A DNA stretch of 64,000 bases, taken from a virus. The translations under genes were made by a program, and so were the position numbers. The stretch spans positions 30,900-94,899 of the IMG/VR virus record IMGVR_UViG_3300025030_000062, one strand, 5' to 3'. Numbering within the stretch: the stretch's first letter is position 1; each line of letters begins with the position of its first letter. This document shows, piece after piece, positions 1 through 64,000 of the stretch. The notes under the pieces are model-generated. The model ran no database searches, had not been told where the DNA came from, and saw nothing but the letters and a program-made list of their open reading frames with translations.

Positions 1-22
1 TATTGAAACTTTCCAGTCTTCA

Positions 23-2890
23 ATGATCAAAAACGCTGCTGTTATTACCTCTATGGGCGGTGGTGTAGCTGATATTGGTAAAGCTTACCAGGAGAACAAA
101 AAGTACGCCGAAGCTGTTCAGAACGTGCTTGTTAAGATGGATGCTCACACTATAGCATCTTATAAACAACTTCAATTGATGAATGACGCCTTTGTTAATC
201 AAGGTGTGTTCATTGACATTAATAACAAGAAACAACTTCAGGGTTATCAGAACACTGCTAACGCCTTGGCTACTATTTCTGCTGGTATGTCAAACCCTGA
301 TATGCAGTTCAGCCAGGAAATACGCGGCCTGCTGAACGGTGAAGATAAGCCTACTAACATGCTGTTCAGGCAATTGAAGGCCATTGATCCGCTCTTGAAG
401 GATCACTTGGCTGATTGGAAGAAGATTGCTGCTGAAACCGGTAATGCGGGTTACGTGCTTGAGAAGCTTGGGCCGCTGCTTGTTGGTTATGCTGCTGCGT
501 CCGGTGATATTGATTCGCTTTGGACTACTGTTAAATCTACCATGAGCACTATCAGGGATGAAGTGCTGCGTGGTGGATTGAAAGAAGGGTTTGAAGAGAT
601 AGTTGTTCAGATGAAGGAGATTGCTAAGCAAGCAAATGATAACAAAGAAAAGATTCAAGCAATGCTTAAAGATGGCTTCGGTTGGGCTAAAGTAGCAGCA
701 GAGTACTTATGGAATGTGGGCAAAGCGGCTGCTTATCTCGCTGAGCCTGCAATTTGGTTAGGTATATCTGCTGGTATTATTAAAGTAGCTACGTCTATGA
801 CAACGCTTACTTCTGAAATTACTTTAGCTACTGCTGGTTTGAACATATTGGTTGCTGGTTTGATTGCGGCTGCTGCTTATACAGGTAAAGAATATTTTAA
901 AGCTGAAGAAATGGAGTCGCGGCTTAATAATATTAAATCAATGTCGGTTGATGGTACTAAAGGTTCGCTTGCTGCTGGTTTGCAGCGTGAACGAGTAGAT
1001 CGTCTTACTACAACTGATTTAGAAAAGATTCTTAAGTCTAATCCTTTAGCTTCTGATGCAGAAATTGCAGAGTGGGTCAAAGCTGGTGCGATTAAGAAGT
1101 CTTCGTTAGGGGATAAAGGTGACGCTGCTACTATTCTAGGCTCTGTTGGTTTATCTGTAGACCAAAGAGCTATAGAAGCAATGAAAGATGACGCTATTGC
1201 CGCTAAAGCGCCTAAGATTCCTAAAGCGCCGAAAGGCGGCGGTGACGTTACTGATCTTAAAAACAACGCTACATCTGCTGACAATGCATATCTTGCTTAC
1301 TCCAAAGCGTTTGATGAAAGAGTTGCGACGCAAACTGAGATTGCTAACAACAATCTTATTGAGATTAACCGTCAAAGTTACGAATGGGGCTTGATTGACC
1401 TTAAGACTTACTTGAATGAGAAAGCAAGACTTACCGAGTCTTCGCTTCAAGCTGACGTTGAGGCTAAAAGAAGTGAACTTAAAGATGCCGAAACTCATCA
1501 GAAAGAGGCATATTCTAAAGAAATAACTAACAAAAAAGGTGTTAGGAACTTTGACGCTGAAGCTTTAGCACAAACTAAAGCTGATACTAAAGTAGAGCAA
1601 GCTCAAAAGGCGCTTATTGAGGTTGAAGGAAAGCTTGCTGATACTAAGATTAAGAATGCTGATTCTGGAAAGCTTGCTACTATAACTTCTATTCGCGGTT
1701 ATCAGGAAGAACGAATCGCTTTCCTTGAAATGCAGAACGATTTCACAGGTGCTACTGCGATTCGTAAGAAGCTGATGGAAGAAGATGTTCGCAGACTCCA
1801 GATGGTGGCTGATACTTATAGTGAGAATGATGAAATAAGATTAGTTGCTATTGCTGCACTTGCGGCTGCTAAAGCTTTGGATGCTAATGATACCGATGTT
1901 GCTATTTATAAACAGACTGAAGGTTATAAACAGCTTCAGATTCAAATTCTTGAGATGACTGGACAGTATGAAAAAGCTGCTATTGCAAGGCGTGCTTTTG
2001 AACAGTCTAGCCCCACTTACAATAACTTAACACCTGAAGAACAAGCAGAGCGCGATAAGCTTTCCGCTTTTGATGTGTCGCAAGGTCAAGCGAAAGATAA
2101 GCAACGTATTTGGGATAACGCTTCTAAAATGCAATCGGCTTTTGGCGGTGCTAACTACGGCTCTCAGATTGCTGGTATTGATAGCGAATACGATGCAGAA
2201 AGTCAGAAGTTGCGTGATACGTATGCAACACAGCTTATTGACAAGAAAAAGTTCGACGAAGAAATGCTTCAACTTGATAAGCAATACGCGGCTCAGAAAG
2301 CAGCGTTAGGTCTGTCTATTGTTGAAAATTCTTTAAACATCGCAAAGCAAGGTTTTGCTGATAGTAAGGCAATGCAAGTTGTTATCTTAGCAATGGAAAC
2401 TTCAATTGCAATTGCAAGAATAATGATGAATTCTGCTGTTGCTAAGAGCGCAGCAATCGCATCTGCTCAGATGGCTGGTCCTTTAAGTCCTGCAATGGAA
2501 GCTGCTGCGATATCGCGTATTAGTGCTTACGAAGCAATGTCAATCGGCTTAGTTATGGCCGGTGGCGCGATCCAGGGAATGCAAATCGCAGGAGGCCGCG
2601 CCAACGGTGGATCGGTAATCGCGGGTCAAACTTACGTTGTCAACGAAAATCGTGCGTCTCAGGGTCCAGAATACTTTACTCCCGGTGTAAATGGTGTTAT
2701 AACACCGGCTAGCAAGCTTGGTGGCTCTACTTACGCGCCGGTTTATAACATTGATGCTCGTAACTCTACATTAAATGAGCAACAGATTACTTCAATAGTT
2801 AAAAGAGCGAACGAAACAACCAAAGCTGAAATACTTAATTCAATGAATCGTGGTGGAGAGTTTGCACTTGCTTCAGGGAGGGTACGTTGA
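23..2890 (+). CDS. Tail tape measure protein (5' end probably upstream of window)
   Basis: Long Ala/Gln/Lys-rich helical ORF; C-terminal GGRANGGSV...YVVNE...GPEYFTP motif typical of siphovirus tape measures; frame is open back to the window edge; followed by tail-tip genes. Confidence 0.9.
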   Translation: MIKNAAVITSMGGGVADIGKAYQENKKYAEAVQNVLVKMDAHTIASYKQLQLMNDAFVNQGVFIDINNKKQLQGYQNTANALATISAGMSNPDMQFSQEIRGLLNGEDKPTNMLFRQLKAIDPLLKDHLADWKKIAAETGNAGYVLEKLGPLLVGYAAASGDIDSLWTTVKSTMSTIRDEVLRGGLKEGFEEIVVQMKEIAKQANDNKEKIQAMLKDGFGWAKVAAEYLWNVGKAAAYLAEPAIWLGISAGIIKVATSMTTLTSEITLATAGLNILVAGLIAAAAYTGKEYFKAEEMESRLNNIKSMSVDGTKGSLAAGLQRERVDRLTTTDLEKILKSNPLASDAEIAEWVKAGAIKKSSLGDKGDAATILGSVGLSVDQRAIEAMKDDAIAAKAPKIPKAPKGGGDVTDLKNNATSADNAYLAYSKAFDERVATQTEIANNNLIEINRQSYEWGLIDLKTYLNEKARLTESSLQADVEAKRSELKDAETHQKEAYSKEITNKKGVRNFDAEALAQTKADTKVEQAQKALIEVEGKLADTKIKNADSGKLATITSIRGYQEERIAFLEMQNDFTGATAIRKKLMEEDVRRLQMVADTYSENDEIRLVAIAALAAAKALDANDTDVAIYKQTEGYKQLQIQILEMTGQYEKAAIARRAFEQSSPTYNNLTPEEQAERDKLSAFDVSQGQAKDKQRIWDNASKMQSAFGGANYGSQIAGIDSEYDAESQKLRDTYATQLIDKKKFDEEMLQLDKQYAAQKAALGLSIVENSLNIAKQGFADSKAMQVVILAMETSIAIARIMMNSAVAKSAAIASAQMAGPLSPAMEAAAISRISAYEAMSIGLVMAGGAIQGMQIAGGRANGGSVIAGQTYVVNENRASQGPEYFTPGVNGVITPASKLGGSTYAPVYNIDARNSTLNEQQITSIVKRANETTKAEILNSMNRGGEFALASGRVR

Positions 2891-3495
2891 CCATACTAAG
2901 TTTGCCCACATTTAGTAGAACAGCACCGTCCTTTCAGACATTTTCATTGATGCCTAATACGGCTAGTTTCACTTCTCCGCTCAACGGTGCAGTTCAGACT
3001 TCTGAACTTCCTGGTGCAAGGTGGGTGTCAACATTTGGTTGGAATGGTTTGACTGATTTAGATGTTCGTATTTTGAAAGCATGGCTCAACAAGCTCTCAG
3101 GGCGAGCAGGCCGCTTCTACCTCACCGACTATACGCACAAAACACCGTCAGGAACGGCCCAAGGTTCGCCTGTAGTCAACGGGGCGAGCCAGACAGGTCG
3201 TACCCTTGTCACGTCAGGATGGACGCCAAATCAGACCGCCTTGCTCCTTCCTGGCGATTATTTTAGTGTTGGCTCTCAGCTTTGCGTGATTACCGAAACT
3301 GCTTCGGCTGACGGTAGTGGTAATGCTACGCTGACTTTTGAACCTCCGCTTAGGTTAAGTCCTAGCAATGCGCTTACTGTCGTAACCGCTTCCCCTAAAT
3401 GTATAATGATGCTTGAAGATGATAAACAAGACAACTTTCCGTTTCAGGAAAAGAATAACTCTTCCGTCTCAATCAAATGCTTGGAGATGTTCTAA
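2887..3495 (+). CDS. Distal tail protein-like
   Basis: Directly after tape measure; FTSPLNG..QT...GARW, LxGRAGRF, GDYF, FEPPLR motifs recalled from siphovirus distal tail proteins. Confidence 0.7.
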   Translation: MTILSLPTFSRTAPSFQTFSLMPNTASFTSPLNGAVQTSELPGARWVSTFGWNGLTDLDVRILKAWLNKLSGRAGRFYLTDYTHKTPSGTAQGSPVVNGASQTGRTLVTSGWTPNQTALLLPGDYFSVGSQLCVITETASADGSGNATLTFEPPLRLSPSNALTVVTASPKCIMMLEDDKQDNFPFQEKNNSSVSIKCLEMF

Positions 3496-4578
3496 GTGCG
3501 AAGCTTAACTGCATCAGCGAAAAACGCATTTTCACAACTGAACTTTCCATCTTTGGCTCTAGTTGAACTAGACTTTGCTGATGGGTTTGTGAGAGTTTGT
3601 AATGCTGCTTATACTTTTAATTGGGATTCGAAGGGCAATTTAATTACAGATACTGAAGCTCTTTCTTCTCATACTTTATATACGGTAGGTTTGTCGTCTG
3701 AAATAACTGATTTAGGTTCTAGTATTTCAAACGGCGTTGCTCATGTTTATTTTTCTCGTACCGGTACAAGCGGCTCTGATCGAAGAATAAGAACATCAAA
3801 TGGAAGTTATTCTATATCAGTTGATAAGACTCAAGTTTCCACGCTCACATTTGATTTTAAACAAGTACAGGGTTTTGTTGATTTTTATGCACTAGGTTCT
3901 GCTGTTGACGATCAAGCTAATTCACACTCCCGAATTTTTACGATTGCTTCAAACGGAACAATAACCGCTTATTCAGGGTGCTTGATTTCGGATCAAATTG
4001 TTCTTGAAAATGGATTTACACGCATTTCTGTGAAGATTCCAGCTTCTTTTTGGACAGGTTCGGGTGCAACTTTTTATATTTTTGTAGGTGGTGGTTGGAC
4101 TACTGTTGAGACAAAAGAATATTACTACACTAATCCGACGTTTGTTCAAGACGGAACTCAGTGGCTCGGTATCGGTACGCTAGGTTCAATTGAAGCAATT
4201 ACTGAAGGAACTGCGTTACAAATGTACGGTTGTCAATTAACTCTTTCTGGTATTCCTCCTGAAGTTATCAGTGAGGCATTTACCCAAACTTATCAGGGCC
4301 GTTCTGCTACAATCTGGCTTGCACCTTTGACCGAAGATTATGTTATAATTGCCGATCCTGTTGTAGTGTTCAAAGGTAGAATGGATACAATGGATATTGC
4401 TTTAGGTGAGACTTGTACTGTAACCGTTAGTGTTGAAAGTCGCCTTGTTGATTGGGAGCGTCCTAGAATTAGACGTTTTAACGATGAAGATCAGCGTAGC
4501 GAATATCCGAATGATCGTGGATTTAGATATGTTGATCAGATGATACAGAAAGATTTGAAATGGAACCGGAGTAATTAA
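3496..4578 (+). CDS. Tail tip/hub protein (gpL/DUF2163-like) with an inserted ~175-aa domain
   Basis: N-terminal LVELDF..G..R and C-terminal WLGIGTLGSI...LTLSGI...FKGRMD...ESRLVDWERP...DRGF motifs; gene order. Confidence 0.7.
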   Translation: MRSLTASAKNAFSQLNFPSLALVELDFADGFVRVCNAAYTFNWDSKGNLITDTEALSSHTLYTVGLSSEITDLGSSISNGVAHVYFSRTGTSGSDRRIRTSNGSYSISVDKTQVSTLTFDFKQVQGFVDFYALGSAVDDQANSHSRIFTIASNGTITAYSGCLISDQIVLENGFTRISVKIPASFWTGSGATFYIFVGGGWTTVETKEYYYTNPTFVQDGTQWLGIGTLGSIEAITEGTALQMYGCQLTLSGIPPEVISEAFTQTYQGRSATIWLAPLTEDYVIIADPVVVFKGRMDTMDIALGETCTVTVSVESRLVDWERPRIRRFNDEDQRSEYPNDRGFRYVDQMIQKDLKWNRSN

Positions 4579-4983
4579 ATGAGACATCAAGATTGGCCTA
4601 AAAGGTTTAATGCTTTGGTTCAATCAGCTTCAAACAGGCCTTTTGTGTGGGGAAAACACGATTGCTGCTTGTTTGCAGCTGATGTTGTTTATGAATTAAC
4701 TGGTATTGATCATGCTCAGTTTTTGCGCGGTAGATATAAAACTCATCTAGGTGCAGCCAGAATTGTAAAGAAACTAGGTGGTGTTAAAGCTATTGCTGTA
4801 AATGCTCTAGGTGATGAAATTCAGCCGTTGTTAGCCCAAAGAGGTGACATTGTGCTTATAAAAACTAAAGAGTTTGGTGATACTTTGGCTGTGTGTGCCG
4901 GTGAATACTGCCTTGCACCTGGATATGATGGCTTAGCTAAGGTTTCTATTAAAGAAGCTGTTGATGCGTGGAGGGTTGTTTAA
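4579..4983 (+). CDS. NlpC/P60-like tail assembly protein
   Basis: PFVWGKHDCCLFAAD and AQRGDIV motifs; position between tail-tip genes. Confidence 0.75.
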   Translation: MRHQDWPKRFNALVQSASNRPFVWGKHDCCLFAADVVYELTGIDHAQFLRGRYKTHLGAARIVKKLGGVKAIAVNALGDEIQPLLAQRGDIVLIKTKEFGDTLAVCAGEYCLAPGYDGLAKVSIKEAVDAWRVV

Positions 4984-7900
4984 TGCCTCCTTTAGCGGCG
5001 GCTGTTGCTGCTTATCTATCAGTTTCTACAGCAATGGCATATATGGTAATAGTCAGTGCTGTTCTGACGCTAGCCTCTGTAGCTTACTCAGCTTATATGA
5101 TGGCTACAATGGAAGCGCCTGCTCAACCTGACGCTTCTAAACGCTTGCAAACTGTGCGTTCATCTGTACAGCCTCATAGGGTTATCTACGGCGAGTGCAT
5201 GACAAGCGGGGTGCTCGTCTATGCTCAGACTCATTCAATTGATCCTTCTACTGGCGAACTGGACAACGAAGGTGAGAACAAATACATATCACTAGTTGTT
5301 GCTTTTACTGGTCATGAAGTTGAAGAAATAAAAGAAGTTTGGTTTAACGATAAAATTTCTTCAGATTCTGTGTTCATTAAACATGTTAATGCTGTTCCGG
5401 CTGAAGGATATTTTGTAGGAGGTAGTGATTCTGATCCTATAGGAACTTTTGTCGAAACTAAAGCCGCTATTCCTGAACACGATGAAGTTTACGCTACTGT
5501 TTTCAAATACACTGGTACTGCAACTCAAGAAGCAAATGATTTTCTTATAAGTCTTCCGGCTAAACCTTCTAATATTGTTTCTAAAAACCCAACGTCAGGT
5601 TTAAATGATCTAGTTATTAATAATTTTGATGGTTCTCCTTTAGGTCCTTATAATCAGCAAGGAATGTGTTCTATAACTTTAACTGTTACTGATACAGACC
5701 CTTCAGGCGATACAGTTAGTTGGGTTCAAGATATCTATACTTCAGAAGGACTGGTAGCAAATAACGCTTCTGGTACGTTTGTAATGCCTGGACCTGATAC
5801 AGCAATTTCATTGGCTAATGGAATTGTTTTATGGTTCGGTTCTTATGACGGTAGCGGAAACGGCATTAGAAACAATACAGGTCACAGTATCGGTCAAATT
5901 TGGGAAATTCGAGCCTTTGACGGCGCTCCTTGGACTTCGGAATGCAGATTACAAGGAAGATCGTATGTTGTCGCTACTTTGGAGTACAGTGATAAAGCAT
6001 TTCCTACAGGCTTGCCTAATATCAAAGCTTTGATAAAAGGTAACAATCAAATTTATGATCCTCGTACTGATACAACAGGTTATAGTGACAATTGGGCTTT
6101 GTGCGTTCGTGATTATCTTACAAAACCTTATGGTTTAAATGCGCCTGTTTCTGATATTAATGAAACAACTGCTATTGCAGCGGCTAACATTTGTGATGAA
6201 TCTATTGAACTTGCTAATAGCGGTAGTCAGAATCGTTATACTATAAACGGTTCATTCACTTTAGATAAAACGCCTACCTCTATCATGAACGAGATTTTAG
6301 CTACTGCTTACGGGGCTATTACTTGGACGCAAGGACAGTACAGAATCCTTCCAGCAGCGTTTTACGCGCCTGATTTGACGTTTCATGGCATGAATGCCAG
6401 CGTACCAGGGCTGACTGAATCTGATCTAAGAGGGCAACTTAAGGTTCGTCCTGCGCCGTCATTGAAAGATAAATTTAATGCCGTTAAAGGAACTTACGTT
6501 TCGCCTGAAACTTGGCAAATGGTGGACTTTCCTAAAGTTGGCAATGAGTTTTATCAGGATCAAGACGGTTATGAAATAGTAAAAGATGTTCAACTTACTT
6601 ACGTTACCAATTCTGTTAGAGCGCAGCGTATTGCTAAAATAATGCTTGAGAAAAGCAGACAAGGAATAATGGTTGATTTCCCTGCTAAATGGTCTGCATT
6701 TCCTTTAGCGGTGGGCGACGTTGTTCCTATTACCATTGCAAAACTCGGTTGGGATCAAAAGCTTTTTACTATAAGAGACTGGAAAATGCATTCTGAAGGA
6801 GGCGTTGACCTTAGTTTACAGGAAGAAGCTGAAGAGTGCTATGATTGGAATTTTGGCGAGGAAACAACTACTGATTTAGCGCAAGATACCTTATTGCCCG
6901 ATCCTAGATACGTTTCATTAGTTACAGGATTGGTGGTAGGAGAAGAGTTATACGCTACCAATGTGGGCAGCATTGTTAAGTCTCGTGTAATTTTAACTTG
7001 GAACAACATGGGACTTAGACAATACGAAGCTAATTACAAACCTTCTAATAATACTATTTGGACTCCACTTCCTTTAACTTTGGATACAACTTGTGTTGTT
7101 GATGATACGATTCCCGGAACTTATAATTTTAGAGTTAGAGGAATGAACTTTTTAGGCGTATGGGGTGATTGGTCAACTATTAGTTATTTGGTGAAAGGCA
7201 AACTTGCTCCACCTCCTAATGTTGATAGCTTTTTGATCACACCTCAACAAGACGGTACTAGAACACTAAGTTGGCTGATGCATAACGCTCCTTTAGACTT
7301 GGCTGGTTGGAGAATTAAGTTTAGACGTGGCACTGATGCTGGTTTGTGGTCTACTATGACTGCTTTGCATAGCGGTTTGCTGATATCTTCTCCTTTTGAA
7401 AGTAATCAATTGTCGGCAGGTGATTATGTTTTCGGCATTGTTGCTGTTGATACAACTGGTAACGAATCACTAAATCCGCTCTATATTCAAACTACGCTTC
7501 CTGATCCCCGAATGACAAATGTGTGGACATCATCTTTGAATATGGATGGAGATTGGCCTGGAATAAAGATAAACTGTTATGTAAATAGTGAAGGTGCTTT
7601 AGAAGCAAACGATATTTCTTCTTGGAATACAATACCTGCAACCTGGGCTGAATGGACTAGATGGAATTGGAATTCTTTTACAAGCTTTGTTTATGAAACT
7701 TCGTCTATAGATTTAGGTCATTCTTTATATTTTACACCTCAAGTCACAGCCTTTGGAGTAGGAAATATAACAATAGAAATGATTACTTCTTTGGACAATT
7801 CTTCTTGGAATAGTTGGAGTGTTTTAGAAAAAACGCAAGCTCGCTATGTTAAGTTTAAAGCGTCTGTAATTAGCAATGACGCTGAGTTATTTATTAACTT

Positions 7901-8717
7901 ATTTGCAAATTCAAGAGAATTTAACAACGCAACTTGGGCCAAAGCGCGCAGCTCTATTACGACCAATGCCGCTACCGCTCCTGACGGTACTGTTACCGCT
8001 GAAAAGCTAATTGCTGATACACAAGTAGAGCTTGCACATCATGTAAATCAGAGTGTTTCAGTCACTGCTGGAACATCGTACATTTTGGATGTGTGTGCAA
8101 AAGCCGGAGAATATCAGTATTTAGCGTTGCAGTTTTTGAACACTAACGGAGCATACGCAGGCAGTTTGGCTTATTTTGATTTATTGGCAGGAACGTTCAC
8201 AAACTCTTCGTGTGATGCAGCGGGAATTGAGAATTTAGGTGACGGATGGTATCGCTGTTGGGCATCAGAAACAGCGATAGCAACCGTATCCGGTCTTCAC
8301 TTGATAATGGTATGTAAGGATTATGCTGATGTATCTTTTACTGGCGACGGTACATCCGGGATATTTATATGGAACGGTCAACTACAAGTAAAACCATCTT
8401 CTGTTAGTACAACCAATCTGATAAATCTGTCTGAACTATCTGCGTACTTGATAGTAAAGCCGGTAATTGAAGAAGTTAACGATTTACCAACATCAAGTTT
8501 GACTGGTTCGTATCGTATTGGAACCGGTGATGTTAGAATTCCTCTAACTGGTGATTATGATATCTTGAATCAGGTAAGTGTTACACTGCAAAATGTTGGG
8601 CCTGGGTGGAGTTGGCAGTTAATTGACAAAGATACGACATTAGGACCGCGGATTAAGATATTTGACGGACTTGCTGCTGCGGACTGTAATATCGATGCTT
8701 ATATTAAAGGGGTTTGA
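4983..8717 (+). CDS. Central tail fibre / host-specificity protein (gpJ-like) with FN3 and carbohydrate-binding-like inserts
   Basis: VIYGE, GHEVEEI, YDPRT..YSDNWALCVRDYL, RAQRIAKI motifs; FN3-like YNFRVRGMN..GxW; ATG at 4983 overlaps upstream stop. Confidence 0.85.
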   Translation: MPPLAAAVAAYLSVSTAMAYMVIVSAVLTLASVAYSAYMMATMEAPAQPDASKRLQTVRSSVQPHRVIYGECMTSGVLVYAQTHSIDPSTGELDNEGENKYISLVVAFTGHEVEEIKEVWFNDKISSDSVFIKHVNAVPAEGYFVGGSDSDPIGTFVETKAAIPEHDEVYATVFKYTGTATQEANDFLISLPAKPSNIVSKNPTSGLNDLVINNFDGSPLGPYNQQGMCSITLTVTDTDPSGDTVSWVQDIYTSEGLVANNASGTFVMPGPDTAISLANGIVLWFGSYDGSGNGIRNNTGHSIGQIWEIRAFDGAPWTSECRLQGRSYVVATLEYSDKAFPTGLPNIKALIKGNNQIYDPRTDTTGYSDNWALCVRDYLTKPYGLNAPVSDINETTAIAAANICDESIELANSGSQNRYTINGSFTLDKTPTSIMNEILATAYGAITWTQGQYRILPAAFYAPDLTFHGMNASVPGLTESDLRGQLKVRPAPSLKDKFNAVKGTYVSPETWQMVDFPKVGNEFYQDQDGYEIVKDVQLTYVTNSVRAQRIAKIMLEKSRQGIMVDFPAKWSAFPLAVGDVVPITIAKLGWDQKLFTIRDWKMHSEGGVDLSLQEEAEECYDWNFGEETTTDLAQDTLLPDPRYVSLVTGLVVGEELYATNVGSIVKSRVILTWNNMGLRQYEANYKPSNNTIWTPLPLTLDTTCVVDDTIPGTYNFRVRGMNFLGVWGDWSTISYLVKGKLAPPPNVDSFLITPQQDGTRTLSWLMHNAPLDLAGWRIKFRRGTDAGLWSTMTALHSGLLISSPFESNQLSAGDYVFGIVAVDTTGNESLNPLYIQTTLPDPRMTNVWTSSLNMDGDWPGIKINCYVNSEGALEANDISSWNTIPATWAEWTRWNWNSFTSFVYETSSIDLGHSLYFTPQVTAFGVGNITIEMITSLDNSSWNSWSVLEKTQARYVKFKASVISNDAELFINLFANSREFNNATWAKARSSITTNAATAPDGTVTAEKLIADTQVELAHHVNQSVSVTAGTSYILDVCAKAGEYQYLALQFLNTNGAYAGSLAYFDLLAGTFTNSSCDAAGIENLGDGWYRCWASETAIATVSGLHLIMVCKDYADVSFTGDGTSGIFIWNGQLQVKPSSVSTTNLINLSELSAYLIVKPVIEEVNDLPTSSLTGSYRIGTGDVRIPLTGDYDILNQVSVTLQNVGPGWSWQLIDKDTTLGPRIKIFDGLAAADCNIDAYIKGV

Positions 8718-9919
8718 TGATGGAAGAACTTAATATAGGAACAGTTGAAGGGGATGGAACAGGTGATACTTTTTACGATTTGATGCTGAAAACTAAGGAT
8801 AACTTTGTTGAAATAGCTAATGATTTAAACGGTATTGTGAATGTTCGTAATTTTGGTGCAGTATGTAATGGAGTGACCGATGATACTACTGCGGTGCAAG
8901 ATGCTTTAGATGCATCGTTGTACGTGTTAATTTCAGGATGGTGTAAGATTTCAGCTTCTCTCACATTGCGTGAAGGTCATCGTATTTTTGGGATTTGCCC
9001 GTTAACTTCAGGATTTATAAAAACTAATTTTAACGGCCCTGTGTTGTTAGGTGTTGATACAGATTGGGTTTATCTTGCTGATTTTGGGATAGACGGTCCT
9101 GGTCAGTGGACTGGAACCGGAAATAAAGGTATTGATATTCATGTTAACTCCCAAGAAATATTAACTAACCTAACTGTTAGAAATGTTCATCTTAGATATC
9201 TTAATGACATATCGCTGTACGTAGGCACTGGGGCTTTTTGTACTTATGACCAAGTTAAAGTTTTTCAGGGCGGTTATGCTGGGATTTATATAGATGGTGG
9301 CGATGGTCATACTTTCATTAGTCCAAGTGTGCGAGACATTATTTTGGGAGTTTATTTACATGGGCCTACGACTGTTAACGTAATCGGTGCTTATGTAGAA
9401 CAAGCAGGGTTAGGTTTTTGGTTGGATGGTGCTAATGCTGTTACGATAAGCGGAAGTGGTGTAGAGGCGAATATTAATAGGTCTACTGACTTCCCTGGTA
9501 GAAGTTATCGAATCTCCGGTGGGGAAGGCAACAGTATTATTTCAGGTATGTCAAGGCAGGACACTATTGGTGCAGCAGCTGCTGCAAATGCTCAACACTT
9601 ATTGATTGATGATAATGCTTCACGAACTACTATATTAAGTTTTCGCAAGGTTAATTCTGCTACATACATCCCTACTACAGAAGTCGATGTTTCGGGAGCT
9701 TTAGATACTGTTTTAATGGGGCCTCATAATTTTGATCCTTCAAAGGTCGTAGGCGGGGCAAAGTTTGGTGATTATGGCACTACAGCTTTTCCTCCATCAT
9801 CAACAACTCCTGTTTTAAATGGTCAGATGGTTTTTGAATTAACCTCTAACACTTCGTTGACGATAAAAGTAAAAGGTTCGGATAGCGTAGTAAGATCGAC
9901 AATTCTAACTTTGTCTTAA
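8717..9919 (+). CDS. Tailspike, pectate-lyase-like beta-helix
   Basis: N-terminal NIGT...DGTGD, then VNVRNFGAVCNGVTDDTTAVQDAL (pectate_lyase_3-type motif). Confidence 0.75.
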   Translation: MMEELNIGTVEGDGTGDTFYDLMLKTKDNFVEIANDLNGIVNVRNFGAVCNGVTDDTTAVQDALDASLYVLISGWCKISASLTLREGHRIFGICPLTSGFIKTNFNGPVLLGVDTDWVYLADFGIDGPGQWTGTGNKGIDIHVNSQEILTNLTVRNVHLRYLNDISLYVGTGAFCTYDQVKVFQGGYAGIYIDGGDGHTFISPSVRDIILGVYLHGPTTVNVIGAYVEQAGLGFWLDGANAVTISGSGVEANINRSTDFPGRSYRISGGEGNSIISGMSRQDTIGAAAAANAQHLLIDDNASRTTILSFRKVNSATYIPTTEVDVSGALDTVLMGPHNFDPSKVVGGAKFGDYGTTAFPPSSTTPVLNGQMVFELTSNTSLTIKVKGSDSVVRSTILTLS

Positions 9920-9929
9920 GGAGAATAAA

Positions 9930-11867
9930 ATGGACCCTCTTCAGCCGATACCCACAACTAACCTAGATGCAGGTAGTGATAGCCCTTTATCCGCTCAGAC
10001 TGATTTACTTGAGGTTGTTCAGCGAATGAATGGTATAGGACTTGTACCTTGTTCGCAATATGGAACGCTAAATCAAGCTGTTATTGCAATCGGGTCTTTG
10101 AAGCGAACATTAGCTTACGGGGCTGATGTTACAGTTTCTGCTAATATTACAATTCCTTCTAATATTGAATTGTTACCTTACAACGATGCTGTTATTAATC
10201 ATTCTACTTATACAATTTCGTATTCAGGTAGCACTGAAAGATGGAACATGAGTAAAAAATTCAACGGTACAGGAGCTATTACTGGATTTAGCGAGGTTCG
10301 CCCTGAATGGTTTGGGGCAAAAGGCGATGACTCTACTGATGACCGACAGGCGTTTATTTGTGCAGCTGCTTCTGGTGGTGAAATAGTTTTAAGAAGCAAA
10401 ACTTATTGGGTGAGCAGTAATATTCCAGTAACCGGCATTTTGCGAATAAGGGGTGTTGGAGAAAATTCTTCTATTCGGTGCAACGGATACGCGTTTACAG
10501 TTACCAACGGTCATTATTCTCATTTGGATAATTTCGCGTTTTTGGCTCCTACTGGCGCGTATATGGTAAACAGATGGGCTGCTAACGGTGATTGGCTCGG
10601 TACACCTGTTTACGGATATAATTTGACTGAAGGTTATCAAATGACCGGGAATGATCCTGAATGGGAAGGGTTGACAGCGCCTCAAAAGACGTATGTAGTC
10701 ACCGGAATTAAGTTCATTACGTCTAACAAAGTTAAAGTTTCGCGCATATACGGGCGATTTGTGAGTTTGTGGCTAAGTGATAGTAACGATTCTTCAGTGG
10801 AGCGTTGCAGGTTTCATGGTGGAGCTACCACTTACGGAGGTATTTATTTTGGGGCTACCGCTGCTACAAAATTACAAGGAAATAAAGCTCACGGCAATAC
10901 GGTCATGTATTCATCTAATTGCGGGATAACTTATGAAGGTCAAGATGGAATAAGCATTACAGGAAACACAATCAGAATGTGTGGTGAATCTGGCATTAAA
11001 CAGATGCAGAATACTTACTCTAGTCTGTATTCGTTAGTATCGGATAATATCAGTAATTCTAACTATTATGACGGCATAGATTTATTAACCAACTTTCCCG
11101 TTACAGGTTCGGCTTCTCCGTCAGCTTGTGTTGTAAGCAACTGTGCTAAAAACAATAGATTGTCGGGTATTAATATAGAAGGTACTGGAAATTTAATACA
11201 AGGAGGTGTTATCTCAGGTAATGGTGCTTTTGGAATATGGGGTATTGTGTCATACTCTACGATCATGGGCGTAATGTTACCTAATAATAATAAAATCGCT
11301 ACGGCCGGATACGCTTCTTTGTATGTAGAAGGTAATAACAATACAATAGCAACTAACAGCATAAATAATACTGCCGCTGGTTATTTAGTAAACAACTGCA
11401 TGTTTGTTAAGGGTAATAATAATAAGTATTACAATAACGATTTGTATACCAGTAATACTACGTCCCTTTATGTAGAAGGAACTAATAACATCGGTTGGGC
11501 CAATAAAGGGCTAAAAGCGGTTAACGGAACCTCTCTTGATAGGTATAACCGGCTTATAGTTGATAATATGGAGCAAGCAGGTGATGATGTGGGTATTGAC
11601 TTTGTAGTGAGATGGGGTATGCGAAAACCTACAGGTAGTATTAAGTCATTGTTGACTAATGGTGTTCCTGGTAGCGAATATTCCAATATGTATTTTTATA
11701 CATTAGGTAACGGTACTGAAATCAATCCTCTTATTTTAGGCGGTGACGGTTATATTAGTATGCCAGCTATGCCTGTTTATGCCGATAATGCAGCTGCTGT
11801 TGCTGGTGGCAGAGCAGCGGGTAACTTGTATCGAACTGCCGCAGGGGATTTGCGAATAGTGTATTAA
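9930..11867 (+). CDS. Second tailspike, parallel beta-helix
   Basis: VRPEWFGAKGDDSTDDRQAF motif; Asn/Gly-rich beta-helix repeats; C-terminal YADNAAAVAGG...G.LYRT. Confidence 0.75.
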   Translation: MDPLQPIPTTNLDAGSDSPLSAQTDLLEVVQRMNGIGLVPCSQYGTLNQAVIAIGSLKRTLAYGADVTVSANITIPSNIELLPYNDAVINHSTYTISYSGSTERWNMSKKFNGTGAITGFSEVRPEWFGAKGDDSTDDRQAFICAAASGGEIVLRSKTYWVSSNIPVTGILRIRGVGENSSIRCNGYAFTVTNGHYSHLDNFAFLAPTGAYMVNRWAANGDWLGTPVYGYNLTEGYQMTGNDPEWEGLTAPQKTYVVTGIKFITSNKVKVSRIYGRFVSLWLSDSNDSSVERCRFHGGATTYGGIYFGATAATKLQGNKAHGNTVMYSSNCGITYEGQDGISITGNTIRMCGESGIKQMQNTYSSLYSLVSDNISNSNYYDGIDLLTNFPVTGSASPSACVVSNCAKNNRLSGINIEGTGNLIQGGVISGNGAFGIWGIVSYSTIMGVMLPNNNKIATAGYASLYVEGNNNTIATNSINNTAAGYLVNNCMFVKGNNNKYYNNDLYTSNTTSLYVEGTNNIGWANKGLKAVNGTSLDRYNRLIVDNMEQAGDDVGIDFVVRWGMRKPTGSIKSLLTNGVPGSEYSNMYFYTLGNGTEINPLILGGDGYISMPAMPVYADNAAAVAGGRAAGNLYRTAAGDLRIVY

Positions 11868-11882
11868 ATATTTTTAACCTTC

Positions 11883-11911
11883 TTGACTTGAGAACTTTTT
11901 AACTATATTAT
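11883..11911 (+). promoter_or_regulatory. Sigma-70-type promoter
   Basis: TTGACT-17 bp-TATTAT upstream of RBS AGGAG and ORF 11941. Confidence 0.6.
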
Positions 11912-11940
11912 GTGCCGCGAGAAGGGAATTAGGAGCGCCT

Positions 11941-12285
11941 ATGCCAGCACTTGAACACGATGTAACAATAGAGCAAGGCGCTGATTTTCAGCGGGAATAC
12001 ACCGTTACTAACCTTGACGGTTCAAACGTAACCGATTTAGGTTCGTTTCAATTCAGCGGTCAACTCAGAACTAATTACGGAACACTGGTAGCTGATTTTA
12101 CAATTACACCTACTAGTGTTAAAACCGTACTTGCTGCGTTAACTGCCGCTCAGACGACTTTAGCAAAAGCTTCAACTTGTTATTCCCACAATTATGACAT
12201 AGAAGGTGTTTCACCTCAAGGTATTGTTTATCGTATAGCAAAAGTACGCGCTAAAATTTCAGCAGAACAAACTAAAACAGCTTAG
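11941..12285 (+). CDS. Virion-associated Ig-like/adaptor protein
   Basis: IEQGADF...DL...GQLR...LTAAQT...YDIE pattern recalled from phage tail-associated proteins. Confidence 0.5.
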   Translation: MPALEHDVTIEQGADFQREYTVTNLDGSNVTDLGSFQFSGQLRTNYGTLVADFTITPTSVKTVLAALTAAQTTLAKASTCYSHNYDIEGVSPQGIVYRIAKVRAKISAEQTKTA

Positions 12286-12326
12286 GCTAAGAACTTAAGC
12301 TCTCAGTTCACAAAGGAGAACTAACA

Positions 12327-12734
12327 ATGGCTAACAATCTTAAACTCAGTAACGCAACGGTAGATGTTCAGGGTGATGCAACTGCAACTCTGTTCGACAA
12401 CGGTTATCTTCGTATCTATGATGGTAGTCAGGCTGCAACTGCTGATACCGCCGTAGGCGCACAGGTTCTGCTTGCCGAGCTTCGTTTTGCGGCTACCGCA
12501 ATGAGTTCCAGCACTAACGGTGTGCTTACTGCTGCTGCGCTTACCGCTGATTCTTCGGCCAATGCTACCGGTACCGCCTCTTGGTATCGTTGCCTGAAGT
12601 CTGACGGTACTACGGTTATTTGTGACGGCTCTGTGGGTACTTCTGCTGCTGATCTTATCCTTAACTCTGTTGCTATTAGTTCCGGCGCAGCTGTTTCGGT
12701 TTCCTCGTTCACTCACACTATTCCTAAAGCGTAA
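12327..12734 (+). CDS. Small virion structural protein
   Basis: GYLRIYDG...LAEL...ANATGTASWYR...DGSVGTS.ADL.L motif; RBS AAGGAG. Confidence 0.6.
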   Translation: MANNLKLSNATVDVQGDATATLFDNGYLRIYDGSQAATADTAVGAQVLLAELRFAATAMSSSTNGVLTAAALTADSSANATGTASWYRCLKSDGTTVICDGSVGTSAADLILNSVAISSGAAVSVSSFTHTIPKA

Positions 12735-12743
12735 GGAGCTGTT

Positions 12744-14402
12744 ATGGCGCTCCACCATCTAACTGAATACAACGTCGATGGTGGAGCTTGGATACAGGCT
12801 TACGCCGACGAAGAAGCAGGGCCGGGGAAGTCGCTTGTTATTAGCGGCTTAGCGCCTGGAACCTACCAAGTCAGACTCAGGATCACTCCCTTAACCGGGG
12901 GTGGTCCTGCTGTCGTTTCTAACCCTGTTGAAGTGGTTATTACACAAGACGTTGTAAATCAAACCCAAATCAAACAAATTCAAGCCATTGAATCTGCTTT
13001 ACAGTTTATCGCTTCAGGTGCTCAAGTGGCGGCTGTTCAGGTAGGTTCTGTGCTTGGTTCAATGTTATTCTCTGGTGTCGTTGAACAAACTCAGCCAATT
13101 CAGGTTGAACTTTCGTCTGCTTCTGGTGTTAATACAGGTGATTTGGCAGAAACTCAGATTGTTCAAAGCAATAGTTCTACTGGCTTACTTGAATTTGTTG
13201 GCGTAGTTGATAATTATCAAACATTGCAAAGTTCGGTTATTAACAGTATTGTTGAGTTTATGGGTACTTCTGTTCAAACTCAAACAGTACAGTCTGAAGC
13301 AATTTCAGGCGGCGATGTTATAACCGGTAGTGTGTTGGCCTCACAGGTCATTCAGGCTAATAACATTGCAGCAATTATTGAGTTTGTAGGTAGTGCAGCA
13401 ATTCAACAGCTTGCTCAAAATGAATTGGTTGAAGGCGAACAGTCTGTTCCAATTTCAGGTACAGTTGTTGTGAATCAAGCAGTGCAGAATGAAGCTAACT
13501 CTGCTACGTTAGTGTTCTATGCGACTTCGGAACAGAATCAATCTGTGCAGAGTGAAGTGAATAGTGGAACATTGTCCTTTAGCGGTAGTATTACAGAGAG
13601 CCAAATAAAGCAGATTGAAGCTATTAGCGCAAGTGTTAGCGAACCGTCACCCGCCCAAGTGACAGGACTCTCGGTATCCAACTCCCCCGCCCAACTCACT
13701 GCCACATGGGCTGACCTTTCCGACGAGACTAGCTATGAGCTGTTCTACTCGACCGACCCCGACCTGGACGAGACCACGGACGGTCTGACGGGTTACGTTA
13801 GCACGGTTGCCTATCCCTCGGCTCCAACTTCCGCCGTTTCTGGGCACATCACAGGGATTTCGGTGGGACAACTGGCGTACACGCTTAACGGGATGTTAAC
13901 GGCAGGGGTCACCTACTATGTCAGGGTGGCTGGCAGAAACGCCGCTGGGCTTGGAACGCTTTCTGCCGCCGCTGCTGCGTCTCTCAATTATTACACGCAA
14001 GGTTGGGAGGCTGGAGTTGACACAGATGGGTTGATTGCTGTAGCAGGCGGGGGGCATACAGGAGATTGGTTTGGGGTCAAGGCTGGGGACCACGTAAGTA
14101 ATCAGTATACTGTAGCTTTTACAAAAACACTCACCGTAGCTGATGGAACTGGCGAGTTTTACTATTCAATAGAGGTTGAGCATAGCTCCACAGAGATCAG
14201 GGTGTACCAAGGTGCTACTTTACTACATGCTGAGAACTCAATCAATGACAATACCTGGCATAAGATGGAATTTGTGACAGCTTCGGAGAGTGATGTAGAA
14301 ATCAAAATAGGTAGAGTATCTGGTGCGTATGACTATGGTGGGGGCGACATCGGTTCGTCTGCTAGTATGAGCATAGATGATGTAAAGATAAGGATACCGT
14401 GA
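12744..14402 (+). CDS. Virion protein: FN3, Gln-rich repeats, FN3 and C-terminal domain
   Basis: GLAPGTYQVRLR and GVTYYVRVAGRNAAG FN3 signatures; quasi-periodic Gln-rich segment. Confidence 0.6.
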   Translation: MALHHLTEYNVDGGAWIQAYADEEAGPGKSLVISGLAPGTYQVRLRITPLTGGGPAVVSNPVEVVITQDVVNQTQIKQIQAIESALQFIASGAQVAAVQVGSVLGSMLFSGVVEQTQPIQVELSSASGVNTGDLAETQIVQSNSSTGLLEFVGVVDNYQTLQSSVINSIVEFMGTSVQTQTVQSEAISGGDVITGSVLASQVIQANNIAAIIEFVGSAAIQQLAQNELVEGEQSVPISGTVVVNQAVQNEANSATLVFYATSEQNQSVQSEVNSGTLSFSGSITESQIKQIEAISASVSEPSPAQVTGLSVSNSPAQLTATWADLSDETSYELFYSTDPDLDETTDGLTGYVSTVAYPSAPTSAVSGHITGISVGQLAYTLNGMLTAGVTYYVRVAGRNAAGLGTLSAAAAASLNYYTQGWEAGVDTDGLIAVAGGGHTGDWFGVKAGDHVSNQYTVAFTKTLTVADGTGEFYYSIEVEHSSTEIRVYQGATLLHAENSINDNTWHKMEFVTASESDVEIKIGRVSGAYDYGGGDIGSSASMSIDDVKIRIP

Positions 14403-17350
14403 TGCTAGTCATCTATTGTTCCCCCAACGGTATCGGGGATGGGCAACTGACCAGTCCTTGCTCATTTCTAGCCGCGAAGCAGATGGTTATCGACTCCGCT
14501 CATGATGGCGACATCGTGGTACGTATGTTTGGGGGCGTCTACGAATTTGACGCCACGGTGACGTTTACCTCCGCCGACTCGGGAAAGAATGGTCATAAGG
14601 TATATTGGGTGGCCCATGATCCAGCTAATCCACCGGTTATCTCCGGCGGCAGAGCTATAACTGGTTGGGAGCTGGATACTAGCGCAAGGGCGACTGGTAA
14701 GAATATCTGGAAGGCTCCAGTCCACGTGGACGCAGCCAAAAATTTTTGCGTCAATGACCACCAAGCGAAGATAACCAGCAGGTTTGTGCAGCCTCAATAC
14801 ACTATACCTTACATCGATGGCTTACACGAATTCATCTTCACCATAAACGACGCCTCGTTCCCGGAACTGTCACGTCCCACAGATGCCTCGCTTTGTGTCT
14901 GGACCATGGTATGGAGCAGATCGACAGCAGCTCTCACAACATATAGCAGATCGGGAGACGTGACCACGTTCCGGGTGGACCGGGGCTTCTCCACCAATAT
15001 TGCGGAGAACGTGGACGGGATAGACGAAAACGTCCCTCTTGATGCCGCCAACCGCACAGCCATAGAAAATGCTTTCGAGTTTCTTTCCGCTGACACCAAA
15101 GGGTATGGCTACATAGACACCACCGATCACGTGGCCTACTACGTACCTCTGGACGGCGAGGACATGACTCAGGCGACAGCCCATGCAGGTATCCGGGAGA
15201 AAGCCTTAACCTTGAATGGGGCAGTGGGTGTCTTCTTTGGCGGAGTGCAGTTTGCCCACACTAAATGGAATCCTTCGGCGTGGTTTGGGGGAGTGGGAAA
15301 CCCTACCGTGCCACTTGACGGGCCTCTCTGGGCGGAACTGTTCTTTGAGTTAGGTTACACGGCTGATCTTATGCCACCTGCTGTTGTGGAATGTAGATAT
15401 TCGGAACATATTGGATTTCAGAACTGCCGTATTAAACACGGCGGCGGCGACGGTTTGGCAATTCTTGAGGGGTCCAAACACGTAGACCTGAGACATTCCT
15501 TAGTGACCGAGATATCTTCCAATGGCATTACTGTGGGAACACGCCTCAGCACCACCCCTCAGACATCTGACCAGGTTAGTTTCATAGCAATTGCGGATAA
15601 TATCGTCACTAAAACCGGTTATGGCTATCTCGGTGCTCTCTCCATCTTCACAACTGTTATGGACCACGTGACTATACTTCGTAACGAGGTATCTTACGCA
15701 CCGTACAGTGGGATTGGATGGGGCCAGGGCGGGCCGGTCTGTTATACCAACAACATCGAAATAGCCTACAACAAGATACATCATATATTTGACCACCCCA
15801 CCATAGCTGACGGCGGGGCCATATATGGCAATAGTCAAACGGATGCTGTGGCTATCCATGACAATTACCTGTACGACAACTTTGCCATCTCGGAATATCA
15901 GTTCGGAAATGCGTTGTATTTCGATGAAGATGCATCTGGCGTCACCTACTACAACAACGTCATAGTAGAATCAGCCGCCATCGCAGCCATAGCGCCTGTG
16001 GGGGAGCACGTCTGGCTGGGCGGAAACAGCGCGGGGGTGATAGCGTACAACAACTATGCCTCGAACCATATGATCCTTAACTGGCCTCCGTGGGTAGGGG
16101 AAGTTCCGACCGCCGACGAGGCTATCCAATTAACGGGTATTGATCCCGCAAACTGGCCTGTGGCAGCACGCAACATTGCTCTTGCCTCCGGCCCGTCGCC
16201 ACTGCCGGAAGTCAGTTTGTTTATCCTTCCCGATTCCGCCACTACCCTAACCGTCCCTGCCACTTCGTTCACCGCCACGGACGATGTGGCCGTGACAGGC
16301 TACTTGATAACCGAGAGCAGCACCCCGCCGCTAGTTACCGATCCGGGGTGGAGCGCGACTGCACCAACAGAGTTTACTTTCGCAGGTTACGGCAACCGCA
16401 CCGCATGGGCCTGGGTTAAGGATGGCGATGACAACGTGTCGGCGGGGGTGAGTGCGAGCACAACTATAACTTCATCGCCTTATACAATAGCTTTTGCTCA
16501 ACAACCAACAATTCAATATATCGTTGATGATATCGTAACATTAAGCTATGATACTATTACTTTAGGTGCTGAACAAGTTCAAAGTATTCAAACTCAAGTC
16601 ACAACAGCAACTCAAAGCTTTATTGGAACTTTAGCACAATCGCAAGCTAAACAAACTGAAGCTGTTGTAAGCTTGCAAAGTATTGCGGGTTATGTTGCCA
16701 CAACTCAAGCTAAACAATCCGTTACAATAGCAGGAACACCACAATTTAACGGAGTTATTGCCCACAATCAACCTATACAAATAACACAAGCTTCAACTCA
16801 ACAAACTATAACAGGCTCAGTTACAACAGTTCAACCAATAGCTTCACAAACAGCAAACGGTTCTTCAGCCGCTGAGCCGACATTAGCTTTCGGCCAACAG
16901 CCTGTTTTCAGCAACGGTATTATTTATTACGGCACTGAGGATTTATTTGCTGGTTTTGAAGGTACGATAATTCAACTTACGCCGGTTCAGCAGCAGATAG
17001 TTGAAGCAAGCTTAGGATTTACCGGAACCGTCGCTGAAAGCCAGAAATCAGCCGCTCAGAATGCCCTAGGGAGCCAAGTTTTTACCGGAGCCTTATCAGG
17101 GTATCAGCTAATTCAGGAGCAAGCGGCCTTGGCGCTGCCTGAAGCCGTAACGCAAGCGCAGCCGACTCAGCAGCAAGCAGTAATTAGCACTTTGAGCTTT
17201 ATGGGAGTTGTGAGCCAAGGTCAAGCGGTTCAATTGCAGCGGATTACCAGGATTGCTGAAGCTTTAGACTTGAAGATTAGCGTTCGTGATCCATTAACGT
17301 TGAAGATTTCTGTTCGTGATCCATTACAGCTTAAGATAACAGTGAATTAA
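14399..17350 (+). CDS. Right-handed beta-helix protein fused to an Ig-like domain and Gln-rich repeats
   Basis: YCSPNG.GDG....P, PVISGGRAITGW, DGGAIY, LYFDE beta-helix glycoside hydrolase/lyase-like motifs; Gln-rich C-terminal third. Confidence 0.65.
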   Translation: MMLVIYCSPNGIGDGQLTSPCSFLAAKQMVIDSAHDGDIVVRMFGGVYEFDATVTFTSADSGKNGHKVYWVAHDPANPPVISGGRAITGWELDTSARATGKNIWKAPVHVDAAKNFCVNDHQAKITSRFVQPQYTIPYIDGLHEFIFTINDASFPELSRPTDASLCVWTMVWSRSTAALTTYSRSGDVTTFRVDRGFSTNIAENVDGIDENVPLDAANRTAIENAFEFLSADTKGYGYIDTTDHVAYYVPLDGEDMTQATAHAGIREKALTLNGAVGVFFGGVQFAHTKWNPSAWFGGVGNPTVPLDGPLWAELFFELGYTADLMPPAVVECRYSEHIGFQNCRIKHGGGDGLAILEGSKHVDLRHSLVTEISSNGITVGTRLSTTPQTSDQVSFIAIADNIVTKTGYGYLGALSIFTTVMDHVTILRNEVSYAPYSGIGWGQGGPVCYTNNIEIAYNKIHHIFDHPTIADGGAIYGNSQTDAVAIHDNYLYDNFAISEYQFGNALYFDEDASGVTYYNNVIVESAAIAAIAPVGEHVWLGGNSAGVIAYNNYASNHMILNWPPWVGEVPTADEAIQLTGIDPANWPVAARNIALASGPSPLPEVSLFILPDSATTLTVPATSFTATDDVAVTGYLITESSTPPLVTDPGWSATAPTEFTFAGYGNRTAWAWVKDGDDNVSAGVSASTTITSSPYTIAFAQQPTIQYIVDDIVTLSYDTITLGAEQVQSIQTQVTTATQSFIGTLAQSQAKQTEAVVSLQSIAGYVATTQAKQSVTIAGTPQFNGVIAHNQPIQITQASTQQTITGSVTTVQPIASQTANGSSAAEPTLAFGQQPVFSNGIIYYGTEDLFAGFEGTIIQLTPVQQQIVEASLGFTGTVAESQKSAAQNALGSQVFTGALSGYQLIQEQAALALPEAVTQAQPTQQQAVISTLSFMGVVSQGQAVQLQRITRIAEALDLKISVRDPLTLKISVRDPLQLKITVN
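17270..17344 (+). repeat. 2.5 x 30-bp tandem repeat encoding LKISVRDPL
   Basis: ttgaagattagcgttcgtgatccattaacg / ttgaagatttctgttcgtgatccattacag / cttaagataacagtg. Confidence 0.85.
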
Positions 17351-17389
17351 ACTAAAGCCCTCGCTAAGCATTAGGAGGGCTTTAGTTTA
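17348..17389. terminator. Bidirectional intrinsic terminator between convergent modules
   Basis: TAAACTAAAGCCCTC-12 nt-GAGGGCTTTAGTTTA, perfect 15-bp inverted repeat between two stop codons. Confidence 0.85.
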
Positions 17390-17665
17390 TGCAAAGTATT
17401 CGCCTTTCTCGTAGAACATTTCTCCCTCATATTGTCCTGCGCCATTGGACGGAAACTGTATTGCTGTTGGATCGCAAATGCTTCCGTCAGGTCTAACTGT
17501 CCACCAATGAGGTTGTGGTTCATCGTCCCAAACAGGACAAACATAATAACCCCAAACCAAAGCTAATGTAGCGTCGTTTTGCACTGCTTTGTTTGAGTAT
17601 TCGAAGCATTTGCCAGTGAAGAACAACGCTTCTGGTAGTACAATTCCGTTGTCATTTATTAGCAA
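17387..17665 (-). CDS. Small transglutaminase/papain-like (Cys-His-Asp) protein, paralog of 28638..28991
   Basis: GKC...PHWW...DPT..QF motif order. Confidence 0.45.
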   Translation of the reverse strand: MLINDNGIVLPEALFFTGKCFEYSNKAVQNDATLALVWGYYVCPVWDDEPQPHWWTVRPDGSICDPTAIQFPSNGAGQYEGEMFYEKGEYFA

Positions 17666-17674
17666 AGCTTACTC

Positions 17675-19726
17675 CTAAAAGAACTTGATTTGTTGCTCAC
17701 GTTTGTAAAACCCAATATCGAAAAGTATGCCGTTAGTAATGCTTATATACTTCTCGTAATCAACATCCGTAGGAAACTCTTCAGGTAAATCCATACAAGG
17801 TCTACCGCCTTCTGAATTTGCTACTTTGTTACCGTTAGAAATGTAGCTTATACAGCCTTGCTGATATTTAGCGTAATAATATCTTACAACCTTGCCTAAG
17901 TAAAAACCATCTTTCTCAGCACCGCCTTTTACGTTCATAAGTGAAATAAACCGTCTGATATCAGTACAACTTTTAATAGTTTCCTCTACAGGTATATTGT
18001 GGGTAAGCAAAGCTATTACTGCGTCAGAACAAACTAAATGTTGCGGGTTTTTAGATAACACGCTATTTAAAGCTGAACCGCGTTCGGCGTAGCGGCCTTT
18101 GACCTTACAACCCATTCTATCGTCAAAGAATTCAGCCTTAGCATCACCTTTCTCCTTAATTGCGAGATAATTGTTAACATCAGCTGAATATATGGCTTTA
18201 TAGCGCGTTTCTTCTGTTTCAAAACCAGTTTCTTGTTCCCATTGTTTAATAACTTGAAGTAGTTCGTCATACTTTTCAACAGGACATTTCATTACTATTC
18301 CATCTGTATTTCCAGACACTACAGGTATGCCTACAAGTTCGATCATTTCAATTAGCATTAATAACGAAAGTTGACCAGTAAGCGTTACTGTGATCATAAG
18401 CTTCGGTGAATAGAAACGCGAATATTTAGAACCTAAAAGACCGAATCCTGCATTGATTACAATTTTCTTGGAATCTGTTTCAACCTTAGCTTTCTTCAAC
18501 TCAGCTTTTATAGTTTGGTTCTGTTCTATTATCTTTTTAAGCTTGCCGACTTTATCTTTAGCATCTAACCTTTGTCTAACAATCGAACTGTAAACTGTAA
18601 GAAAGGGAAGACCCATGTTTTCAGGAAACAATTTCAGATTCAGAACTATATTAGGATAAAAGCTTGCAGCGTCAACGTCAAGAAGCAACACTTCTTCAGT
18701 AGCCACATGAGATGCGGAACTTTCAGTGCTATGAAGACCGCCTATCGTTAAGTTGTAATTCGATATTCCTATTGATAATTGCAAATTATCAATGCTTTGT
18801 GGAATTAAAACTTTACCTGTATCTCTTACTACAAATTCGGCATCGCGTACAACTTCAAGCATATGCTGCAATACCGGAGTTTTGTATTTAATAAAGCCGG
18901 GAATGTCATATTTGAAAGTAGTTCCAGGTTCAACTGTTTGACGTTTAGGATTGCGTCCGGTGATTTTAGCAACTTCTGAACACACGACAGTTTCCGAAAT
19001 CTGTGCGTCACCTTTCGATCTTAAATCCATTCCGTAATAAAGACTAAGTTCTGCTCTAAGTTCCAATTGTGGGCACAATTCTTTAAGCAAAAGCGAAGTA
19101 CATTCAAGATCGTTTATGCAATAAAGGCGTACTGTATCACGCTGAGCTTGAGTTAGATAAGTGTTAGGATTATAAGGAAGGTCTTGCAATCTAGGTGCAT
19201 GTAAACGTCCAGCGTATGTTTTCAAAGAAGCCGAAAGAGGGGCTACTTCAATAAGGTCGATATGGTTGATTTTGCCGCATTTGAATGAATATGCTTGTTC
19301 AATATCTCTTATGCGCCAATTACCTTTAATTATAAAATCAGTTACGTTTTTAAGTGCCTCGTTATTAGCACCTTGGAGCGCAAGCCATAATAAGGGTAAG
19401 TCGAAATTAGCTGAGTTAAAACCTACATGACATCCATTGTGCAATAGCCAAAGCAACTTGTGTTTATCAAAATCTTTTTCAGGAGTTCGTTCGAAATAAA
19501 CAACTTGTTTAGTGGCGTAGCATTGAAAAGCTGCTAGGAAATACCCCGGATAAATTTCAAGGTCGTAAACAAACACGTTTCCTTTTGCTTCGTATAACTT
19601 TTCATCTGTAAATTCAGTAAAGTTTATTTCTTTACGCTCTAATGCAACTGTTAGTGTTTTACCTTGTCTTTTAATAGGAACAAGTTCTTCATCGGTAAAG
19701 AACTTGTTAGGAGCTAATCGGTTCAT
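17675..19726 (-). CDS. DNA polymerase, family B, with 3'-5' exonuclease
   Basis: YDLEIY (ExoI), GFNSANFD (ExoII), YCINDL (ExoIII), DAASFYPNI, KIVINAGFG, NTDGI; ATG at 19726 with RBS AAGGAG. Confidence 0.92.
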   Translation of the reverse strand: MNRLAPNKFFTDEELVPIKRQGKTLTVALERKEINFTEFTDEKLYEAKGNVFVYDLEIYPGYFLAAFQCYATKQVVYFERTPEKDFDKHKLLWLLHNGCHVGFNSANFDLPLLWLALQGANNEALKNVTDFIIKGNWRIRDIEQAYSFKCGKINHIDLIEVAPLSASLKTYAGRLHAPRLQDLPYNPNTYLTQAQRDTVRLYCINDLECTSLLLKELCPQLELRAELSLYYGMDLRSKGDAQISETVVCSEVAKITGRNPKRQTVEPGTTFKYDIPGFIKYKTPVLQHMLEVVRDAEFVVRDTGKVLIPQSIDNLQLSIGISNYNLTIGGLHSTESSASHVATEEVLLLDVDAASFYPNIVLNLKLFPENMGLPFLTVYSSIVRQRLDAKDKVGKLKKIIEQNQTIKAELKKAKVETDSKKIVINAGFGLLGSKYSRFYSPKLMITVTLTGQLSLLMLIEMIELVGIPVVSGNTDGIVMKCPVEKYDELLQVIKQWEQETGFETEETRYKAIYSADVNNYLAIKEKGDAKAEFFDDRMGCKVKGRYAERGSALNSVLSKNPQHLVCSDAVIALLTHNIPVEETIKSCTDIRRFISLMNVKGGAEKDGFYLGKVVRYYYAKYQQGCISYISNGNKVANSEGGRPCMDLPEEFPTDVDYEKYISITNGILFDIGFYKREQQIKFF

Positions 19727-20516
19727 AATCAACTCCTTTATTGTCTCTATTTCCTTTGCTAACGTTGCAACCTAAGTGCGCAAGCTGAACGTTTTCCGCG
19801 CAGTGCAACCCGCCTTTAGATAAAGGAATTATATGGTCGATTGAAGGGGATAATGGATTTGGAAACTTAAAACTAACATCAACTTGTTTGCCACATAGTT
19901 TGCAGATAAATCCATCACGTTCGTAAATTTTATTGTGATTTATGTTTTCAACGAATTGAGCTTTACGTTTAGCTCTACGTTCAGCGGAATATTGCGCGAA
20001 CTTTAAAGCATTAGCGATTCTATAGTTCTTACCTTTAGTTTTAATCTTATCAGGATGTTTAGCACAAAATCTTTTTTCTTTAGCTTTAACTTTTTCAGGG
20101 TTTTCTTTATTCCATTTTACAATTCCGGCTTTTACTTTTTCTTTGTTTTCATCTCTATACTTTTTAGCTTGCGCTCTGGATTTTTCTGGATTTTCTTTTC
20201 TATATTTTTTACTATATTCTGAAGCATAATTTGGATTCAGTTCTCTATAACGTTTGTTGCGTTCGTTATACTCTTCGAGTTTATTCAATCTACGTTCTCT
20301 TGCTTTGACTGAACATTCTTCTTTATTAAGTTCGTAATGTTTTTTACGGTATTGTTTTAATTTTTCTTTATTATTTTCTCTATGCTTCTTTGCTTTTTCT
20401 GCATTGCGAATTTTACATTTTTCACATACAGTTATTCCTGGCAAAGCTTCGTTTTTGCATCTGGTACATTTACGAAATACTAATTCAACTACTGGAATAT
20501 CTTCGATTTTGAACAT
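19707..20516 (-). CDS. HNH endonuclease with Lys/Glu-rich helical repeats
   Basis: ERDGFICKLCG...SIDHIIPLSKGGLH...NVQLAHLGCNVSK. Confidence 0.85.
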   Translation of the reverse strand: MFKIEDIPVVELVFRKCTRCKNEALPGITVCEKCKIRNAEKAKKHRENNKEKLKQYRKKHYELNKEECSVKARERRLNKLEEYNERNKRYRELNPNYASEYSKKYRKENPEKSRAQAKKYRDENKEKVKAGIVKWNKENPEKVKAKEKRFCAKHPDKIKTKGKNYRIANALKFAQYSAERRAKRKAQFVENINHNKIYERDGFICKLCGKQVDVSFKFPNPLSPSIDHIIPLSKGGLHCAENVQLAHLGCNVSKGNRDNKGVDYEPISS

Positions 20517-20533
20517 AAAGCGCCTCTTTTGAA

Positions 20534-20737
20534 TTAAATTGAAAGTTTAACTGGACTTAAATAGTTGTATAGAGTTACAATTTTGTCAGAACCTGAATCT
20601 TTATCATTACCTCTTTGTAAAAATGAACGCAGCCATTCTACTTGTAATCCGGTATCTATGGCTATTTGAGTTAGTTTTAAACTAATATGTCTATTTTTTA
20701 GTAATGACCAAGTTTTAAGACGAAGTTCTATATTCAT
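20534..20737 (-). CDS. Small HTH DNA-binding protein (paralog of 41523..41717)
   Basis: LTQIAIDTGLQVEWLRSF helix-turn-helix pattern. Confidence 0.65.
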   Translation of the reverse strand: MNIELRLKTWSLLKNRHISLKLTQIAIDTGLQVEWLRSFLQRGNDKDSGSDKIVTLYNYLSPVKLSI

Positions 20738-20759
20738 AAATATTCTCCTTTAAAATGAA

Positions 20760-20799
20760 ACTGAGGCGTATCCTAGCATAAACAGGACGCCTCAGTCAA
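20760..20799 (-). promoter_or_regulatory. Sigma-70-type promoter embedded in an inverted repeat
   Basis: Minus strand TTGACT-18-TAGGAT with TG extension; ACTGAGGCGT (20760-69) / ACGCCTCAGT (20787-96) inverted repeat. Confidence 0.55.
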
Positions 20800-20841
20800 T
20801 GAGATTTTACTGATATTGATGAAAAGTTACGTTAAAATATT

Positions 20842-21885
20842 TTAAGCACGAACCCCCATTAAAGCCCCGCGCACCTTAATGCTATTTGCTTCACCAAAGA
20901 ACATAGCGTAGTTATTAGAATAGAAATCAACAACCTTAATACAACTTTCAATACGTTTCAATTGCTTGATGTTAAAGCAAGGACCGAAATGTATTCCAGG
21001 TACATCGAACACAGCACCTTCGCCCTTGTCTCTATGTGATTGCAAGCAGTTCTCGCCAAAGTACACATTACCTGATTTGCTGAACGGCTCAATAGCAACT
21101 AGAGCTTTATAAAAGCCTATAGGTAGCGGTTGCGGATTACAAGCTACGTTTAAGATATTGTCAATGTTAGGATAAGCTTCTTCGTAAAGCTGCGTTTTGA
21201 CCCATGAGTTATCGTCGTAGAAAAAGGTAACAGAGTTGTTAGAAAATCCTAATTCCTTGAGCGATTTATCGGTGTCGAGCACAGCTGAGATGAATGACTT
21301 TGGCAACAAGAGGGTAGGCAGGTTCATACCGTGCCATACTTCCATGATTACAACAGCATCAGTGCTGATTAGAGAATTCTGACGCAACAATACAGAGCCA
21401 AGGATGACTTTCTTGGCGTCTTCTTTGCTGAAGGGTGCTGCGATATCCATTCCTGCCTTAATCGCGTCAGAAACGGCAGCACAGGGCGCGTCCGGTGCGA
21501 ATCCCGGCGACTCTTCCGGTAAACAAGGAATCGCGGCTGAGAACTTGTCTGCTTTAACAAAAAGCTTGCCAGGATCAACCTGAGTCATGGCAAACTCGGT
21601 AGGACAGTTGCGAATAGCCTCAAGCAGATGCATGATATGCGGCCTAGAGTTCAAATCAACATCAGTCCTAATGCCAGCTGAGATGACGTTGTTTGAAGCT
21701 GTCAATCGTCCGTTATTAAAGCAACAATGTTGTTGTTGGGGCGTACCTGATTTATCAAAGACAACGGAGATAAATTCAAGTTCCTCAAACAGCTTGACAG
21801 AGCGGTTAGCTTTCGGCTTTTGAGTCTTAGTTTGCTTGACTGGCTTAGGCTGCTTAATTGATTTGGAGATAACTCTAGCTGGCAT
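20842..21885 (-). CDS. Phage sliding clamp (DNA polymerase III beta-like)
   Basis: About 350 aa next to polB; LTASN, ISTDA and TQLYEEAYPNIDNIL echo DnaN ATD/ATDG and RLI..xYP motifs. Confidence 0.7.
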   Translation of the reverse strand: MPARVISKSIKQPKPVKQTKTQKPKANRSVKLFEELEFISVVFDKSGTPQQQHCCFNNGRLTASNNVISAGIRTDVDLNSRPHIMHLLEAIRNCPTEFAMTQVDPGKLFVKADKFSAAIPCLPEESPGFAPDAPCAAVSDAIKAGMDIAAPFSKEDAKKVILGSVLLRQNSLISTDAVVIMEVWHGMNLPTLLLPKSFISAVLDTDKSLKELGFSNNSVTFFYDDNSWVKTQLYEEAYPNIDNILNVACNPQPLPIGFYKALVAIEPFSKSGNVYFGENCLQSHRDKGEGAVFDVPGIHFGPCFNIKQLKRIESCIKVVDFYSNNYAMFFGEANSIKVRGALMGVRA

Positions 21886-21894
21886 TTTAATACC

Positions 21895-22131
21895 TCACAG
21901 GTTGCGTAGCAAATCGGTTTTGTCAATCAAACGCCGTAACAAGATAGCAATATTGCTTCCACATAAACAACCGCGATCAACTTGTTCAACATGTGTAGTA
22001 TTACTTACTCTGAATCTATCACCTCTCCAAGTGAACCTAATTGCGTCAGGTTCACTTACATCTATATCTTTAATTTGCTCAGGATAAGGAAGTGACGTAA
22101 TAACAAGTTCAAGAAGTTCTTCGTTTTTCAT
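21895..22131 (-). CDS. Hypothetical protein
   Basis: Overlapping start/stop with neighbours; RBS upstream. Confidence 0.55.
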   Translation of the reverse strand: MKNEELLELVITSLPYPEQIKDIDVSEPDAIRFTWRGDRFRVSNTTHVEQVDRGCLCGSNIAILLRRLIDKTDLLRNL

Positions 22132-22361
22132 ATAAAATCTCCTTCAATCAAAGCTTCAGTTGCGATACAAACAGGGCAATCACAGTTCTTGTTGCTTACG
22201 CCAAGTCCGTTACATTCGCAATCGCGGTCTGTTATGCGTTCTAGGGCGATTTTGTAGATAGAGAGTTTAGCAGCCATCGATTTATACTCTTCAACTGTTC
22301 TAGCGGTCATTGAGCGCATAGGAGGTTGACCGTTGATTTCTAATGTTTCTTCTAAATCCAT
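22128..22361 (-). CDS. Hypothetical protein (Cys cluster)
   Basis: Operon packing; CEC...CDCPVC. Confidence 0.5.
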   Translation of the reverse strand: MDLEETLEINGQPPMRSMTARTVEEYKSMAAKLSIYKIALERITDRDCECNGLGVSNKNCDCPVCIATEALIEGDFI

Positions 22362-22521
22362 TGCCTAACCTCCTTCGGCCTATCAGACACATCTTCGCCA
22401 TTAGCAAGCTTATGTTTGTAAATCTTATACAAGCTGTCGCTTACTACCCATTTGGGGATCATCGGACCTAGTTCGCAATCCATACATTGTTCAGCAAGAT
22501 ATTGCCCACAATTTGTACAGT

Positions 22522-22827
22522 TCATTCTAAACATCCTCCGCAAAGGTCACAAACTTTGTTCTCAGTGTCGCACATCTCAGCATCTTCGTCGTGTAACTCA
22601 GGATCAACCATTTCAACAACCTTGTTAAGCTCAGCGGCAGCTGCTTCGTATTTGGCTTTAGCAAGGTCGTAAGCAGCTTGAGCTTCAGTTTTCAGGAAAG
22701 CGTGCGCTTCGGTCCAGGTGTTGAACCATTTACACCACTTAGTATTAATAGCTCCAAATCCATAATTAAATTCTTCCTTAACTATTTCAGGCGTGTAAGT
22801 CCCAAGCATTGCGCCGTACTTTATCAT
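22522..22827 (-). CDS. Hypothetical protein
   Basis: RBS GGAG; operon packing. Confidence 0.5.
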   Translation of the reverse strand: MIKYGAMLGTYTPEIVKEEFNYGFGAINTKWCKWFNTWTEAHAFLKTEAQAAYDLAKAKYEAAAAELNKVVEMVDPELHDEDAEMCDTENKVCDLCGGCLE

Positions 22828-22855
22828 TTCATTTCTCCGCTAGAGGGAACTAGAG

Positions 22856-23284
22856 TTAAATTAGAAACAAGTATTCGGAGTGATCTCTTGCGTGATGCAA
22901 TGCACAATACCACTTAACCTCAAGAGGTTTGCTGTAGTCTTCGTGGTGCGCCAATACAGGCGTAGCTCCGCAAATTTCACAAGGTAATTTTATTAATTTG
23001 CCTGTTTTAACGGCATATTGGACGGCTCTATGCGCTTCGTGCTTTTCAGGATTACGTCTGCGCCAATCAGCAGTTCTCTCAGTTTTGTTCTCTTTACGTT
23101 TAGGGTCTTCCCGATAGCGTCTCGTATCATATTCTCTAACACTATCGTTGTTAATGCGATGAACTCTGACATCTTTCTTAGTACAATCTTTACACTTATT
23201 AAGATGACCGTCTCCCATTTGAGGATGTTTGTAGAATTCGGAAAGCGGTAGATGCCTATTACATTTAAAGCATGTCTTGCGCAT
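22856..23284 (-). CDS. HNH-like zinc-binding endonuclease
   Basis: KTCFKC...LSEFY...CKDC and CEICG....AHHEDYSKPLEVKWYCALHH; ATG at 23284 after GAGG. Confidence 0.7.
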   Translation of the reverse strand: MRKTCFKCNRHLPLSEFYKHPQMGDGHLNKCKDCTKKDVRVHRINNDSVREYDTRRYREDPKRKENKTERTADWRRRNPEKHEAHRAVQYAVKTGKLIKLPCEICGATPVLAHHEDYSKPLEVKWYCALHHARDHSEYLFLI

Positions 23285-23294
23285 AATTAACCTC

Positions 23295-23555
23295 TCAAAA
23301 GGGACATTCCGCGTAACTCCAATCACCACAAGCCTTAACTATTATCCTAACAGGAGGTCTAGCATTAAAAGCTTTACATAATTCAGCTTGTTCATCAAAT
23401 TTCTCGCAATTTAAACACGAACGCATGTTCTTGTCAAGGATATCTATCACTTGAATGCATAATTGATCAGCCAGCTTGTTAATTGCTTCTTGTCTTGATA
23501 CGTATGTATTGTGGGAACGGTCATGCATTTCGGTTGCTGTCATTCCTTCGCTCAT
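23295..23555 (-). CDS. Small Cys-rich protein
   Basis: SCLNCEKF...C...ARPP..IVKAC. Confidence 0.5.
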   Translation of the reverse strand: MSEGMTATEMHDRSHNTYVSRQEAINKLADQLCIQVIDILDKNMRSCLNCEKFDEQAELCKAFNARPPVRIIVKACGDWSYAECPF

Positions 23556-23824
23556 AATTGCTCCTTCGTGGGTCGGTAGTTCGTAATTAGGTGCTCTAAG
23601 ACTTGATCAAAGGTTTCATTCTCAAGAGTTAAAATTGAGATTGGCTTAACCGTGCCTGCGAAAGTCTTAAGTCTATATTCAACCACATCAACTTTAGGGT
23701 AAGTATGAAATTCGACAACACCAGGCTCAGGTTCATTTAATACAAGAACTCTTAAGTATGTCCCGTTAATCATGACCCGTTGACCATCCAGTGGTCCGCC
23801 TACGCACATGTAGCCTTTCAACAT
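23552..23824 (-). CDS. Hypothetical protein (CxGGPLDG N-terminus)
   Basis: Motif shared with small ORF 23992..24147. Confidence 0.5.
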   Translation of the reverse strand: MLKGYMCVGGPLDGQRVMINGTYLRVLVLNEPEPGVVEFHTYPKVDVVEYRLKTFAGTVKPISILTLENETFDQVLEHLITNYRPTKEQL

Positions 23825-23991
23825 AATATCCTCTCCAATCGCTCCATATCCGAACGAGCGTTATTTAAGAAATCCCAAGGTTCCGTTAGGGCAAGGTATC
23901 CAAGCTGTACCAATAACTTGCTCAACGTAGTACATGCCTTTAATCTTCCTGATTCTAAGCTTCTTGCTCTTAGAATACTCAATACCTTCTT

Positions 23992-24147
23992 TCATATTGC
24001 CAAACCTCGCATTACAAATTTATTCAGTTCTTTGTCGAGAATGTAAGTGTAAGTACGGCAATTAATAGAAGAGGTGAACGAGCTTATTTCAGAACTAAAC
24101 TCAACTTCTTGATTGTCAAGTGGACCGCCTATGCAGAGTAGTTTCAT
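23992..24147 (-). CDS. Hypothetical 51-aa protein (MKLLCIGGPLD...)
   Basis: Manually translated; RBS AAGGAG; below ORF-track length cut-off. Confidence 0.5.
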   Translation of the reverse strand: MKLLCIGGPLDNQEVEFSSEISSFTSSINCRTYTYILDKELNKFVMRGLAI

Positions 24148-24159
24148 TTGTTGGCTCCT

Positions 24160-24804
24160 TTATTCAGCTATAAACACGCAGAGTTTGTTATTAACAGTTT
24201 CGGTTCTTAGTTCAGGAATCACAGTACCTATAAAGCCGCGCAAGCACGATTTTGCACTAGATAAACTGCTATAATGATGGTCAAGCACCTTAATAAGTTC
24301 GTTGAATTCAACTCCTGGTTTAGCGCGTACTAGATTAACCAACTCTCGGCAAGTACGTTTGAAAGGAGTCCATTGACCACCTTTACTCGATCCCGCCTCG
24401 CAAAACGTTTTCTGTTCTTCGTGCAATTTCAGCAAGTGCGGTTTGCGATTGAGTTTAGGTTTAACGCTTTCTTCAACTAAATCTCTATCTATTTCAATCC
24501 TAATAACACCAATTCCGTAATCTTTGCACACATTCTTAGCTAAACCTCTGTAGCCTGCTGATTTCCAAGGAACTGCTACTGAACTGTAATGGCAATGTCT
24601 ACGCCAATTGTAAGCTTGTTCGATAACAGGAAAGCCAAATGAAAGCTTAGCTTCAATTGCCCATTGAATCTTGTCGCGGGTAGCAACGATATCAACTCTA
24701 CCACCTGGACCTTCAACCTCTTGATAGATCGTCCAGCCCCATTCCTGAAGGTTCTTTATCAAGCATTGAGCTAGTTCTTGTTCGGTTATTTTAGGTTGTT
24801 TCAT
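24160..24804 (-). CDS. PD-(D/E)xK nuclease-like protein
   Basis: QEV...RVDIVA......IEAKLS....EQA restriction-endonuclease-fold motif. Confidence 0.6.
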   Translation of the reverse strand: MKQPKITEQELAQCLIKNLQEWGWTIYQEVEGPGGRVDIVATRDKIQWAIEAKLSFGFPVIEQAYNWRRHCHYSSVAVPWKSAGYRGLAKNVCKDYGIGVIRIEIDRDLVEESVKPKLNRKPHLLKLHEEQKTFCEAGSSKGGQWTPFKRTCRELVNLVRAKPGVEFNELIKVLDHHYSSLSSAKSCLRGFIGTVIPELRTETVNNKLCVFIAE

Positions 24805-24813
24805 ATTGTTCCT

Positions 24814-25050
24814 TTACACAAATTCAATTTCAGTTTCAAAGGGAATTGTGCAGCCGTTAGTTAGTTCAGGTCCGAATACATGCATAACTTCATGCATTTG
24901 CATTTTAAATCTTCCGTCGCGTTGCAAATACATTTCAACGTAAGGCGACGGGTCAAGTCCTAGTTCTTTGTAATACTTATTAAATATCTCTTCGCCGCGC
25001 TTAGTTACTTTTATCAAAACTTGGTCATTAACGTTAAATCTCACGCTCAT
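24814..25050 (-). CDS. Hypothetical protein
   Basis: FNVND.V.IK.T..G...MHEVMHVFG pattern; operon packing. Confidence 0.55.
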   Translation of the reverse strand: MSVRFNVNDQVLIKVTKRGEEIFNKYYKELGLDPSPYVEMYLQRDGRFKMQMHEVMHVFGPELTNGCTIPFETEIEFV

Positions 25051-25343
25051 TGTTCAGTCTCCTTTAACGCCGTAGCTAGATACTCAGACTTAATTTCAAG
25101 TATCTCAGCTTCTAACTCTTTAACTTTCTCTTTCAACTCTTTGTTAATATAGTCAAGTTCTCGAATCTGATCTTCCTTGCAACTAATCTGATTCTGAAGA
25201 TCATCCCATTCCTCAGAGCAATTACCTTCAAGCACCTCAATAACTCGCAATACAGCTTCATCAGTTATCGTGTGCTTGTAAGCTTCAAGCCAATCTTTTA
25301 CGTCTTCGTAAGTTTCAATTAAAGCTTCGTCGCGCCTAGACAT
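25047..25343 (-). CDS. Coiled-coil hypothetical protein
   Basis: RBS GGAGG; heptad pattern. Confidence 0.5.
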   Translation of the reverse strand: MSRRDEALIETYEDVKDWLEAYKHTITDEAVLRVIEVLEGNCSEEWDDLQNQISCKEDQIRELDYINKELKEKVKELEAEILEIKSEYLATALKETEQ

Positions 25344-25347
25344 TACA

Positions 25348-26016
25348 CTACCTCCCTATTTCCACGTTAGCCGGAATAACCCTTTGCAGTTCACCAGCAA
25401 GCAGATATCTAACAAGCTGTTCTATATCAGAAGTACTCACTTCAGCTTCTTTAATAGCGTTGTACTCAGCATCGGTAAAGGAAAGAGTGATTGCAGTAGG
25501 CGCTTTAGGAGGGTGAAGCAGTTTTGCAAGAGTATCTTTAGGCATAATTTCCTCGCTAGGTGTTTGGTTAAAGACGAATAAAGGACGATTCTTAATTTCA
25601 CACACGCTGCATCTCGGTCCTGCTCCGCGTACATTAACAGTACATCTTTCGCTGTTTTCAAGCATTGCTTCACATTGTTTACTTATTTTCATATTTTCCT
25701 CCAAAGTTTCAATAGCTCCCAAAGAGCATTGTCTATTTAGAAGCACTACAGGATCAATAACCTCTCCGCATAGTGGACATTGCCAAGCGTCAAAGTGTCT
25801 TACAAAGTCATAAAATCTTTCCTGGCGCATAGGCGCTTTGCAGCGAGGACATTTCATTATTCTTCCTTGATAAACTTCGCAAAGTTGAGCATTCATCATC
25901 CTGATATTATCAGACTCACATAACCCTTCTTCGTCCATGCAAACGTATCTCTTGGTTAACTTGTAAGTAACACAGTCGATCATTAAAGCAGCAGGTCTTT
26001 CAGTGTCAGCAAACAA
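25348..26016 (-). CDS. Multi-module zinc-finger protein with internal RBS+ATG starts
   Basis: MKCPRC...ERFYD...FDAWQCPLCGEVIDP module; internal starts near 25858, 25692 and 25545. Confidence 0.5.
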   Translation of the reverse strand: MFADTERPAALMIDCVTYKLTKRYVCMDEEGLCESDNIRMMNAQLCEVYQGRIMKCPRCKAPMRQERFYDFVRHFDAWQCPLCGEVIDPVVLLNRQCSLGAIETLEENMKISKQCEAMLENSERCTVNVRGAGPRCSVCEIKNRPLFVFNQTPSEEIMPKDTLAKLLHPPKAPTAITLSFTDAEYNAIKEAEVSTSDIEQLVRYLLAGELQRVIPANVEIGR

Positions 26017-26042
26017 ATCAGTTAGCTTAATAGGGTTTTCAT

Positions 26043-26492
26043 TTACCTCTCATAGTTATAAACATGAATATCAATTTGATGCTCGTTGCTAACATGTTCA
26101 AGAATCTGTAACACTATATTCCAATCACCACCAGCGTTATTGCAGCCCATTCCTAGCGGCAAGCCAAGCTTAAAAGGTTGTTGCAATTGCTCTGCTAAGG
26201 AATGTAAAGCATTGTGAAGTGCATCATAATCTGTATAGCGTTTATCCCTACCGTAGCGAAATTGGCCGTACAAGTGAGTTACCTTCTTGCTCCCTAGTTC
26301 ATGACCTATCAAGCACGTTCCAAGGCGCTCGTTTACAGGCCTTTTGTCTTCGAAGTAGGGTAGACATGCCCTTGGAAAGAGTTTACTGATTCTGAGGGCA
26401 ATTCCGGCTCCCATTTTCGCTTGACAGTTGACTTGGTGAGCGATCACCGTGCAGTCACTGGCTAGAAGGTCTTCGTTGTGGTAGATGATCAT
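26043..26492 (-). CDS. Macrodomain (ADP-ribose binding/hydrolase) protein
   Basis: DLL....IAHQVNCQAKMGAGIA...LYGQ..YG....TDYDAL...P.GMGCNNAGGDW. Confidence 0.85.
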   Translation of the reverse strand: MIIYHNEDLLASDCTVIAHQVNCQAKMGAGIALRISKLFPRACLPYFEDKRPVNERLGTCLIGHELGSKKVTHLYGQFRYGRDKRYTDYDALHNALHSLAEQLQQPFKLGLPLGMGCNNAGGDWNIVLQILEHVSNEHQIDIHVYNYER

Positions 26493-26905
26493 ACCAGCTT
26501 CTCAATTTGTTCGATAATCTCTTCAAGAGCAAAGCAAACATCACAAATATAATTAACTTCTCTATCACATTTGCATTGTTTATCGTTGCTATAACTGTAG
26601 ATTATTTCAAGAATTTGCTTTTTAGCCGCGTTATATCCTTCGTTGCAAGCTCTAACTTCTATCTGTTGTTTACTAAACATATTACCTCCTTACCCAACCT
26701 CTCACACAACTCAACAGCCTCCTGTTCGCTGAACTCACCTGAACCAGCGGCAACCAATGTTACAGGACCGACGCAAATGGACTTAATTGAAGCATCACAA
26801 CCTCTCAACTGTTCGAACAGTAGTATTTGATTCTTAGCAAACTGTTTGGTATTCATGTTAAGGTACTTGTACTCAACAAGCTCACTCATTTATGTCTCCT
26901 TTGAG

Positions 26906-28618
26906 TTAATCCCACTCAACACCAGTAACTTCATAATACTGACCGGTTTTCATTACCTTGATTCGCTTTGGCACACGTAACTGAGATACGTAAAGTAAAG
27001 CTTCGTCAGTGCTAGTAGGCGGTTCTGATGCATGGCGTTGACGCCACCAGTTTTTGAATCTTGTTAGAGCAAATCCCTTGTGTTGTGGGCATTGCCACTC
27101 TGAAAACTTTTGCAGTCCTGAGTAATACGAAACTTTGATACTAGGTTCTGAGCCAATCTTAGTATGCTTGTGGTAGATAACCCTTGTTACTTCTTTGATT
27201 TCTTCTGTTGGAACTTCACCGGCAAGCACAGGTGCTGTTCCTGATGTACTAAGTAACTTTGTTTTGAATATAAACTCTGCGCCACAACCTTCATCAGAAC
27301 GATATGGTTTACCGCCGCAATAACGAGCTGAAGGATGGTTGTATATTCCACATATAACACCATCATGAACAGCTTCGCATGTTTTGATTGGCATTTCACC
27401 AACCTTATCACCTTTCTTGCGAGGTAAACGTGGATCATTTATTGGACCCAACCGCTTAGTGTTCGCTGCGAAGTCTAAAATACGACAATTTCGCTTAGTA
27501 TATTCGAATCCTGCTATGTACTGTTCAGGATTATTGCAATCATAAGGTCTAGTTCCCCTTCCGTATTTCTGAACATGGTTGCCGGTTGAAACGGTAGGGT
27601 AAAGATCAATAATCATGTCAATTGGAGGGTGATCAAACCCTTTAACAAGAACCTTGTAGCCAACCAATGCTTTAATCTTAGCCGTTTTAAATGCTTCGAG
27701 CCGTTCCTTACGTTGTTCCTTGGTGATCTTCGAATGAACAAATGTAGCAGATATGCCTAAGCTTTGAAGCATTTCGGCAATGTGTTCGCAATGTTCTACA
27801 CCTGAAGCGAAAACTAACCAGCAATGTCTGTTATCTTCATAGCCAATCTGAACCGACTCGCGCAGTGCTGCAAAGGTAATTTCTTGTTTATCAACAGCTT
27901 TTTGCAATGTACCTTGAGCGAAATCACCTTTGCTCATGCCCACATTAGAAACATCCAACTCAAAGGATGTGGGGCGCGCTATCGGCGGCGACAAGTATCC
28001 TTCTGCAATAAGCCTGTTGAACGGGTGAAGCTGTGTAATGTCAAAGCAAACGTCATCAAATAGCCTGTTATCGCCCTCAGTGAGCAATCCTTGACCCATT
28101 CTGTAGATCGTCGCGCTAAGACCAACTACGCGAAGGTTTGGATTAATTTCGTTCATCTGACTAACTATTTGACGATAACCTGTTTCTTCATCAGGAGAAA
28201 CACCCTGAACTTCGTCTATGATGATAATGTGACGAAACCCGAACGCTGGAATATTGTTTCTAACGCTACCTAGCGAACCAAAGATAATAGGATAAGCTAT
28301 TTCCTTTTTATCTAATCCTGCGCAATAAACACCAGCAGGAGCATTAGGCCAAAGCTGAAGAAGTTTCTTATGGTTCTGTTCAACTAGCTCTTGACTATCT
28401 ACCAATTGCATGATTCGCATATGTGGAAAGTAGCTAAGCAATAACTGGATTAGACCAGCTATTACAATCGCTTTGCCACTACCTGTGGGCATGGCTGCGA
28501 TTGTGTTTCCTGTCTCATTTTCATAGAGATAATTCAAGAAAGCATAAATGCATTCAATTTGATAGTCACGCGGAACTAACGCTGGTTTTTCAAATGAAGT
28601 TCTTTCTGAAGCTGACAT
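26906..28618 (-). CDS. Superfamily 2 helicase (RadD/ResIII-like) with C-terminal Zn finger
   Basis: RDYQ, PTGSGK, IIIDEVQ, GLSAT, KGFDHP.ID, QKYGRGTR. Confidence 0.9.
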   Translation of the reverse strand: MSASERTSFEKPALVPRDYQIECIYAFLNYLYENETGNTIAAMPTGSGKAIVIAGLIQLLLSYFPHMRIMQLVDSQELVEQNHKKLLQLWPNAPAGVYCAGLDKKEIAYPIIFGSLGSVRNNIPAFGFRHIIIIDEVQGVSPDEETGYRQIVSQMNEINPNLRVVGLSATIYRMGQGLLTEGDNRLFDDVCFDITQLHPFNRLIAEGYLSPPIARPTSFELDVSNVGMSKGDFAQGTLQKAVDKQEITFAALRESVQIGYEDNRHCWLVFASGVEHCEHIAEMLQSLGISATFVHSKITKEQRKERLEAFKTAKIKALVGYKVLVKGFDHPPIDMIIDLYPTVSTGNHVQKYGRGTRPYDCNNPEQYIAGFEYTKRNCRILDFAANTKRLGPINDPRLPRKKGDKVGEMPIKTCEAVHDGVICGIYNHPSARYCGGKPYRSDEGCGAEFIFKTKLLSTSGTAPVLAGEVPTEEIKEVTRVIYHKHTKIGSEPSIKVSYYSGLQKFSEWQCPQHKGFALTRFKNWWRQRHASEPPTSTDEALLYVSQLRVPKRIKVMKTGQYYEVTGVEWD

Positions 28619-28637
28619 GTTTAGCCTTTAAATGAAG

Positions 28638-28991
28638 TTAAATCCCAACACACCGACAAACGCACTCGCCTGAACAGAAAGCAAAGTTACCATAAAACGT
28701 AGCGTCATCTTCATGAACTTCTTTACCGCATTGCTCGCAACTAACAGTTCCATTGAACGGAACGTATTCGCCGATACCTTTAGAGGAAAACTGGTTCTTA
28801 GTAGGGTCATAAACAGTACCGTCCTGGCGCGTAGTCCACCAATGCGGCTGCTTGCCCCAAAGAGGACAGTGATAGTGACCGCGAACCAAAGTAAGGCTAG
28901 GATCGGCTGCTACGGCTGCTTCTGACATCTCCTTGCACTTGCCGCGATACTTTAAGTAGTCGTTTAGTTCAGTGGCGTTTAGTTCAGTCAT
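28638..28991 (-). CDS. Transglutaminase/papain-like (Cys-His-Asp) protein with C-terminal Zn finger
   Basis: RGKC...QPHWW...YDPT..QF then CEQCG...FCSGEC; ATG at 28991. Confidence 0.5.
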   Translation of the reverse strand: MTELNATELNDYLKYRGKCKEMSEAAVAADPSLTLVRGHYHCPLWGKQPHWWTTRQDGTVYDPTKNQFSSKGIGEYVPFNGTVSCEQCGKEVHEDDATFYGNFAFCSGECVCRCVGI

Positions 28992-29535
28992 TTCAACACC
29001 TCGCCTACAACTACGCCGCATTTGCATTGTGCTTTAGGTCTATGATCCAGTTCACGGTAGAGTTTAAGCAGACAGTAAATACAAAGATCATCTACATAAC
29101 TAATTTCAACTTTAACTTTCTTGTATTGTCTGCTAGCATCAGACTTGAATTCCTGGTTAGCGTTAGTGTCTGTTGTAATCTCAGTATCGCAAATATCGCA
29201 AAAGCGTTTAATCATCTCAGTTCTCCTTTATGATGTGTTTACCAAAGCTAACTAGCATCAGCGCAATACGCATTTCATCTTCGCTCATAAGGCTAAGTTC
29301 CTCAACAGAAAGCTCACCCTTAGAAGCTTTAAGGCTTCTTTCTCCTAAAGGGCTACCAAGGAATTCGACAACTTCAACAAGCATTTGGTTGAGCTTTTCG
29401 TTCATCATTCCTTCACCTCAGACATAAGGTTATCTAACTCAAGCAAGCGTAGAAACGTTTCAGGCGTATCTTCACCTTTAGTGATAGTTTCTTCGATAGC
29501 TTTCAGTTCTTCGTATATTTCGGTGCGGGTCATGT

Positions 29536-29844
29536 TTAGTTCTCCTTACAAGCCGGTGCCGCGTGATAAACAGGTCGATCTGCACCACCAGCGGCTGAAC
29601 ATGCTCGACAACAAACTGTGTCAAACGGTACGCACTCGCTAACACCTTCCCATTCTCTTTCAAGATCATCAATCAATTCTTCAGCGGAATGAGCACCGTA
29701 TGCTTGTTCTTCATTATCTTCATCCTTAACAGTTAAATCCCAACCACCAGTTTCATATTTAATTGCGGGATTGTAAGTAAGACTGATGATTTGCAAGCCT
29801 AGTTCTTTGCATTTTTGTTCAATCTTGTTTCGGTTGCTTACCAT
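29536..29844 (-). CDS. Hypothetical protein
   Basis: RBS AGGAGG; operon packing. Confidence 0.5.
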   Translation of the reverse strand: MVSNRNKIEQKCKELGLQIISLTYNPAIKYETGGWDLTVKDEDNEEQAYGAHSAEELIDDLEREWEGVSECVPFDTVCCRACSAAGGADRPVYHAAPACKEN

Positions 29845-29858
29845 TCTTAACCTCCTAT

Positions 29859-30392
29859 TTAATTAAAACTACGACTAATCTTAGGAACGTCTACAGGACT
29901 CGGTTTTTCTTTCTGGCTGGCTTGTATTTCTTCCTTTGTCAACACAGGAATAGCATCGCCTTTCAGTCTACGAATGTCAAAGTCACAGAACTCAATAGCA
30001 GCACCAGTTTTCTCTAGCTTGCCGCTAGGCTGAACATCGACATGAACGCAACCGCTTATATGCAGGCACAAAGACACGGCAGTTCCAGTAAAACCGGTAG
30101 CGATGTCAGTAACCTGAGTACCTAACACATTCAGCGGCAAATCAGGTTCGGGTATCCTAGTTCCACCTTCAAGGCGTTCTTCAACAACCCATATCTTTTT
30201 GACAGGATGACCGGTTTCAGGGTTAATACCTTGCGGTTGAAACAGGTAAAGGCGGTTGTTGTTAATTTCAACTTGCATGTGAGTAACCATACCTTTAGAG
30301 CCGGTTGCCTTTTCAAACACAATAGAGCCGAGTTCAATCATTTGTTTCTCCTTTACGTGAATAGGTGCGGGGTTATATGCATTAGTTGTCAT
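29859..30392 (-). CDS. Hypothetical protein with two SH3-like repeats
   Basis: Internal duplication ELGSIVFEKATGSKGMVT / VLGTQVTDIATGFTGTAV, each followed by QP. Confidence 0.55.
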   Translation of the reverse strand: MTTNAYNPAPIHVKEKQMIELGSIVFEKATGSKGMVTHMQVEINNNRLYLFQPQGINPETGHPVKKIWVVEERLEGGTRIPEPDLPLNVLGTQVTDIATGFTGTAVSLCLHISGCVHVDVQPSGKLEKTGAAIEFCDFDIRRLKGDAIPVLTKEEIQASQKEKPSPVDVPKISRSFN

Positions 30393-30403
30393 TCGGTTAC
30401 TCC

Positions 30404-31411
30404 TTAAATGATAGATTCCCACATACTACAAGCATTAGGTATAGCTTCCTTCGGTACTATAGCATTCCATTGTTCACAGAACCAATTAGCATCTTCGACA
30501 GGTCTGCATTTGATACAACTACGACAATTGACATCAGCAGGTTCGTTAAAGAAGCAAGGATTACGATGATCACAATAAGTACATTCAAAGAACGCAGGAC
30601 TCATGCTAATACCACTCGGCGGCGTTTGAGAAAAGATTATCATCCCCGCTTTGCGTTCCAAGGCCTCACCTAGCGCGTGATCTAGCTTAAGCACTTCGAT
30701 ATGCAATTCATCATCGTTCTTGTTCACAGCCATGTAAATACCGTAGTTCAAGTTCAGCTTATACCCGTAAATTGACATTTGCCGATAGTGCTGAGCTTTC
30801 TTTACCTGCATTCCCTTAGCTACAAGTTCATCAAAGTTCTTACCTTTCTTGCCAACTCCGTTAGTCTTAAATTCGTCCAAGAAAACAACATCTTCGCTAA
30901 TACCGTATTGTGCGGGTAACGTACACATTCCATCAATAGAGCCGCCGAAATGACCTTGACAGGCTGATATACGAATTTGCCGCTTCCCTTTGTCTAGGAT
31001 TACTCCGCGTTTCTCAGCTTCAACTTCGTGAACAGCAATACCTTCAACAAGATCAGCTTCAATGGCTTGGTTAGGGTTAGCATAAAAATATTCGTCACTA
31101 GGAGCATGATAAAAAAGCACCTTATCAAACATCGTAACCTTGCAACCAATCCCCTCAAGGTAACTCACAAAGCGAGGTTCTTCAAAGTGACCGCGCTGAA
31201 ACAGCCGATATTGCCTACCGTCATGAACAGTGTGCTTAATCCAGCGAAAGCTGTACCATAAATGGCGGCAACAGTCGTGACCGATTAAGCTAGCTCCAAG
31301 ATGCGAACGCGGCCCTTCGTTGTAGCGTTTGACACAATAATCATCAATATCAGACTTAATGCGCCGTGCTAGTGCCGGTAGTGCGCCTGGGGATTCGAGG
31401 TTGAGGGTCAT
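30404..31411 (-). CDS. Cas4-like / PD-(D/E)xK exonuclease
   Basis: RSHLGASLIGHDCCRHLWYSFR, GHFGGSIDG, EFKT, QM..Y, CTYCDHRNPC. Confidence 0.85.
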   Translation of the reverse strand: MTLNLESPGALPALARRIKSDIDDYCVKRYNEGPRSHLGASLIGHDCCRHLWYSFRWIKHTVHDGRQYRLFQRGHFEEPRFVSYLEGIGCKVTMFDKVLFYHAPSDEYFYANPNQAIEADLVEGIAVHEVEAEKRGVILDKGKRQIRISACQGHFGGSIDGMCTLPAQYGISEDVVFLDEFKTNGVGKKGKNFDELVAKGMQVKKAQHYRQMSIYGYKLNLNYGIYMAVNKNDDELHIEVLKLDHALGEALERKAGMIIFSQTPPSGISMSPAFFECTYCDHRNPCFFNEPADVNCRSCIKCRPVEDANWFCEQWNAIVPKEAIPNACSMWESII

Positions 31412-32669
31412 TTACTCACCGGTTCAATAAAGCGAACGTCTGTAGTTTCAATATCGGTGACTATATACTGCTTACCTTCCATTTGACTAACATCAGTCCA
31501 GCGAATGTTAAGCGCATAAATAACAACACCATGCTTCGCAGCAATGTTCTCTAAACAAGTAGCAAGTTCCTCGTTGATGCTGTTCATCCTTTACTCCTTT
31601 CCAGCCCAACCAAAGCAAGCGCAATTGGACCGTTCTCGTAGCTATCAACAAGCTCGTTCAGCTTGGTAACACATTCGTTAATTGCAGCTTGATCTTCAGG
31701 AGACATCATTGAAATAGCGCCTTTGAGCATTAGGATTTGGTTTTGCATTTGCATTCTCCGTTTTCCATGTTGTTAGCCAATTGTCGTAACGCCGCTATTA
31801 TGTTAGCAGCGTAGCCTGAATTCGTGCGTTCGTTAGTATTCGTGTCATATAAAGCAACACAAATAAGATTTGAATCTTTGCATTTGTAAAGATCAAGAGC
31901 CAGTTCTTTACCTTTAAGGTTGATCACGTTTAACCCTCCTCAATAGGAACCCAACCGTCGCCAATACTGTAAGCAAGGTCAAGTTCTTCTATGGTATGAC
32001 CTCTAGGAATCTTTACTTTGATGCTAAATCCTTCACACTGAATATAAACTTCTTCAGTCCACATTTCAGATTGATGATAGGTAGGCGTTTGCATCCTCAA
32101 CCCTCCTTCAAAAGTTTAGCCAACTCAGTCTCAGCAATCTTAACTTCAGCCTTGTTAGCTTGACGAATCAGAACAGTTTCACCTTTGTTAATAGCGTGTC
32201 TGATAAACTGCCAATCGCGCCTACCGCCTTTGGTATCGTAGAATTCACCGATACGCGAGCCGCTTTCCTGGTAGTATTTCGGGCCTAGGTAGAAGAGTTC
32301 TATTGACATATCAAACCCCGCTTAAGCATTTCAGCTTCAAACACTTTAACCATTTCGGCGCAATATTCAACGCCGAATCTCCCAGCTTTGCTTGCTGCTC
32401 CATCAGGTAAGAAAGAGTTTCGAGCTTCAACTAAGCGTATATCACCTAGCTCGGATATCTTAACTTTATTGATCTTCATTCAGCTTTCCTTTCTTGCAAC
32501 TTCACAACCGCTAACACTTCATCGTCGCTGACATAATAGCAAGCCGAAATGTGTTCACCTAGTTGAATACCGTCTTTAACATATACGTTATAAATTGAGC
32601 CATCAGCATCGCGCTTAACTATCATGAATTCGGCTTCCATCGCATTGCCTCCTTATAATTGTGGGTAAA

Positions 32670-33038
32670 TTAATGATCAGGTTCGGCGTTTTCATCAATT
32701 CGAGCACCTTCAGGCAAAGCGATATCATCAAATTGCTCAGCAAACGCACAAGCTTCCTGATAAGTTTCAGCAGTAGGACAAGCACCGTCATGTTCATCCA
32801 TCCACATGACACAAAGACCATCTAAAGCATTCTGCAAAGGGCAATCATTACAACCAACTTCGTCATTACCGGCAAATTCAGGATTTTCAACTTTCATTCG
32901 GTTTCTCCTTTGGGGGTTAAAGTAGCCTACTGGAATTGGTTCAAGGTCAGGAGCGCCACATTCTCTGCACTCAGTAGCATCAGCGTCGTTATCAGCTTCA
33001 CACCATTCGCAAACTTTAAAGTCAATTTCCGGTTGCAT
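32670..33038 (-). CDS. Zn-ribbon fused to a Cys-rich module (internal start at 32897; paralog of 41176..41340)
   Basis: CEWC...CRECG; internal AAGGAG+ATG begins MKVENP...CNDCPL...CPTAETYQ. Confidence 0.5.
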   Translation of the reverse strand: MQPEIDFKVCEWCEADNDADATECRECGAPDLEPIPVGYFNPQRRNRMKVENPEFAGNDEVGCNDCPLQNALDGLCVMWMDEHDGACPTAETYQEACAFAEQFDDIALPEGARIDENAEPDH

Positions 33039-33393
33039 AACTTCTCCGCTCCTTCATCTTAAACTTTTGCCCCTCAGTACAAGGACCGCAATGTTCGCCA
33101 AGCTCGCTATCTTCTCGCATATAATGACAATTACCACAACTGAGTTGTGTAGGATCAATTTGTTTATAAGTTTCTTCGCGTTCTTTAGGAGGTGAGTTTA
33201 ATACTAACAGTTCACGTTCGCAGGTTTTGCAACAGGTTGTTCGTGTTTTATAATCGTTTAAGCTTTCTTTGGGTTTTCGGAAGAATCTAATGCAGCAACT
33301 AGGGGCTTCACAAACTTTACCAGGATCAGGCATACGGCGGGAGTGAGTTAATGCAGGGGAAACACCTTCGCGGATCGTTTGGAGCAAACTCAT
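33022..33393 (-). CDS. Cys-rich hypothetical protein
   Basis: RBS AGGAGG; downstream of promoter 33458-33486. Confidence 0.5.
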   Translation of the reverse strand: MSLLQTIREGVSPALTHSRRMPDPGKVCEAPSCCIRFFRKPKESLNDYKTRTTCCKTCERELLVLNSPPKEREETYKQIDPTQLSCGNCHYMREDSELGEHCGPCTEGQKFKMKERRSYATGN

Positions 33394-33457
33394 GCAAAGT
33401 CCTCCTTAAATTAAATATCAGAACAAGGTCATCAGGTGATTCGTCAGAACGAGTTCA

Positions 33458-33486
33458 TTTATACTTCATCCAAAAGTTCATTTCAA
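33458..33486 (-). promoter_or_regulatory. Sigma-70-type promoter
   Basis: Minus strand TTGAAA-17-TATAAA. Confidence 0.6.
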
Positions 33487-33561
33487 GCAAAATGTTTGAT
33501 TAGTTGTGTTATAATTTGCTAATAGATTGCTGAAGGATATTTGCCCACAATTAAGTAAGGC

Positions 33562-33599
33562 TAACAAAGAAGCAGCGCGAGGCCGAAACCTCACGCTAC
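33562..33599 (-). terminator. Intrinsic terminator after SSB
   Basis: Minus strand GTAGCGTGAGG-TTTCGG-CCTCGCGCTGC-TTCTTTGTT. Confidence 0.75.
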
Positions 33600-33613
33600 C
33601 GATTTTGCTAGCC

Positions 33614-34303
33614 TTACTTACCGGCCCAAGGAGGAGCAGCTGCACCAGCGGCAGGCTGCGGAGCTGCCCAAGTCGGTTGAGCCGGGGCTGCGGGTGCTGC
33701 GCCGTTCCAAGCAGGAGCGGCAGGCGCAGCAGGTTGAGCCTGAGCCGGTGCGGGAGCAGCGCCCCATGCAGGAGCCGCCTGCTGAGGCGCGGCAGGCTGT
33801 ACGGGAGCCTGGGGCGCTTGCTGCGGCGGGGCGGGAGGGGCTGGGGCGGCTGCGGGGCCAGCACCATTGGACTTGCCAGGATCAGAACCGTCCATGTGTT
33901 TGACACCTTTAATCTCTGTCATGTCGGCGTCGTCCGCGTTAGCTTTCTTTTGCAGTCCTACTACACCACGGAAAGGCTGATTATGAAGCTGAGAAGAATC
34001 AACAGCGTCAGGATTGTTGCAAACATGACAGAGCGCGGAAAGTTGTCGCGCTGCAATTTCAACGGTTTTGGCATTTTCGTTGAAAAGGTTAATGCGGTAC
34101 TTTCCTTCCTGTCCAGTGTGCTCGCCTTCGATAATGCGAACGTTCAGTTCAAGATAACCGTTATTTGCGTTACCTTTGGATGCTTTCATTTCGGAAGCGG
34201 TAATGACCATAGGCCATCCATCAGAAGACGAAATGGGAAGCTGTGAGAAATTACCCTGCGGTGCTACGGTGCGTGCGGAAAAACCTTGTGGAAACTGAGC
34301 CAT
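33614..34303 (-). CDS. Single-stranded DNA-binding protein (DUF669-like)
   Basis: YLEL...IIEGEH.G....RINL.N......IA..QLSALC; Pro/Ala/Gln-rich tail ending PPW; near AAA_24 gene. Confidence 0.75.
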   Translation of the reverse strand: MAQFPQGFSARTVAPQGNFSQLPISSSDGWPMVITASEMKASKGNANNGYLELNVRIIEGEHTGQEGKYRINLFNENAKTVEIAARQLSALCHVCNNPDAVDSSQLHNQPFRGVVGLQKKANADDADMTEIKGVKHMDGSDPGKSNGAGPAAAPAPPAPPQQAPQAPVQPAAPQQAAPAWGAAPAPAQAQPAAPAAPAWNGAAPAAPAQPTWAAPQPAAGAAAPPWAGK

Positions 34304-35055
34304 TACATTACTCCTTCTGTTGTGGGTTGAGGTTGCGGCCAAGGCCATACTACCGATTTTAGATGTTGAATTATTGCTCGATCCCTCCTTATCTCTTCAA
34401 TGTCGTTAAGTTTAGCAAACTCTCCGAAAAACTTAATTGCTGCGTCATTGTAAGCTATTGCTGCGTCAACAGCGTTATCAAATGTTCCCAACCAATTTAT
34501 TTTACCGTTGAAAGTTATTTTAGCATTATATTTGCCTAGTGATAAGCCAACACCTTTTATACCGGTCACGTTATCTTTATGTGTGTTTCTGTTAAAACTG
34601 TTTTCTTGATTTGTGCAAGGTCTTAAATTTTCTTTACTGTTGTTTAATTTATTTCTGTCAATATGATCATATTGTATCCTATTTCCCATAATAACATGAT
34701 GAATCTTTCCCATTTTATGATGCGCTACATATCCTTTAGTTTGTAACGACCATTTAATTTTGGAAATTTTTGGAATATCTTCAGTGTCTACTATGGTTCT
34801 TTCAATTACCTCACCTTTTCTATTATATAAAAACATAAATGATAATTTACCATCTATTGGTTCAAATTCGTTAGGTGTAAATCTAGTACGAGAAAGAATT
34901 TTACCGTGCTTCTTGAATTGTTGAAAATGATTATAACAGAATCCGATTCCATAGTATTCGAGATTACATCCTTCAACCTTGCAAGGTTCAGTATGTTTTC
35001 TAGGACGTTTCTGAACAGCAACATCTTGTATGATAAACTCTTCAGAAACGTCCAT
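34303..35055 (-). CDS. HNH homing endonuclease with AP2 domain
   Basis: DHIDRNKLNNSKENLR; TGIKGV...WLGTF....DAAIAYNDAA...FGEFA. Confidence 0.85.
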   Translation of the reverse strand: MDVSEEFIIQDVAVQKRPRKHTEPCKVEGCNLEYYGIGFCYNHFQQFKKHGKILSRTRFTPNEFEPIDGKLSFMFLYNRKGEVIERTIVDTEDIPKISKIKWSLQTKGYVAHHKMGKIHHVIMGNRIQYDHIDRNKLNNSKENLRPCTNQENSFNRNTHKDNVTGIKGVGLSLGKYNAKITFNGKINWLGTFDNAVDAAIAYNDAAIKFFGEFAKLNDIEEIRRDRAIIQHLKSVVWPWPQPQPTTEGVM

Positions 35056-35095
35056 TCTTCATTACTCCTTGTGTTTGGTGTGATACTGCTTGTGG

Positions 35096-35317
35096 TTAAG
35101 TGTGCTCAATAACGTAATCAATCGCGTCCTGAACAGTAGTAATCTTCTCAGCTTCTTCATCAGGAATATCAATTTCAAACTCTTCCTCTATCTCCATAAT
35201 TAGTTCCACTGTGTCGAGCGAATCAGCACCAAGCTCTTCAAAGGTCTGATCGTTCCTTACTTCTTCAACGCCAAGAGTGTCTTCAACAATTTCTTTTACT
35301 TTTGCTTCAATACTCAC
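35096..35317 (-). CDS. acpP: Acyl carrier protein
   Basis: [11 protein letters not shown] phosphopantetheine-attachment motif and [22 protein letters not shown]. Confidence 0.93.
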
Positions 35318-35535
35318 TTTGCTTCCTCCTTTAGTAGTTCCTCAATCCTAAGAACTGAGATTTGTATATCATCTTCGAGAATCATTACTTTGTTAGGTAG
35401 AATTGGTTTAATACTTAACCTTAACCTCTCATACTGTTCATCGCGCAAATGGCCTTTCAGCCTAAGCACAACAATATCATCAGGCTTAAGTGAAAGAATT
35501 TGACCGTCAATAAACTCAATTTCTTTGAATTCCAT
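35314..35535 (-). CDS. Hypothetical protein
   Basis: RBS AAGGAG; overlaps ACP start. Confidence 0.55.
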
Positions 35536-35925
35536 TTACTTCTCCTTTTAGTTGAAAGCTTCAATGCCTAAGCACAGCCTTCCGGCGTTCAATCCGTCAC
35601 GTCGCCGCCCGATGGAAAATGCGCGGAGGGAAGCACGCGCCCCGCTAAAACGCAGCGAACGTTTCAGACTCTAACCCTTTCTATACGGAGGTGTTCTAGC
35701 GGGTTTAAATCATACCTTTAGCAATCTGGCTAGCTCTACGAGCTATTTCCCTAGCGCCTTGGTGCGGCGAATACTTTGAGGTTCTGATACGTTTGGTGCT
35801 GAAAGCAATTGCTCTAGCCGATCTTTCATTTACGCCGCGTGCGATAAGCTCTTTGAAGAAAGCACCGATACTACCGAGTCGAAATTCTGTGTTCATCCTT
35901 AATCCTCCTTTAATGTGGGTAAAAG

Positions 35926-36768
35926 TTATGCTTCCCGATTGAATACATCAATGCCACTGGCTGAGTAAATGGCTTGAGCTAAGTAATTCCAGGGCTGCTC
36001 TTTAGCTATGGAGATTTCACCTTTGATACCGAACCTATTACCAGCTACGTAAGCAGGAGTACGCTCAAGACCCATAATACGACCTTTATTTGCGCTGATG
36101 CCTTGAGTGAAACTTTCACTAGCTTTACTTACGAACATTGGTTCATGTAAGAAGCCTACGATGTCGGCCCATTGACAAAGTATCTCGCGCTTGCCGTAGT
36201 TCTTATTGTCTTTAGGTGAATGAAGAAGCAAATCCCAACAGTTGAACTCACCGGCTGAAGGATCAAGCATCTTAGAAGCAAATACGTGGCAAGTTATCAC
36301 AATATTAATTCCACCGTGAATAGCAAGATCATCAAGCGAGCGAAGGAAGCTAACGAACAAAGCATTTGCGTAATCGTAAGCTTTACCATAACCACCTAAT
36401 GCGCTGTTCATAGTAATACCTTTTTTGTTGCCTACTGTCCAGCCTGGATCAGCTTGAAGAGTTTTATCATGAATCAACGCTTCCAATGAAGTAGCTGAAT
36501 CAAGCACAAGTGTTTTGAACTTGAACTGTTTCTTCTGAGCAGCGGCTGTAATTTCAGCTATAAGCCCTGTTGCTTCATCAAAAGTCTTGAGCATAGGTGT
36601 CTTATTAACTGAAATACCAATGTAACCAGTTTCAAGAGGAACAAGCAATGCACCAGGAGCATTACAAGCGGTTGTGGTCTTTCCTAGTTTCTCTTGGCCG
36701 CTGATCACAACCCTTATTCCAGTTTGTGTAACCGCGCTGTGACTCACCTGTTGAAGAAAGTTACTCAT
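35926..36768 (-). CDS. AAA_24 (Sak4-like) ATPase
   Basis: GQEKLGKTT Walker A; TLVLDS Walker B; GGYGKAY; AGNRF. Confidence 0.85.
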   Translation of the reverse strand: MSNFLQQVSHSAVTQTGIRVVISGQEKLGKTTTACNAPGALLVPLETGYIGISVNKTPMLKTFDEATGLIAEITAAAQKKQFKFKTLVLDSATSLEALIHDKTLQADPGWTVGNKKGITMNSALGGYGKAYDYANALFVSFLRSLDDLAIHGGINIVITCHVFASKMLDPSAGEFNCWDLLLHSPKDNKNYGKREILCQWADIVGFLHEPMFVSKASESFTQGISANKGRIMGLERTPAYVAGNRFGIKGEISIAKEQPWNYLAQAIYSASGIDVFNREA

Positions 36769-37212
36769 TTATACTCCTTGAACTTAAACCAGGAATCTGT
36801 TCTCACTCGTTTACATTTCGGACATTGCACCTTAACTGTAGTAATCTTACCTATCGTTTGCTTGGTGTTCGGTACTTGGTTCATTGGTATCAAACAGCTT
36901 GAGCATTTCATCGTAACTAACCGTTAGACCGTAATGCAACACAACCCATGTTCAGGTCCAGACCATTTTCCTTTCCACATTTCAAGTTTGGCACAATGCA
37001 AAGTTGCGTTCTGTGTTACATTTCCACGCCAACCGGGAGGAATGAATAGACATGCTTCTCTAAAATTGCTATTCGGATTAGTGAATATCTGAACTATTGC
37101 TAAAACACTAGTACCGTCAGGCGTAAGTCCTGTGTAAAAGAAATCACCGTCTTCTTTCGGTGGATTAATACGCCATTCATATTTTCTTGTCACTAAACAC
37201 CTCGTTCTTCCA

Positions 37213-37416
37213 TTACAGATACCCCATAACAGCACCAAGCGGCGGCATGAAGATACCAATGATTCGCAAAATAATTTGACTGTTGAGCGCGTTAAAGTCA
37301 AGAGGAATTAACTTAACAATGTTCATAACCCAACCGCAACTACCGCCGACTGCAATAGCGAAAACGAACAGAATTAAGCCGTACTCGAATGGCGTGTATC
37401 CTTTGTTGTAGCGCAT
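37213..37416 (-). CDS. Small membrane protein
   Basis: Two hydrophobic segments; GW..NIVKL...RIIGIF.PPLG.VMG. Confidence 0.6.
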   Translation of the reverse strand: MRYNKGYTPFEYGLILFVFAIAVGGSCGWVMNIVKLIPLDFNALNSQIILRIIGIFMPPLGAVMGYL

Positions 37417-37514
37417 TTGTTACCTCCTTAAGATTGACCTTTCTTAATCTCAGCAAGCAGCACAGCCAGGGTGCAATCAGTAGCCGTCTTGTCATCACGC
37501 CAGCGCCGGAACCT

Positions 37515-38459
37515 TTATAGTAAAGCAAGCTGCTCGGATGTCATGTCAGAAGGATCACGGAAAGCTTTGAAAACTAAAATTCTAGGCTTGTCAACACATC
37601 CGATTTCTTGATATTTGAAAGTTGCTATTTTGTCAACAAATTCTTTTTGATTTTCCCAAATATATTTAGCCTCGGCGTGAGTCAACTTACCGCAACCTAG
37701 TTTAAAATCGCCCCATTTCTTGTTTCTGACAAGAAATTTACCTAAAGTGTTAGCAGGAACCATACCTTCTTGTGATTGACTGCGTTTGGCGTATCCTAAT
37801 TCATTTTGAATTGATTCGTTCGTATTCATCATGCGTTCTTCAAAACCAACTATGATACACTCTTCGTCTACAAAAGGTTTACGTTTTAACAATTCTTGAC
37901 CTTTAAGCGTACTTCTGCCAAACTTATATTTACCTGTCAACTCACGAATCATAATACCTTCATAACCGTCAGACAAGGCTTGTTCTTCAAAAGCTAACAG
38001 TTCTGTCAAGTTATTACAAACAACTTGAGGTAGAAGTTTTATAAACGAAGGAATTAGATCAGCGTTTACTGAAAAACAACTGTGCAAATAACCGTATCGC
38101 TGGTTAAAAGAGCGTTCATCATTCCAATTGTCAAATACCCACATTGTGAAGTTAGGTGTTCCTGAAGAATTCATAATTGCCGAGCTAACCAAATTAAACG
38201 GATGTGTACCAGGAATTTGAGGCTTTTCGATGTCAGTAAGTAAAAGTTCAGAATCAAATCCTTCAAAACAGTTCAAGTAAGGATCGTTGGTTATGGAGTT
38301 AAATATGTGAGCGTTTCTAATGTCCTTAAGAGTGTTAGACAACGGTTTGCCGTCTTTAATTACGCAGCGAATGCCGTCAAGTTTAAGCGAAGCTGCTAAA
38401 GGGAAGCGTAATTGACTTAGATGTTTATCTTCACAGGTTTCTGCTTTCATAGGTTTCAT
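37515..38459 (-). CDS. ATP-dependent DNA ligase
   Basis: KLDGIR (motif I), FDSEL, VFD, GYEGIMIR, YKFGRS, LLKRK. Confidence 0.92.
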   Translation of the reverse strand: MKPMKAETCEDKHLSQLRFPLAASLKLDGIRCVIKDGKPLSNTLKDIRNAHIFNSITNDPYLNCFEGFDSELLLTDIEKPQIPGTHPFNLVSSAIMNSSGTPNFTMWVFDNWNDERSFNQRYGYLHSCFSVNADLIPSFIKLLPQVVCNNLTELLAFEEQALSDGYEGIMIRELTGKYKFGRSTLKGQELLKRKPFVDEECIIVGFEERMMNTNESIQNELGYAKRSQSQEGMVPANTLGKFLVRNKKWGDFKLGCGKLTHAEAKYIWENQKEFVDKIATFKYQEIGCVDKPRILVFKAFRDPSDMTSEQLALL

Positions 38460-39013
38460 TTAGAATAATCCTTTGCTCAATGTGGTTTTCTTTAGGCTGA
38501 TTATCTGCGAACTCTTTGAAATATAGTAATTCGGCTTTTCTTCGTTCTTCAATGGCGTCTTCTATGTTTTTAAAGAATCCTAAATGAATTTGCTTTTTAT
38601 TACAAGAAATATAAGCACGATATGAGTCTCTGGCTTTGTAAAAGCTAACTCCACTTACTCTTGTTTTGCTATTGTTAGGCGTTTTCCTGTTTCTACAATT
38701 TTGCGCTTTAGTACATATTCTAAGGTTTTCACGCCGATTGTCCAAAGTGTTTCTATCAATATGATCAACAACCATAAATTCTGTAACATCCATTATGAAT
38801 CTATGTAGAAGAATTAATTCGTTTTGCTCGGTTCTGCATCTGACATACAATATCCCTTTATTGCGGTGTATATACCAACTTTCTTTCTTAACTTTTTCAA
38901 CATTCTTCAAGTGAAATTAAAACTCTATTGCTTTCACTCCAATCCCTAAAGTATATAACTAGTACAGCGTGATCTTCTTTTATTAAAATTTCATTAGGTG
39001 GCTTTCTAGGCAT
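38431..39013 (-). pseudogene. Frameshifted HNH-AP2 homing endonuclease
   Basis: ATG at 39013 reads ...ISLEEC-stop; removing one A near 38904 gives ISLEDVEKVKKESW in frame with DHIDRNTLDNRRENLR and the AP2 domain. Confidence 0.7.
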
Positions 39014-39048
39014 TTTTAATTCCTTTGTTGTATCTATTTACAACTCAC

Positions 39049-39077
39049 CTTATACAGAAGTTAATTCAGAGAGTCAA
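39049..39077 (-). promoter_or_regulatory. Sigma-70-type promoter of the HNH cassette
   Basis: Minus strand TTGACT-17-TATAAG with TG extension. Confidence 0.6.
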
Positions 39078-39089
39078 GGGATTCTAAAG

Positions 39090-39764
39090 TTAATTTATAC
39101 TATTAATTCGACCACAACAACGCGGTCCTTCGCTGCAAACACCTTTCGTTACACAAGAGGGACCAAGCTTTGCAAACGTAACCGGCGCAACAGGTTTAAC
39201 AAGCTTATTTACAGTTTCAAAGAGTTCTTTAATCTCCCATTGAGCATGATTACATTCCCGCAAACCGCAAGCATGGTGAATTTCCCTTGCGTTCATCGTA
39301 ACGATAATCTTAGTTTCGCAAGCGTTAGGAGCAATAAACCTAGCGTCTTCAGCAGGAATACCGGCGTTAATAAGAATGTTATAAAATTCACACAAATCGG
39401 CCATTTTGTGTTCAAAAGCTTCGAACATTTCAGGCAAAGCTCGAATAGACGGTGGGATTATATAATTAAATCCATTATTAAATGTAACGTATCTTTGTGA
39501 TTGCTGGCTAAAGCTCGCATGTCTGAATCTGACAAGTTGATGGCTCAACGCTCTCGACACACCTTCAATAGCAAACGTAAAAGAAGCGTGTTCCAGACAG
39601 CTTGTATGCCCACAATTAATGATCTTCTCAATTAGCTTAGCATCGCTCGCTTCGTTAACAAAATCCCAATTGTCGCCAACAAAGCCTTCAGCGTAGCACT
39701 GCCTCGCCGCCGTTGCTATTACGTGATCAGGATCAGGAGTATATGCTTTAAGGAGTACGTTCAT
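39090..39764 (-). CDS. thyX: Flavin-dependent thymidylate synthase
   Basis: GHTSCLEH, SRALSHQLVR.R..SFSQQSQRY, EDARF..PNA, MNARE, AQWEI; ATG at 39764. Confidence 0.9.
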   Translation of the reverse strand: MNVLLKAYTPDPDHVIATAARQCYAEGFVGDNWDFVNEASDAKLIEKIINCGHTSCLEHASFTFAIEGVSRALSHQLVRFRHASFSQQSQRYVTFNNGFNYIIPPSIRALPEMFEAFEHKMADLCEFYNILINAGIPAEDARFIAPNACETKIIVTMNAREIHHACGLRECNHAQWEIKELFETVNKLVKPVAPVTFAKLGPSCVTKGVCSEGPRCCGRINSIN

Positions 39765-39771
39765 TTCGTTA

Positions 39772-40701
39772 TCACCTCTTGGCCCAATCAGGCAGTTCAT
39801 AATTTGTTTGAGCCTCAATAAACTTAGCAGCCGCTATCTGAAGATAGTGACATCCTTTCATAAAGTCCAACATTTCTTGTCCAGGGCGCTGATTCTTGCC
39901 GAAGCGGTTAGCGTATTTCTTACTTTGTTCAATACAGTATTCAATGCTCCAATCTGTAGCTTGATCTTCACCTTTATCTTTGTACTGAGGAATTGTATAG
40001 TTTTCAATATGATCTGCCACCTTATAAGCAAATTCAAGCCATTCTGCCGTGCGAATGCCTTTGTACTGCTGTTCACTTGTGGGCAATACTCGCTTACTAT
40101 CTTTAGCAGCTTCAATGATATCGTCGGCAAGTTGTTCAGTGTTAGGATAGGTAATTGTGCTGTTTATTACATCTTCGTAAGGAAGAGAACTGGTTTTATG
40201 ATTAAAAGGTTTGTGATTACGAGGTTTAGAAGATAGGTTTTCAGCAACAGACTGAGCGACATTAACAGATATCTTTTCATTCAGCGGAACCTGCGTTGCT
40301 AATCCAGTTATGAATTGAGGTTTCTCCAACAACTCCCTCTCAGCAACAACATCACGATTAATAGCAGCTTCCGAGCTAAACTTAGCAGGGTAGCGCAGCT
40401 TCAACTTGTTGATGTTGAGGGTTAGGACTTCGTTCATTGTAGTTTTAAGTTCATTTAATGCAAGAGCGATATACCACGAACAATCGCTCAATTCCTCTTT
40501 CGCATTAACTACATCAAGAGCTTTTCCGTAGTAGATGTGCTTTTTGATCATATCAACGAACTCGCCAGCTTCGGTAGCAAGACCCATCGCAGCATGTTGA
40601 AGTCTAGCGCATTTGATCATTCTAGCGTAAAGTTCTGCATCGTATTTACAATCCGTATTCATTGCGTGTTCAACGTAGTTCTCTGAGGTAATCTGTTCCA
40701 A
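39772..40701 (-). CDS. MazG-like NTP pyrophosphohydrolase fused to a C-terminal helical domain
   Basis: HAAMGLATEAGEFVDMIKK...EELSD..WY...NINKLKLRYP. Confidence 0.8.
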   Translation of the reverse strand: MEQITSENYVEHAMNTDCKYDAELYARMIKCARLQHAAMGLATEAGEFVDMIKKHIYYGKALDVVNAKEELSDCSWYIALALNELKTTMNEVLTLNINKLKLRYPAKFSSEAAINRDVVAERELLEKPQFITGLATQVPLNEKISVNVAQSVAENLSSKPRNHKPFNHKTSSLPYEDVINSTITYPNTEQLADDIIEAAKDSKRVLPTSEQQYKGIRTAEWLEFAYKVADHIENYTIPQYKDKGEDQATDWSIEYCIEQSKKYANRFGKNQRPGQEMLDFMKGCHYLQIAAAKFIEAQTNYELPDWAKR

Positions 40702-40792
40702 AGTTTAGTTCTCCTTTAAAATATTATTAAGGTTATTAGCATTCCTGTTATCATTCCAAATATAAATATTGCAGACACAAGTTGTTTATCCA

Positions 40793-41005
40793 TTACTTTA
40801 AACCCCTCCAAACAACAAAGCACTTAGCCGCCAAAGTAATCAGTTCCTGCTTCATTTGAGCAACGTTCTTCTTTTCAGCAGCAGTTTCAACCGCTTCAAA
40901 TTGCTCAAGCAAAAGGTCAACTTTCTCTTTGTTGGTAAAGTTGTGATAAGAAGTGTCGGTTTCTTCCATCATCTCAGAGACGAAGTACATGCTATCAACG
41001 CTCAT
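40793..41005 (-). CDS. Small helical protein, possibly degenerate MazG-like
   Basis: LLEQFE...KQELITLAA resembles the ELIQVAA motif. Confidence 0.35.
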   Translation of the reverse strand: MSVDSMYFVSEMMEETDTSYHNFTNKEKVDLLLEQFEAVETAAEKKNVAQMKQELITLAAKCFVVWRGLK

Positions 41006-41175
41006 ACAGCACCTTGCTCAATGCGTCGGTAACGCGTGCAATAACTTTACTGTCGCGTTGTTTGAGAGCGTCAACTATTAGGGATTGCAAAGCGGCTCTG
41101 GATTGACCACGATCATGATAACGTCTTTCTGTCCAGGCGTTAATAACGTTGAGAGCAATTTCATCTAAGGCAGGA

Positions 41176-41340
41176 TTAGCCATTAGTCACCTCTTCAGCG
41201 AGCTTAACGGCGTCTTGATAAGTTTCGGCGGTGGGGCAATTAAACTTAAAGCAATATTTCAGTTCAAGTTCATATAACGGGCAATTGTTGCAATCATCTA
41301 AGCGCCCATTACTGTCATAGGCTGGATTCTCAACTCTCAC
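41176..41340 (-). CDS. 54-aa Cys-rich protein (paralog of 32670..32897)
   Basis: Manual translation MRVENP...CNNCPL...CPTAETYQDA; RBS AAGGAGG, GTG start. Confidence 0.6.
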   Translation of the reverse strand: MRVENPAYDSNGRLDDCNNCPLYELELKYCFKFNCPTAETYQDAVKLAEEVTNG

Positions 41341-41400
41341 AACAGCCCTCCTTTAATGTTAATTTAAGTTAATTTTGCTGGTTCGGTTCGACGTGACCGG

Positions 41401-41493
41401 ACATTAGCTTGAAACGAGTACAATTGTCAAGGAAAACTTTTAGGTGTCAAATTAAATTAAAACTTGCATTGAGATACCTCTTTGTGGTAGCTT
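41401..41493. promoter_or_regulatory. Divergent sigma-70-type promoters at strand switch
   Basis: Leftward TTGACA-18-TAATGT (41430-41401); rightward TTGCAT-18-TAGCTT with TG extension (41464-41493). Confidence 0.5.
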
Positions 41494-41522
41494 TCCGACC
41501 AAATCAGCACAGGAGGTTTGGC

Positions 41523-41717
41523 TTGCTACGTGAAAAAACTCTAACTTTACTCAAAGAACGTTCGTCTAATATCAAGCTGTTAGATATAGCTATTGCGACA
41601 GGTCTTAGCTTCTATTGGCTTCAGTCCTTTTTAAAAAACGGACATGATTCTGATCCTGGTGTTGATAAAGTCGAAACTCTTTATAATTATCTCAGCCCTA
41701 AAAAGCTGAAATGTTAA
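41523..41717 (+). CDS. Small HTH DNA-binding protein
   Basis: TTG 6 nt after AGGAGG; LLDIAIATGLSFYWLQSF...TLYNYLSP. Confidence 0.65.
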   Translation: MLREKTLTLLKERSSNIKLLDIAIATGLSFYWLQSFLKNGHDSDPGVDKVETLYNYLSPKKLKC

Positions 41718-41732
41718 CAAAGGAGAACCGTA

Positions 41733-42089
41733 TTGGAACTGCTATTCGAGCAAGCCGAAACTGTGCCTGAACCAGAACAGTGCAAAGGTCTAGTCTTTCG
41801 CGGCTACAACTCAACCTTTAAATCCGGTAATCATGTGGGCAGGCATCAAGGTATTAAATTGCTTAAGAGGCAATCATGCCCTGGGTGCGAGAAGTGTTAT
41901 TTCTTACTAGATTTTGTTAGTGAAGATATTTATTGCGGTTCTCTTGAAATGCCCGAAATTGAGAACGGTGAGCTTTATTCGATTGAAGTAGTTGTTGATG
42001 GAAGAGATTGGGAAACCGGTTACGTTGATGATTGTCATGCTCGCGTTTATAAAATTGAATCTGATTTCATCGGGTCGGTTAAGCCCTAA
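41733..42089 (+). CDS. Hypothetical protein (CPGCEKC)
   Basis: RBS AAGGAG; operon packing. Confidence 0.55.
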   Translation: MELLFEQAETVPEPEQCKGLVFRGYNSTFKSGNHVGRHQGIKLLKRQSCPGCEKCYFLLDFVSEDIYCGSLEMPEIENGELYSIEVVVDGRDWETGYVDDCHARVYKIESDFIGSVKP

Positions 42090-42122
42090 ATTCCAAATTA
42101 TCAGCCAAACAGGAGGCATAAT

Positions 42123-43397
42123 TTGAATACTCAAGAACGCTTAGAAGCTGCTTACCGTGAAAATCCTTCTATTGGTCGCAAACTACTAGCTAAAGCTGCT
42201 AAATGCAGCCTCGGTCCAGCTCAGAGGTTCTTGGAGAAGAAAAGAGGAATTAAGCCTAGAACTAAAGTTAAAACTGAAACTGAACACAAAGATGAAGTAA
42301 ACACCTTATTTAACAAAGACGCAGCAGAAGTTACGGTTAACTCGTTACGTGTAATATCCCTTGATGATGCTTTACGTATATCAAAAGTAGACCTTTCTCT
42401 TTATGAGGTTGATAGATACGTTGTCAACGCCTGGGAAGTAACTATTAAAGGTGATAACGGACCTGAACAAGCAACGAACCATCAAGTTAAGGTTTGGCTC
42501 AAGCGTTTACATCCTGCGATTACCGCTTTCAGCAGACTGATTGAACAAGTTGAATCGCGTCCTGCTTGCGCCAGGGATCATGCACCACTACCCGAATTAG
42601 TCGATCCTCATATGTTAGAAATTTCTCTAATGGATCATCATTTTGGCAAGCTGGCTTGGCGGGGCGAAACCGGCGACGATTACGATCTTAAAATAGCTCA
42701 GCGAATCTATCAGGCTGCTGTGAGAGACTTGTTAGCTCGCGCTAAAGGCTACAACATAGGCAAAATACTCTTTCCAGTGGGTCAGGACTTCTTTAACATT
42801 GACAACAACGCAAACACTACTACAGGCGGCACAGCTCAAGATTCAGATGGTCGGCTTGCTAAAATCTTTGAAATAGGCTGTAATGCAGTAATTGATGCAA
42901 TTGATTACTGCTCACAGGTTGCTGAAGTTGAAGTTATCTACGTTCCTGGTAATCACGACTACACTACCAGCTATTACCTCGTTAAATATCTACAAGCTTG
43001 GTATCGTAACTGTGAACGTGTAAGTATTAATGCTGTACCCACAAGCAGAAAGTATATCAAGTACGGTGTTAACCTGCTCGGCTTTAGTCACGGCTGTGAT
43101 GAAAAGCGCGATTCGTTGCCGCTTATTATGCTCAGTGAATGCAGAGATATGATCCAGGATGTTAAGCACTTTGAATTTCACACTGGTCATTTGCATATGA
43201 AGCGCGAAACTAAGTATGTTGCCGGTGATAGCTTCGGGCCTGTGATAGTTCGCATATTACCTTCGTTGTGTGGCACTGATGCCTATCATTATAAAAAGGG
43301 CTACACGGAAGGTAGGAAGAGTGCTGAAGCTTATCTTTGGAGTGAAATGAACGGCTTTGTTGCGTTGTTTAACGTTTATGCGAGGAATTATGAATAG
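42123..43397 (+). CDS. Calcineurin-like metallophosphoesterase with N-terminal HTH-like region
   Basis: DHHFG, GQDFF, GNHD, SHG, GHLH metal-binding motifs. Confidence 0.85.
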   Translation: MNTQERLEAAYRENPSIGRKLLAKAAKCSLGPAQRFLEKKRGIKPRTKVKTETEHKDEVNTLFNKDAAEVTVNSLRVISLDDALRISKVDLSLYEVDRYVVNAWEVTIKGDNGPEQATNHQVKVWLKRLHPAITAFSRLIEQVESRPACARDHAPLPELVDPHMLEISLMDHHFGKLAWRGETGDDYDLKIAQRIYQAAVRDLLARAKGYNIGKILFPVGQDFFNIDNNANTTTGGTAQDSDGRLAKIFEIGCNAVIDAIDYCSQVAEVEVIYVPGNHDYTTSYYLVKYLQAWYRNCERVSINAVPTSRKYIKYGVNLLGFSHGCDEKRDSLPLIMLSECRDMIQDVKHFEFHTGHLHMKRETKYVAGDSFGPVIVRILPSLCGTDAYHYKKGYTEGRKSAEAYLWSEMNGFVALFNVYARNYE

Positions 43398-43728
43398 TCT
43401 GCCTACTTACGAAGTTAAAATCTTTGTCGGATTGCGTATTGGTTATAGTAAGATGATAAATAACTTTCAAACTGTGATTAATATTTGTCAAAACTATTGC
43501 AACGAAGTGTGTCTTTGCGTCACCGTTACTCCGACGACTTTTGTTTATGTAAACGGTAATGAGCCTGGAGCTATAATCGGTTTAATCAACTATCCGCGCT
43601 TTCCGTCTACTGAAGAAGATGTTTGCAATAAAGCAATTAAACTCGCTGAAATTTTGAAAGAAGAACTTCAGCAACAACGAGTTAGTGTTATGACTCCTAC
43701 TGAAAGTATTATGATCGGTGAAAGCTAA
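43390..43728 (+). CDS. Hypothetical protein
   Basis: CVTVTPT.FVY..G.EPG..IGLINYPRFP; ATG after GAGG. Confidence 0.6.
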   Translation: MNSLPTYEVKIFVGLRIGYSKMINNFQTVINICQNYCNEVCLCVTVTPTTFVYVNGNEPGAIIGLINYPRFPSTEEDVCNKAIKLAEILKEELQQQRVSVMTPTESIMIGES

Positions 43729-43903
43729 TGAACGAAGCTAATGTAGAGAAAATAGATTATCCTTTTGCTTTATTTCCAGTAAGAACATGTTCGGGTAAAC
43801 TTGTTTGGCTTAAAAGAGTCAAACGTAAATGGTATTGGATAGGATATGCAATAGATGATTTGGTAGGTCATTCCCCTTACATCATTTATTACGAGGAACT
43901 TTG

Positions 43904-44259
43904 ATGGAATTTATAATTGAGGACATACCGGTAATAGAGGCTTCAGTAACGCCTAAATTTCAGCACATTTCTCAAGTAAATGATGAATTTTATGGCGCAA
44001 CCACTGAACAAAAGCGTATAAGCTCTTTGCTGGTGGAGTGACTAACCTGGACTGGCGTCAGGCTAAAGGCTTAAAAGCTATCAATCAGGATTGGTGTAAT
44101 CTTTATTACGCTCACCTTTGGGATTATTACATTTGGGAGAATCCACATTTACTTGAGGTGCTGAAAGCTGCTTCGGGGTTGAGTGATATGTTTGGTCAGG
44201 TCGGGCATTGCTGTCAAGCTACTGAACTTTGGCGCATAAGAAATAAGGAGTTAATTTAA
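43904..44259 (+). pseudogene. Split gene; C-terminal part resembles NADAR-like phage proteins
   Basis: 43904..44041 (45 aa) overlaps a -1 frame encoding WRQAKG...LWD.YI.ENP.LL......LSDMFGQ..CCQA; family by recall only. Confidence 0.35.
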
Positions 44260-45107
44260 TGCTTTTCCAAGATATTAAAAACGGAAGATTCTATTTAGGC
44301 GATTGTCTTGAGGTAATGAAAGAGATTCCTGATGGTGTAATTGATATGATTCTTTGTGATCTGCCTTATGGAACTACTGCTTGTAAGTGGGATACTATTA
44401 TTCCGTTTAATCTGCTTTGGGAACAGTATGAAAGGATTATTAAGCCGAATGGGGCTATTGTACTTACAGCTAGTCAGCCTTTTACGAGTGCGTTAGTTAT
44501 GAGTAATGTTAGCTTGTTTAAATATGAATTGATATGGGAAAAGAGCAGAGCTTCTAATTTTGTTCATGCTAAGTATCAACCTTTAAAAGCCCATGAAAAC
44601 ATAATAGTTTTTAGTAAAGCGGCTGCTGCTCAAGGTACTAAGAACCCTATGTGTTATTACCCGCAGCACTCAAAAGGGAAACCTTACATAAAAGGAAAAG
44701 GTCATCAAGATAACCAGCATTTAGCAGGAGGTATGACTAAAAGCGAAACGATACAAGGTGTTAATGTCACAGGTGACAGAACGCCAAGAAGTGTTTCATA
44801 TTTCAGCAGCGATTCGGATAAGCAGCAGCGGGGTCTTCATCCAACCCAAAAGCCAGTAGCTTTATTCGAGTACCTAATCAAGACCTACACCAACGAAGGT
44901 GAACTTGTATTAGACAATTGCGCCGGATCAGGCACAACAGCTATAGCTTGTGAGAACACTAATCGTAGTTGGGTTTGTATTGAAAAAGAAGAAGAGTACG
45001 CTAACAAAGCTGTTGATAGAATATTAAATCACAATGTTCAACCGCAACAAATTCTAGCTCAAGAACCAGAAACCTTTGTTATTGAAGATGTTGCTGTGAA
45101 CGATTAG
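44259..45107 (+). CDS. DNA N6-adenine/N4-cytosine methyltransferase (beta class)
   Basis: GDCL, DLPYG, HPTQKP, VLDNCAGSGTT. Confidence 0.9.
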   Translation: MLFQDIKNGRFYLGDCLEVMKEIPDGVIDMILCDLPYGTTACKWDTIIPFNLLWEQYERIIKPNGAIVLTASQPFTSALVMSNVSLFKYELIWEKSRASNFVHAKYQPLKAHENIIVFSKAAAAQGTKNPMCYYPQHSKGKPYIKGKGHQDNQHLAGGMTKSETIQGVNVTGDRTPRSVSYFSSDSDKQQRGLHPTQKPVALFEYLIKTYTNEGELVLDNCAGSGTTAIACENTNRSWVCIEKEEEYANKAVDRILNHNVQPQQILAQEPETFVIEDVAVND

Positions 45108-45155
45108 CCTTTCTTTGCTTCATACTGTTACAATTTCATTTCAAAGAGGGCTAAA

Positions 45156-47747
45156 TTGGACAAACAACTACCGAATAACCTCATTGACTATAATTTGCTG
45201 TTCAATATCCCTCTTGAGTTGCGGTTGCTTAATCAGTGGGTGGTTTGGGCGTATGAATTTGACGCAATGGGTAAGCTCACTAAAGTTCTCAAAAACCCGC
45301 ATAATCCTGAATACAACGCTAGCGTAAGCAAGTCTTCTACATGGTCTAGTTTCGAGCATGTGTTTAACGTTGCCCGTAGCCGTAACATGTTGGTCGGTTT
45401 TGTTATAACGGCTGATTGCGGTTATTGCTGCATTGATATGGATAATGCTTATGAAAAGAACGAAGATGGTACGCTGAAATTTAGCGATCCTGTTGCTATT
45501 CAAAAGAAGCAAACATTTATAGCTGAAAAGTTCAACAGCTATCAAGAAATTTCACCTTCAGGTTTTGGTCTTCACATTTGGATTAAAGCAAGCGTTCCTA
45601 ATGGACGTAAACGCGAAGGCGTAGAAATCTATCCAGGTGGCCGCTTCATGTCATTCACCGGAAATGTATTCAACAACGTTTCTATTGGTGATTACAATGA
45701 CCTTGCTAATCAACTCTGGCAGGAAATGGGTAAAGAGCAGAAGTCTGTCGCAACCGACATTACCGGTTTAACTAAACCTCAATCAATAGAAGATCAAGAA
45801 ATACTTCGTATTGCAAGCACAGCCGCTAACGGAGATAAGTTCATTGAGTTGTACGAAGGACGTTGGCAAAACATGTACCCTAGCCAGTCCGAAGCAGATC
45901 AAGCATTAATGAATTTCATTTGCTTCTATACGCAAAACGTTGAACAGGTTAAACGAATATTTCTTGCTTCAGCATTAGGTAAAACAATTGGCCGTAAAGC
46001 TAAACCGGAGAACTACCTAATGCACGAAAGATACGGACTCGTGCCAAAAGCTTTTGATAAGACCTTGCCCACATTAAACATTGATACTCTTCGTAACAAC
46101 CTTGAGGATCAACTTGCTATTACCCGAACCTCAAATTGTGGGCAACCTGAGACATCAAACCCTGTGCCAGCCGTCCAAGTTCCTAGCACCGGCAACCTAG
46201 CGCCTTTTTGCCCATACCCTAGTAACCCCCAAGCGGAAAACGGCCTTTCTAGGGCAAATTTGGAGGCCGTTTTCTGCCCTATCGCGCCTGTTCAGCCGGT
46301 TCAGCCGGTTCAGACCGTCGTGCCTGCTCTGCCGGTCCAAGCTCCTGTTTCTGTTCCTCAGACACATATAGAAAACGTTATATCTGAAACTCTGAATACT
46401 TCTGCCGTGACCGTCCCTCCTGGCATCATCGGTGAAATCGCACGCTTCATTCACGACGCTGCACCGCGCCCTGTACCTGAGATTGCTATTGTTGCTGCAT
46501 TAGGACTAATGGCTGGTGTTTGCGGTAGAGCTTATAACGTTTCAGGTACGGGTTTGAATCAATACATATTCCTATTAGCTCAGACAGGTAGAGGAAAAGA
46601 AGCTATCAGTTCCGGCATTTCAACTCTTATGAACGCTGTGTATAAGACTGTGCCGAATGCTAAGAGGTTTATCGGTCCTGCTAAGATTGCTTCTTCTCCT
46701 GCGTTGATGAAATATATTACCAAAAACTCTAAAAGCTTCGTTTCGATCATGGGCGAGTTTGCTGATACGCTGAAAAAGATGTCAAATGGTAGCAAGGATA
46801 CTAACAAGCAAGACTTGCGTATTGATATGCTTGACCTGTTCAATAAATCCGGTCATGGTAACGTTTTAGGAAGTTTGATCTATTCTGACAAAGATAAAAG
46901 CACTGAAGTAATCACAGCTCCCGCGTTCTCTGTTATCGGTGAATCGACTAACGATAAGTTTTATGAGCATTTGAGCAAAGAAATGATCCTTGAAGGCTTG
47001 TTGCCGCGCTTTAACATCATTGAATATCATGGCGATAGACCGCCGCTGAACAAAGCTCATAAGAGCGTCAAACCTTCTTCTCAGCTTGTTGATTACTTTA
47101 GTTCTATTTGTGCTTATTGCGATCAGCTTAACAACGGCGATCAGGTATTAAATGTGCAGTTCTCTATTGAAGCTGAAATTGAATTTGATAAATTTGATAA
47201 GCTTTGTGACTGGAAAATCAATACTGAAATTGGCGCGTTCAGGGAGCTTTGGAACAGAGCGCATATAAAAGCATTGAAGCTTGCCGCACTCCTAGCTGTA
47301 GGTGTTAATTACATTAATCCTATTATTGATATTGAATGTACCAATTGGGCTATCAATCTAGTGAGGAAAGATATTGAGAACATTCTTTCTAAGTTCGAAA
47401 CAGGCGAAGTTGGCGCAATAAACGTGCAGAATGAGCAGATAGTTGAAGTAAAGAAAGCGTTGAAGAGTTACGTTACTAAAGAATGGAGTCAGGTTCAAAG
47501 CTATTCCGGCGCTACGTTGTCTACCTGGAACCAACGGATCATCCCGCACAGCTACGTATCAGCCATATGCAGAACCAAGACCCCGTTTAAAACTGACCGC
47601 CTAGGCCCGATACCGGCGTTGAATATGGTGATAAAGTCAATGCTTGAATGTGGGGATATAGTTGAACTTACGCCAATTGATAAACGCAATAAAGGCTTGA
47701 GTGGGGCGGCCAAAATGTACATGATTGTTAACTTTATGGGAATGTAG
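45156..47747 (+). CDS. AEP-type primase-polymerase fused to a helicase (DUF3987-like)
   Basis: QWVVW, CIDMD, EISPSGFGLHIW, EIY...RF..FTG, SQSEAD; AQTGRGKE Walker A; GLLPRF. Confidence 0.88.
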   Translation: MDKQLPNNLIDYNLLFNIPLELRLLNQWVVWAYEFDAMGKLTKVLKNPHNPEYNASVSKSSTWSSFEHVFNVARSRNMLVGFVITADCGYCCIDMDNAYEKNEDGTLKFSDPVAIQKKQTFIAEKFNSYQEISPSGFGLHIWIKASVPNGRKREGVEIYPGGRFMSFTGNVFNNVSIGDYNDLANQLWQEMGKEQKSVATDITGLTKPQSIEDQEILRIASTAANGDKFIELYEGRWQNMYPSQSEADQALMNFICFYTQNVEQVKRIFLASALGKTIGRKAKPENYLMHERYGLVPKAFDKTLPTLNIDTLRNNLEDQLAITRTSNCGQPETSNPVPAVQVPSTGNLAPFCPYPSNPQAENGLSRANLEAVFCPIAPVQPVQPVQTVVPALPVQAPVSVPQTHIENVISETLNTSAVTVPPGIIGEIARFIHDAAPRPVPEIAIVAALGLMAGVCGRAYNVSGTGLNQYIFLLAQTGRGKEAISSGISTLMNAVYKTVPNAKRFIGPAKIASSPALMKYITKNSKSFVSIMGEFADTLKKMSNGSKDTNKQDLRIDMLDLFNKSGHGNVLGSLIYSDKDKSTEVITAPAFSVIGESTNDKFYEHLSKEMILEGLLPRFNIIEYHGDRPPLNKAHKSVKPSSQLVDYFSSICAYCDQLNNGDQVLNVQFSIEAEIEFDKFDKLCDWKINTEIGAFRELWNRAHIKALKLAALLAVGVNYINPIIDIECTNWAINLVRKDIENILSKFETGEVGAINVQNEQIVEVKKALKSYVTKEWSQVQSYSGATLSTWNQRIIPHSYVSAICRTKTPFKTDRLGPIPALNMVIKSMLECGDIVELTPIDKRNKGLSGAAKMYMIVNFMGM

Positions 47748-47764
47748 CGTAGCGGTTTAGACAC

Positions 47765-47802
47765 AACAAAGCCCTCCTTGAATCACTCAGGAGGGCTTTG
47801 TT
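47765..47802. terminator. Bidirectional intrinsic terminator
   Basis: AACAAAGCCCTCCT-10 nt-AGGAGGGCTTTGTT between convergent transcription units. Confidence 0.85.
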
Positions 47803-47989
47803 TGCTTTACGGTTGATAACTAAGAATATTCACAATTTGTTCTTTCAACTTTTTCAAATCATTAACATAGGTTTCTGTGAATTTAGGGTCTTCCTGCTCA
47901 ACTTCAATGATTTGGAAAGCTGCTTCAAGAACACTTCTAAGAGTTACATCCATTTCTACTTTCATTTCACTTCCTCCTTTAAGTTAAAG

Positions 47990-48454
47990 TTAGTACAACG
48001 AATTCACATTGACAGTATTCACCAGCAAGTTCTTACGCCTAACGCTAAAGCTAATTTCGTCCCAAATTATATCATCAATCAGCGTACAAGTACAGTCTTT
48101 AAAGTTACGGCGACAGAAAGTAATGAACGCTGATTCTTTGTTGTTAAAGCAGAAGAAATCATCTTTAGTGAGCTTTGCAAGGTTGAATTCACTCATGACA
48201 TCACGGCGAAGTGTTTCTATTGTAGGAACTAGATCAGCGTCAATCTCAATACCTAAAGCAGCTTCAAGATCAGCTTTCATATCGTTCAGGAACGTAGCGC
48301 CGTCTTCAGCGTGCCAAATAGCAAAGGAGAATATGCTAAACTTAGTAAAGCTTCCTTGCTCAATAAATCGCTTTACCTTGTCAGCGTTGATGATTGTCGG
48401 ATTCTCCCAGGTTTTGATTACAGTTCCTTCTAGGTCTAGGAATAGAATGTTCAT
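47990..48454 (-). CDS. HAD-superfamily hydrolase-like protein
   Basis: ILFLDLEGTV motif I; KESAF; LIDD motif IV. Confidence 0.6.
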   Translation of the reverse strand: MNILFLDLEGTVIKTWENPTIINADKVKRFIEQGSFTKFSIFSFAIWHAEDGATFLNDMKADLEAALGIEIDADLVPTIETLRRDVMSEFNLAKLTKDDFFCFNNKESAFITFCRRNFKDCTCTLIDDIIWDEISFSVRRKNLLVNTVNVNSLY

Positions 48455-50518
48455 TCAGTTACTCCTTTTTGTAGTTTCCTGAACTTGAAAGCCGCGAAGA
48501 TATACACTTAGCGCACAAGTTAAATTTTAATTCAAATTCAATCTTAGATATTTCAGAACGTATAAAAAGCTTATGAAAGCCAAGTTTTGCTCCACAATCC
48601 TTACAGGTCATTTAATCATCCCTCCTACAATAGCACGGAAGTTCTTTAGTTCCGCAAGATGTGCAATACTCACGAAATACGTCTAAGCGTTCTTCGTCGC
48701 TGAGCAGCGAAAGCAGATGGTGAATTGTAGCTATAATTGAAGCGTTCGGGCCAATATTAGGATTAGGACGAATACGGCTGTTCGCCGCAAGAGCTTTATC
48801 CTTCTGCTCAAGGTGAATTCTAAAACGCACTATATCCGTCCTAAGTTCGTCTCGTTCTTCTTTGACATCAGCAAGCTCATTCTTCAATCTACAAATAGTG
48901 CAATTCTGCTTATCATAATGAGAGTGATTACCTTGATGCTTTTCGCATAAATGTTCACCTTCTAAAGCTTTGCTCATTTAATCCTCCTTAAAGTAATTAG
49001 CAATGCACCCCAACACAGCCTTTACCATCATTAGCTCTATTAGGCGCAGATTTAGTCAACTTACTAGCTTCCCATTTATCTAAAATCTTACGATATTGCT
49101 CGGTCTTGGAAAAGCTACCGGCGGCAGATTTGTTGTCAATATTAACTCGCACAGCGCCATTGCTACCTAGGAACACGTATCTGACATGAATAATACTATC
49201 TGACACAAACGTTAGTGCAAACAGCCTGTAATTCGTGTTTTTGTACGGCATCTTTTTGTATCCCATTGCCAGGAAATAAGCCTCGAAACGTTCAAGCAAC
49301 TTTTTCATTTCTTACTCCTTTCAGGCGGCAATTAACCGCAGTTAAGAACTCCTACAGCGTGCTAGCATAATACCACATTCAGCCAAAAGTTCAAGCGTTT
49401 GGCTACATTTTAATTTCAGCATTAAACTCTCCTGTTTCATTTAAGTGAGCAATTGACGGCAGTTAAGGGTTGAGCGGCGGCAGTTAAGCGTCTTTACAAA
49501 AGCGGGACCAGTAAAGCATTTCCAAAAGCTGCATACCGCCAACTTCATAAATAACATGAGGTTTGTATACAATAAACTTTCTACATCCGACATTGAAGAA
49601 TGTGAACGGCTTACAATTTCTATGATCGTTAATTGCTTTGCTTACCTTAGCAGCATAGCCGGTGTTTTGCGTTATCATTACTCACCTCCTTGATTCGCCC
49701 ATTGCTGTAAGGTTATTGCAACTTTCTTACCTTCGCCATAGCTAACCCATATCCAAGGTAAGTGTAATGCTTCGCGCCAGCAAGCTTGAAGATAGCGCCG
49801 ATAAGCTTCGGTTGCCTGATATTCCCGCACTATTCACCTCCCTGATTAACCCACTCTTCAAGTGTAATGATACACGGCGTAATAACAGGTTCGCTAAACA
49901 TAAACTTAAGCTCAACTTCATAGTAAACAATTACGCAATTTGCGGTTGCTACGTATTCAATTGTTCGCATTATTCACCGCCTTGGTTCAACCATTCTTCA
50001 ACTTCAATAATTGCAATTCTATGAACATACTTGTCTAAAGGAATAACTACAAAAGGCAGTCCATCTTTACGATTTTTAGACATGCTGGCTAACCCGCGCC
50101 AAGTTGTAATCATCACTCCAACACCTCCCTAACCCAAATTCGTTGACCGCTTGCCGATGTGCCGAATGACATAGCGCCAGGGCTTTCTGTTCTACCGTAA
50201 TACGTTACATCATCGGGAAACTTGGCTATCATAAACTTCTTAAGCGCGGCGTGCATTGATCCGGCTGTAACGATTAATTCAGTTTTCTGCTTATTGCTGT
50301 TGCCGTGATATAGTGATATTTTGAAGGTTCTGGTCATTGTTAAACCCTTTCTATTAGCTTATTATTCTTGCCGTAAATTCGCTTCATGCTTTCTTTAAGT
50401 GCATTATACCCACAATATTTACAGTGAAAGTAGTTCAGCATGAATTCATCACCTCGCCGCTTGGTAACTATTTCAATGATGCTGTGAAAGTCAAAGAAAC
50501 ATTTGAGGTGCTGAAGTG

Positions 50519-51130
50519 TCATACAAACTCCTTCGCAGTAACAACATCAGCTTGTCTAATTCGGCCATAGTAAGCAGTTATGTCATGAAGATGCTGGAGC
50601 TGTTTAACATGATCATTACAAGCGCCGATTTTAAGCTGAATACGATTAGGTTCATTTTCACGGTAATCAAGCCTAGCTCCTTGCTCAAACCAACTAAGGA
50701 TTTCTTCACCTTCTGCCTTGCTTGCTACAAAAGCCGATATATTGTTCAGGTATGCGTTAGCCCTAGGTTCGCGTAATTTCGTGCCGCAAACAAAGCAGCA
50801 AGGAACCATATCAAGCCCTATACCTCTTGACCTGAAAGCTAAAGATGTTCCTTTCTCTACATCTTCGCACCTAATTTCATATTCAAATATTTCTTTCTTG
50901 GAATCAGCCAAAGCAACCAAACCGCAAGTAAGCAATCCTTCAACATGATCAACGCGCTCTTTCCAGCCAGGATAACCATGCTGAATGTCATTGATAGTTC
51001 CTCGCGCTTTACAAATTTCATTTCTTACAACTTCAATGATTTCACTCAGTGGCTTGCTGAAGTCAGTTCCAAAGATAGGTTTGGCTCTGTATCGTTCGGC
51101 GTCGGCTTTCTGTTTCTCATGATCAAACAT
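50519..51130 (-). CDS. Hypothetical protein (CFVCG ... IGACNDH)
   Basis: RBS AAGGAG; 203-aa ORF. Confidence 0.6.
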   Translation of the reverse strand: MFDHEKQKADAERYRAKPIFGTDFSKPLSEIIEVVRNEICKARGTINDIQHGYPGWKERVDHVEGLLTCGLVALADSKKEIFEYEIRCEDVEKGTSLAFRSRGIGLDMVPCCFVCGTKLREPRANAYLNNISAFVASKAEGEEILSWFEQGARLDYRENEPNRIQLKIGACNDHVKQLQHLHDITAYYGRIRQADVVTAKEFV

Positions 51131-51775
51131 AACTTTCTCCTTATATTGTGGGCAATCTAAAGCAGTTAAGTAGCAATCGGCGGCAGTTAAGCGTCAAACC
51201 TGCTAATTATTTCTTTGATCTTTCGTAAATCTTCACCGCTAGCCCATTGACCTAATTCAACTAACAAGTTAGTCATTTCGGTGTAAGTAGGCAAGTTTTC
51301 AGTTCTAAGCCATGCGTCACAGCATTCTATCACGTAAGCCTTTTCAATTGTCATGCTAACCTCCCTGTTGAAGCTAAAACAGCCGCCAACATGCTATCGA
51401 AATACCTCGTAACTTGCCTAACAACCTTATCCTCATTACTCAGTTGCTTGATATCGCGCCAATTCAATTTCTCCCTCTTGCTACCGGTCCAGTAGCCAGC
51501 AATAGAGCCGTCTAATGTAAGGTCGCTAATGCTACCGTCCGTATTCTTGACAGAATAAATCAAGAATATGGTATGTCCTGGATCATTATGAATGATGTGA
51601 TTCGGCCAGTTGTCAGGACCGGAACCAAGCGCGAAAGATACGATCAGGGACGGCCTATTTTCGTTTTCTAGCGTGCTTACCTTGAAGTGCAGGTACGAGT
51701 CAGGGAAGCGAGCTTTGATGACCGCTGAGAGCCTATTTTGGAGCGTTTCTAGGGTTTGCATGGTTTAGACCTCCT

Positions 51776-52315
51776 TTATTCGCTGTAAGGTTTGTCCATT
51801 TCAGAACAGGACAGATATTCACTTCTAAAGAACGTAATAGCACGCTCGGCTTCTTCAATTGTGTCAAAATAACCTAAATGATGATTTCCGTTATCATGAC
51901 CAACTACTCTAAACTTTCTACCTACCGGATAAATACCTCTTATTCCAGTTTTACTATTTTTATTCGCACCTGCTCTATTTTCAGCATTTTGCTTACTTGT
52001 TATCAAACGCAAATTATCTCTAGTGTTGTCTAAAGAATTACAGTTTTTATGATCTATCTTAAATTCTTTAGTATTCGGATTATATAAAATTAAAGTATGT
52101 AGCAACACTAAAGTTCCACAACCATCTTCACACTTAAAAGCTCGTGCATAATAGTTACCATGATTTAGCATAACTCCGATTGTAGACCATTCTGATAATC
52201 TATCAAAATCACAAATATCAATAATAACAGTATGTTTTACTTTGTTACGCTGTACTACTTCAATAAAACATTTGTCATCTTCAAAATAAAAATCATTACT
52301 TATCATAACATCCAT
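51776..52315 (-). CDS. HNH homing endonuclease
   Basis: IDHKNCNSLDNTRDNLR; SKTGIRGI...HLGYF; lower GC than flanks. Confidence 0.8.
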   Translation of the reverse strand: MDVMISNDFYFEDDKCFIEVVQRNKVKHTVIIDICDFDRLSEWSTIGVMLNHGNYYARAFKCEDGCGTLVLLHTLILYNPNTKEFKIDHKNCNSLDNTRDNLRLITSKQNAENRAGANKNSKTGIRGIYPVGRKFRVVGHDNGNHHLGYFDTIEEAERAITFFRSEYLSCSEMDKPYSE

Positions 52316-52321
52316 TCCTTT

Positions 52322-52498
52322 TTACTTAGCAATGTAGCAGTTAACGCCAATAGTTACCGGCTTACCCTCAATCATAACGTCAGTAACCTTGTTACCATGA
52401 GTGCTAGCAACAACCTTAGTTTTACCGGATGTTGAGAGCGTAGGCTTTTGCAGTTCGATAGTGATTACCAGATTGTTACCTTTGATTTCTGCTTTCAT
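52322..52498 (-). CDS. 58-aa conserved hypothetical protein
   Basis: Manual translation MKAEIKGNNLVITI...STSGKTKVVASTHGN; RBS AAGGAG. Confidence 0.6.
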   Translation of the reverse strand: MKAEIKGNNLVITIELQKPTLSTSGKTKVVASTHGNKVTDVMIEGKPVTIGVNCYIAK

Positions 52499-52550
52499 TT
52501 TAGTTTCTCCTTTAGGTAAGTGGTGACAGTTAAGCGGTGAAGAGGGACAG

Positions 52551-52706
52551 TTAAGCTAACAATTTGTCAGGCACAAAAGACAACACAAACTCTTCAAACG
52601 TTTCATTCCATTGGTTCTTGTTGTCAAGACTGCCATATCTTTCAATCCAACCGAGCTTGTAATATTCAAAGTATCACTCTAGTTTAGTTCCTTTGTATTT
52701 GTTCAT
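52551..52706 (-). pseudogene. 51-codon ORF with in-frame TGA at codon 11
   Basis: MNKYKGTKLE*YFEYYKLGWIERY...LLA-TAA; RBS AAGGAG; terminal TAA lies in a CTTAACTG box. Confidence 0.55.
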
Positions 52707-53715
52707 TTTATTCTCCTTTCGCTTTAGCGATAGCTTCAATAGCTTTATTGTAGTCACCAATAAAGCTATTGTGTAATTCCTTAGCTGAATAAGCTTCGCC
52801 GTTATCAGCCGCATTTATGATATCAGATAACGCTTTGCTACAAAGCTCTAACGCTTCCAAAAGTTCAGGAGCAGCGACTATAAGCCTTGCGTTAGCTTCG
52901 CCGAGGTGCGCCCAAGGAAAAATTTCAGCTATTTTGTTGCAATGTTTATCAGTTACAACAATCTGTTCACCGTTACCGTCAATACCAGAACGAATTGCGT
53001 AATTCCAAGGTTTAGGCGAAACAGTTTCTTCAATGTTAGGAAAGCGGCTCATTGTGTTACCTCCTGTTTAGTCAATCGGTTGCAGTTAAGTAGAAAGTGA
53101 GAGCAGTTAAGCCGTTTCCTTATCCAGCATACGCTTAACATTATCCCGCTCAATAGTCAAGTTAGCGCGGTTATCATAATGTTCCCTAATCTGGTAGTCT
53201 ACCTCGTTGAACAGCTTCATGAAACGGTCATACATAGCTTTAGGGATAACTACAGTTTCGTAGTCAACTTTAGCCTCTTGAATCAGGCTAGCAGGAACGT
53301 GATAGTAAGCCGGAACGCCGTTAATCTCACAAGACACTTCAGCCTTATCAACAATCTTTTGCAGTATTCTCTTATCCATTTTAGGCTCCTTTATTGAATG
53401 TTCAACAGCTTGCAGTTATCAACATAAGCTTGTGCTGATTCTCTAGTGTAGAACGCTTTGTGTTTGTTGTAGGTGTTAGGGATAATATTGCAATCATTGA
53501 GAGAAATTTTAAAGCTTTCTGTATCAACAAAAACACCTGTTAAAGCTTTGCTTAATTGAATAACGTAAGATGAACTTTTGATACACTCTTCTCTGATAAA
53601 ACTACTTTTGCTTAAAGCAAGTGCTATAAATATTGACATTCCCGGCTTAACCTCTTCAACGGTCATTATCTGGTCCAAGCTGAATATCGCACTCATTCTC
53701 TAACCCTCCTTTCAA

Positions 53716-54054
53716 CTAGCTATTTGCCCACAATTGAGCACATTCAGGACAACGTTCAATCAACAGTTCTAGCGATAATTCTTGATCAACTTTAACCTCT
53801 TGCTGTTCAACTGGCAGATAGCTAAAGTCAGGCTGTTCAAGCGGCAACATATGATTGTAACCTCTAGCTAGCATTTCATCGGCCAATTCATCATGCCTAG
53901 CTTTGTATGATCCAGGCTCAATAGAGTTAACCGCTATGCGTCCTGTTATGGAGTGTTTCTTTTGCCAGTTATGTAGGAATTTGTGATGCTCATTATGTTC
54001 TCCTAATAAATGCTGTCTGCACATCACTTTAGGGTCTAGCAGCCACATTCGCAT
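53716..54054 (-). CDS. Pyrimidine-dimer DNA glycosylase (endonuclease V family)
   Basis: MRMW......CRQHLLGEH.E and RH..L..EM..RGY.H motifs. Confidence 0.7.
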   Translation of the reverse strand: MRMWLLDPKVMCRQHLLGEHNEHHKFLHNWQKKHSITGRIAVNSIEPGSYKARHDELADEMLARGYNHMLPLEQPDFSYLPVEQQEVKVDQELSLELLIERCPECAQLWANS

Positions 54055-54104
54055 TTCAGGCTCCTTTAGTCAAAGGTTAGCAGTTAAGAGTCAAACACCG
54101 ACAG

Positions 54105-54452
54105 TTAACAGTAAATCAATCCATCATCACCGACATAAAGGTCAACTTCACCGAAAGCCTTGCTAGCTTCCGTTAGCCGTTCACCTACTTCTTTCGGCCA
54201 ATCACCATCCCAAAATCCCGCACCGTGACCGTTACGAGTAAGCCAGAAGTCATGTCCAGCTTGGCTAGGATCATCAACTATATCATTCCAGTTTTCAGCC
54301 TGAAACTTAGCACAATCGGCTTTCATTTGATTTAGGCATTTCTCGCTAATATCGTAAATGCTGTAATCATCGTCAAGTGGTTCGCCGTTATCATCTGTTG
54401 AGGACCACAAAGCGGTTACTATGTATTGAGTTGTGAATATGTCTAAGTTCAT
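54105..54452 (-). CDS. Conserved acidic phage early protein
   Basis: ALWSS and QAGHDFWLTRNGHGAGFWD motifs recalled from many phages; function unknown. Confidence 0.65.
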   Translation of the reverse strand: MNLDIFTTQYIVTALWSSTDDNGEPLDDDYSIYDISEKCLNQMKADCAKFQAENWNDIVDDPSQAGHDFWLTRNGHGAGFWDGDWPKEVGERLTEASKAFGEVDLYVGDDGLIYC

Positions 54453-54797
54453 GGTTTGTTATCTCCTTTATTGTGGGCAGACTGACTCTTTGTAGTAGTC
54501 AGTATAACCTTTAGTTTCAAGGTAAATTTCTCTGACAAGCTTTGTTATTTCTTCAGGTTGTTCACATTCGCTATCAAGGCCGATACAAGCTATACCGTTA
54601 ATATGTAAACCTAAGAACGTATCTTTATGCGGCATTCCGTCTAAACAAAGTGTTCCTGCTGCAAAGTAAATTGCTCCTTTAGGCTTTATTTCTTTGTTAA
54701 GTATTTTCTTAACTACTTTCCAATATACAGTCATAGCACTATCTCCTTTTATTAGCTGATTCGTCAACAGTTAATAGTTAACAGTTAAGCCTTAACC

Positions 54798-55103
54798 CTA
54801 AGCAACCTTCTTAGAATTAATCGCTCTAACCCTAGCATCAAAATGAAGCGTACTAAAGCGATTAATTACTTCCAGGTTGTAACCTAAGCTTTCCAGTTCC
54901 CTCTTAAGCGGCATATATTCATCTTCTCTTGCTCTAACGGTAACACTAGAAAGGCTAACGCTTGCGCTAGAATGCTGGCCCATATGCATGTAACTAAGGC
55001 ATGTGCAATAATCGTTAGTTCCTGGCAGTTCAGGGAATAGTGCTATTACTTCGCCAGTATCTTTGAACTTGCGAAAGATTACTTTGGTGATAGATGCTTT
55101 CAT
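54798..55103 (-). CDS. Conserved hypothetical phage protein
   Basis: VIFRK...VIALFP...SYMH.GQHS...L..ELESLGY. Confidence 0.6.
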   Translation of the reverse strand: MKASITKVIFRKFKDTGEVIALFPELPGTNDYCTCLSYMHMGQHSSASVSLSSVTVRAREDEYMPLKRELESLGYNLEVINRFSTLHFDARVRAINSKKVA

Positions 55104-55383
55104 GGCTCAATTCTCCTTTATTTATTCAACGGTAATTGTTCGATAGCTTCAATGAAATAAGTCGGTTCTTGGCCGTTCATGTAATCATTCCATTCATCGT
55201 CGCTAGCCATTGTTTCAGCTATTACTTCAGCTTCTTTTTCATTGCAAGCTAGTACTTCATAGCTTTTGGTAAACGATACCGTTCTGGTTACTTCTACTGT
55301 ATAAATTTTCATTTGTTTATCTCCTTTATATTGTTAAAGTTGAAAGCAAAGCCAGTTAAGGCAAGCGTTAGCAGTTAAGCAAT

Positions 55384-55839
55384 CTATTTGCACATCCTTT
55401 CACCTTTCATAAACTTGCAAAGGTTTTCAGCTTGCCGTTGTGACTTACAATTGGCGTATATTGAGTCATCATGACAAACGGAATATGTATAACCTTGTTC
55501 CTTGCTTTCGGTAACGGTCCATTCGCCTACTGTAAAGCTTTCATGCTTATACAGAAAGCGTTTTGTTTCTACGTCCTGAATAGCAACAATGCAATGATCA
55601 AGTAAGCCTGAACCGCCTAAAGAACGTACATTGTTGACTATTAGCGGAATAGGCTTAATGCCGGTACTCTTGCCGATAGTGCCAATTATGTCATATTCAT
55701 CTTCCCAGGATTTACCCGTTTCAGTGTCGCCATAGTAAAGCCTAACTCTTTGCTCTCTTCTAGCGTTAAGCGTAGTTAGCCATTGTTTGACCGTTTCGTT
55801 AGTTCTATCGTTAAAGTTAAACTCTTTATCGTTTCTCAT
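55384..55839 (-). CDS. Conserved hypothetical phage protein
   Basis: RVRLYYGD.ETG.SW..E.D..G.IG.STG. Confidence 0.6.
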   Translation of the reverse strand: MRNDKEFNFNDRTNETVKQWLTTLNARREQRVRLYYGDTETGKSWEDEYDIIGTIGKSTGIKPIPLIVNNVRSLGGSGLLDHCIVAIQDVETKRFLYKHESFTVGEWTVTESKEQGYTYSVCHDDSIYANCKSQRQAENLCKFMKGERMCK

Positions 55840-58374
55840 TCCGGTATCTCCTTAGTAGTTAGTCAGTCCTTGACAGTTTAGTTAGTCAATCCTTGACAGT
55901 TAACAACTCGAAACAGTTAAGAGTTAGCAATTAATCGTGATAGCAGTTAGCAAACCTAGGCAATCCCGTTACCTTTTGCCATTCCCGAATGAAAGCTAAA
56001 GCATACCTCTTGCGCGGGAATTCACCGGCAATAAAGCCTTGGTAATCGCTGTTACCCTCTAAAACCTCATAGAACTGTTTGCCGTTTTCATGCCAATTCT
56101 TAGCCAAGAAACAGCCTTTAATGGCGTTATGTTTCAGGTATTGAGTTCTAAGGCACTCGGAAACAGTTATAGCGTTTATCATGGCTTCAGGCTCCTTTAG
56201 TGTGGACAAAGGCTAGCGGTTAAAAACCCACCACGTTATCATTAGCTATCAAGTTTCTACAATCCCATTTTCTTAACTCATTTGGAGCGGTATCGTTCCA
56301 TAAAATCCGCTGTTCATCCCATATAAGATCGTCAATGATTTGATCGATTGTTTTACTCATTGTTTGCACTCCTTTATAGTTTGCCCACAAATAGGCAACA
56401 AGAAACAGTTAAGGCAAAGCTCGACAGTTAAGCGTTAGCCGGTCTAAGCCGTTCCAAGATCATGTGAATTTCCCCTTGCCTATCCATTGACAAGTTACGA
56501 AAAGCATCTTTGTTGCCGTTCTTTAGCATGTTAATTTCTTTCCTGGTTAGTTCAGCTGATAAGCGTTTGAAGTATCCCATTGTCTTAGGCTCCTTTAGAT
56601 AAAGTTAGTTAACAGCTTTAAGTTTATTTACCATTTCTTTAGCATCGTTAAATATCGAATTTACCCAATTATCTTTAATCGGCATTCTGTCGCCTTTAAA
56701 ACATTGTAATTCAATTAACCTTTCTAGCATTCTTACAATCTCGTTGTTATCGCACATTTTAAAGGCTCCTTTAGAAAGTTAGGTTATTCGGCTCGATTGT
56801 CTTTAACTTCAAACTTAAACAGCTTGCCGTTTTCAAATGGACCAACAAGAGATTTGATCACAACAAGCTGGCTTGTATCGTCAAAGCGATAAACCGTTCT
56901 TTCTTCATTGTTACACTTGGTTGTTACTTGCTTAAAACCGTTAACGTTAAAAGCTATGCAATCTTTCACTTTGTTATATTCGTCGCGTGCTAGGCTCATT
57001 TTAAACCTCCTTAAATCCCTGGTTAATGGCCCACTATCACTTTGCCGGTAACTTGCCGTTTAAACGGTATCCTTAAGCCTTAAACTAATACTCTTGCTCG
57101 TTGTAATTATCAGCTATCTCTTGCCAGTCAATAGCGCCGATAGTCCAGCTTTCAAGTTTAAGCTTTCTAGCTTGAAACGTCGCTTTAACTCTGCTAGCTA
57201 AAACTTTATCGCCAGCTTTGCGAATAGCCGAAATAGTCTCATAGCTAGGCTGATCTTGCTCTAATAACCATGCTGCATTCCACGTTCTGCTATTCGTCCA
57301 TCCTTCATAAATTTCATCGACAGAAACAGCTTTAACAAGCTTATCATGTGGGCATTCTTCAGTATCACCAAATTGAAAGGCTTTGCCTAAGTAATACTCT
57401 TTTGCGCCTTTCAAGTCAGTATTCAGGCTAGTTACTATTTCGTTTCCATCGGCGAACTTAATTTTAAATGTTTTCATCGTCGTTATCTCCTTTAAATTGG
57501 CAAGCTGTGACAGTTAAGAGGCAAGGTAAAACAGTTAAATATAGTAAATAGCTCCTTCCCTTTTAAAATAACCAGCTTCATTATTATTGTCTGGTTCACC
57601 TTTAAAACATCTAAATATCTTAACAAGTTTACCCTCATGTGTTACAAAGCGAGAATAAAGCTTATAACCGTTTTCTCTTTTCTCTATTTCTTTCCAATTA
57701 GTTTTACGTTCCATTTCGTACTCTCCTTTTAACCGTTAGTTTCTTGCTACTTCGCTGCATAGCTTAAAAGTTAAGTTAAGCTATGCAAGGTAATAGCATG
57801 AAAGCTTGTTAGGCTTTGAGCTTATAAATCCTTTTCCCTGGTTACATCGGAAACGGTAAAGTAAAACTTATTTCTGTTATCCCTTTGGAGCTGGCAAAAC
57901 TCGTTATATTCAATTCCTTCAAAATATCCCTTATTTTGGAGCATAGTAAATGCCGTTTGCTGGTACGTATCACCATAGCCGTAATGTTTACCCGAATTAC
58001 CCAAATATACACCGTCAACAGTAACTGATACAGAATGATATGTATTGCCATATGATTTTTGAAACCATCGTTTGCCGTCAATTATAATCATGTTAAATGC
58101 TTTCATTTGTCCTATCTCCTTATTACTCGTTAGTTGCGCCGAAATGCTGGTTTAAATGTCTCGTTTAGTGCCGCGCGATACCTTGATATCAAAATCGTAT
58201 TTATCAGACTCTTTGATCCTGGCAATGAGCATATTTTCAATCTCTTGCTCAGTTAGTTCAAAACCGTTAGCAATGTGATTAAGCTTGATACTGATTTTAG
58301 CGTTATACGTTTTAACTCTCATTTTAATTACTCCTATAGTTGAAAGTAGCGACAGTTAAAGCAACAAGTGACAG

Positions 58375-58755
58375 TTAAGCAACTTCAGTATTCAATGCAC
58401 CGTCAAAGCATTCTGCTATGTAATCTTTGATATCATTTCTATCCTTACCAGTAACACGGATAGTAAAGCCAAAAGCTAATACCGGTTTAACGATTACTTC
58501 ATGTTGCGTCCAGCCATCGTAAAAGCCTGATTCATCCATATGATGAAATTCGGTGAAGAAAACGAGCTTTTCAGGAGTTGATTTATCAAACTCGAAACGT
58601 GTACCACAATCAAACCCTGAACCGCTTGGGAAGTGTTCTTTTACTATGTTTTCAATCGTTTCCGTGTGCCGGTCAAACCATTCACGGTTATTCGATTTTT
58701 CGCAATTGATACGAGCTTGGAAACTGCTAGCGATTTGCTGATATGCCTTTTTCAT
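58375..58755 (-). CDS. Conserved hypothetical phage protein
   Basis: PSGSGFD...FHHMDE.G.YDGWT. Confidence 0.6.
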   Translation of the reverse strand: MKKAYQQIASSFQARINCEKSNNREWFDRHTETIENIVKEHFPSGSGFDCGTRFEFDKSTPEKLVFFTEFHHMDESGFYDGWTQHEVIVKPVLAFGFTIRVTGKDRNDIKDYIAECFDGALNTEVA

Positions 58756-61700
58756 CTGTTTATCTCCTATCGGTTAAGGGTAAGGTAAGGCTAGCCGTGT
58801 TACTTGCCATTGTAGGGCATTCTAGGGCGTCAAATATCGGCTAATTTGCCGTGTCCAGCTGGATAATCCCGGTTATCGGCTGTGAACGGCTAAAACTGTC
58901 ACCTTTGCGTATCTGATAAGCTTCGTATATCGGACGCCTTACACCGTTAAAGCTAATAGCGTCTCGTTTCATCGTTTTAAGGTTATTCCTACCGTCAAGA
59001 ATAACTATTGCTCTATCTCCTAAAGCTTCAGCCAATTTGCCGGATAAATCTTTGTTGTAGTATTGAACGTATACCATGGCAAGCTCCTTTCTTATTGTGA
59101 GAAACAGTTACAAGCAAAATGCTATAACTGAAACAAGATAACTAACGCCGATAGTTAAAGCTAATGCTATGCCGGTTAATGCTATATCGGTTATTGTTTC
59201 AATGCTCATTGGCTAGGCTCCTTTACATTCTCAAATTCAATTCCGCTTTCTAATCGCATTCCCCTTTTAGTTAACTTGTGAAGATTGACAATTTTAAGCA
59301 TATACTCAAAATTATGACCGCTTCCGGCTCCATAAGAGCCAATCCAACTATAGCAAACTTTACCATTACTCGTTATGTATTGCTTTATTCTCATTGCTTC
59401 AATTCCGCTTTTAGTTACGTAGACTGATATAACTTGCATACTATCTCCTTTCACACGTTTTGTTGACACTTCACATTAGCTTTACTATGAGTTGCAAAGC
59501 TAATGTATAGGAGCAACTAAACAAAAGCTTACGATATAGTTATTTTATATGCCGCTTTATTATAGCGCCGTTTTGCCTCTTTTTTGGTAAGTGTAAGCGG
59601 ATAACTATCTAAATTCATCCATCCAAAATAATCACCAATAGCACGCCATGCAAATGCACGTTCTACCGGATCAGATGATACAAATTGATTAAGCAAGTCT
59701 AAGCTATCCGTTCCGATAAATGATGCTACACTTTCAAGTTTATCGGCAAACCATACAGGTAATTCAGGATGAAATTTGTTATCGGAAAGAATGCCGTTTT
59801 TAAAGGTGCAATCCTCTAAAATAGCGCGGTAAACTTCGCGCGTATCCGCTTCAAATAGTTCCATTTCCGGCGGATACGCGCCAGTAGTATCAACAAAAAT
59901 CCATAATCCGCCATACTCTAAAGGTGTAGCATCTCCAATTTGTGCTATGCATTTCCATATTGGTTGACTCATTGCTGTATCTCCTTTATAGTTAAATGTT
60001 ATGAACCAGATTAAACCCTAGCATCCTAGAATATTTGACAAGGTTGTAAAGCTTTCTGAAATGCAAGCTGATGCCGTTAACTGTTAAGTTGTATCCATTG
60101 TTTGTTTTGCTGATTTGAGCTTGCATGGTAGAACCTCCTTTTATCTCAGTTAAAATCTATTTGCCTAATCACCTTGTAAACGTTGCGTTTCTTTTTCTTA
60201 TCGAATTCAACAAACTGAGACAGTAAAGCATATTCGGTATGCAAACCTTTATTGTCTCTTCTAGCCTTATAAATTCGCATTAGGCGCAAAGCATTTCTTT
60301 CGCTGTTAACTGTGCTACCTGCTACATGGTTTTTATGGCAGATAAGATCGATACTATACTCGTTATAGCGGTTAATACCTTTCCATTTCATAATCCAGCT
60401 CCTTATTGTTATCCCCACAATTACAGCGACAGTAAAGCCAAGTTTCCGCTATTGATCGAAACGTTTTCAACGTTGCCAAAGATACTAGAGTAAATCACGG
60501 AAACGTCGTCAAGGTCTAAGCCGGTTACTTCAGCGATTAAGATATACATTTCGTCTTTGGTATACATGACATTTCTCCTTTATTTACCATTCTCAATATC
60601 TTCAGCCAGCAAACCATTTAGCAATTCCGATATCTCGTTAGAATATGCGCCAGAAACGCAAAATATAGCCTCATTGTAGGCACTCAAACAGCCGATGTGA
60701 TACTCTCTCTCAATGTTTGCATTTGCCCGGCTAAAAGCCATTTTTGCGCTTTCTGTGAGTAATTGGAGTTGCTGTTTTTTGGATAGTTTCATTTGTTTAG
60801 GCTCCTATCTCGATAGATTTAACTTCCCATTTCAGGATAGCTAAATCTTGACGCAAGTTGTTAGTAGTTAACGTTTCAAATACTTCAAACTTGTATTCGC
60901 GGTCAAATTTATCTTTGCTTGTCTGGAGTCTGGTTATTCTGTAAGTTGTTTTCATTTGTCTACACTCCTTCACTAGCAACAGGGAAATGGATAGCTTCAC
61001 CTTCAAGATTACAAGGTGTATAGGTACTGTTAGCTTCACCGAAATTAACAAGAGTTATACCGTCACAGTCAACAATGTAGTACCAGTAAGGATTAATCAT
61101 TATTTCATTCTCCCAATTACCACAACGGAAACAAACATTAGTAACGGTATGAAATGTGCGAAGTTATCGAATAGCATTTTGTTAGGCTCCTTAAGATGCA
61201 AACATGTAAACAGAATGCGGATCAATGCAAGCTAACATTTCACCGTCAAGAAGTATCTTTGCAAACTTGCGCAGTCCAGCGTTTTCTTTATACAGGGAAT
61301 ATGAAAAGAATACCTTTGCGCCGTAATTGCTAATTTCAGCGAATTCATTAACTCGTTTAACATTCCAAAAACCAGTGATAACGGTATCAGTTAATCCTAT
61401 GTTTCCGAAAGATTCAAACATATCAAGCTCCTTCACTCGGTTATTTACTACACTCTATCGCTAGCACTAAACAGGTTAATGCTAGCTAAGATAGGAGTAA
61501 ATAATTATCTCTTGCAATAAACTTTATTAGAAGCTTCTACTGCAAACAATTCGCCGTCAATATCGCTTTCAGTAGCTACACGAATAGCATTAGCACGAAG
61601 CATTTTTAAGAATTCGTGAGAAGTTAACATTTTCATAATTTCACCTTTATCCTTATCATGAATTTAGCAGATGATTCCTTTTAGCATAGGTCAATACCAT

Positions 61701-61835
61701 TGTCCAGCATATATTTTAAAATTATTTCTATCAAGCTTTGCTGTTCAAAACTTGCACAATTCCAGGCAAGCTCATTTGATCCGCTAACGGCTCCTTCACA
61801 GCTTCAGCAAAGCTCCTTCACTCTATGTAATCGCG

Positions 61836-61854
61836 TAGCAATCACAATGCCAAA
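61836..61854 (-). promoter_or_regulatory. Sigma-54 (RpoN) -24/-12 promoter
   Basis: Minus strand TTTGGCATTGTGATTGCTA = TGGCA-N6-TTGC with exact GG-N10-GC spacing, pointing into the early array. Confidence 0.55.
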
Positions 61855-61970
61855 TAACAGCCTTTACCGTAAACTTTCTTCATTTCTCTAACAATTCTCC
61901 TTATTGGCTGATTAAAGCCGTTTTAGCTCCCATTTTAGCCAATCTTCCGTTTTAAGGTACCTAAAATCAG

Positions 61971-62045
61971 TTATCCACAACTTTATCCACAACTTCAAAT
62001 TTCAGCCTTATTTCAATAGTTTAGTTAACTTTTGCTTGTTGATAA
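61971..62045. promoter_or_regulatory. DnaA-box cluster with an IHF-like site
   Basis: TTATCCACA at 61971 and 61983; TTTCAATAGTTTA (62011-23) near WATCAA-N4-TTR; inverted one-mismatch box TGTTGATAA at 62037. Confidence 0.7.
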
Positions 62046-62173
62046 CTCACTTCAGGATATTGCCTTAATACCGTGATAAGCATTAAACCCCATAACCGAT
62101 TTAAACAGCATCCTTGCTCGTTTAAAGCTATAATGCAATCTTTCATATGTCTATCATTTCAGCCAATAACGGT

Positions 62174-62220
62174 ATACTAGATATAGTGGTTCATTTGATC
62201 TATACCGCTATATCTAGGCG
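62174..62220. promoter_or_regulatory. Tandem NrdR boxes
   Basis: ATACTAGATATAGTGG (62174-89) and CCGCTATATCTAGGCG (62205-20) fit the 16-bp NrdR consensus with 31-bp start-to-start spacing. Confidence 0.7.
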
Positions 62221-62620
62221 TTACATTTTGGAACAATTTAGGCTCGTTTCCGGCCAATGTTTCCATAGTGCAAAGGTAAGGTTTAATTCTATACCAGTTT
62301 GATAGAGTTTGATTGTTCATTGCTTTGATAGGGAATTGTTTAACGGTAACTGACTAGACAACTCCATTAACCGTTAGTTCATTTGTTTACTTGATTATTG
62401 AATTTGATATATGCGGAAAGTTGAATGTATCCAGGCAAATTAGGATCGGCGTTAGCTCCTCTCGATCCTGTTCAGCTGTTGACGAATTGCCCACAATTGG
62501 AGCGTGCACCGTCTCGTTTCTAGCTATGTCTATTTGTGGGCAATGCTAGCGTATAGGGTAAGGGATTAGGACCGGCTGTAAGGCCATTTAGGACGCTGAT
62601 TATCGATGTTATAGACGCGA

Positions 62621-62652
62621 CAAAGGCCACTCTAACTGCTAGTGGCCTTTTG
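62621..62652 (-). terminator. Intrinsic terminator
   Basis: AAAGGCCACT-9 nt-AGTGGCCTTT downstream of ORF 62676..63059. Confidence 0.75.
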
Positions 62653-62675
62653 GCTGTATCTGGTATCGGTGAAGG

Positions 62676-63059
62676 TTAGTTTATACTTGCTTGATAGTAA
62701 TAACCAGAACCTTTCTTTTCATCGTAAAATGTGAATTCGCATATCTCGTTAAACATTGTACCGTCAAAGTTTAGAATGTAAGTCTGATAATCAAGCGGTT
62801 TACATTTGGAAATTTCACTCTTTGCGCCGTCCATTTCACATTCTGATTCTATAGCGCGTCCATGATTATATTCAAAGTCAACAAAGCTTTTAATGCCGTT
62901 TTTCTTGCTAACACTTATGTTATAAATGCTCGTTGGATTTTCAAAGGATTCACGTTCAATATCAAAGCTAAAACCTTTCGCTTCACATGCCGCTTTGACG
63001 TAGGAAAAGAACTGAGCCAAGCTAACATTGTTTCTCGTAATTTCTATTTCAGCTTTCAT
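62676..63059 (-). CDS. Stand-alone hypothetical early protein
   Basis: ATG after AAGGAG; has its own promoter and terminator. Confidence 0.65.
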   Translation of the reverse strand: MKAEIEITRNNVSLAQFFSYVKAACEAKGFSFDIERESFENPTSIYNISVSKKNGIKSFVDFEYNHGRAIESECEMDGAKSEISKCKPLDYQTYILNFDGTMFNEICEFTFYDEKKGSGYYYQASIN

Positions 63060-63100
63060 ATTAGCTCCTTTTAACATATTAAATTAACCTTTCGCCGTAA

Positions 63101-63128
63101 CTTATATCATTTCAATGACGCTTGTCAA
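63101..63128 (-). promoter_or_regulatory. Strong sigma-70-type promoter
   Basis: Minus strand TTGACA-16-TATAAG with TG extension. Confidence 0.65.
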
Positions 63129-63149
63129 TCGTTAAAGTTTCATTTCTCG

Positions 63150-63955
63150 CATTACTCGTTACACGTCTTGTTGCCTCATTCCGTTGCTCGTTGCCGGTCA
63201 TCCGCTTGCCGGTCATCCGCTTGCCGTCTCCTATCCCTCATACGGTCATGTGCTCCATTGCCGTCTAGCACGTCTCCTTTGCCGGTCCATACCGTTAGCT
63301 TGCCATGCTCCTTTACGCCGTCTCTAGGTCATCCTAGAGGCTCGTTTATCGCTTCTCTTGCCGTGTCTCGATAGATCGACCGTTCGGCCAGCTGGTAAGG
63401 CTCCTTTGATCCAGGCTAACACCTTGTTGCCATTCATTGGCTCATTACACTCCTTCACCTGATACCACTACCAAGCTCGTTAGCGCAATCATGCAAGCAA
63501 TCATGCTTATAGGCTCGTTGTCCAGCTCGTTGTGCTACTCCATAAGCTAATCCCATTGTCCAGCTCGTTAGTCAATACCGTCTCGTTGCCGTTCATACTC
63601 TCATTTCCCCACAATACAGCCGTTCCATACTTTGATCCGTCAACAGCTTGCCGTCTCACTCTTGCTTGTTGCTTCGATTAACTCATTACTTCAGCCGGTC
63701 TACTCCTTCAACTCAACAGCTCCATTGTCTTGTCTACTTCCATTACTTCGCCCATTACTCAATCCATTACTCATTGTTTATTACATCCAATAACACGCCG
63801 TAACTCTTTAATATCGTTCATGTTTTGCTACCGTTAAGTATCTTGTTATCAGATTGTCTCTACTCACTGAGTAACCTGGAGCACTCGAAATTTCCTAGTC
63901 ATTCCGCATACTTAGGGAAACTGAGTACCTGGTCTACTCACTACTGAGTAACCGT
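63150..63955 (+). repeat. Non-coding pyrimidine-skewed region of short co-oriented repeats
   Basis: TTGCCG x8, GCTCGTT x6, CCATTACT x3, tandem TTGCCGGTCATCCGC, and TACTCA/TGAGTA repeats. Confidence 0.75.
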
Positions 63956-64000
63956 ACCACTCCCCCGTCGAAAAACCTTTGGAGTTCTCGCTAGTTAGAC

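Follow-up and report, generated by a model that had tools for sequence, protein, structure and literature searches.

A short DNA word recurs throughout the genome of a 94.9 kb phage (G000), and its dispersal through genes and spacers alike raises the question of what kind of signal it is and which protein reads it. The window analysed here is a stretch of 64,000 nucleotides corresponding to positions 30900–94899 of G000. A preliminary description of this window had drawn attention to the 10-mer TTGCCCACAA, and every copy listed there was recovered: ten exact ones, at 16758, 22502, 33541, 53724, 56381, and 62487 on the plus strand and at 40077, 46136, 51146, and 62534 on the minus strand, and seven with one mismatch, at 2902, 15252, 19067, 27083, 39606, 46065, and 54471. 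Four further one-mismatch copies, at 714, 17997, 32659, and 63605, are absent from that list. Functionally, the 10-mer reduces to an 8-mer core, T[G/A]CCCACA, with 47 sites in the whole genome (20 on the plus and 27 on the minus strand), 32 of which lie within the window. Its form TGCCCACA, which reads TGTGGGCA on the opposite strand, is found about once per 2 kb on both strands with even spacing. The extended consensus is (A/T)T-T[G/A]CCCACA-(A/T)T, or 5′-(A)(T/A)T-GTGG-G(C/T)A-3′ when read along the G-rich strand.

The exact 10-mers contain plus-strand cores at 16759..16766 (10-mer 16758–16767), 22503..22510, 33542..33549, 53725..53732, and 56382..56389, the last being intergenic, and minus-strand cores at 40078..40085 and 51147..51154, the latter followed by a start codon 16 nt on. 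Both of the inverted pairs that had been claimed are real. One is inside the primase gene, where the core at 46066..46073 (plus), spanning the codons L-P-T, faces its partner at 46137..46144 (minus), and the other has its left arm at 62488..62495 (plus) in a gene-poor block and its right arm at 62535..62542 (minus). Further cores of the form TGCCCACA are at 2903..2910, 15253..15260, 27937..27944 (helicase gene), and 39607..39614 (thyX gene) on the plus strand, and at 715..722 (antisense in the tape-measure gene), 6962..6969, 19068..19075 (DNA polymerase gene), 27084..27091 and 28484..28491 (both helicase gene), 41834..41841, 54472..54479 (a gene junction), and 57347..57354 on the minus strand. 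The form TACCCACA occupies 9949..9956, 38136..38143 (ligase gene), 43036..43043, and 50407..50414 on the plus strand, and 11588..11595, 12632..12639, 17998..18005 (DNA polymerase gene), 32660..32667 (intergenic, directly upstream of a ribosome-binding site), and 35914..35921 (intergenic) on the minus strand.

Chance and base composition are ruled out as the source of the word by shuffles and by Markov models of orders 0–4. Genome-wide, TGCCCACA has 33 copies vs. 1.08 expected (30-fold enrichment) and TACCCACA has 14 vs. 1.39, and the exact 10-mer, tied for the most frequent 10-mer of the genome, is present 14 times vs. 0.13–0.24 expected (Markov orders 0–3); a maximal-order Markov model is uninformative for the 10-mer, as the signal is already contained in its sub-words. 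Dinucleotide shuffles of the window yield 0.07 copies of the 10-mer with a maximum of one, while ten are observed. Nor does the word belong to a larger repeat or a mobile element, since the flanks are unconserved past about two bases per side. The preliminary description had proposed a selected DNA signal and had named two results that would speak against it, namely loss of the enrichment under a codon-aware null and lack of conservation of the intragenic copies in relatives. Neither was found. Synonymous-codon shuffling within genes lowers T[GA]CCCACA from 47 sites to 18.4 ± 2.1, and because 13 of these 18.4 are intergenic or edge sites untouched by the procedure, coding sequence contains about 34 sites where about five are expected. 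This shuffle, together with the occurrence of sites in every frame and in either orientation, rules out a coding artefact. Furthermore, nine out of ten alignable sites are retained in the relative G001: eight are identical vs. 3.8 expected (P = 0.006; the cores at 22503, 33542, 35914, 40078, 43036, 46137, 51147, and 53725), and the ninth carries a G>A change permitted by the motif (at 46066, where G001 has TACCCACA through the synonymous change TTG>TTA). The sole aligned site lost in G001 is that at 27084. The word is thus a DNA-level signal under selection, neither a product of chance nor a by-product of coding. No published description of the motif was found, literature searches for the word returning primer sequences only.

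The arrangement of the sites was compared across eight genomes. Between 81 and 94% of the sites are within genes, and the intergenic share of 6–19% compares with 4–10% of the sequence; sites in coding regions number 125 sense vs. 135 antisense, and neither transcription direction nor frame nor the borders of genes affect where they lie. An operator, promoter, or RNA element is rejected on these grounds, as there is neither an intergenic location bias nor a fixed gene orientation. On each strand, the sites are regularly spaced: the coefficient of variation of same-strand gaps is 0.28–0.60 vs. about 1 for random placement, and the regularity is significant (p < 0.05) in 14 out of 16 strand sets. 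Orientation also alternates beyond chance, with runs-test z values of 2.7 in the phage studied here, 3.3 in JenP1, and 4.9 in pVco-14 (pooled Stouffer z 4.4). Packaging or partition marks, which the preliminary description had offered among its explanations, are single or clustered, and the even dispersal of the sites speaks against this idea.

The word is by no means private to this phage. In about 80 uncultured relatives, no 8-mer is more strongly over-represented than TGCCCACA or TGACCACA, a variant differing by one base, and the same holds for cultured phages infecting Pseudomonas, Acinetobacter, Rhodobacter, E. coli, Vibrio, Stenotrophomonas, and Salmonella. Over 85 loci with GC contents of 34–57%, TGCCCACA occurs 533 times vs. 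27.8 expected; for example, the word is found 19 times vs. 0.26 expected in phage 73, 13 vs. 0.95 in Loki, and 17 vs. 0.29 in RcTitan. The variant TGACCACA has 31–35 copies vs. about two expected in each of JenP1, pVco-14, and Siara, and KE26 has ACCCACAA 24 times vs. 1.65 expected. In every variant 5′-TGTGG-3′ is invariant, the bases on its 3′ side varying among GCA, TCA, GTA, and GGA, and the core stays nearly constant down to 27% protein identity. A host uptake or Chi word is rejected, as the word tracks the phage clade over alpha-, beta-, and gammaproteobacterial hosts throughout this GC range. The word follows the phage replication module and not the host. Whichever protein reads it, an evenly spaced, strand-alternating, clade-wide 8-mer is a feature both new and robust in phages that are well known.

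Which member of the module is the reader? The family A DNA polymerase (17675..19726, minus strand) is excluded by two genomes: phiAxp-2 possesses the polymerase (37% identity) with no homologue of the primase, helicase, or Cas4 and lacks the motif, and KE26 has the motif and a remote primase without a homologous polymerase. The primase, the SF2 DNA helicase (26906..28618, minus strand), and the Cas4-domain exonuclease (30404..31411, minus strand) are inseparable within the clade, the helicase being present in all 29 near-complete records. The helicase–nuclease pair occurs in every motif-bearing genome examined, and the temperate phage Mcat26 is the one genome that has the pair (helicase, E 8.5e-69; Cas4, E 2.4e-54) without the word; it has no such primase. 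The word is found in all genomes examined that have the full-length primase family and is absent from both primase-less genomes, phiAxp-2 and Mcat26. Sasha has only the N-terminal primase domain in common and shows no dispersed motif, which counts against the primase as reader; its apparent GCCTACA motif turned out to be a 30-bp tandem repeat. A 7-deazaguanine target of DpdA was also considered and rejected: DpdA-type genes (queuine tRNA-ribosyltransferase) are present in JenP1 and pVco-14 and unannotated in the motif-bearing phage 73, Loki, RcTitan, and Siara, as judged from annotations and from a partial scan of the genes of the phage studied here.

We infer that the primase, rather than another protein of the module, reads the word, and that it does so on a single-stranded template. 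The phage's own primase, now the best-supported reader, was missing from the candidates of the preliminary description. The protein (863 aa; 45156..47747, plus strand) comprises an N-terminal archaeo-eukaryotic primase (AEP) domain, a putative NrS-1-type helix-bundle domain, and a C-terminal DUF3987/D5-like helicase. A profile built from 14 relatives matches the NrS-1 prim-pol structures 6A9W, 6K9A, and 7RR3 (E 3e-33) and 7OLA (E 8e-47). In the pairwise alignment to NrS-1 gp28 (E 1e-19), IDMD pairs with IDLD and SPSGFGLH with SPSGDGLH; judged by these acidic DxD and SPSG-GLH motifs, the putative reader has the AEP catalytic fold. The NrS-1 alignment stops where the helix-bundle domain begins. 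PF22763 scores 23.4 bits at residues 244–274, under its cut-off of 27.9 bits, and is among the precomputed domains of many relatives.

Specificities in this primase family bear on the sequence of the word itself. ORF904 of pRN1 requires 5′-GTG-3′ in the template, and the best sites of the NrS-1 enzyme are GTGG and GTGA, its first-found site being TTTGGTTA, where synthesis begins with the base immediately 5′ of it (PMC8718748). By sequence, the word of the present clade contains this family specificity element GTG. GTG(G) is common to the NrS-1 gp28 site and the invariant core 5′-T-GTGG-3′, a T stands at the position of the NrS-1 synthesis start, and a second variant in JenP1, TGTGGTTA, is one base off TTTGGTTA. 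The primase shares its catalytic domain with the AEP prim-pols pRN1 ORF904 and NrS-1 gp28 and is predicted to share their helix-bundle domain as well. The motif may represent dispersed recognition and priming sites, that is, the template sequence of the phage's own primase-helicase, a reading for which the chances appear to us about evenly divided. The primase would read about eight bases, and recognition of this length would leave about one chance site per 65 kb per strand, so that the sites would have been planted by selection, placed every 2–5 kb per strand in genes and spacers alike. Forks moving in either direction would then find start points for discontinuous or restarted synthesis all along their way. 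Priming would begin opposite the invariant T that directly precedes GTG on its 5′ side and, as a side effect, would be restricted to phage DNA. Since a single bidirectional origin predicts one strand per arm and both strands are populated, fork traffic in both directions must be assumed, which may arise, e.g., through recombination-dependent replication. The sites of pRN1 and NrS-1 were defined in vitro and amount effectively to 3–4 bases, with no genome-wide enrichment or spacing reported, whereas the predicted site here is a word of 8–11 bases, 20–70-fold enriched and evenly spaced. That the characterised relatives need 3–4 bases only counts against the priming reading, and the need for eight is an extrapolation.

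A wider form of the priming reading, held more tentatively and with chances somewhat short of even, is a clade-wide "priming code", in which the AEP primase-helicase needs an 8-base word and selection holds its even spacing on both strands throughout Septimatrevirus, Lokivirus, Titanvirus, Queuovirinae, Beaumontvirinae, Rosemountvirus, and many uncultured relatives. If so, lagging-strand initiation or fork restart would be hard-wired in the sequence and denied to host DNA, and this would be the first case of a primase specificity that visibly shapes a whole genome, a replication enzyme so specific that the genome has evolved a regular lattice of sites through hundreds of codons. The word would offer a sequence-level read-out of Okazaki-fragment spacing and a simple genomic marker for the replication module, from which primase specificity could be predicted by sequence alone. 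Start-site choice by an AEP primase-helicase in vivo would become testable in phage 73, Loki, and JenP1, as would Okazaki-fragment length and the discrimination between phage and host DNA.

The same primase-helicase, or another DNA-binding protein of the phage, might instead recognise the word as a double-stranded, iteron-like site, providing many dispersed points for helicase loading or organising the replicating genome. Related self-loading primase-helicases bind short origin repeats, and the P4 alpha protein reportedly binds the octamer TGTTCACC. The NrS-1 genome has no dispersed motif and carries 11 AAGTGTAACC repeats clustered directly after the primase gene; this cluster points to double-strand origin binding and in this respect counts against the priming reading. 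The NrS-1 repeat contains GTG, as does the word here, and the ori repeats of NrS-1, the type I iterons of P4 alpha, and the origins of SaPI Rep are likewise short words read by a primase-helicase. The close inverted pairs 46066/46137 and 62488/62535 would also suit a double-strand site. However, iterons are element-specific and clustered at one or two loci, and origin repeats change fast, whereas the present sites are dispersed, even on each strand, and conserved over a very wide clade; the asymmetry of the word is a further argument against duplex recognition. As to another DNA-binding protein, phage 73 and Loki have a small annotated HTH gene beside the primase; no such gene is annotated at this place in RcTitan, nor was one detected in the phage studied here. 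Duplex recognition is thus improbable in our judgement, though worth keeping in mind.

A Chi-like signal, proposed in the preliminary description, also survives, though only as a rival to the priming interpretation, and we give it a small chance of being correct. The SF2 helicase and the Cas4 nuclease would resect broken ends, stop at a correctly oriented word, and pass the product to the Sak4/SSB annealing proteins, with the consequence that phage DNA is repaired and word-less host DNA is destroyed. Chi sites are likewise short, asymmetric, orientation-dependent, over-represented, and dispersed through genes, and a helicase–nuclease pair, with adjacent genes, is encoded in the same module here. 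If a signal works in one orientation only and every break needs it on either flank, even spacing on the two strands would be favoured. In a related Pseudomonas phage, physical interactions connect the helicase, the Cas4 nuclease, the DUF669 SSB, and Sak4, and these proteins repair phage DNA that has been cleaved (PMC13687109). Against a Chi-like role, Mcat26 has clear homologues of both proteins and no enriched word, although this is a single counter-example, and the match of GTG(G) to the specificity of the primase family would have arisen by coincidence, the probability of GTGG within a random 8-mer being about 4%. Bacteria whose RecBCD or AddAB enzymes resemble one another have very different Chi words, whereas the core here is nearly constant across distant proteins. 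Chi is, moreover, a host signal that varies with taxon, has a one-strand bias per replichore, and is not known for even spacing. We know of no Chi-like control for Cas4-type phage nucleases.

A site at which a phage nicking enzyme would interrupt one strand of the virion DNA or of DNA under replication, as happens in T5, tf, and Rembedalsseter, is very unlikely. HNH and VRR-NUC nuclease genes occur within the clade and are compatible with nicking. To our knowledge, nicks have not been reported in phage 73-like phages or Queuovirinae, which is a weak argument against such a site. About 60 related Pseudomonas phages conserve a 9-mer associated with nicks, WACTRTGAC, at roughly 10-fold enrichment, and the motifs of this kind (WACTRTGAC/TACTRTGMC) are family-wide regardless of nucleotide similarity, in and outside genes (PMC11780129), much as the present word is enriched and conserved clade-wide. 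However, they come from another group of phages, whose replication genes differ, and lie on a single strand, clustered near one genome end, whereas the word here uses both strands evenly.

Least probable, and rejected, is an operator or promoter element (the operator/roadblock of the preliminary description) or a decoy that would capture DnaA or another host protein. Although several early-gene copies are located 16–21 nt ahead of start codons and the word matches the DnaA box at seven out of nine positions, about 80–90% of the sites are intragenic, in all three frames, antisense as often as sense, with no real intergenic excess in the eight genomes, and the choice between TGCCCACA and TGACCACA tracks the phage clade rather than the host. 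This difference falls at a position where canonical DnaA boxes (TTATNCACA) carry T: position 4 is C in the phage studied here and A in JenP1, Siara, and pVco-14.

All ten exact copies of TTGCCCACAA, the 10-mer that the preliminary description proposed as a selected protein-binding site, are present in the window at the positions it gave; dinucleotide shuffles give 0.07. Its seven one-mismatch copies were also found, and four further ones lie at 714, 17997, 32659 and 63605. In the whole phage contig (94,899 bases, of which the window covers 30900–94899), the 10-mer occurs 14 times against about 0.2 expected (Markov orders 0–3). Selection acts on a shorter unit, the 8-mer T[G/A]CCCACA: TGCCCACA is found 33 times (1.08 expected) and TACCCACA 14 times (1.39 expected) in the whole genome. 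The flanks of this core are weakly preferred, giving the consensus (A/T)T-T[GA]CCCACA-(A/T)T, and this explains the quasi-palindrome noticed earlier. No conservation was detected beyond the preferred flanks, so a longer repeat containing the word is ruled out.

About 34 of the 47 sites in the genome are intragenic, and 13 are intergenic or located at gene edges. All three reading frames are used, and 22 sites are sense and 25 antisense to local transcription. When synonymous codons were shuffled within every gene (with genes predicted by a crude ORF caller for these statistics), the count fell from 47 to 18.4 +/- 2.1, including the 13 unshuffled non-coding sites. One close relative, IMG/VR contig 3300025030_000289 (35.5 kb, collinear with window positions 19247–54108), was compared: nine of the ten sites in alignable sequence are kept in it, with flanks just 79–95% identical. 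Eight are identical versus 3.8 expected (P = 0.006), and the ninth is changed from TGCCCACA to TACCCACA via synonymous TTG>TTA. Stretches without a counterpart in the other genome bear copies of their own. The enrichment thus survives a codon-aware null and intragenic copies are conserved, so that the proposal of a selected site stands. The codon shuffle and the use of all frames and both orientations rule out a by-product of coding.

Placement was compared in eight genomes, those of this phage, Pseudomonas phage 73, Acinetobacter Loki, Rhodobacter RcTitan, E. coli JenP1, Vibrio pVco-14, Stenotrophomonas Siara and Salmonella KE26, at densities of 0.5–1.0 sites per kb. Intragenic sites are 125 sense and 135 antisense, and intergenic regions hold 6–19% of sites versus 4–10% of sequence. 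The coefficient of variation of per-strand gaps is 0.28–0.60, versus about 1 for random placement; 14 of the 16 strand sets are more regular than chance (p < 0.05), many at p < 0.001. Same-strand neighbors avoid closeness, and the orientation of consecutive sites alternates beyond chance in this phage, JenP1 and pVco-14 (runs-test z of 2.7, 3.3 and 4.9, respectively) and in uncultured relatives (pooled Stouffer z = 4.4). Among six genomes counted, the G-rich reading is commoner on the sense strand of structural genes, clearly so in five and marginally in pVco-14 (23 vs. 21); in KE26, both strands are equal (15 and 15). Such regular spacing with alternation is the signature of a signal needed at even intervals along each strand, and the even per-strand pattern points to replication or recombination, not to gene control.

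A profile search with the primase yielded 80 loci from IMG/VR (GC 34–57%), and in the majority of these no 8-mer is more over-represented than TGCCCACA. Adding the first cultured genomes gives a total of 533 copies of this word versus 27.8 expected. It is observed 19 times in Pseudomonas phage 73 (0.26 expected), 17 times in RcTitan (0.29) and 13 times in Loki (0.95), which also has 20 copies of AATGTGGG (0.88). JenP1, whose primase is about 27% identical, has 31 copies of TGACCACA (2.3) and 19 of TAACCACA (2.8). TGACCACA is also found 31 times in pVco-14 (2.0) and 35 times in Siara (1.8), and the myovirus KE26 has 24 copies of ACCCACAA (1.65). Seemingly motif-poor records have the variants CCCCACA, GCCTACA and CCCACAG. 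On the G-rich strand, 5′-TGTGG-3′ is kept in nearly all lineages (TGTAGG in a few), while the three bases 3′ of it are lineage-dependent: the variant tracks phage lineage, not host. Loci L114–L116 (IMG/VR 3300050132_000164) have TACCCACA 11 times (0.8 expected) and a second enriched word, ATGCCACATCGA (CCACATCG 11 times, 0.5 expected), also with TGTGG on the G-rich strand.

The shared replication module consists of a family A polymerase, a clamp-like processivity factor, SSB (DUF669), Sak4, the primase-helicase and an SF2 helicase adjoining a Cas4-domain nuclease. Two motif-free control genomes were used. One, phiAxp-2, has a 37% identical polymerase and lacks the primase family, the helicase and Cas4; KE26 has the motif, a remote primase member (profile E 2e-24), the helicase and Cas4, and a non-homologous polymerase. 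Because these two phages dissociate the polymerase from the motif, the polymerase is excluded as the reader. The other control, Moraxella Mcat26, has the helicase (E 8.5e-69) and Cas4 (E 2.4e-54), lacks the primase, and shows neither motif nor TGTGG excess (77 vs. 74 expected). This single case favors the primase rather than the helicase-nuclease as reader; within the clade, all 29 of 29 near-complete records have the helicase, and the primase was never seen without it. A Chi-like role of the word, with the helicase-Cas4 nuclease as reader, would be compatible with the spacing, but Mcat26 and the near-constant word in distant relatives count against it, and we regard it as unlikely. In the closest relative (G001/L012, compared with window 17675–19726), the primase is 78% identical and the DNA polymerase just 51%; the module is mosaic even among close relatives.

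The primase-helicase (45156–47747, 863 residues) matches phrog_3022. Its N-terminal ~250 residues match NrS-1 primase-polymerase structures 6A9W, 6K9A and 7RR3 (E 3e-33) and primase chain 7OLA (E 8e-47), and its C-terminal part is a DUF3987/D5-type helicase. Pairwise alignment with NrS-1 gp28 (E 1e-19) places the catalytic motifs in register. The NrS-1 helix-bundle domain (Pfam) gives a sub-threshold match here and is recorded in many relatives. Primase homologues P0052 and P0105 (1109 and 1122 aa) have Pfam PF05203/PF05204 and PF14528, presumably homing-endonuclease/intein-type domains, in which case inteins would target the primase gene in some relatives. Enzymes of this family bind the recognition site on the template through their helix-bundle domain: pRN1 ORF904 requires 5′-GTG-3′, and the best NrS-1 templates are 5′-GTGG-3′ and 5′-GTGA-3′, the start site first discovered being 5′-TTTGGTTA-3′, with synthesis starting at the base immediately 5′ of the site (PMC8718748). 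The motif here, 5′-T-GTGG-GCA-3′, has this GTG core and an invariant T exactly where NrS-1 begins synthesis, and JenP1 TGTGGTTA differs from the NrS-1 8-mer by one base; GTGG falls on either strand of a random 8-mer with a chance of about 4%. We infer, with roughly an even chance of being right, that the word is a recognition/priming site of the primase on single-stranded template. The primase would read it there and start a primer opposite the T. As the enzyme would need about eight bases, sites would have to be supplied by the genome, and their even distribution over both strands would be the work of selection. Forks travelling in either direction would fit this two-strand lattice. A recombination-dependent mode of replication, for which the Sak4, SSB, Cas4 and helicase genes speak, would be expected to produce such forks. 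For a related phage, both interactions among those recombination proteins and their repair of cut DNA are described (PMC13687109).

Alternatively, the word could be a double-strand loading site. In NrS-1, eleven AAGTGTAACC repeats in both orientations are clustered within 310 bp (L101, 17062–17371) directly past the primase gene, very likely as the replication origin, and the repeat includes the GTG recognized by the primase in vitro; no dispersed motif was found in the NrS-1 genome. However, iterons are usually clustered and quick to change, and we consider such loading doubtful. Still less probable is a nick site: its best published parallel, WACTRTGAC, is enriched in about 60 tf-like phages, but on one strand only (PMC11780129). 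Operator, promoter and DnaA-decoy readings (an operator and a host-factor decoy were among the proposals of the preliminary description) are rejected by the spacing, the mostly intragenic position, the near-equal sense and antisense use in all frames, and variants following phage lineage rather than host. While AEP primase specificity, Chi and nick motifs are known, no paper was found naming the word or reporting for these phages a motif with even spacing and alternating strands, and the genome-wide lattice and clade-wide breadth are apparently new.

An inverted motif pair (window 62488–62542) lies about 450 bp from a DnaA-box cluster (61971–62045) in a gene-poor block; this is a candidate origin region. 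Early-gene junctions in window 49329–58380 (e.g., 51160–51175) bear CTTAACTG boxes, and the motif copy at 51147 has such a box on one side and the ribosome-binding site on the other. Other enriched words are also found. pVco-14 (L097) has a second strongly enriched word, GCCAGGC/GCCTGGC (50 vs. 4.8 expected), overlapping the Dcm-type CCWGG site. In L016, L017, L018 and L060, other 8-mers (CGGGGTCG; GGCTACGG) occur 11–13 times versus 0.1–0.5 expected, probably because they belong to longer repeats or terminators. Dispersed words specific to one clade may be common among phages: Vibrio phage 1218 (L118), which is unrelated and lacks this primase, has moderately enriched words of its own, CAGTACCG (16 vs. 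1.1) and AGCCCGGC (14 vs. 1.0).

Follow-up and report, generated by a model that had tools for sequence, protein, structure and literature searches.

A short acidic-turn peptide on unrelated DNA-acting proteins of a phage looks like an undescribed address tag

Several otherwise unrelated proteins of this phage carry the short peptide F-x-I-[EQ]-D-[IV]-[PA]-V, which looks like an undescribed address tag, a third beside the Q-type and DDIPF-type tags. We judge it rather probable that this is a short linear motif of a portable kind, through which proteins that act on DNA dock onto a single common partner. Several observations underlie this view: the motif occurs far more often than chance allows, it sits in segments modelled with low confidence, it is spread over families that are unrelated, and it is missing from the majority of its carriers' homologs. 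The peptide has the general properties of such motifs: they are 3-10 residues long, lie in disordered regions, are gained independently by unrelated proteins and are independent of position. No published description of it was found in the literature.

Four strict matches were found when all 94,899 bp of the genome were scanned in six frames, and all four lie in the window (the whole stretch of 64,000 nucleotides that was analysed), exactly where a preliminary description had placed them. A fifth copy, with Y for F (GYVIEDIAVEVV), lies outside the window. Against these five copies, 0.005 matches are expected by chance in six frames, and residue shuffles of the ORF set (n=2000) gave a mean of 0.0015 matches; the scan with a shuffled null that the preliminary description had proposed thus confirms that the motif is real and far above chance. 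Codon usage is widely different among the copies and the flanking DNA is unrelated, so the similarity is at the protein level and is not that of a DNA repeat, in keeping with the protein-level selection claimed earlier. Across IMG/VR, protein ends show no enrichment of the strict form F.IEDIPV (56 matches against roughly 30 expected, the latter a rough estimate), and the matches there belong mostly to other families.

The first copy, FKIEDIPV (20490..20513, minus strand), forms residues 2-9 of an HNH endonuclease (PF01844, phrog_338; 19707..20516, minus strand), whose N-terminus, MFKIEDIPV, immediately precedes a Cys4 zinc ribbon and whose gene sits between the clamp and polymerase genes. The second, FIIQDVAV (35014..35037, minus strand), forms residues 7-14 of an HNH_3/AP2-type endonuclease (PF13392, phrog_99; 34303..35055, minus strand; MDVSEEFIIQDVAV), within a 23-residue N-terminal extension before the zinc finger at which most homologs begin. 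The third, FIIEDIPV (43910..43933, plus strand), occupies residues 3-10 of a 45-aa protein (43904..44041, plus strand) that begins MEFIIEDIPV and consists of the tag and 35 further residues. This ORF has no family match; its ATG at 43904 is served by a GAGGA ribosome site, its start overlaps the stop of the upstream gene and its end overlaps the start of the next. It is possible that the 45-aa protein acts as a free competitor or an adaptor. The fourth copy, FVIEDVAV (45075..45098, plus strand), forms residues 273-280 of the 282 of an N6_N4 DNA methyltransferase (PF01555; 44259..45107, plus strand), in a C-terminal tail and after a Gln/Pro linker (QEPETFVIEDVAVND); the catalytic match stops at residue 251, before the tagged tail. 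The fifth is internal, in the linker of a 201-aa DUF7303 protein (genome positions 8473-9078), so that the carriers number five instead of the four described before and the tag is not always terminal. Placement in this genome is therefore N-terminal in three cases, internal in one and C-terminal in one, where N-D follows; V occupies position 0, and the turn is of the short, two-residue type in all five.

The fifth carrier is a full-length member of its family (PF23978, phrog_7597), the match spanning residues 6-199 of 201 at 2.4e-43 and 148.3 bits against a Pfam gathering cut-off of 27. DUF7303 has no described function; the gene for the winged-helix DUF7303 protein of this phage stands at the start of the late genes. 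A longer-turn form of the motif, x-I-[ED]-x-x-[IV]-P-[IVLM]-P, is kept throughout the family in its linker, which is predicted to be disordered, and stands out as a block of conserved columns in 24 aligned homologs, down to 35% identity. A relaxed pattern matches 47 DUF7303 genes (76 IMG/VR loci), and recognisable, partly degenerate forms are kept in the 23 regex-negative loci that were examined, that of L078 being very degenerate. The proteins closest to this genome's copy have the short two-residue turn too. An AlphaFold2 model of DUF7303 shows two confident domains joined by a linker (residues 78-110, pLDDT <50) that holds the motif; the motif is not a fold element of the family but part of a low-confidence linker, and it is found on unrelated proteins as well. 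There are 126 phage records with DUF7303 and 296 with the clamp; cultivable models are among them, some on laboratory E. coli K-12 (Halfdan, Shy) and Pseudomonas aeruginosa, and phages with the conserved motif infect alpha-, beta- and gammaproteobacteria.

In 15 comparison genomes a position-specific scan gave 25 matches, as against 0-4 in shuffles: 15 DUF7303 proteins, five clamps, one Cas4-like exonuclease, one ORF without annotation and a 78-aa protein in three copies. The same motif is thus present on further replication proteins of related phages, as suits an added tag. It stands at the N-terminus of the sliding clamp in phage 73, G010, G012, G013, G014 and L244, followed by a Lys/Arg-rich linker, and is also N-terminal in the Cas4-like exonuclease and the 78-aa protein of phage 73-like relatives. 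All carriers other than DUF7303 in the comparison genomes have a three-residue turn, the form that the scans favoured; elsewhere a few methyltransferase tails have the short turn. The relatives' form before and at I-P is [ED]-x-[DN]-[IV]-P-φ, with V, I, M or L, never F, at position 0. The Halfdan homolog of the DUF669-type SSB has a tag-like VANNVPMP in its tail.

The tag is often followed by a stretch rich in Lys, Arg and Gly (GRGRGG, KPKRKSRARK, KRRGGGRAG, QKRPRK). Such stretches would suit a scheme in which there is no dedicated receptor and amphipathic hairpins in disordered regions pair with each other as beta-zipper "stickers", the carriers being co-assembled into one replication focus on DNA with the aid of the basic residues. 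Hub proteins (the clamp, the SSB tail) themselves carry the tag, and no protein family stands out as an obligate partner that is not a carrier, both of which are compatible with mutual pairing. However, in methyltransferase tails the residues after the tag are acidic and not basic, AlphaFold2 (monomer models only) gave no sign of self-pairing, and homotypic SLiMs of this type are uncommon; we regard the scheme as improbable.

The range of carriers and positions also bears on the capsid-targeting signal and the degron that had been suggested earlier, both of which fit poorly with an internal copy and with clamp, SSB-tail and exonuclease carriers. A targeting sequence like that of the T4 internal proteins would load its carriers into the head for injection. 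Three copies are indeed N-terminal, and their I-x-E presumably resembles the T4 prohead protease site, but C-terminal and internal copies exist, replication proteins such as the clamp, the exonuclease and the SSB tail are among the carriers, and no link to head genes was seen. As the T4-type sequence is strictly an N-terminal leader of proteins that are present in the head, it was rejected as a class, and a role in packaging appears extremely unlikely. A signal for turnover or control, whether a degron for a host or phage protease or a handle for a phage inhibitor that restrains nucleases and methylase, would make sense of three carriers here that are potentially toxic DNA-cutting or DNA-modifying enzymes; degrons are commonly terminal, and the 45-aa protein, which is little more than the tag, could be a competitor. 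Nevertheless, the motif is internal throughout the large DUF7303 family, is conserved across phages of three proteobacterial classes and is borne by the clamp, which must persist during replication, so that we hold this explanation to be quite improbable.

Most homologs of the carriers lack the tag, as an address added to existing proteins had been expected to show. For the methyltransferase, the motif is present in the last 35 residues of 20 of the 119 closest homologs, in the enzyme body of none, and is absent from 99. It was found in only one of 119 homologs of the HNH endonuclease (P0340, MYEIESNIPIP), with 118 lacking it, and in one of 149 homologs of the HNH-AP2 enzyme (148 without), each time in the same N-terminal place. 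The tagged HNH-AP2 homolog, P0293, is 42% identical overall to the enzyme here, yet its first 18 residues are identical. Similarly, P0042 is 63% identical to the methyltransferase overall while its tail is near-identical, with five synonymous and three conservative changes over 34 codons. From these comparisons the tags are better conserved than the enzyme bodies. In a 93%-identical relative the methyltransferase gene lies at another locus and the tail is conserved; here the conservation could partly reflect recent common descent. No tag was found in L136, the nearest relative fragment (primase 78% identical), whose HNH-AP2 enzyme is untagged.

Of five marine phage contigs, four have 59-74 bases between the end of the tagged methyltransferase gene and the clamp gene. 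Read together, the tail of that enzyme and the first part of the clamp are collinear with the N-terminus of phage 73's tagged clamp, and this shows by what route the tag comes to a new owner. The tag passes from gene to gene where boundaries fuse or split, and this is a worked example of its hopping between neighbouring genes. The same movement, from methyltransferase tail to clamp N-terminus, could also be read as the origin of functionless leftovers of recombination and of shifting gene boundaries among neighbouring replication genes, the more so as the methyltransferase is mosaic, with different loci in close relatives, and HNH genes are mobile. Set against this, the codons of the five copies have thoroughly diverged with the residues kept, the DUF7303 motif persists in distant homologs (35% identity) and the tags have outlasted the enzyme bodies in conservation; an origin as mere debris is very unlikely.

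Hydrophobic residues alternate on both sides of an acidic turn of two to three residues, F-x-I | E-D(-x) | I-P-V(-P), which suggests a small amphipathic beta-hairpin or strand pair; judging from this pattern, the hairpin probably forms only on binding. In our preferred reading, that of a docking tag, an address of about 8-10 residues in flexible N-termini, C-terminal tails or inter-domain linkers would dock its carrier onto one shared partner within the phage DNA-replication or DNA-processing machinery. We infer both the binding and the sharing of the partner. In this phage the tag would gather at one site two HNH endonucleases, the methyltransferase, the winged-helix DUF7303 protein and the 45-aa peptide; the corresponding set in phage 73-like relatives would be the sliding clamp, the Cas4-like exonuclease, the 78-aa protein and methyltransferases.

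The proteins encoded here that could act as the receptor are a beta-type sliding clamp (phrog_947; 20842..21885, minus strand), which is a carrier in related phages and here has neither an N-terminal tag nor a DDIPF end; a Family-B DNA polymerase (17675..19732, minus strand) with a classic clamp-type C-terminus; a DUF669-type SSB with a long Ala/Pro/Gln tail (33614..34348, minus strand); and a primase (phrog_3022 DNA primase with a weak DUF3987-like C-terminal match; 45156..47747, plus strand). Neither the polymerase nor the primase was ever found with the tag. In the AlphaFold2 model of a tagged clamp, residues 1-34 have a mean pLDDT <50 (residues 9-14 and 22 just reach 50) and the ring is at around 95; low pLDDT is not proof of disorder. 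In single-chain models the tag was docked neither onto the clamp that bears it nor onto DUF7303's own domains, which argues weakly against the clamp and DUF7303 as receptors. The earlier proposal of a docking motif for the clamp, SSB or helicase is supported as regards a protein-level tag outside the catalytic domains of unrelated DNA enzymes, in segments that AlphaFold2 leaves unstructured; as regards the partner, docking in cis, in single-chain models, singled out none of the three. The phage clamp, through a second site, is a possible partner, and the polymerase or primase is another that we would suggest with similar caution; a conserved host protein seems rather unlikely, and the phage SSB a doubtful choice.

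More tentatively, the tag may be the ligand of a second replisome docking hub, one that differs from the clamp pocket as well as from the SSB-tip system and couples clamp, methylase, nucleases, homing endonucleases and the winged-helix protein to one site. Such a hub would serve a large group of phages: those like phage 73, those like Lokivirus and the present 95-kb lineage. If so, a small viral replisome would use an address system of three codes: Q-type, DDIPF-type and hairpin-type. Replisomes wire their tool sets by hub and tag, through clamp motifs and SSB tips, and such peptide-pocket contacts are drug targets. A third tag would provide DUF7303, as well as several orphan proteins of phages, with a role open to test and would show by which route selfish homing endonucleases gain access to replicating DNA, and a 10-residue peptide is a simple handle for fishing out the partner.

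The closest parallels are the beta-clamp-binding motif (CBM), with the consensus Qφx[L/M][F/L] or Qφx[L/M]x[F/L] (PMC11139829), and the PIP boxes of eukaryotes and archaea. These too are short motifs in disordered N-termini, C-termini or loops of unrelated DNA enzymes; one hub reads all of them, charged flanks are common, and the clients (polymerases, ligase, nucleases, a methyltransferase such as DNMT1, and transcription factors such as T4 gp33/gp55 and Mu C) make a list that the tag carriers resemble. Location in a disordered terminus or loop is likewise shared, given the values below 50 for the DUF7303 linker and as block means for the clamp tag. The sequence nevertheless rules out a CBM, there being no Gln anchor and no L/M-F/L pair in the five copies or the family-wide forms, and the difference from the Q-type motif noted in the preliminary description is upheld. 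The polymerase and the ligase encoded here already have Q-type C-termini (QQIKFF and EQLALL), and in related phages the tag is borne by the clamp itself. A CBM binds in the clamp's hydrophobic pocket; in the single-chain AlphaFold2 model of a tagged clamp the tag was not docked.

The second parallel is the SSB C-terminal tip (…MDFDDDIPF) and its portable …DDIPF relatives on phage clamps, helicases and zinc-ribbon proteins. Here, as in the tag (E-D-I-P-V, E-D-V-A-V), an acidic run comes before I-P-hydrophobic, another hydrophobic residue lies a few positions upstream, and the motif ends disordered segments and is portable between phage replication proteins. The tag could accordingly be an internalised mimic of the bacterial tip (…DFDDDIPF), by which carriers would pose as SSB and so gain access to the replication and repair factors of the host; it would bind in the SSB-tip pockets of the host clamp-loader chi, PriA, RecQ, ExoI or primase, or else in that of a phage protein, for example Sak4. 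E-D-I-P-V aligns with D-D-I-P-F; written in its long form, φ-x-I-[ED]-D-x-I-P-φ, the motif matches M-D-F-D-D-D-I-P-F position for position. The tag's phage group also has true …DDIPF or …DEIPF ends, on phage 73-like clamps and on a small zinc-ribbon protein; one clamp terminates in MEIDDDIPF. Sak4 is known to be recruited through the tip of a phage SSB (PMC5928155), and a Sak4-like AAA_24 protein is encoded in the present genome. However, the known tip is defined as a C-terminal hexapeptide whose last residue is Phe. Its binding requires the free carboxylate, whereas the tag is N-terminal, internal or followed by further residues, usually Pro, and has V, I, M or L in place of Phe; position thus rules out a true tip. 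Furthermore, tag and tip co-exist in one genome and even in one protein, the phage 73 clamp having an N-terminal tag and a C-terminal DDIPF, and the zinc-ribbon protein of the present phage has a separate tip-like end, YAECPF; this co-existence suggests two different readers. We consider mimicry of the tip unlikely.

A last comparison is with the acidic C-terminal tails of T7 gp2.5 and gp4 and the hydrophobic tails of T4 gp43, gp33 and gp55, in each of which several replication or transcription proteins have one type of tail in common that leads to one hub, the T7 polymerase and the T4 clamp respectively; these tails are strictly C-terminal and differ in sequence from the tag.

The virus record is 94,899 bp long, and the window covers its bases 30900-94899. 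Translation confirmed the four copies of the motif F-x-I-[EQ]-D-[IV]-[PA]-V (the tag) reported in the preliminary description: MFKIEDIPV at the N-terminus of an HNH endonuclease (PF01844; 19707-20516, minus strand), MDVSEEFIIQDVAV at the N-terminus of an HNH_3/AP2-type endonuclease (PF13392; 34303-35055, minus strand), MEFIIEDIPV at the N-terminus of a 45-aa ORF (ATG at 43904, to 44041) and ...QEPETFVIEDVAVND at the C-terminus of an N6_N4 methyltransferase (44259-45107), 22 residues beyond the end of the Pfam catalytic match. Exactly these four strict matches were found by a six-frame scan of the entire genome, which also extended the observation to a fifth carrier, where Tyr replaces Phe (GYVIEDIAVEVV); its gene, at genome positions 8473-9078 on the plus strand, has a strong ribosome site. 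The motif stands well above chance: composition predicts 0.005 matches in six frames, and 2000 residue shuffles of the ORF set gave a mean of 0.0015, ruling out a chance origin of the copies. The codons and flanking DNA are unlike among the copies; the common element is therefore the peptide and not the DNA, and a DNA repeat or recent gene conversion is ruled out.

The fifth carrier (201 aa) is a full-length member of DUF7303 (PF23978, 2.4e-43; phrog_7597), and its gene lies just ahead of the lysis and terminase genes. Across 24 DUF7303 homologs, down to 35% identity, a block F-x-I-E-[DN]-(x)-[IV]-[PA]-[IVL]-[PVA] is kept between the two domains, N-terminal and C-terminal (the latter starting YPFD.L.VGQSF), and is preceded by a variable low-complexity spacer. 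The AlphaFold2 model of this protein (mean pLDDT 76.9) has two confident domains, and residues 78-110, which include the motif at Y90-V97, fall below a pLDDT of 50. A role as an integral element of the DUF7303 fold is ruled out, since the segment is a low-confidence linker; as modelled, the motif is conserved across the family and lies in a flexible linker. The N-terminal domain is winged-helix-like (VIA-align Z 6-8 to MarR/PadR-type proteins, a generic fold match only); fold searches gave no match for the C-terminal domain, and an ESM Atlas search with DUF7303 gave no functional lead. The C-terminal domain also occurs alone (FPF..L.IGQSF) in two stand-alone proteins of 82-92 aa on one contig (L218; 1045-1323 and 1352-1600, both minus strand), one of them preceded by a tag-like VESELPLP, and the ESM Atlas holds clusters of 81-91-aa DUF7303 proteins.

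DUF7303 was found in 126 phage records, among them Septimatrevirus (phages 73, Ab26, Kakheti25), Lokivirus (Loki, Halfdan) and phages of Xanthomonas, Rhodobacter, Sphingomonas, Acinetobacter and Achromobacter. A relaxed pattern detected the motif in 47 DUF7303 genes among 76 IMG/VR loci; in 23 regex-negative loci that were inspected it was still recognisable, partly in degenerate form (FLIEDGIEMP, FAIIDNASLP, YAVITNAELP), and very degenerate in one of them (L078). Three features are nearly constant: a pair of hydrophobic residues (F, I) two positions apart, an acidic, Gly or Asn turn of variable length (two or three residues), and a further hydrophobic pair with the same spacing, usually with Pro next. 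This is the pattern expected of a small amphipathic beta-hairpin, a shape suggested by the sequence pattern.

A position-specific matrix derived from 53 DUF7303 instances was applied to 15 genomes (threshold at least 13 bits) and gave 25 matches, against 0-4 in shuffles: 15 in DUF7303, five at clamp N-termini, one at the N-terminus of a Cas4-like exonuclease, three in copies of a 78-aa protein and one in an unannotated ORF. The clamp of phage 73 (gp027) begins MKIDSNIPLPPEDE..., and clamps of other genomes and contigs begin MTTQIENDVPIP (G010), MTTQIDNNVPLP (G012), MEIENNVPMP (G013), MTTQIEDNVPIP (G014) and MNTELNEDVPVP (L244), these five with a Lys/Arg-rich linker between tag and ring. The exonuclease tag reads LPIDDNVPIP (MLPIDDNVPVPEG in L029), and the 78-aa protein has MYEIETGHKMP... 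in phage 73 (gp040) or MIKIESNVPMP... in its KL1-like form; the Halfdan SSB tail carries a tag-like VANNVPMP. Four short-turn DUF7303 contigs were scanned over the whole record, and the tag was found in DUF7303 only.

The strict motif is not supported as a general phage terminal tag: a scan of IMG/VR for F.IEDIPV gave 56 matches, a number near the 30 or so roughly estimated for chance, and these were mostly internal segments of other families. The isolate phage collection holds no close relative (no megablast match; polymerase at most 51% identical), and in L136, its nearest relative in IMG/VR (78% identity in the primase), the methyltransferase, the 45-aa ORF and any tag are missing. Upstream of the primase lies a gene-replacement hot spot; in L136 the place of the 45-aa ORF and methyltransferase is occupied by an untagged HNH-AP2 gene and a gene for a 315-aa Lys-rich repeat protein (7312-8169 and 9055-10002). 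Two further small ORFs of the window (20534-20737, minus strand; 41409-41717, plus strand) have the common ending ...[VE]TLYNYLSP.KL... and may be paralogous small regulators flanking replication genes; a related 143-aa protein adjoins the exonuclease gene in L136.

Of the 119 closest methyltransferase homologs, most end directly after the catalytic core. The motif is present in the last 35 residues of 20 of them (...VKIDSDIPIPEGEENGN, ...IQIENDIPIPEGEEA, ...FPIESVPLSK, ...FVIEDIAVNE) and in the enzyme body of none. Only one of 149 HNH-AP2 homologs is tagged (P0293), most others beginning at the zinc finger, residue 24 of the window's protein; for the first HNH enzyme it is one of 119 (P0340, MYEIESNIPIPV..., with the same architecture). 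Since homologs of the carriers mostly lack it, the tag is an add-on and not part of the HNH or methyltransferase families, in line with the preliminary description, which puts it outside the catalytic domain. In the replication module, a gene for a 73-aa acyl-carrier-protein homolog (35096-35317, minus strand; PP-binding, 2.6e-16) lies directly upstream of the tagged HNH-AP2 gene.

Several features may be read as signs that the tag has a common reader. The turn has two residues (I-E-D-I/V) in all five copies here and in the DUF7303 proteins closest to this phage, and three in all non-DUF7303 carriers of the 15 comparison genomes, in scans that were built around that form; some methyltransferase tails elsewhere have the short turn. 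This concordance within genomes would be one such sign. Another would be that tags are kept better than enzyme bodies: P0293 is 42% identical to the window's HNH-AP2 protein overall and identical over the first 18 residues, and for the methyltransferase P0042 an overall identity of 63% goes with a 28-residue tail that is almost identical. The metagenome contig of P0042 (L292) is a relative with 93% identity in flanking genes (compared with window positions 40679-41396, 41720-41970 and 44245-45106), in which the methyltransferase gene lies between the 41.3-kb and 41.7-kb genes and not at 44.3 kb. Its last 34 codons differ by five synonymous and three conservative changes. Because only the two gene ends match at the DNA level (90% and 84%) and the locus is different, the methylase is a mosaic, relocating cassette. 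Furthermore, the tagged methyltransferase gene is a close upstream neighbour of the clamp gene in four of five marine contigs, its end and the clamp gene being 59-74 bases apart, and the tail together with the clamp start that follows (...VKIDSDIPIPEGEENGN* / MEIKTESKAKPKHRARRPK...) is collinear with the tagged N-terminus of the phage 73 clamp (MKIDSNIPLPPEDEAPAAEPTKRKPRARK...); the tag thereby appears to move by gene-boundary shifts, which we count as a third sign.

The preferred reading, held with moderate confidence, is that the tag is a portable docking motif with a putative common partner. The sliding clamp comes to mind, as the carriers (a methylase, nucleases, a winged-helix protein) resemble a typical clamp client list and a clamp is encoded in 25 of 26 near-complete DUF7303 phage records. 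However, the tag does not fit the clamp-binding consensus, in keeping with its claimed difference from the QLxLF-type motif; Q-type motifs are already present at the C-termini of this phage's polymerase and ligase; and the clamp itself often carries the tag. These points count against the clamp pocket. AlphaFold2 modelling of a tagged clamp showed no docking of the tag in cis, a weak negative from a monomer model (ring pLDDT about 95; residues 1-34, with the tag, average below 50). The classic clamp-binding-type C-termini are KREQQIKFF on the family-B polymerase (17675-19732, minus strand) and SEQLALL on the ATP-dependent ligase (37515-38459, minus strand); an F-T-D-E-[EK]-L unit occurs twice at the N-terminus of the polymerase (FFTDEELVPI, EFTDEKLYEA).

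The replication module common to this phage and the DUF7303 phages examined comprises a family-B polymerase, beta-type clamp, DUF669 SSB, Sak4-like ATPase, SF2 helicase and primase. The tag was never seen on the polymerase, primase, SF2 helicase or Sak4, all of which are conserved; these, or a conserved host protein, are candidate readers. The DUF669-type SSB (33614-34348, minus strand) has an Ala/Pro/Gln tail of about 90 residues with four evenly spaced P-x-W units (APAWG, APAWN, QPTWA and, at the end, APPWAGK), and its phage 73 and Halfdan homologs share the design, with GGxWGG units and the endings APWGQR or PAWGQPR; these repeats look like a second, Trp-based docking motif.

Full-text searches on DUF7303, and on motifs common to phage clamps and HNH enzymes, found no paper on either the family or this motif; the kind of system is a known one, hub-and-tag replisome wiring. 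The tag resembles the bacterial SSB tip, which also has acidic residues followed by I-P-hydrophobic, the long-turn form of the tag being collinear with MDFDDDIPF. True tips of this type (...EDDIPF, ...DDDIPF, ...DEIPF) occur on phage 73-like clamps and on a small zinc-ribbon protein. In this phage the zinc-ribbon protein (23295-23555, minus strand; 86 aa, Cys4) ends YAECPF, its homologs in related phages ending DDIPF or DEIPF and their clamps DDIPF; the clamp here (20842-21885, minus strand) stops right after the ring, with neither tag nor tip. Unlike the tip, the tag is never at the extreme C-terminus and never ends in Phe, and it coexists with true tips, the phage 73 clamp having both. Therefore, tag and SSB tip are related in style and are probably read by different sites.

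Follow-up and report, generated by a model that had tools for sequence, protein, structure and literature searches.

Oriented TTAACTG units at early-gene junctions of an uncultured groundwater phage and its relatives: possible barriers to transcription and probable joints of gene exchange

Why should small, unrelated early genes of a phage be separated by copies of one short, oriented sequence, which often supplies the stop codon of the preceding gene? The studied phage (G000) is uncultured and comes from groundwater; its record comprises 94,899 bp (95 kb) and is 81% complete. Positions refer to the window, i.e., the whole stretch of 64,000 nucleotides analyzed. The TTAACTG boxes reside in a leftward block of 48 genes, on its sense strand, and all 48 block proteins are ORFans. 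The relative set consists of nine phages, G000 and eight further uncultured ones, two of the eight found via the primase alone; the relatives' primases are 42–80% identical to that of the studied phage. Modules built of these boxes mark about a third of early-gene junctions in the studied phage and at least eight relatives.

Motif Structure and Distribution

The window contains 38 copies of TTAACTG (13.6 expected; 38 is reached in 0 of 100 shuffles) and 21 occurrences of CTTAACTG (2.8 expected). On the minus strand, 24 of the 28 copies in the window fall within 49339–58378, and the last 15 kb of the record hold 26 of its 29 copies. The first-pass annotation had listed 11 box pairs, spaced by 21 bp (six), 19 bp (three), 17 bp, and 14 bp, and none in the tail or replication modules. 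All 11 are found where it placed them, and the record-wide scan for the pair pattern yields 10 matches on the minus strand, all confined to the early block, none on the plus strand, and none for the reversed control.

The same annotation took the sequence between boxes to be unconserved. This is not so: TTG(A/C)(C/T) follows each box after 7 nt, hence the repeat is a bipartite unit of 19–21 nt, c-TTAACTG-N7-TTG(A/C)(C/T) in a matrix of 146 units. Modules have one to six tandem units, spaced by 19 or 21 bp; across the nine phages, spacings of 19 bp (n = 29) and 21 bp (n = 27) are seen, as well as 7, 9, 14, 17, 18, and 23 bp. With 19 bp as common as 21 bp, the suggestion of same-face DNA sites two helical turns apart is not supported, while the roadblock proposed along with it is the best-supported reading. 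C outnumbers G in the spacer, contrary to the sense-strand coding background. The modules are unstructured (mean z −0.36); neither a hairpin nor a consistent inverted-repeat partner was found at the boxes, nor an Rfam match for the units. Sigma-70 promoters, structured RNAs, Rfam families, and integron attC sites were considered as identities of the units, and none fits.

At 12 junctions the units occupy the gap separating a stop codon from the ribosome-binding site that follows; such gaps hold 23 of the 26 boxes of the early block, although the block is about 85% coding. The last unit is situated about 15–37 nt upstream of the start codon, and the distance from the end of the second box to the ribosome-binding site is 14–43 nt rather than the 10–30 nt initially given. 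Lone boxes at 52338 and 61388 are each within a gene, and at 60147 a third overlaps the TGA with which gene 60391–60146 ends.

Modules start only downstream of 14 box-free genes. This upstream part of the block (58380–63437, minus strand) contains 14 small genes plus a stretch of 1 kb devoid of genes, and its long junctions have hairpins in place of modules. Upstream early promoters near 62.8 and 61.7 kb have no unit, unlike L5, with an operator at its early promoter. Sigma-70 promoter matches in the block show no excess (48 versus 43.6 expected), no intrinsic terminators internal to it were found, and a strong AAGGAG site precedes every gene, with a module or without. The search for a phage RNA polymerase, sigma factor, or integrase found none, and the 81%-complete record likewise yielded no recombinase of the tyrosine or serine type, no integrase, and no resolvase.

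Modules Along the Early Block

All modules are on the minus strand. The first one in the direction of transcription (58341–58379; two units, 19 bp) provides, by the TAA of its first box, the stop codon of gene 58755–58375, with a strain-variant breakpoint beside it at 58380. The first box likewise stops gene 57714–57535 at module 57499–57539 (two units, 21 bp; variant breakpoint 57525 within the module) and gene 56580–56428 at module 56394–56432 (two units, 19 bp; variant breakpoint at 56390). Module 55885–55921 (two units, 17 bp) is flanked by degenerate TAACTG/TTGAC heptads and preceded, at 10 nt, by the upstream stop codon; for module 55341–55379 (two units, 19 bp) this distance is 5 nt. 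The latter contains a contig loose end (55352) exactly at a box edge, and in a strain variant gene 63059–62676 sits behind it. Module 54756–54789 is made of contiguous heptads TTAACTG, TTAACTA, TTAACTG, and TTGACGA, its boxes being 14 bp apart.

The following five modules each have two units spaced by 21 bp. In modules 54069–54109, 53071–53111, 51151–51191, and 49448–49488, the first box contains the stop codon of genes 54452–54105, 53379–53107, 51354–51187, and 49678–49484, respectively. Compared with relative G005, module 54069–54109 is a conserved island, G005 having an extra gene directly after the module and ribosome-binding site; module 53071–53111 forms a 63-nt island (97% identity) with replaced genes on either side and a breakpoint at 53111; module 51151–51191, whose second TTGCC continues into TTGCCCACAA, forms a 67-nt island amid unrelated genes, with breakpoints at 51193 and 51128; and at module 49448–49488 a deletion joint (49488/49830) is seen both in G005 and in a co-occurring strain. 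The first box of module 52515–52555 ends a frame at 52551 that has an in-frame TGA in the studied genome and is intact (61 aa) in G005, where an extra gene lies between two copies of this module. Hence, of eight stop codons previously assigned to first boxes, seven belong to intact genes (49484, 51187, 53107, 54105, 56428, 57535, 58375) and that at 52551 does not. A ninth case had been missed: the lone box at 49339, in a single unit (49327–49346, minus strand) conserved in G005, whose TAA stops the 26-aa mini-ORF 49422–49342. Some 15 nt upstream of this unit is the start site predicted for a sigma-70-like promoter (49367–49394, minus strand; TTGAAC, 16 bp, TATTAT, extended TG), the only strong intergenic match of this kind within the box-bearing stretch.

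Gene Replacement Around Modules

Modules persist as islands of 48–67 nt, 90–97% identical, between replaced genes, and genes without homology to one another are joined to an identical box that gives their stop codon; the earlier notion of a standardized cassette grammar is thus borne out, and family-wide. At least six homology breaks are no more than 2 nt away from the edge of a box (49488, 51193, 53111, 54108, 55352, 58380); however, among 34 junctions, 11 of them with modules, 13 breakpoints are at box-less and 11 at module junctions, i.e., box-less junctions break just as often, the breaks there falling at the start codon or the ribosome-binding site. Strain mosaicism explains the contig breaks seen at boxes. 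The modules most likely also serve as gene-swap joints, and it looks as if shuffling merely follows from short stretches of shared sequence, in the manner of the PeSL cassettes of T4-type phages.

Relatives, the Primase Gene, and Promoters

In the nine phages, 202 sense copies of the box stand against 22 antisense ones, and 37 sense pairs against none in antisense and none for the reversed control. The box is invariant even where the primases are only 42–50% identical. Two relatives have a module directly before the operon terminator, with no gene behind it.

The primase gene of the studied phage (45156–47747, plus strand) is convergent with the early block, and between them lies a GC-rich hairpin (47765–47800) with T-runs on either side. 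In G000, G002, G005, and L330, a strong hairpin stands at the convergence point and the primase gene is free of heptamers; clade B (G001, G003, G004, L322, L335) has no GC-rich hairpin there and carries 5–10 heptamers on the antisense strand of the primase gene. These exceed synonymous-codon shuffles (means 1.1–2.1; P ≤ 0.001) in the four clade B genes tested, L335 being counted, not shuffled. One clade B array is a full three-unit module encoded as 7-aa repeats (an in-frame 21-bp × 3 repeat in the linker). The absence of the terminator is linked to the primase boxes, a link resting on essentially two lineages. The TTG(A/C)C partner accompanies 5 of 30 boxes inside the primase gene versus 68 of 117 in the block; since most primase boxes lack it, the two halves of the unit may do different jobs.

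Some units overlap or adjoin the few sigma-70-like promoters: six boxes run into the −35 hexamer in G004, a doublet spans the −35 and extended −10 elements in G002, and a unit is at about +15 in G000 and G005. The two conserved HTH paralogs, earlier named as possible readers of the boxes, are poor candidates: their recognition helix varies, and they occur in a box-less relative, too.

Possible Function

Orientation, position, operon context, promoter-adjacent sites, the primase pattern, and tandem arrangement lead us to favor, tentatively, a role of the units as orientation-specific barriers to transcription in the early direction, read as linear sequence by a factor; we infer both the blocking of transcription and the reading of the signal on DNA, not RNA. 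For a sequence-specific protein, the 19–21-bp unit would be an asymmetric site recognized mainly by TTAACTG and secondarily by TTG(A/C)C; once bound, the protein would stop or attenuate polymerase coming from the early promoters, not from the opposite direction; tandem units would strengthen the block. With sites at about a third of junctions, the phage could shut off or grade a long, terminator-free delayed-early operon, and where no hairpin precedes the convergent primase gene, its antisense heptamers might stop read-through. The shared 40–60 nt of module and ribosome-binding site would offer homology for gene swaps among related phages. As the phage looks lytic and no integrase was found, the barrier would serve early shut-off; this counts against it, being to our knowledge not a documented use of stoperators. 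The C-rich spacer and a box that stays identical across deep divergence also speak against it, since both agree no less well with a reader of RNA or of host origin. Operator arrays typically have doublets and triplets at such a spacing (about 20 bp), a two-domain monomer agrees with the bipartite asymmetric unit, and units at a few sigma-70-like promoters mirror the operator-plus-stoperator layout of L5 (PMC9283540).

Rather unlikely, in our estimate, is a signal in nascent RNA, UUAACUG ... UUGMC, at which a host or phage RNA-binding factor would cause hairpin-independent termination or endonucleolytic cleavage, splitting the polycistronic early RNA and destroying read-through antisense RNA over the primase gene. 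Strict sense orientation would then require no special polarity; unstructured modules and a C-rich, G-poor spacer agree with it, single-strand binding domains could accommodate the 7- and 9-nt spacings, a short RNA site accords with the copies on the primase antisense strand that consist of the box alone, and invariance of the box among distant primases is expected of a conserved host reader. The T7 early region is also punctuated by processing sites (RNase III). However, we know of no bacterial RNase or termination factor with such specificity, and the likeness to boxA (GCUCUUUAACAA), which acts against termination, is limited to UUAAC. Rfam yields no match, and arrays in G004 and G002 are upstream of or overlap sigma-70-like promoters, thus lying outside those promoters' transcripts. 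Of the RNA-level roles proposed initially, translational control is disfavored, since the heptamer is selected antisense in a convergent gene, where nothing is translated.

We also regard as unlikely, to a somewhat greater degree, that the units are delayed-early (middle) promoters at which a phage factor redirects host RNA polymerase, TTAACTG being a −10-like element comparable to TATAAATA of T4 late promoters, with the start site about 5–6 nt downstream and TTGMC part of the leader. Promoters are the commonest meaning of oriented repeats before phage genes; the onset of modules after 14 box-free genes fits a temporal class, and the block is almost devoid of sigma-70 promoters. A box at −12 to −6 would give a pyrimidine–purine step at −1/+1 and leaders of 21–52 nt, and a leader role of TTGMC would make sense of its lack in copies within the primase gene. 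PeSL cassettes, which mediate shuffling, are promoters (PMC2839356, PMC4122927). On the other hand, the phage has neither a T7-type polymerase nor a sigma region 2, and, as judged by hand, the geometry suits neither sigma-70 (no −10 hexamer 16–18 bp after TTGMC, and T in the place of A−11) nor sigma-54 (no GG, spacing one base short). We know of no precedent for systematic promoter doublets to sextets 19–21 bp apart. Modules directly before terminators have no gene to serve, and the primase heptamers argue against simple promoters (as well as against translational enhancers): 5–10 antisense promoters there would be harmful or need a second story.

It is improbable that the boxes are signals of DNA transactions, either sites of a strand-specific nickase, known from T5, phiKMV-like phages, and tf, or iterons to which the adjacent primase-helicase would bind. 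The motif is on one strand, coding or not, and concentrated towards one genome end, similar to the 14 one-strand sites of phage tf (PMC3517423). The boxes cluster beside an initiator-like primase gene, or inside it in clade B, in one case as the linker repeat, and box and primase are conserved together. The phage lambda origin, too, is inside a gene (O). But neither nicking nor an origin can explain the position of the block boxes between stop codon and ribosome-binding site; nicks 19–21 nt apart on the same strand would set oligonucleotides free; no origin known to us resembles a set of more than 11 clusters dispersed over 9 kb; and contig breaks at boxes are accounted for by mosaicism.

Dedicated recombination sites, integron-like or of another site-specific system, for shuffling anti-host gene cassettes were an initial suggestion and appear very improbable, although GCTTAAC agrees with RYYYAAC, the box contains stop codons, several breaks are at box edges, the G005 indel lies between two module copies, and a co-occurring strain has a gene relocated between junctions. 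No integrase or resolvase was found, the boxes have neither an inverted-repeat partner nor a foldable attC-like structure, plain junctions break equally often, and heptamers also occur in a conserved primase gene unrelated to cassettes. We give least credence to a role in 5′ leaders as translational enhancers or standby sites, like that of the T7 epsilon element (TTAACTTTA), which shares TTAACT with the unit: the last unit is placed where S1 or a standby 30S subunit binds and is unstructured, but strong AAGGAG sites are independent of modules, some modules before terminators have no gene behind, and the heptamer is selected in an untranslated antisense RNA.

Comparison With Known Systems

The barrier reading has its closest parallel in the stoperators of cluster A mycobacteriophages, sites of the L5 gp71 repressor. 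These are asymmetric, exceed 12 bp, and recur many times in short intergenic spaces and at promoters, with orientation strictly tied to the direction of transcription; their reader in L5 is a monomer possessing two DNA-binding domains, an arrangement that would match a bipartite unit (PMC9283540). The sites studied here differ in sequence, are mostly tandem doublets in one 9-kb early block, and occur in the primase antisense strand of one clade, but not at upstream early promoters; unlike L5, the phage shows no lysogeny genes, and no repressor homologue was found.

Phages TLS, T1, Rtp, and Rogue1 have intergenic direct repeats of 21 nt, for which stoperators, enhancers, and UP elements are mentioned as functions (PMC11447400). 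These are likewise bipartite, conserved at both ends, and oriented with transcription, in phages without their own polymerase or sigma gene and with few sigma-70 promoters; yet their consensus is unrelated (aaATAGCACnnnTTGnTAAAA), and they are single, about 76 nt before start codons (PMC11447400), whereas our units are tandem, abut the ribosome-binding site, and hold the upstream stop codon.

The promoter-early stem-loop (PeSL) cassettes of T4-type phages resemble the units in being short regulatory cassettes that recur among small, variable early genes, and in being points of homologous exchange that bound insertions, deletions, and replacements (PMC2839356, PMC4122927). They consist of a sigma-70 early promoter and a terminator hairpin; our units have neither sigma-70 geometry nor a hairpin. 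The start-associated sequences (SAS/ESAS) of cluster K mycobacteriophages, reportedly described by Pope et al. in 2011, are said to be an oriented 13-bp motif just before start codons of a gene subset, of unproven function, the SAS reportedly taking in the ribosome-binding site and the ESAS being an inverted repeat. Our direct repeats, by comparison, are upstream of an ordinary ribosome-binding site, and are also found away from start codons.

Nick sites of T5, phiKMV-like phages, and tf are short one-strand motifs concentrated in one part of the genome, but they are single and not tied to gene junctions (PMC3517423). Integron attC sites share the inverse core RYYYAAC (GCTTAAC here), and the box often contains the stop codon of the upstream gene; the boxes lack, however, an integrase, a complementary core site, an imperfect palindrome, and a folded single strand.

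Genome context and organization of the early gene block

The source record (94,899 bp, linear, estimated to be 81% complete; the window is its final 64 kb) is a siphovirus-type genome encoding a tape-measure protein, a J-like fibre, and tailspikes, together with replication and metabolism genes for PolA, an AEP primase-helicase, a helicase, a Cas4-type exonuclease, ThyX, MazG, a DNA ligase, an acyl-carrier protein, and an N6/N4 methylase. The phage looks lytic. A megablast search against cultured phages reveals no close cultured relative; for the primase and the polymerase, the closest cultured phages are of the Septimatrevirus type, with 42–51% identity and a different layout. Phage DNA is present in groundwater metagenomes, the listed runs being groundwater and sediment DNA.

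The early block runs on the minus strand from 63437 to 47807 and contains about 48 small genes, nearly all of them ORFans, with strong AAGGAG ribosome-binding sites; the early region holds no large unexplained ORF. At the block end, a GC-rich bidirectional hairpin (47765–47800) faces the convergent primase gene (45156–47747, plus strand). The first 14 genes of the block (63437–58375) are free of the repeat modules described below.

Two long gene-free stretches at the block head (61637–62675 and 63438–64000) contain dense short direct repeats, e.g., GAGTAATGG, ACGAGCTGGACAA, and GGATGACCGGCAAGC-like ones, and the first early gene (63059–62676) is self-contained, with its own sigma-70-like promoter and hairpin; this layout recalls the first-step-transfer and injection-stop regions of T5. 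Long imperfect hairpins with arms of up to 28 nt are seen at module-less long junctions (57740–57803, 59440–59528, and 61422–61504), and could be processing or operator sites, a second type of punctuation in the block. In three consecutive small paralogous genes at 49678–50113 (47, 46, and 50 aa), the AAGGAGGTGA ribosome-binding site of the following gene doubles as the codons for the terminal -NQGGE and thereby dictates the C-termini.

Structure of the repeat unit

The heptamer TTAACTG (the box) exceeds expectation 2.8-fold in the window; on the minus strand, 24 of 28 copies are located within 49339–58378; CTTAACTG occurs 21 times in the window, against 2.8 expected. The 11 box pairs listed in the first-pass annotation were recovered with exactly the same spacings, as was their confinement to the early stretch, the whole record having ten minus-strand pairs and no plus-strand ones, with no match of the reversed control either. 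Eight upstream genes were claimed to have their stop codon in the TAA inside the first box; this is so for seven intact genes, while the eighth frame carries an in-frame TGA in this genome; a 26-aa mini-ORF, overlooked earlier, is an additional case. When all block junctions are printed, modules (tandem arrays of the unit) fill the entire gap between the stop codon and the ribosome-binding site at 12 of them, as 11 doublets and one single unit.

The sequence between the boxes had been described as not conserved. The positional matrix (146 copies, six phages) shows instead a bipartite unit with the consensus c-TTAACTG-y-N6-T-T-G-(C/A)-(C/T), the second half being T-T-G-(C/A)-(C/T). Hence, the 21-bp doublet is a pair of abutting 19-nt units joined through a 2-nt linker; in the 19-bp doublet the linker is lacking. 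Boxes in nine phages form clusters of one to six, spaced by 19 bp (n = 29) or 21 bp (n = 27), with few cases at 7, 9, 14, 17, 18, and 23 bp; the mixture of 19 and 21 bp speaks against a strict need for one helical face (same-face sites had been suggested initially). In the spacer of the unit, C is more common than G. The dispersed 10-mer TTGCCCACAA, noted in the first-pass annotation and having sites genome-wide, shares bases with the TTGCC half in some of the units (51146) and is found in inverted form after a module (56381).

Distribution of the unit among phages

Used by itself to scan viral contigs, the box pair yields single, chance-level matches only; relatives are recovered when the TTGMY element (M, A/C; Y, C/T) is added. 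The pattern scan of IMG/VR gives five further contigs, all with multiple modules, which without exception are on the sense strand of a block of small genes converging on a homologous primase. These contigs contain 37 pairs in the sense orientation and none in the antisense one, and the reversed control has no matches in them. A motif-independent search by primase alignment adds two more box-bearing phages (primase identity 50 and 42%) and two box-less ones (35 and 33%), and the metagenome scan adds contigs L329, L330, and L335. TTAACTG is identical in every box-bearing relative, and the unit is a trait of the phage family.

One of the box-less relatives, L327 (IMGVR_UViG_3300015076_000009; primase identity 33%), lacks TTAACTG boxes and contains ten copies of the palindrome AAGCATGCTT within 19 kb, which may be a separate regulatory repeat system. 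The scan of bacterial genomes yields mostly cyanobacterial tandem repeats of the heptamers, (TTAACTG/TTGACTG)n, along with chance matches, and no clue to the host. Tandem arrays (TTAACTG)n(TTGACTG)n are seen in Microcoleus, Kamptonema, and Tychonema (L219, L201, and other loci); they use the same two heptads as the phage unit, which is probably a coincidence, these being cyanobacterial STRR repeats.

Heptamers within the convergent primase gene

Clade B comprises five relatives (G001, G003, G004, L322, and L335) with primases about 50% identical to that of the studied phage. Their primase genes, too, contain the heptamer, carried by the antisense strand and thus pointing the same way as the early block that converges on the gene. 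The number of copies is 5 in G001, 6 in G003, 9 in G004, 6 in L322, and 10 in L335, and 1000 synonymous-codon shuffles, performed for the first four of these (L335 was counted only), give means of 1.1–2.1 (P ≤ 0.001). These copies encode Q-L or x-V-K, several falling on conserved residues; in the primase linker of G003 (locus L196, approximately aa 298–318), the three 7-aa repeats AVKRQEA / AVKGEVP / AVKRQSL represent a complete module of three units with 21-bp spacing on the opposite strand. The intragenic copies are restricted to the first 1.5–2 kb crossed by a polymerase exiting the block, and the TTGMC partner accompanies 5 of 30 copies in primase genes vs. 68 of 117 copies in the blocks.

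The GC-rich hairpin at the point where the block and the primase gene meet is absent in clade B. The studied phage (G000) and the relatives G002, G005, and L330 have a strong hairpin at this point and no heptamer within the primase gene; the primase gene of L325 also lacks the heptamer. Judging from the codon shuffles, the heptamer is under selection inside the convergent gene in the lineage lacking the terminator, the argument from terminators and embedded boxes standing on two lineages. The heptamer is hence selected where no gene needs to be started or translated, which is unfavourable to translational enhancers and to sites dedicated to cassettes, and awkward for promoters. It fits a signal acting on the polymerase, or on the RNA, travelling in the early direction, and the copies in the primase gene of the terminator-less lineage suggest that it serves as a polar stop, not as a start.

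Gene exchange at the modules

Comparison with G005, a relative with 78% primase identity, reveals a mosaic block. Here, three modules are retained with their ribosome-binding sites as islands of 48–67 nt with 90–97% identity surrounded by unrelated genes, and G005 has one extra gene with a copy of a module on either side. In a second groundwater sample, contigs of a co-occurring strain show joints of the same type; in this strain, the first early gene (63059–62676) is moved behind the module 55372/55353. Homology breaks at most 2 nt from a box edge are seen at 49488, 51193, 53111, 54108, 55352, and 58380.

The proposal that the boxes are crossover points is only partly borne out by comparison with related phages: 11 of 25 merged breakpoints are located at module junctions, but 13 fall at plain junctions, mostly where the ribosome-binding site or the start codon lies, and the remaining one (58750), scored as intragenic, is in fact at a start codon. 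Modules are present at 11 of 34 junctions, and with similar numbers of breaks at plain junctions, they are good joints but not special ones. Still, non-homologous genes end in one and the same box, making the element at once a stop codon, a regulatory site, and a recombination joint.

The analogy with integron cassettes, drawn in the first-pass annotation, does not hold, since the tyrosine and serine recombinase families PF00589 and PF00239 (integrase, resolvase) have no matches in the 94.9-kb record (81% complete), with all control genomes matched; no consistent inverted partner of the attC type is seen within 160 nt of the boxes. Module-bounded exchange is rather the situation of PeSL elements, where insertions, deletions, and replacements between relatives are similarly bounded, although in the phage block plain junctions serve equally (PMC2839356, PMC4122927). 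PeSL consists of an early sigma-70 promoter and a stem-loop terminator, whereas the phage unit has neither.

In G005 and in the co-occurring strain, an unrelated small gene takes the place of the HNH endonuclease gene (51776–52306), and the breakpoints fall at junctions lacking boxes; the endonuclease is probably a mobile homing enzyme. The small gene at 52551–52706 is intact in G005 (61 aa) and carries an in-frame TGA in this genome.

Comparison with known sites

The unit was compared by hand with known regulatory sites. By the standard sigma-70 definition (–35 and –10 hexamers 16–18 bp apart, A at –11, T at –7), no –10 hexamer is found 16–18 bp from either element; the block contains 48 promoter-like matches vs. 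43.6 expected, i.e., at the chance level, and in six blocks scanned the sigma-70-like matches are mainly intragenic. For sigma-54 (TGGCAC-N5-TTGC; GG at –24, GC at –12), the box has TG instead of GG, the spacing is one base short, and a start site 12 nt past GC would land in or beyond the ribosome-binding site. No sigma region 2 was detected in the record, and PF00940 of T7-type polymerases has no match in it (81% complete), the same search being blank in control genomes as well.

The boxA site of NusB/NusE, with the consensus GCUCUUUAACAA in leaders of operons that are untranslated or under N control, has only UUAAC in common with the box, and the overlap of the box with T7 epsilon and boxA is 5–6 bases only. 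The units are neither hairpins (intrinsic terminators) nor members of a known RNA family: folding of the modules is at the level of shuffled sequences (mean z –0.36), and Rfam gives no match. In a hand alignment with the reverse complement of the unit, each half of the marbox (MarA/SoxS/Rob; AYnGCACnnWnnRYYAAAY, either strand) can be matched, but never both at the required spacing. The geometries of ECF sigma factors, the MotA box, PhoB, PmrA, ArcA, and IHF do not fit the unit. For Chi-like protection of DNA ends, the boxes are on the wrong strand for entry from the nearby end, and Chi would not avoid coding DNA.

Possible function of the unit

Oriented intergenic repeats recur in the early regions of phages, e.g., stoperators of cluster A mycobacteriophages, 21-nt repeats of T1 and TLS, and SAS of cluster K; to our knowledge, function has been demonstrated for stoperators alone. 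Phage TLS has 18 intergenic 21-nt direct repeats, and the same has been reported for T1, Rtp, and Rogue1; their function was left as a question by the authors, who mentioned stoperators (PMC11447400). These repeats are the nearest published parallel in form. We found no description in the literature of the motif itself, its arrangement in tandem, a stop codon supplied by the box, or copies lying within the primase gene; the full-text search for the motif retrieves primers only.

We tentatively favour the units being an orientation-specific DNA barrier to transcription, which in a lytic-looking phage would probably serve to shut off or grade the delayed-early operon and to shield the convergent primase operon. 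The repressor of L5 recognizes its asymmetric 13-mers, located at promoters and in short intergenic spaces, as a two-domain monomer, and blocks elongation in one orientation only (PMC9283540). Similarly, the phage units are asymmetric, located in short intergenic gaps, and co-oriented with transcription. Six boxes in G004 lead into the –35 hexamer of a sigma-70-like promoter, a doublet in G002 covers a –35 hexamer and extended –10, and in G000 and G005 a unit is about 15 nt downstream of the predicted promoter start site, in line with the L5-type layout; modules immediately before the terminal hairpin in two relatives are in line with the stoperator-type layout. In L5, the same type of site is also the operator at the early lytic promoter, while the upstream early promoters of this genome have no unit.

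A broader and more doubtful claim is that of a hairpin-less, sequence-specific, strictly polar transcription stop in a lytic phage family, in which a heptamer read by the phage or the host would punctuate a 10-kb early operon, replace the terminator from the antisense strand of a convergent essential gene, and provide both stop codons and an exchange joint.

Termination or cleavage at the RNA level is unlikely but comes next. Two features weaken the DNA barrier, since a reader acting on RNA, or one from the host, would go well with them: the bias of the spacer towards C over G, and a box that does not vary. Factor-dependent promoters seem less likely again, the antisense copies in the primase gene being difficult to reconcile with them, and nick sites or primase iterons are improbable. 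Every remaining reading is, taken singly, highly improbable.

The unit is a well-defined new case with two handles, the selected heptamer in the convergent gene and the shared box ending non-homologous genes. A barrier, if true, would mean stoperator-like control outside temperate actinobacteriophages, and a compact orientation-dependent transcription insulator; a host factor reading RNA, if true, would mean an undescribed sequence-specific pathway of termination or decay.

Candidate reader proteins

Two HTH paralogs are encoded in the window, at 41409–41717 (plus strand) and 20534–20737 (minus strand). An HTH homologue adjoins the primase gene in all relatives, including the box-less L326, and Septimatrevirus Kakheti25 has a similarly positioned HTH gene; the paralogs are members of this HTH–primase pairing. 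As the pairing extends to L326 and Kakheti25, and the recognition helix varies among box-bearing phages, they are poor candidates for the box reader. Pfam and PHROG scans of the 48 block proteins reveal no regulator, the domain matches being only an HNH endonuclease, DUF7249, and a weak endonuclease V N-terminus. Initiators can bind repeats within or near their own genes, and the C-terminal part of the primase-helicase may be considered as another candidate reader.

The acyl-carrier protein gene (35096–35317; PP-binding domain, E = 2.6e-16) belongs to the replication/nucleotide-metabolism module and is conserved in four relatives.

Follow-up and report, generated by a model that had tools for sequence, protein, structure and literature searches.

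Gene content and setting of the block

The block at positions 61640-62620 of the window, a 64,000-nt stretch of a 94,899-bp groundwater-phage contig, is located directly upstream of the leftward early operon, whose first ATG lies at 61636. Two relatives were compared, the closest being L159 and the more distant one G009, and synteny with G009 joins both ends of the contig, so that the block comes to lie in a large control gap with divergent genes on its two sides. The portion 61640-62515 is conserved and non-coding and may well be what controls the leftward early operon, the gap extending from this operon to the rightward genes at the other contig end; the assignment falls just short of probable. 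Nucleotide searches against reference phages and E. coli genomes found no match.

The statement in an earlier note on this DNA that the block holds no credible gene was upheld. Its open reading frames encode 32-63 aa, and the only frame matched by tblastn (41 codons, 62146-62021) was rejected as a gene, being broken by an in-frame stop in G009 and displaying neither third-position excess nor codon-position bias. The best-conserved stretch (62241-62337), which is ~100% identical to L159 and contains three TTTGAT(A/T)G repeats, is non-coding as well, in view of a 1-nt indel relative to L159, and the SD-like repeats at 61790 and 61812 were dismissed as a gene signal because they are deleted in L159. 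A micro-ORF of 13 codons (61842-61883, minus strand) features a strong RBS, AAGGAG, at 61897-61902 and overlaps the promoter element P_L described below. As its length varies to 6 codons in L159 and 23 in G009, it probably either serves as a leader or regulatory frame or is no gene at all.

No Rfam family or tRNA was detected in the searched sequence, and a structured RNA was discarded after folds of 62230-62660 on both strands gave z values of ~0 and the two-sequence consensus fold contained one compensatory pair. The non-coding segments are 95-100% identical to L159 versus 73-94% for the flanking early genes. Parts of the block are thus more conserved than the neighbouring genes, a pattern that fits a control region no better than it fits an origin or an RNA.

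The contig carries its own primase, helicase and polymerase genes. In line with the assumption that the phage has no ribonucleotide reductase (RNR) of its own, no RNR, ATP-cone or sigma-54 activator gene was detectable in the contig. The profile searches covered PF02867, PF03477 (ATP-cone) and PF00158, which would indicate a sigma-54 enhancer-binding ATPase, and returned no match to any of the three. No NrdR gene was found in the contig either.

The right part of the block runs into a mobile cassette (62516-63252, minus strand), which is absent from L159, where 24 nt take its place, and from G009. It contains a copy of the motif TTGCCCACAA (62534-62543), a two-way terminator hairpin (62622-62650) and a 133-aa gene (62676-63077, likely start 63059). 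The family of this gene occurs in unrelated phages without synteny, and synteny searches via the 133-aa and 147-aa proteins, the alignment of the 133-aa family and RtcB revealed no syntenic relative. The inverted pair of TTGCCCACAA sites, previously counted among the host-regulator sites, is indeed present at 62487 (+) and 62534 (-), but TTGCCCACAA turned out to be a phage motif dispersed genome-wide, with 10 copies in the window versus 0.07 expected, and the second member of the pair belongs to the cassette. At the first member (TTGCCCACAA(T), 62487-62496, plus strand), L159 has TTACCCACAA.

Promoter elements and the DnaA-type triad

Two overlapping sigma-70-like promoter candidates (TTGAAC-16-AATAAT and TTGATA-17-TATGCT; 61706-61748, minus strand) are situated 60-110 bp upstream of the ATG at 61636, and their -35 side (61735-61785) is 95-100% identical in L159. 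The candidate promoter element P_L (61837-61853, minus strand) can be read in two ways, either as a sigma-54 type element TGGCAT-N5-TTGCT (61837-61852) or as a sigma-70 -35 hexamer TTGGCA (61848-61853) followed by TTACAT 17 bp downstream. The earlier claim of a sigma-54 promoter was only partly sustained. The element is present, is identical in L159, fits the consensus TGGCAC-N5-TTGCW (GG at -24, GC at -12) in both phages and is the only match in the contig; one such match per contig, however, is not far from chance, and G009 has TTGT at -12. The sigma-70 -35 reading fits all three phages, with TTGGCA-17-TATATA/TATAAT present in G009.

On the other side, the core segment 62064-62155 (plus strand) is 95-100% identical to L159 and includes the 17-mer AACCGATTTAAACAGCA (62094-62110), CATATG (62144-62149) and a perfect -10 hexamer TATAAT (62129-62134), which represents a candidate rightward promoter, P_R. 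Both TATAAT and the 17-mer hold the same positions in G009, and the TTGGCA and TATAAT hexamers are conserved at fixed positions across all three phages. No good -35 hexamer accompanies the TATAAT of P_R, and no strong sigma-70 promoter overlaps the NrdR operator.

The two perfect DnaA boxes reported for this region were confirmed as TTATCCACA at 61971 and 61983 (+), arranged in tandem as TTATCCACA-ACT-TTATCCACA (61971-61991) with a 3-bp spacer and a 12-bp period, and they are the only perfect DnaA boxes in the 94,899-bp contig. The reported third box, TTATCAACA, was likewise found, in inverted orientation (62037-62045, minus strand) and with its start 54 bp away from that of the inner tandem box. 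This 12/54-bp geometry is identical in the three phages. At the same positions, the tandem-box equivalents are TTATCCACA-GAC-TTTTCCACA in L159 and TTGTCAACA-GGT-TTATCAACA in G009, and the inverted box is conserved in 9/9 bases in both relatives with the same 54-bp offset. Substitutions within the boxes stay DnaA or DnaA-like variants, and the 3-bp spacer is wholly different between the phages. Judged by TT(A/T)TNCACA, two boxes are perfect here, whereas in L159 a single perfect box is paired with TTTTCCACA; one or two mismatches are present in the third box and in every box of G009, and DnaA binding would be uncertain in G009.

A near-palindrome, TTTTAAGGTACCTAAAA (61949-61966), abuts the DnaA pair, and the flanks TTTAAG...CTAAAATCA are kept in L159 and G009. 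The exact tandem-box 21-mer is also present in 34 unrelated viral contigs, which show no synteny with this phage. The proposed IHF-like site did not withstand inspection, as no exact core WATCAANNNNTTR occurs in the block and the candidate TTTCAATAGTTTA, which is kept in L159 and not in G009, is mismatched at a core A.

The NrdR operator and its counterparts

The tandem NrdR operator (62174-62220), also predicted earlier, proved to be complete, consisting of box A ATACTAGATATAGTGG (62174-62189), a 15-bp linker and box B CCGCTATATCTAGGCG (62205-62220), at ~+32 to +78 relative to P_R. NrdR boxes are defined by C4, A6, A8, T9, T11 and G13 in two partly palindromic 16-bp boxes (PMC13584703), and all six positions are present in both boxes here. 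The linker, for which 15-16 bp is the rule, measures 15 bp here and in L159. With a matrix derived from ten NrdR boxes that have been validated, the pair scored 29.3 bits versus a maximum of 16.8 in the background of 1.46 Mb of other phage loci, in which the six-position rule recovered 0 pairs. The L159 operator scored 34.4 bits, with none of its seven substitutions (0/7) at the 12 critical positions and an unchanged linker length. The operator is absent from G009, so that NrdR control appears to be lineage-specific. Another pair at 60625-60671 passes the six-position rule but was rejected, since it scored 8.2 bits, which is background level, and is not conserved in L159.

The operator has the box sequence and linker length of canonical bacterial NrdR operators and shares with them the six key positions as well as the mirrored G7/C10 asymmetry. 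Unlike them, it is an orphan lying outside any promoter region of an RNR or nrdR operon, as the contig has no RNR gene and neither strand carries an ORF of at least 50 aa within ~500 bp downstream. The exact core CTAGATATAG-N21-CTATATCTAG also precedes nrdR-nrdD, nrdD and an RNR large-subunit gene in bacteria. Recent capture of a host nrd promoter was considered and dropped, the extended operator being found in no bacterial genome. An NrdR operator on an RNR-less phage was not found in the searchable literature.

The plus strand of the window matches E. coli nrdAB in order and orientation, where co-oriented tandem DnaA boxes 3 bp apart (TTATCCACA-AAG-TTATGCACT) lie upstream of the promoter and two 16-bp NrdR boxes with a 15-bp linker lie downstream of the start site (PMC13584703). 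The two arrangements differ in the gap from the DnaA pair to the NrdR boxes, 49 bp there versus 182 bp here, and the phage-borne block has an extra inverted box, is followed by no nrd or any other gene and showed no sequence homology.

A proposed divergent early control region and rival readings

It is directly established that the sites exist, exceed chance and are conserved in a fixed geometry, that the block lacks genes and that its layout is shared with nrdAB. Loss in relatives had been named as the finding that would count against the sites; instead, the triad geometry is kept in L159 and G009 and the NrdR operator is kept in L159 with its critical bases intact, and this conservation suggests that the sites are functional. 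The use of host regulators such as LexA by phages has precedents, and T5, P1 and lambda are known to carry DnaA boxes. The best reading of the block, still a tentative one, is that host factors gate a divergent region controlling the early genes, which accords with its position directly upstream of the early operon in the divergent gap.

The identities of the proteins at the sites, the firing of P_L and P_R, the direction of the effects and the role of the P_R transcript are what we infer from this arrangement. P_L (TTGGCA... at 61853, leftward) and P_R (TATAAT at 62129, rightward) would flank the DnaA-type triad, on which host DnaA could modulate both promoters, and the NrdR operator would be positioned ~30-80 bp downstream of P_R. 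The host NrdR tetramer loaded with ATP and dATP would bind the DNA; with plentiful dNTPs it would occupy the operator and block transcription through it, and a drop in dATP would make it leave. The RNR-less phage would in this way couple early transcription to host initiation and dNTP status by the logic of the host nrdAB promoter, and in this phage the P_R transcript would stop at the cassette terminator near 62650. Most likely, the early programme of the phage is linked to host replication and nucleotide state. Against the control-region reading, no gene follows the operator on either strand and the early operon begins 540 bp away, P_R and P_L are predictions, and G009 has variant boxes only and no NrdR operator.

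The earlier note had preferred a decoy, in which multiplying phage genomes soak up NrdR and DnaA, so that host RNR is switched on and host initiation is damped. Consistent with a decoy, the sites are conserved, the contig yielded no gene for RNR, an ATP-cone or NrdR, and the operator has no gene downstream; nothing, however, favours titration over ordinary cis-regulation or shows the sites to work as decoys. During lytic infection the NrdR regulon of the host can be strongly switched on (PMC6755750), which would suit a decoy, but the observation is correlative and also expected from dNTP drain. Each genome offers one strong NrdR operator and three DnaA boxes rather than an array, the weak pair at 60625 adding nothing above background. 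The positions of the sites relative to the conserved promoter elements are free of indels, a constancy that a sink does not need, the arrangement follows that of the nrdAB promoter of E. coli, G009 does without an NrdR operator, and other phages place NrdR-type operators ordinarily, before genes. The DnaA-titrating locus datA of E. coli requires a box cluster and a true IHF site. The block is similar to datA in its DnaA boxes, AT-rich spacer and non-coding DNA and differs in having three boxes, no IHF core and a fixed geometry to promoter elements. Some titration of the bound protein is to be expected from every operator whose genome replicates, and the decoy idea therefore retains a small probability. 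It is similarly improbable that the orphan operator and the DnaA boxes act mainly in trans, with rising copies drawing NrdR off host nrd promoters and raising dNTP supply in step with phage replication. The alternatives raised alongside the decoy, a host-state sensor and an origin, fit better.

Phage replication might start at the DnaA triad, amid the conserved flanks and close to the promoters, a reading that is unlikely though it deserves serious weight. The duplex would then be opened for the phage primase-helicase by host DnaA, by transcription from P_R or by both, and the NrdR operator would gate the activating transcript. The higher identity of the non-coding segments than of the early genes to L159, the strict box geometry across three phages and the phage's own primase, helicase and polymerase are consistent with this. 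The block also sits at a divergence of transcription, the GC skew becomes positive on the plus strand just downstream of P_R, and cumulative GC skew is lowest ~2 kb outside the block, at the contig junction, but the skew signal is confounded by gene orientation. Only three boxes are available, and no AT-rich unwinding element adjoins them, the block reaching a maximum of 75-78% AT per 40 bp and a very AT-rich tract lying ~2 kb off at the contig junction. NrdR is not known to have a role at origins, which counts against an origin. So does the finding that the paired DnaA boxes of T5 are not at mapped origins (10.1101/866236).

T5 suggests yet another role. For its injection stop signal it has been proposed that DnaA at the membrane anchors or pauses the entering genome, and the paired boxes here, in a long untranslated region beside the first-expressed genes, would act likewise. 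The untranslated repeat regions of T5-like phages are long, gene-free, highly conserved and located beside the first-expressed genes, and one of them sits between divergent pre-early promoters. Their DnaA consensus and TTATCAACA-type boxes are always paired 3 bp apart, with ~five helical turns to the next boxes, and the same box variants and 3-bp spacing are present here; moreover, a gene cassette splits the region here as the HNH gene does in T5. The phages are nevertheless unrelated, sharing no sequence homology and no replication genes, box number (seven or eight in T5 versus three here) and orientations differ, and T5 has no NrdR operator. With no sign of terminal repeats or two-step entry here, and with the T5 model itself only a proposal, such a DNA-handling signal is very improbable.

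The DnaA triad also provides a second, independent lineage for asking what paired DnaA boxes by early genes do, a question also raised by T5. If the NrdR operator works, the phage would read or perturb the host dATP/ATP sensor, which would connect its development directly to the dNTP pool.

NrdR-type operators were also observed in other phages. In phages G014 and G020, 14/14 such operators are intergenic and 9/14 lie 24-67 bp upstream of a gene. Fifteen viral contigs found by the exact core pattern carry up to seven NrdR-type operator pairs per genome under the six-position rule, an observation that may reflect a broader exploitation of the NrdR circuit by phages than has been described. If the orphan operator did act mainly in trans, the multi-copy NrdR-type operators of other large groundwater phages would represent a general 'operator sink' strategy.

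Location, coding content and relatives of the block

The window takes up bases 30900-94899 of a 94,899-bp IMG/VR virus contig (completeness rated 81%), which belongs to a tailed phage encoding a tape measure, a J-type tail fibre, a family-A-type DNA polymerase, a helicase, an exonuclease and an 863-aa primase-helicase, and which has no close relative among the reference phages compared. Small minus-strand genes occupy ~48 kb to 61.6 kb, and the flagged block (61640-62620) lies directly upstream of the first minus-strand early gene (ATG 61636); to its right follow, in order, a hairpin terminator (62622-62650), a 133-aa minus-strand gene, pyrimidine-rich repeats and the contig end. The earlier note described the block as devoid of credible genes and rich in sites for host regulators, and every motif sequence it listed is present. 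The absence of a credible gene was upheld: the ORFs are 32-63 aa long without ribosome-binding sites, and the block is gene-free as far as can be told. The frame 62146-62021 has a tblastn match in a relative, but the relative's copy carries an in-frame stop, and substitutions fall 13/11/19 by codon position, other frames being alike. Shine-Dalgarno-like repeats near 61790-61821 are deleted in L159, the closest relative. Rfam and tRNA searches of the block returned no match, and its RNA folds no better than shuffles.

A pattern search built on TTAACTG retrieved 13 related records, including the more distant relative G009 (IMGVR_UViG_3300050132_000132), where early-gene homologues are followed by a 2.3-kb gap and by homologues of the contig's left-end genes (YspA-like, RtcB); this makes the two ends of the contig neighbours and places the block in a large divergent control gap. 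Positions 62052-61942 align with G009 at 72% identity (blastn, E 7e-9), and additional collinear blocks keep identical spacing. A pattern that combined the two best-conserved blocks picked out the much closer L159 (Ga0209518_1006421) in the metagenome collection; it matches window 54799-64000 collinearly, with 72-95% identity, and 61745-61775, 61825-61895, 62065-62155 and 62245-62325 reach 90-100%, above most neighbouring early genes.

The region's best-conserved piece, 62241-62337 (97 bp), is matched by L159 at ~100% identity even though a 1-nt indel separates the two, which speaks against a coding role, and includes three TTTGAT(A/T)G repeats. The contig (window 64000) and L159 (8515), an independent metagenome contig, stop at the same base, and G009 shows the contig's two ends to be neighbours with a low-complexity tract of very high AT content between them; little of the genome is probably missing, and either this tract or a true terminus would account for the break.

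DnaA-type boxes and the NrdR operator

The two perfect DnaA boxes at 61971 and 61983, separated by 3 bp, are indeed there and are the sole perfect ones in the whole contig, and the third, inverted box (62037-62045, minus strand) exists as the one-mismatch variant TTATCAACA. This triad starts at 61971/61983/62037 in the window, 7207/7219/7273 in L159 and 4529/4541/4595 in G009, with offsets of 12 and 54 bp in all three phages. The tandem boxes of L159 read TTATCCACA-GAC-TTTTCCACA, where the box change relative to the window is permitted by the DnaA consensus and 3/3 spacer bases are changed; those of G009 are TTGTCAACA and TTATCAACA, and the inverted box is 9/9 identical across the three.

An operator of NrdR, the dNTP-sensing host repressor, is by its published definition a pair of 16-bp boxes with six highly conserved positions, joined by a linker of 15-16 bp (PMC13584703), and the claimed operator at 62174-62220 agrees with this definition, having all six positions in both boxes and a 15-bp linker. 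With a matrix from ten validated boxes of E. coli and Streptomyces, the pair scores 29.3 bits, against 24.8-30.7 bits for validated operators. In a 1.46-Mb set of loci from other phages the best pair reaches 16.8 bits, and the six-position rule on its own detects none there, nor in the 13 related records. The exact core CTAGATATAG-N21/22-CTATATCTAG is present at 16 bacterial genome loci, three of which (ten neighbouring ORFs Pfam-checked) have it directly upstream of nrdR-nrdD, nrdD and a ribonucleotide reductase (RNR) large-subunit gene. Since bacterial cores precede nrd genes, the mirrored asymmetry of the boxes is a normal operator feature, and the idea that the pair is a mere hairpin was rejected. 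In L159 the operator reads ACACTATATATAGTGG-15-GCACTATATGTAGGCG (34.4 bits), with seven substitutions in 47 bp, three of them consensus-ward and none on the 12 critical positions; the probability of sparing all 12 by chance is ~0.11, so the pattern is consistent with constraint and no proof of it. The operator is absent from G009 by both the six-position rule and alignment with the window. A second six-position pair (60625-60671), inside a 70-aa gene, scores a background-level 8.2 bits, is not conserved in L159 and probably arose by chance.

The exact core was found in 15 viral contigs and lies between ORFs in every one. By the six-position rule, NrdR-type pairs number seven each in phages G014 (143 kb) and G020 (152 kb) and three each in G015, G016 and G019, with zero in a reversed-pattern control. 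Together G014 and G020 have 14 operators, every one lying between ORFs; in nine cases the distance to the next gene downstream is 24-67 bp. This pattern resembles a phage-wide regulon of NrdR or else a family of look-alike phage operators. No class I/II or class III RNR domain was detected in G014, and in G020 an ATP-cone lies in a 781-aa frame, perhaps a divergent RNR. The literature searched yielded no paper on phage NrdR boxes.

G014 (IMGVR_UViG_3300025012_000035) and G020 (IMGVR_UViG_3300025000_000061), represented by loci L160-L171, are large groundwater phages with dyad-symmetric pairs. L137, a Paceibacterota MAG contig, and L155 (G025), which has terminal repeats, are both 85,549 bp with identical operator sequence, which suggests that a complete phage genome was binned with a candidate-phyla-radiation MAG.

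Promoter elements and readings of the block

The proposed sigma-54 promoter, here the predicted leftward promoter (61837-61853, minus strand), stands as a match unique in the contig, but ~0.2-0.3 such matches are expected by chance and its assignment to sigma-54 is made uncertain by G009. L159 matches the window exactly over the 16-mer TGGCATTGTGATTGCT and its flanks, and G009 keeps TTTGGCAT and ACGCG with TTGT as its -12 element. At 17-19 bp after TTGGCA stands TATATA or TATAAT in the relatives and TTACAT in the window; sigma-70 therefore fits 3/3 phages and sigma-54 2/3. No sigma-54 activator gene was found in the contig. For the candidate rightward promoter, TATAAT (62129-62134, plus strand), an upstream 17-mer and CATATG occupy the same positions in the window, L159 and G009. 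The IHF-like site is not supported, as a core base is missing and no exact core occurs anywhere in the block.

The upstream region of E. coli nrdAB, read directly, has tandem boxes TTATCCACA-AAG-TTATGCACT 3 bp apart, followed by the promoter and, past the start site, by two NrdR boxes. The plus strand of the window has the same order and orientation, with tandem boxes, TATAAT and NrdR boxes at ~+32 to +78 from the predicted start; unlike in nrdAB, distances are longer and no gene follows the NrdR boxes.

The conservation pattern argues that the block's sites are functional. Tentatively, we favour a host-factor-gated control region, because the block is in fixed register with conserved promoter elements, precedes the early operon and copies nrdAB logic, and because NrdR-type operators in other phages behave as ordinary operators. 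The main rival, a replication origin, would suit the very high non-coding conservation, the strict DnaA-box geometry and the location at the transcriptional divergence point, but the block has no adjacent AT-rich element, and we consider an origin unlikely. The earlier note's preferred idea, a decoy titrating host regulators, appears improbable given a single strong operator plus three boxes, constrained site geometry and an operator missing from G009.

Less probable still is a T5-like role in DNA entry, a minor possibility. In T5-like phages, conserved untranslated regions contain consensus and TTATCAACA-type boxes 'always in pairs separated by 3 bp'. One of these regions is flanked by divergent pre-early promoters and interrupted by an HNH gene insertion, and the function of the boxes is still only hypothesised (10.1101/866236). 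The remaining probability falls to sites conserved for reasons beyond these readings.

Inserted cassette, dispersed motifs and right-hand repeats

The segment 62516-63252, which overlaps the block's right end, is an inserted cassette by comparison with the relatives: 24 nt stand in its place in L159, and it is absent from G009. Besides the terminator and the second TTGCCCACAA copy it carries the 133-aa gene, whose protein family has no Pfam or PHROG match and is found, without synteny, across many unrelated phages. At locus L056, a family member adjoins genes matching three large ORFs of the contig's left end. Both copies of the claimed inverted TTGCCCACAA pair are present, but the motif is a dispersed phage motif and the second copy belongs to the cassette; the window has 10 copies against 0.07 expected, in both orientations, within and between genes and sometimes immediately 5' of ribosome-binding sites.

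TT(G/A)CCCACAAT is often immediately 5' of a ribosome-binding site contig-wide (e.g. window 32659, 51146, 54471), with one copy at the cassette edge and variants at matching places in L159 (TTACCCACAA) and G009 (ATGCCCACAAT), and may serve as a promoter or processing motif specific to the phage. The region 63100-63800 is strongly pyrimidine-rich (plus strand), ORF-poor and full of short direct repeats, including a tandem 15-mer TTGCCGGTCATCCGC, three copies of GCTTGCCGTCTC and two of TTGTCCAGCTCGTT. Iterons or a long leader may lie here; the region is 75% identical to L159 and shares short motifs with the GC-rich repeat region of G009 (L081, 5060-5250).
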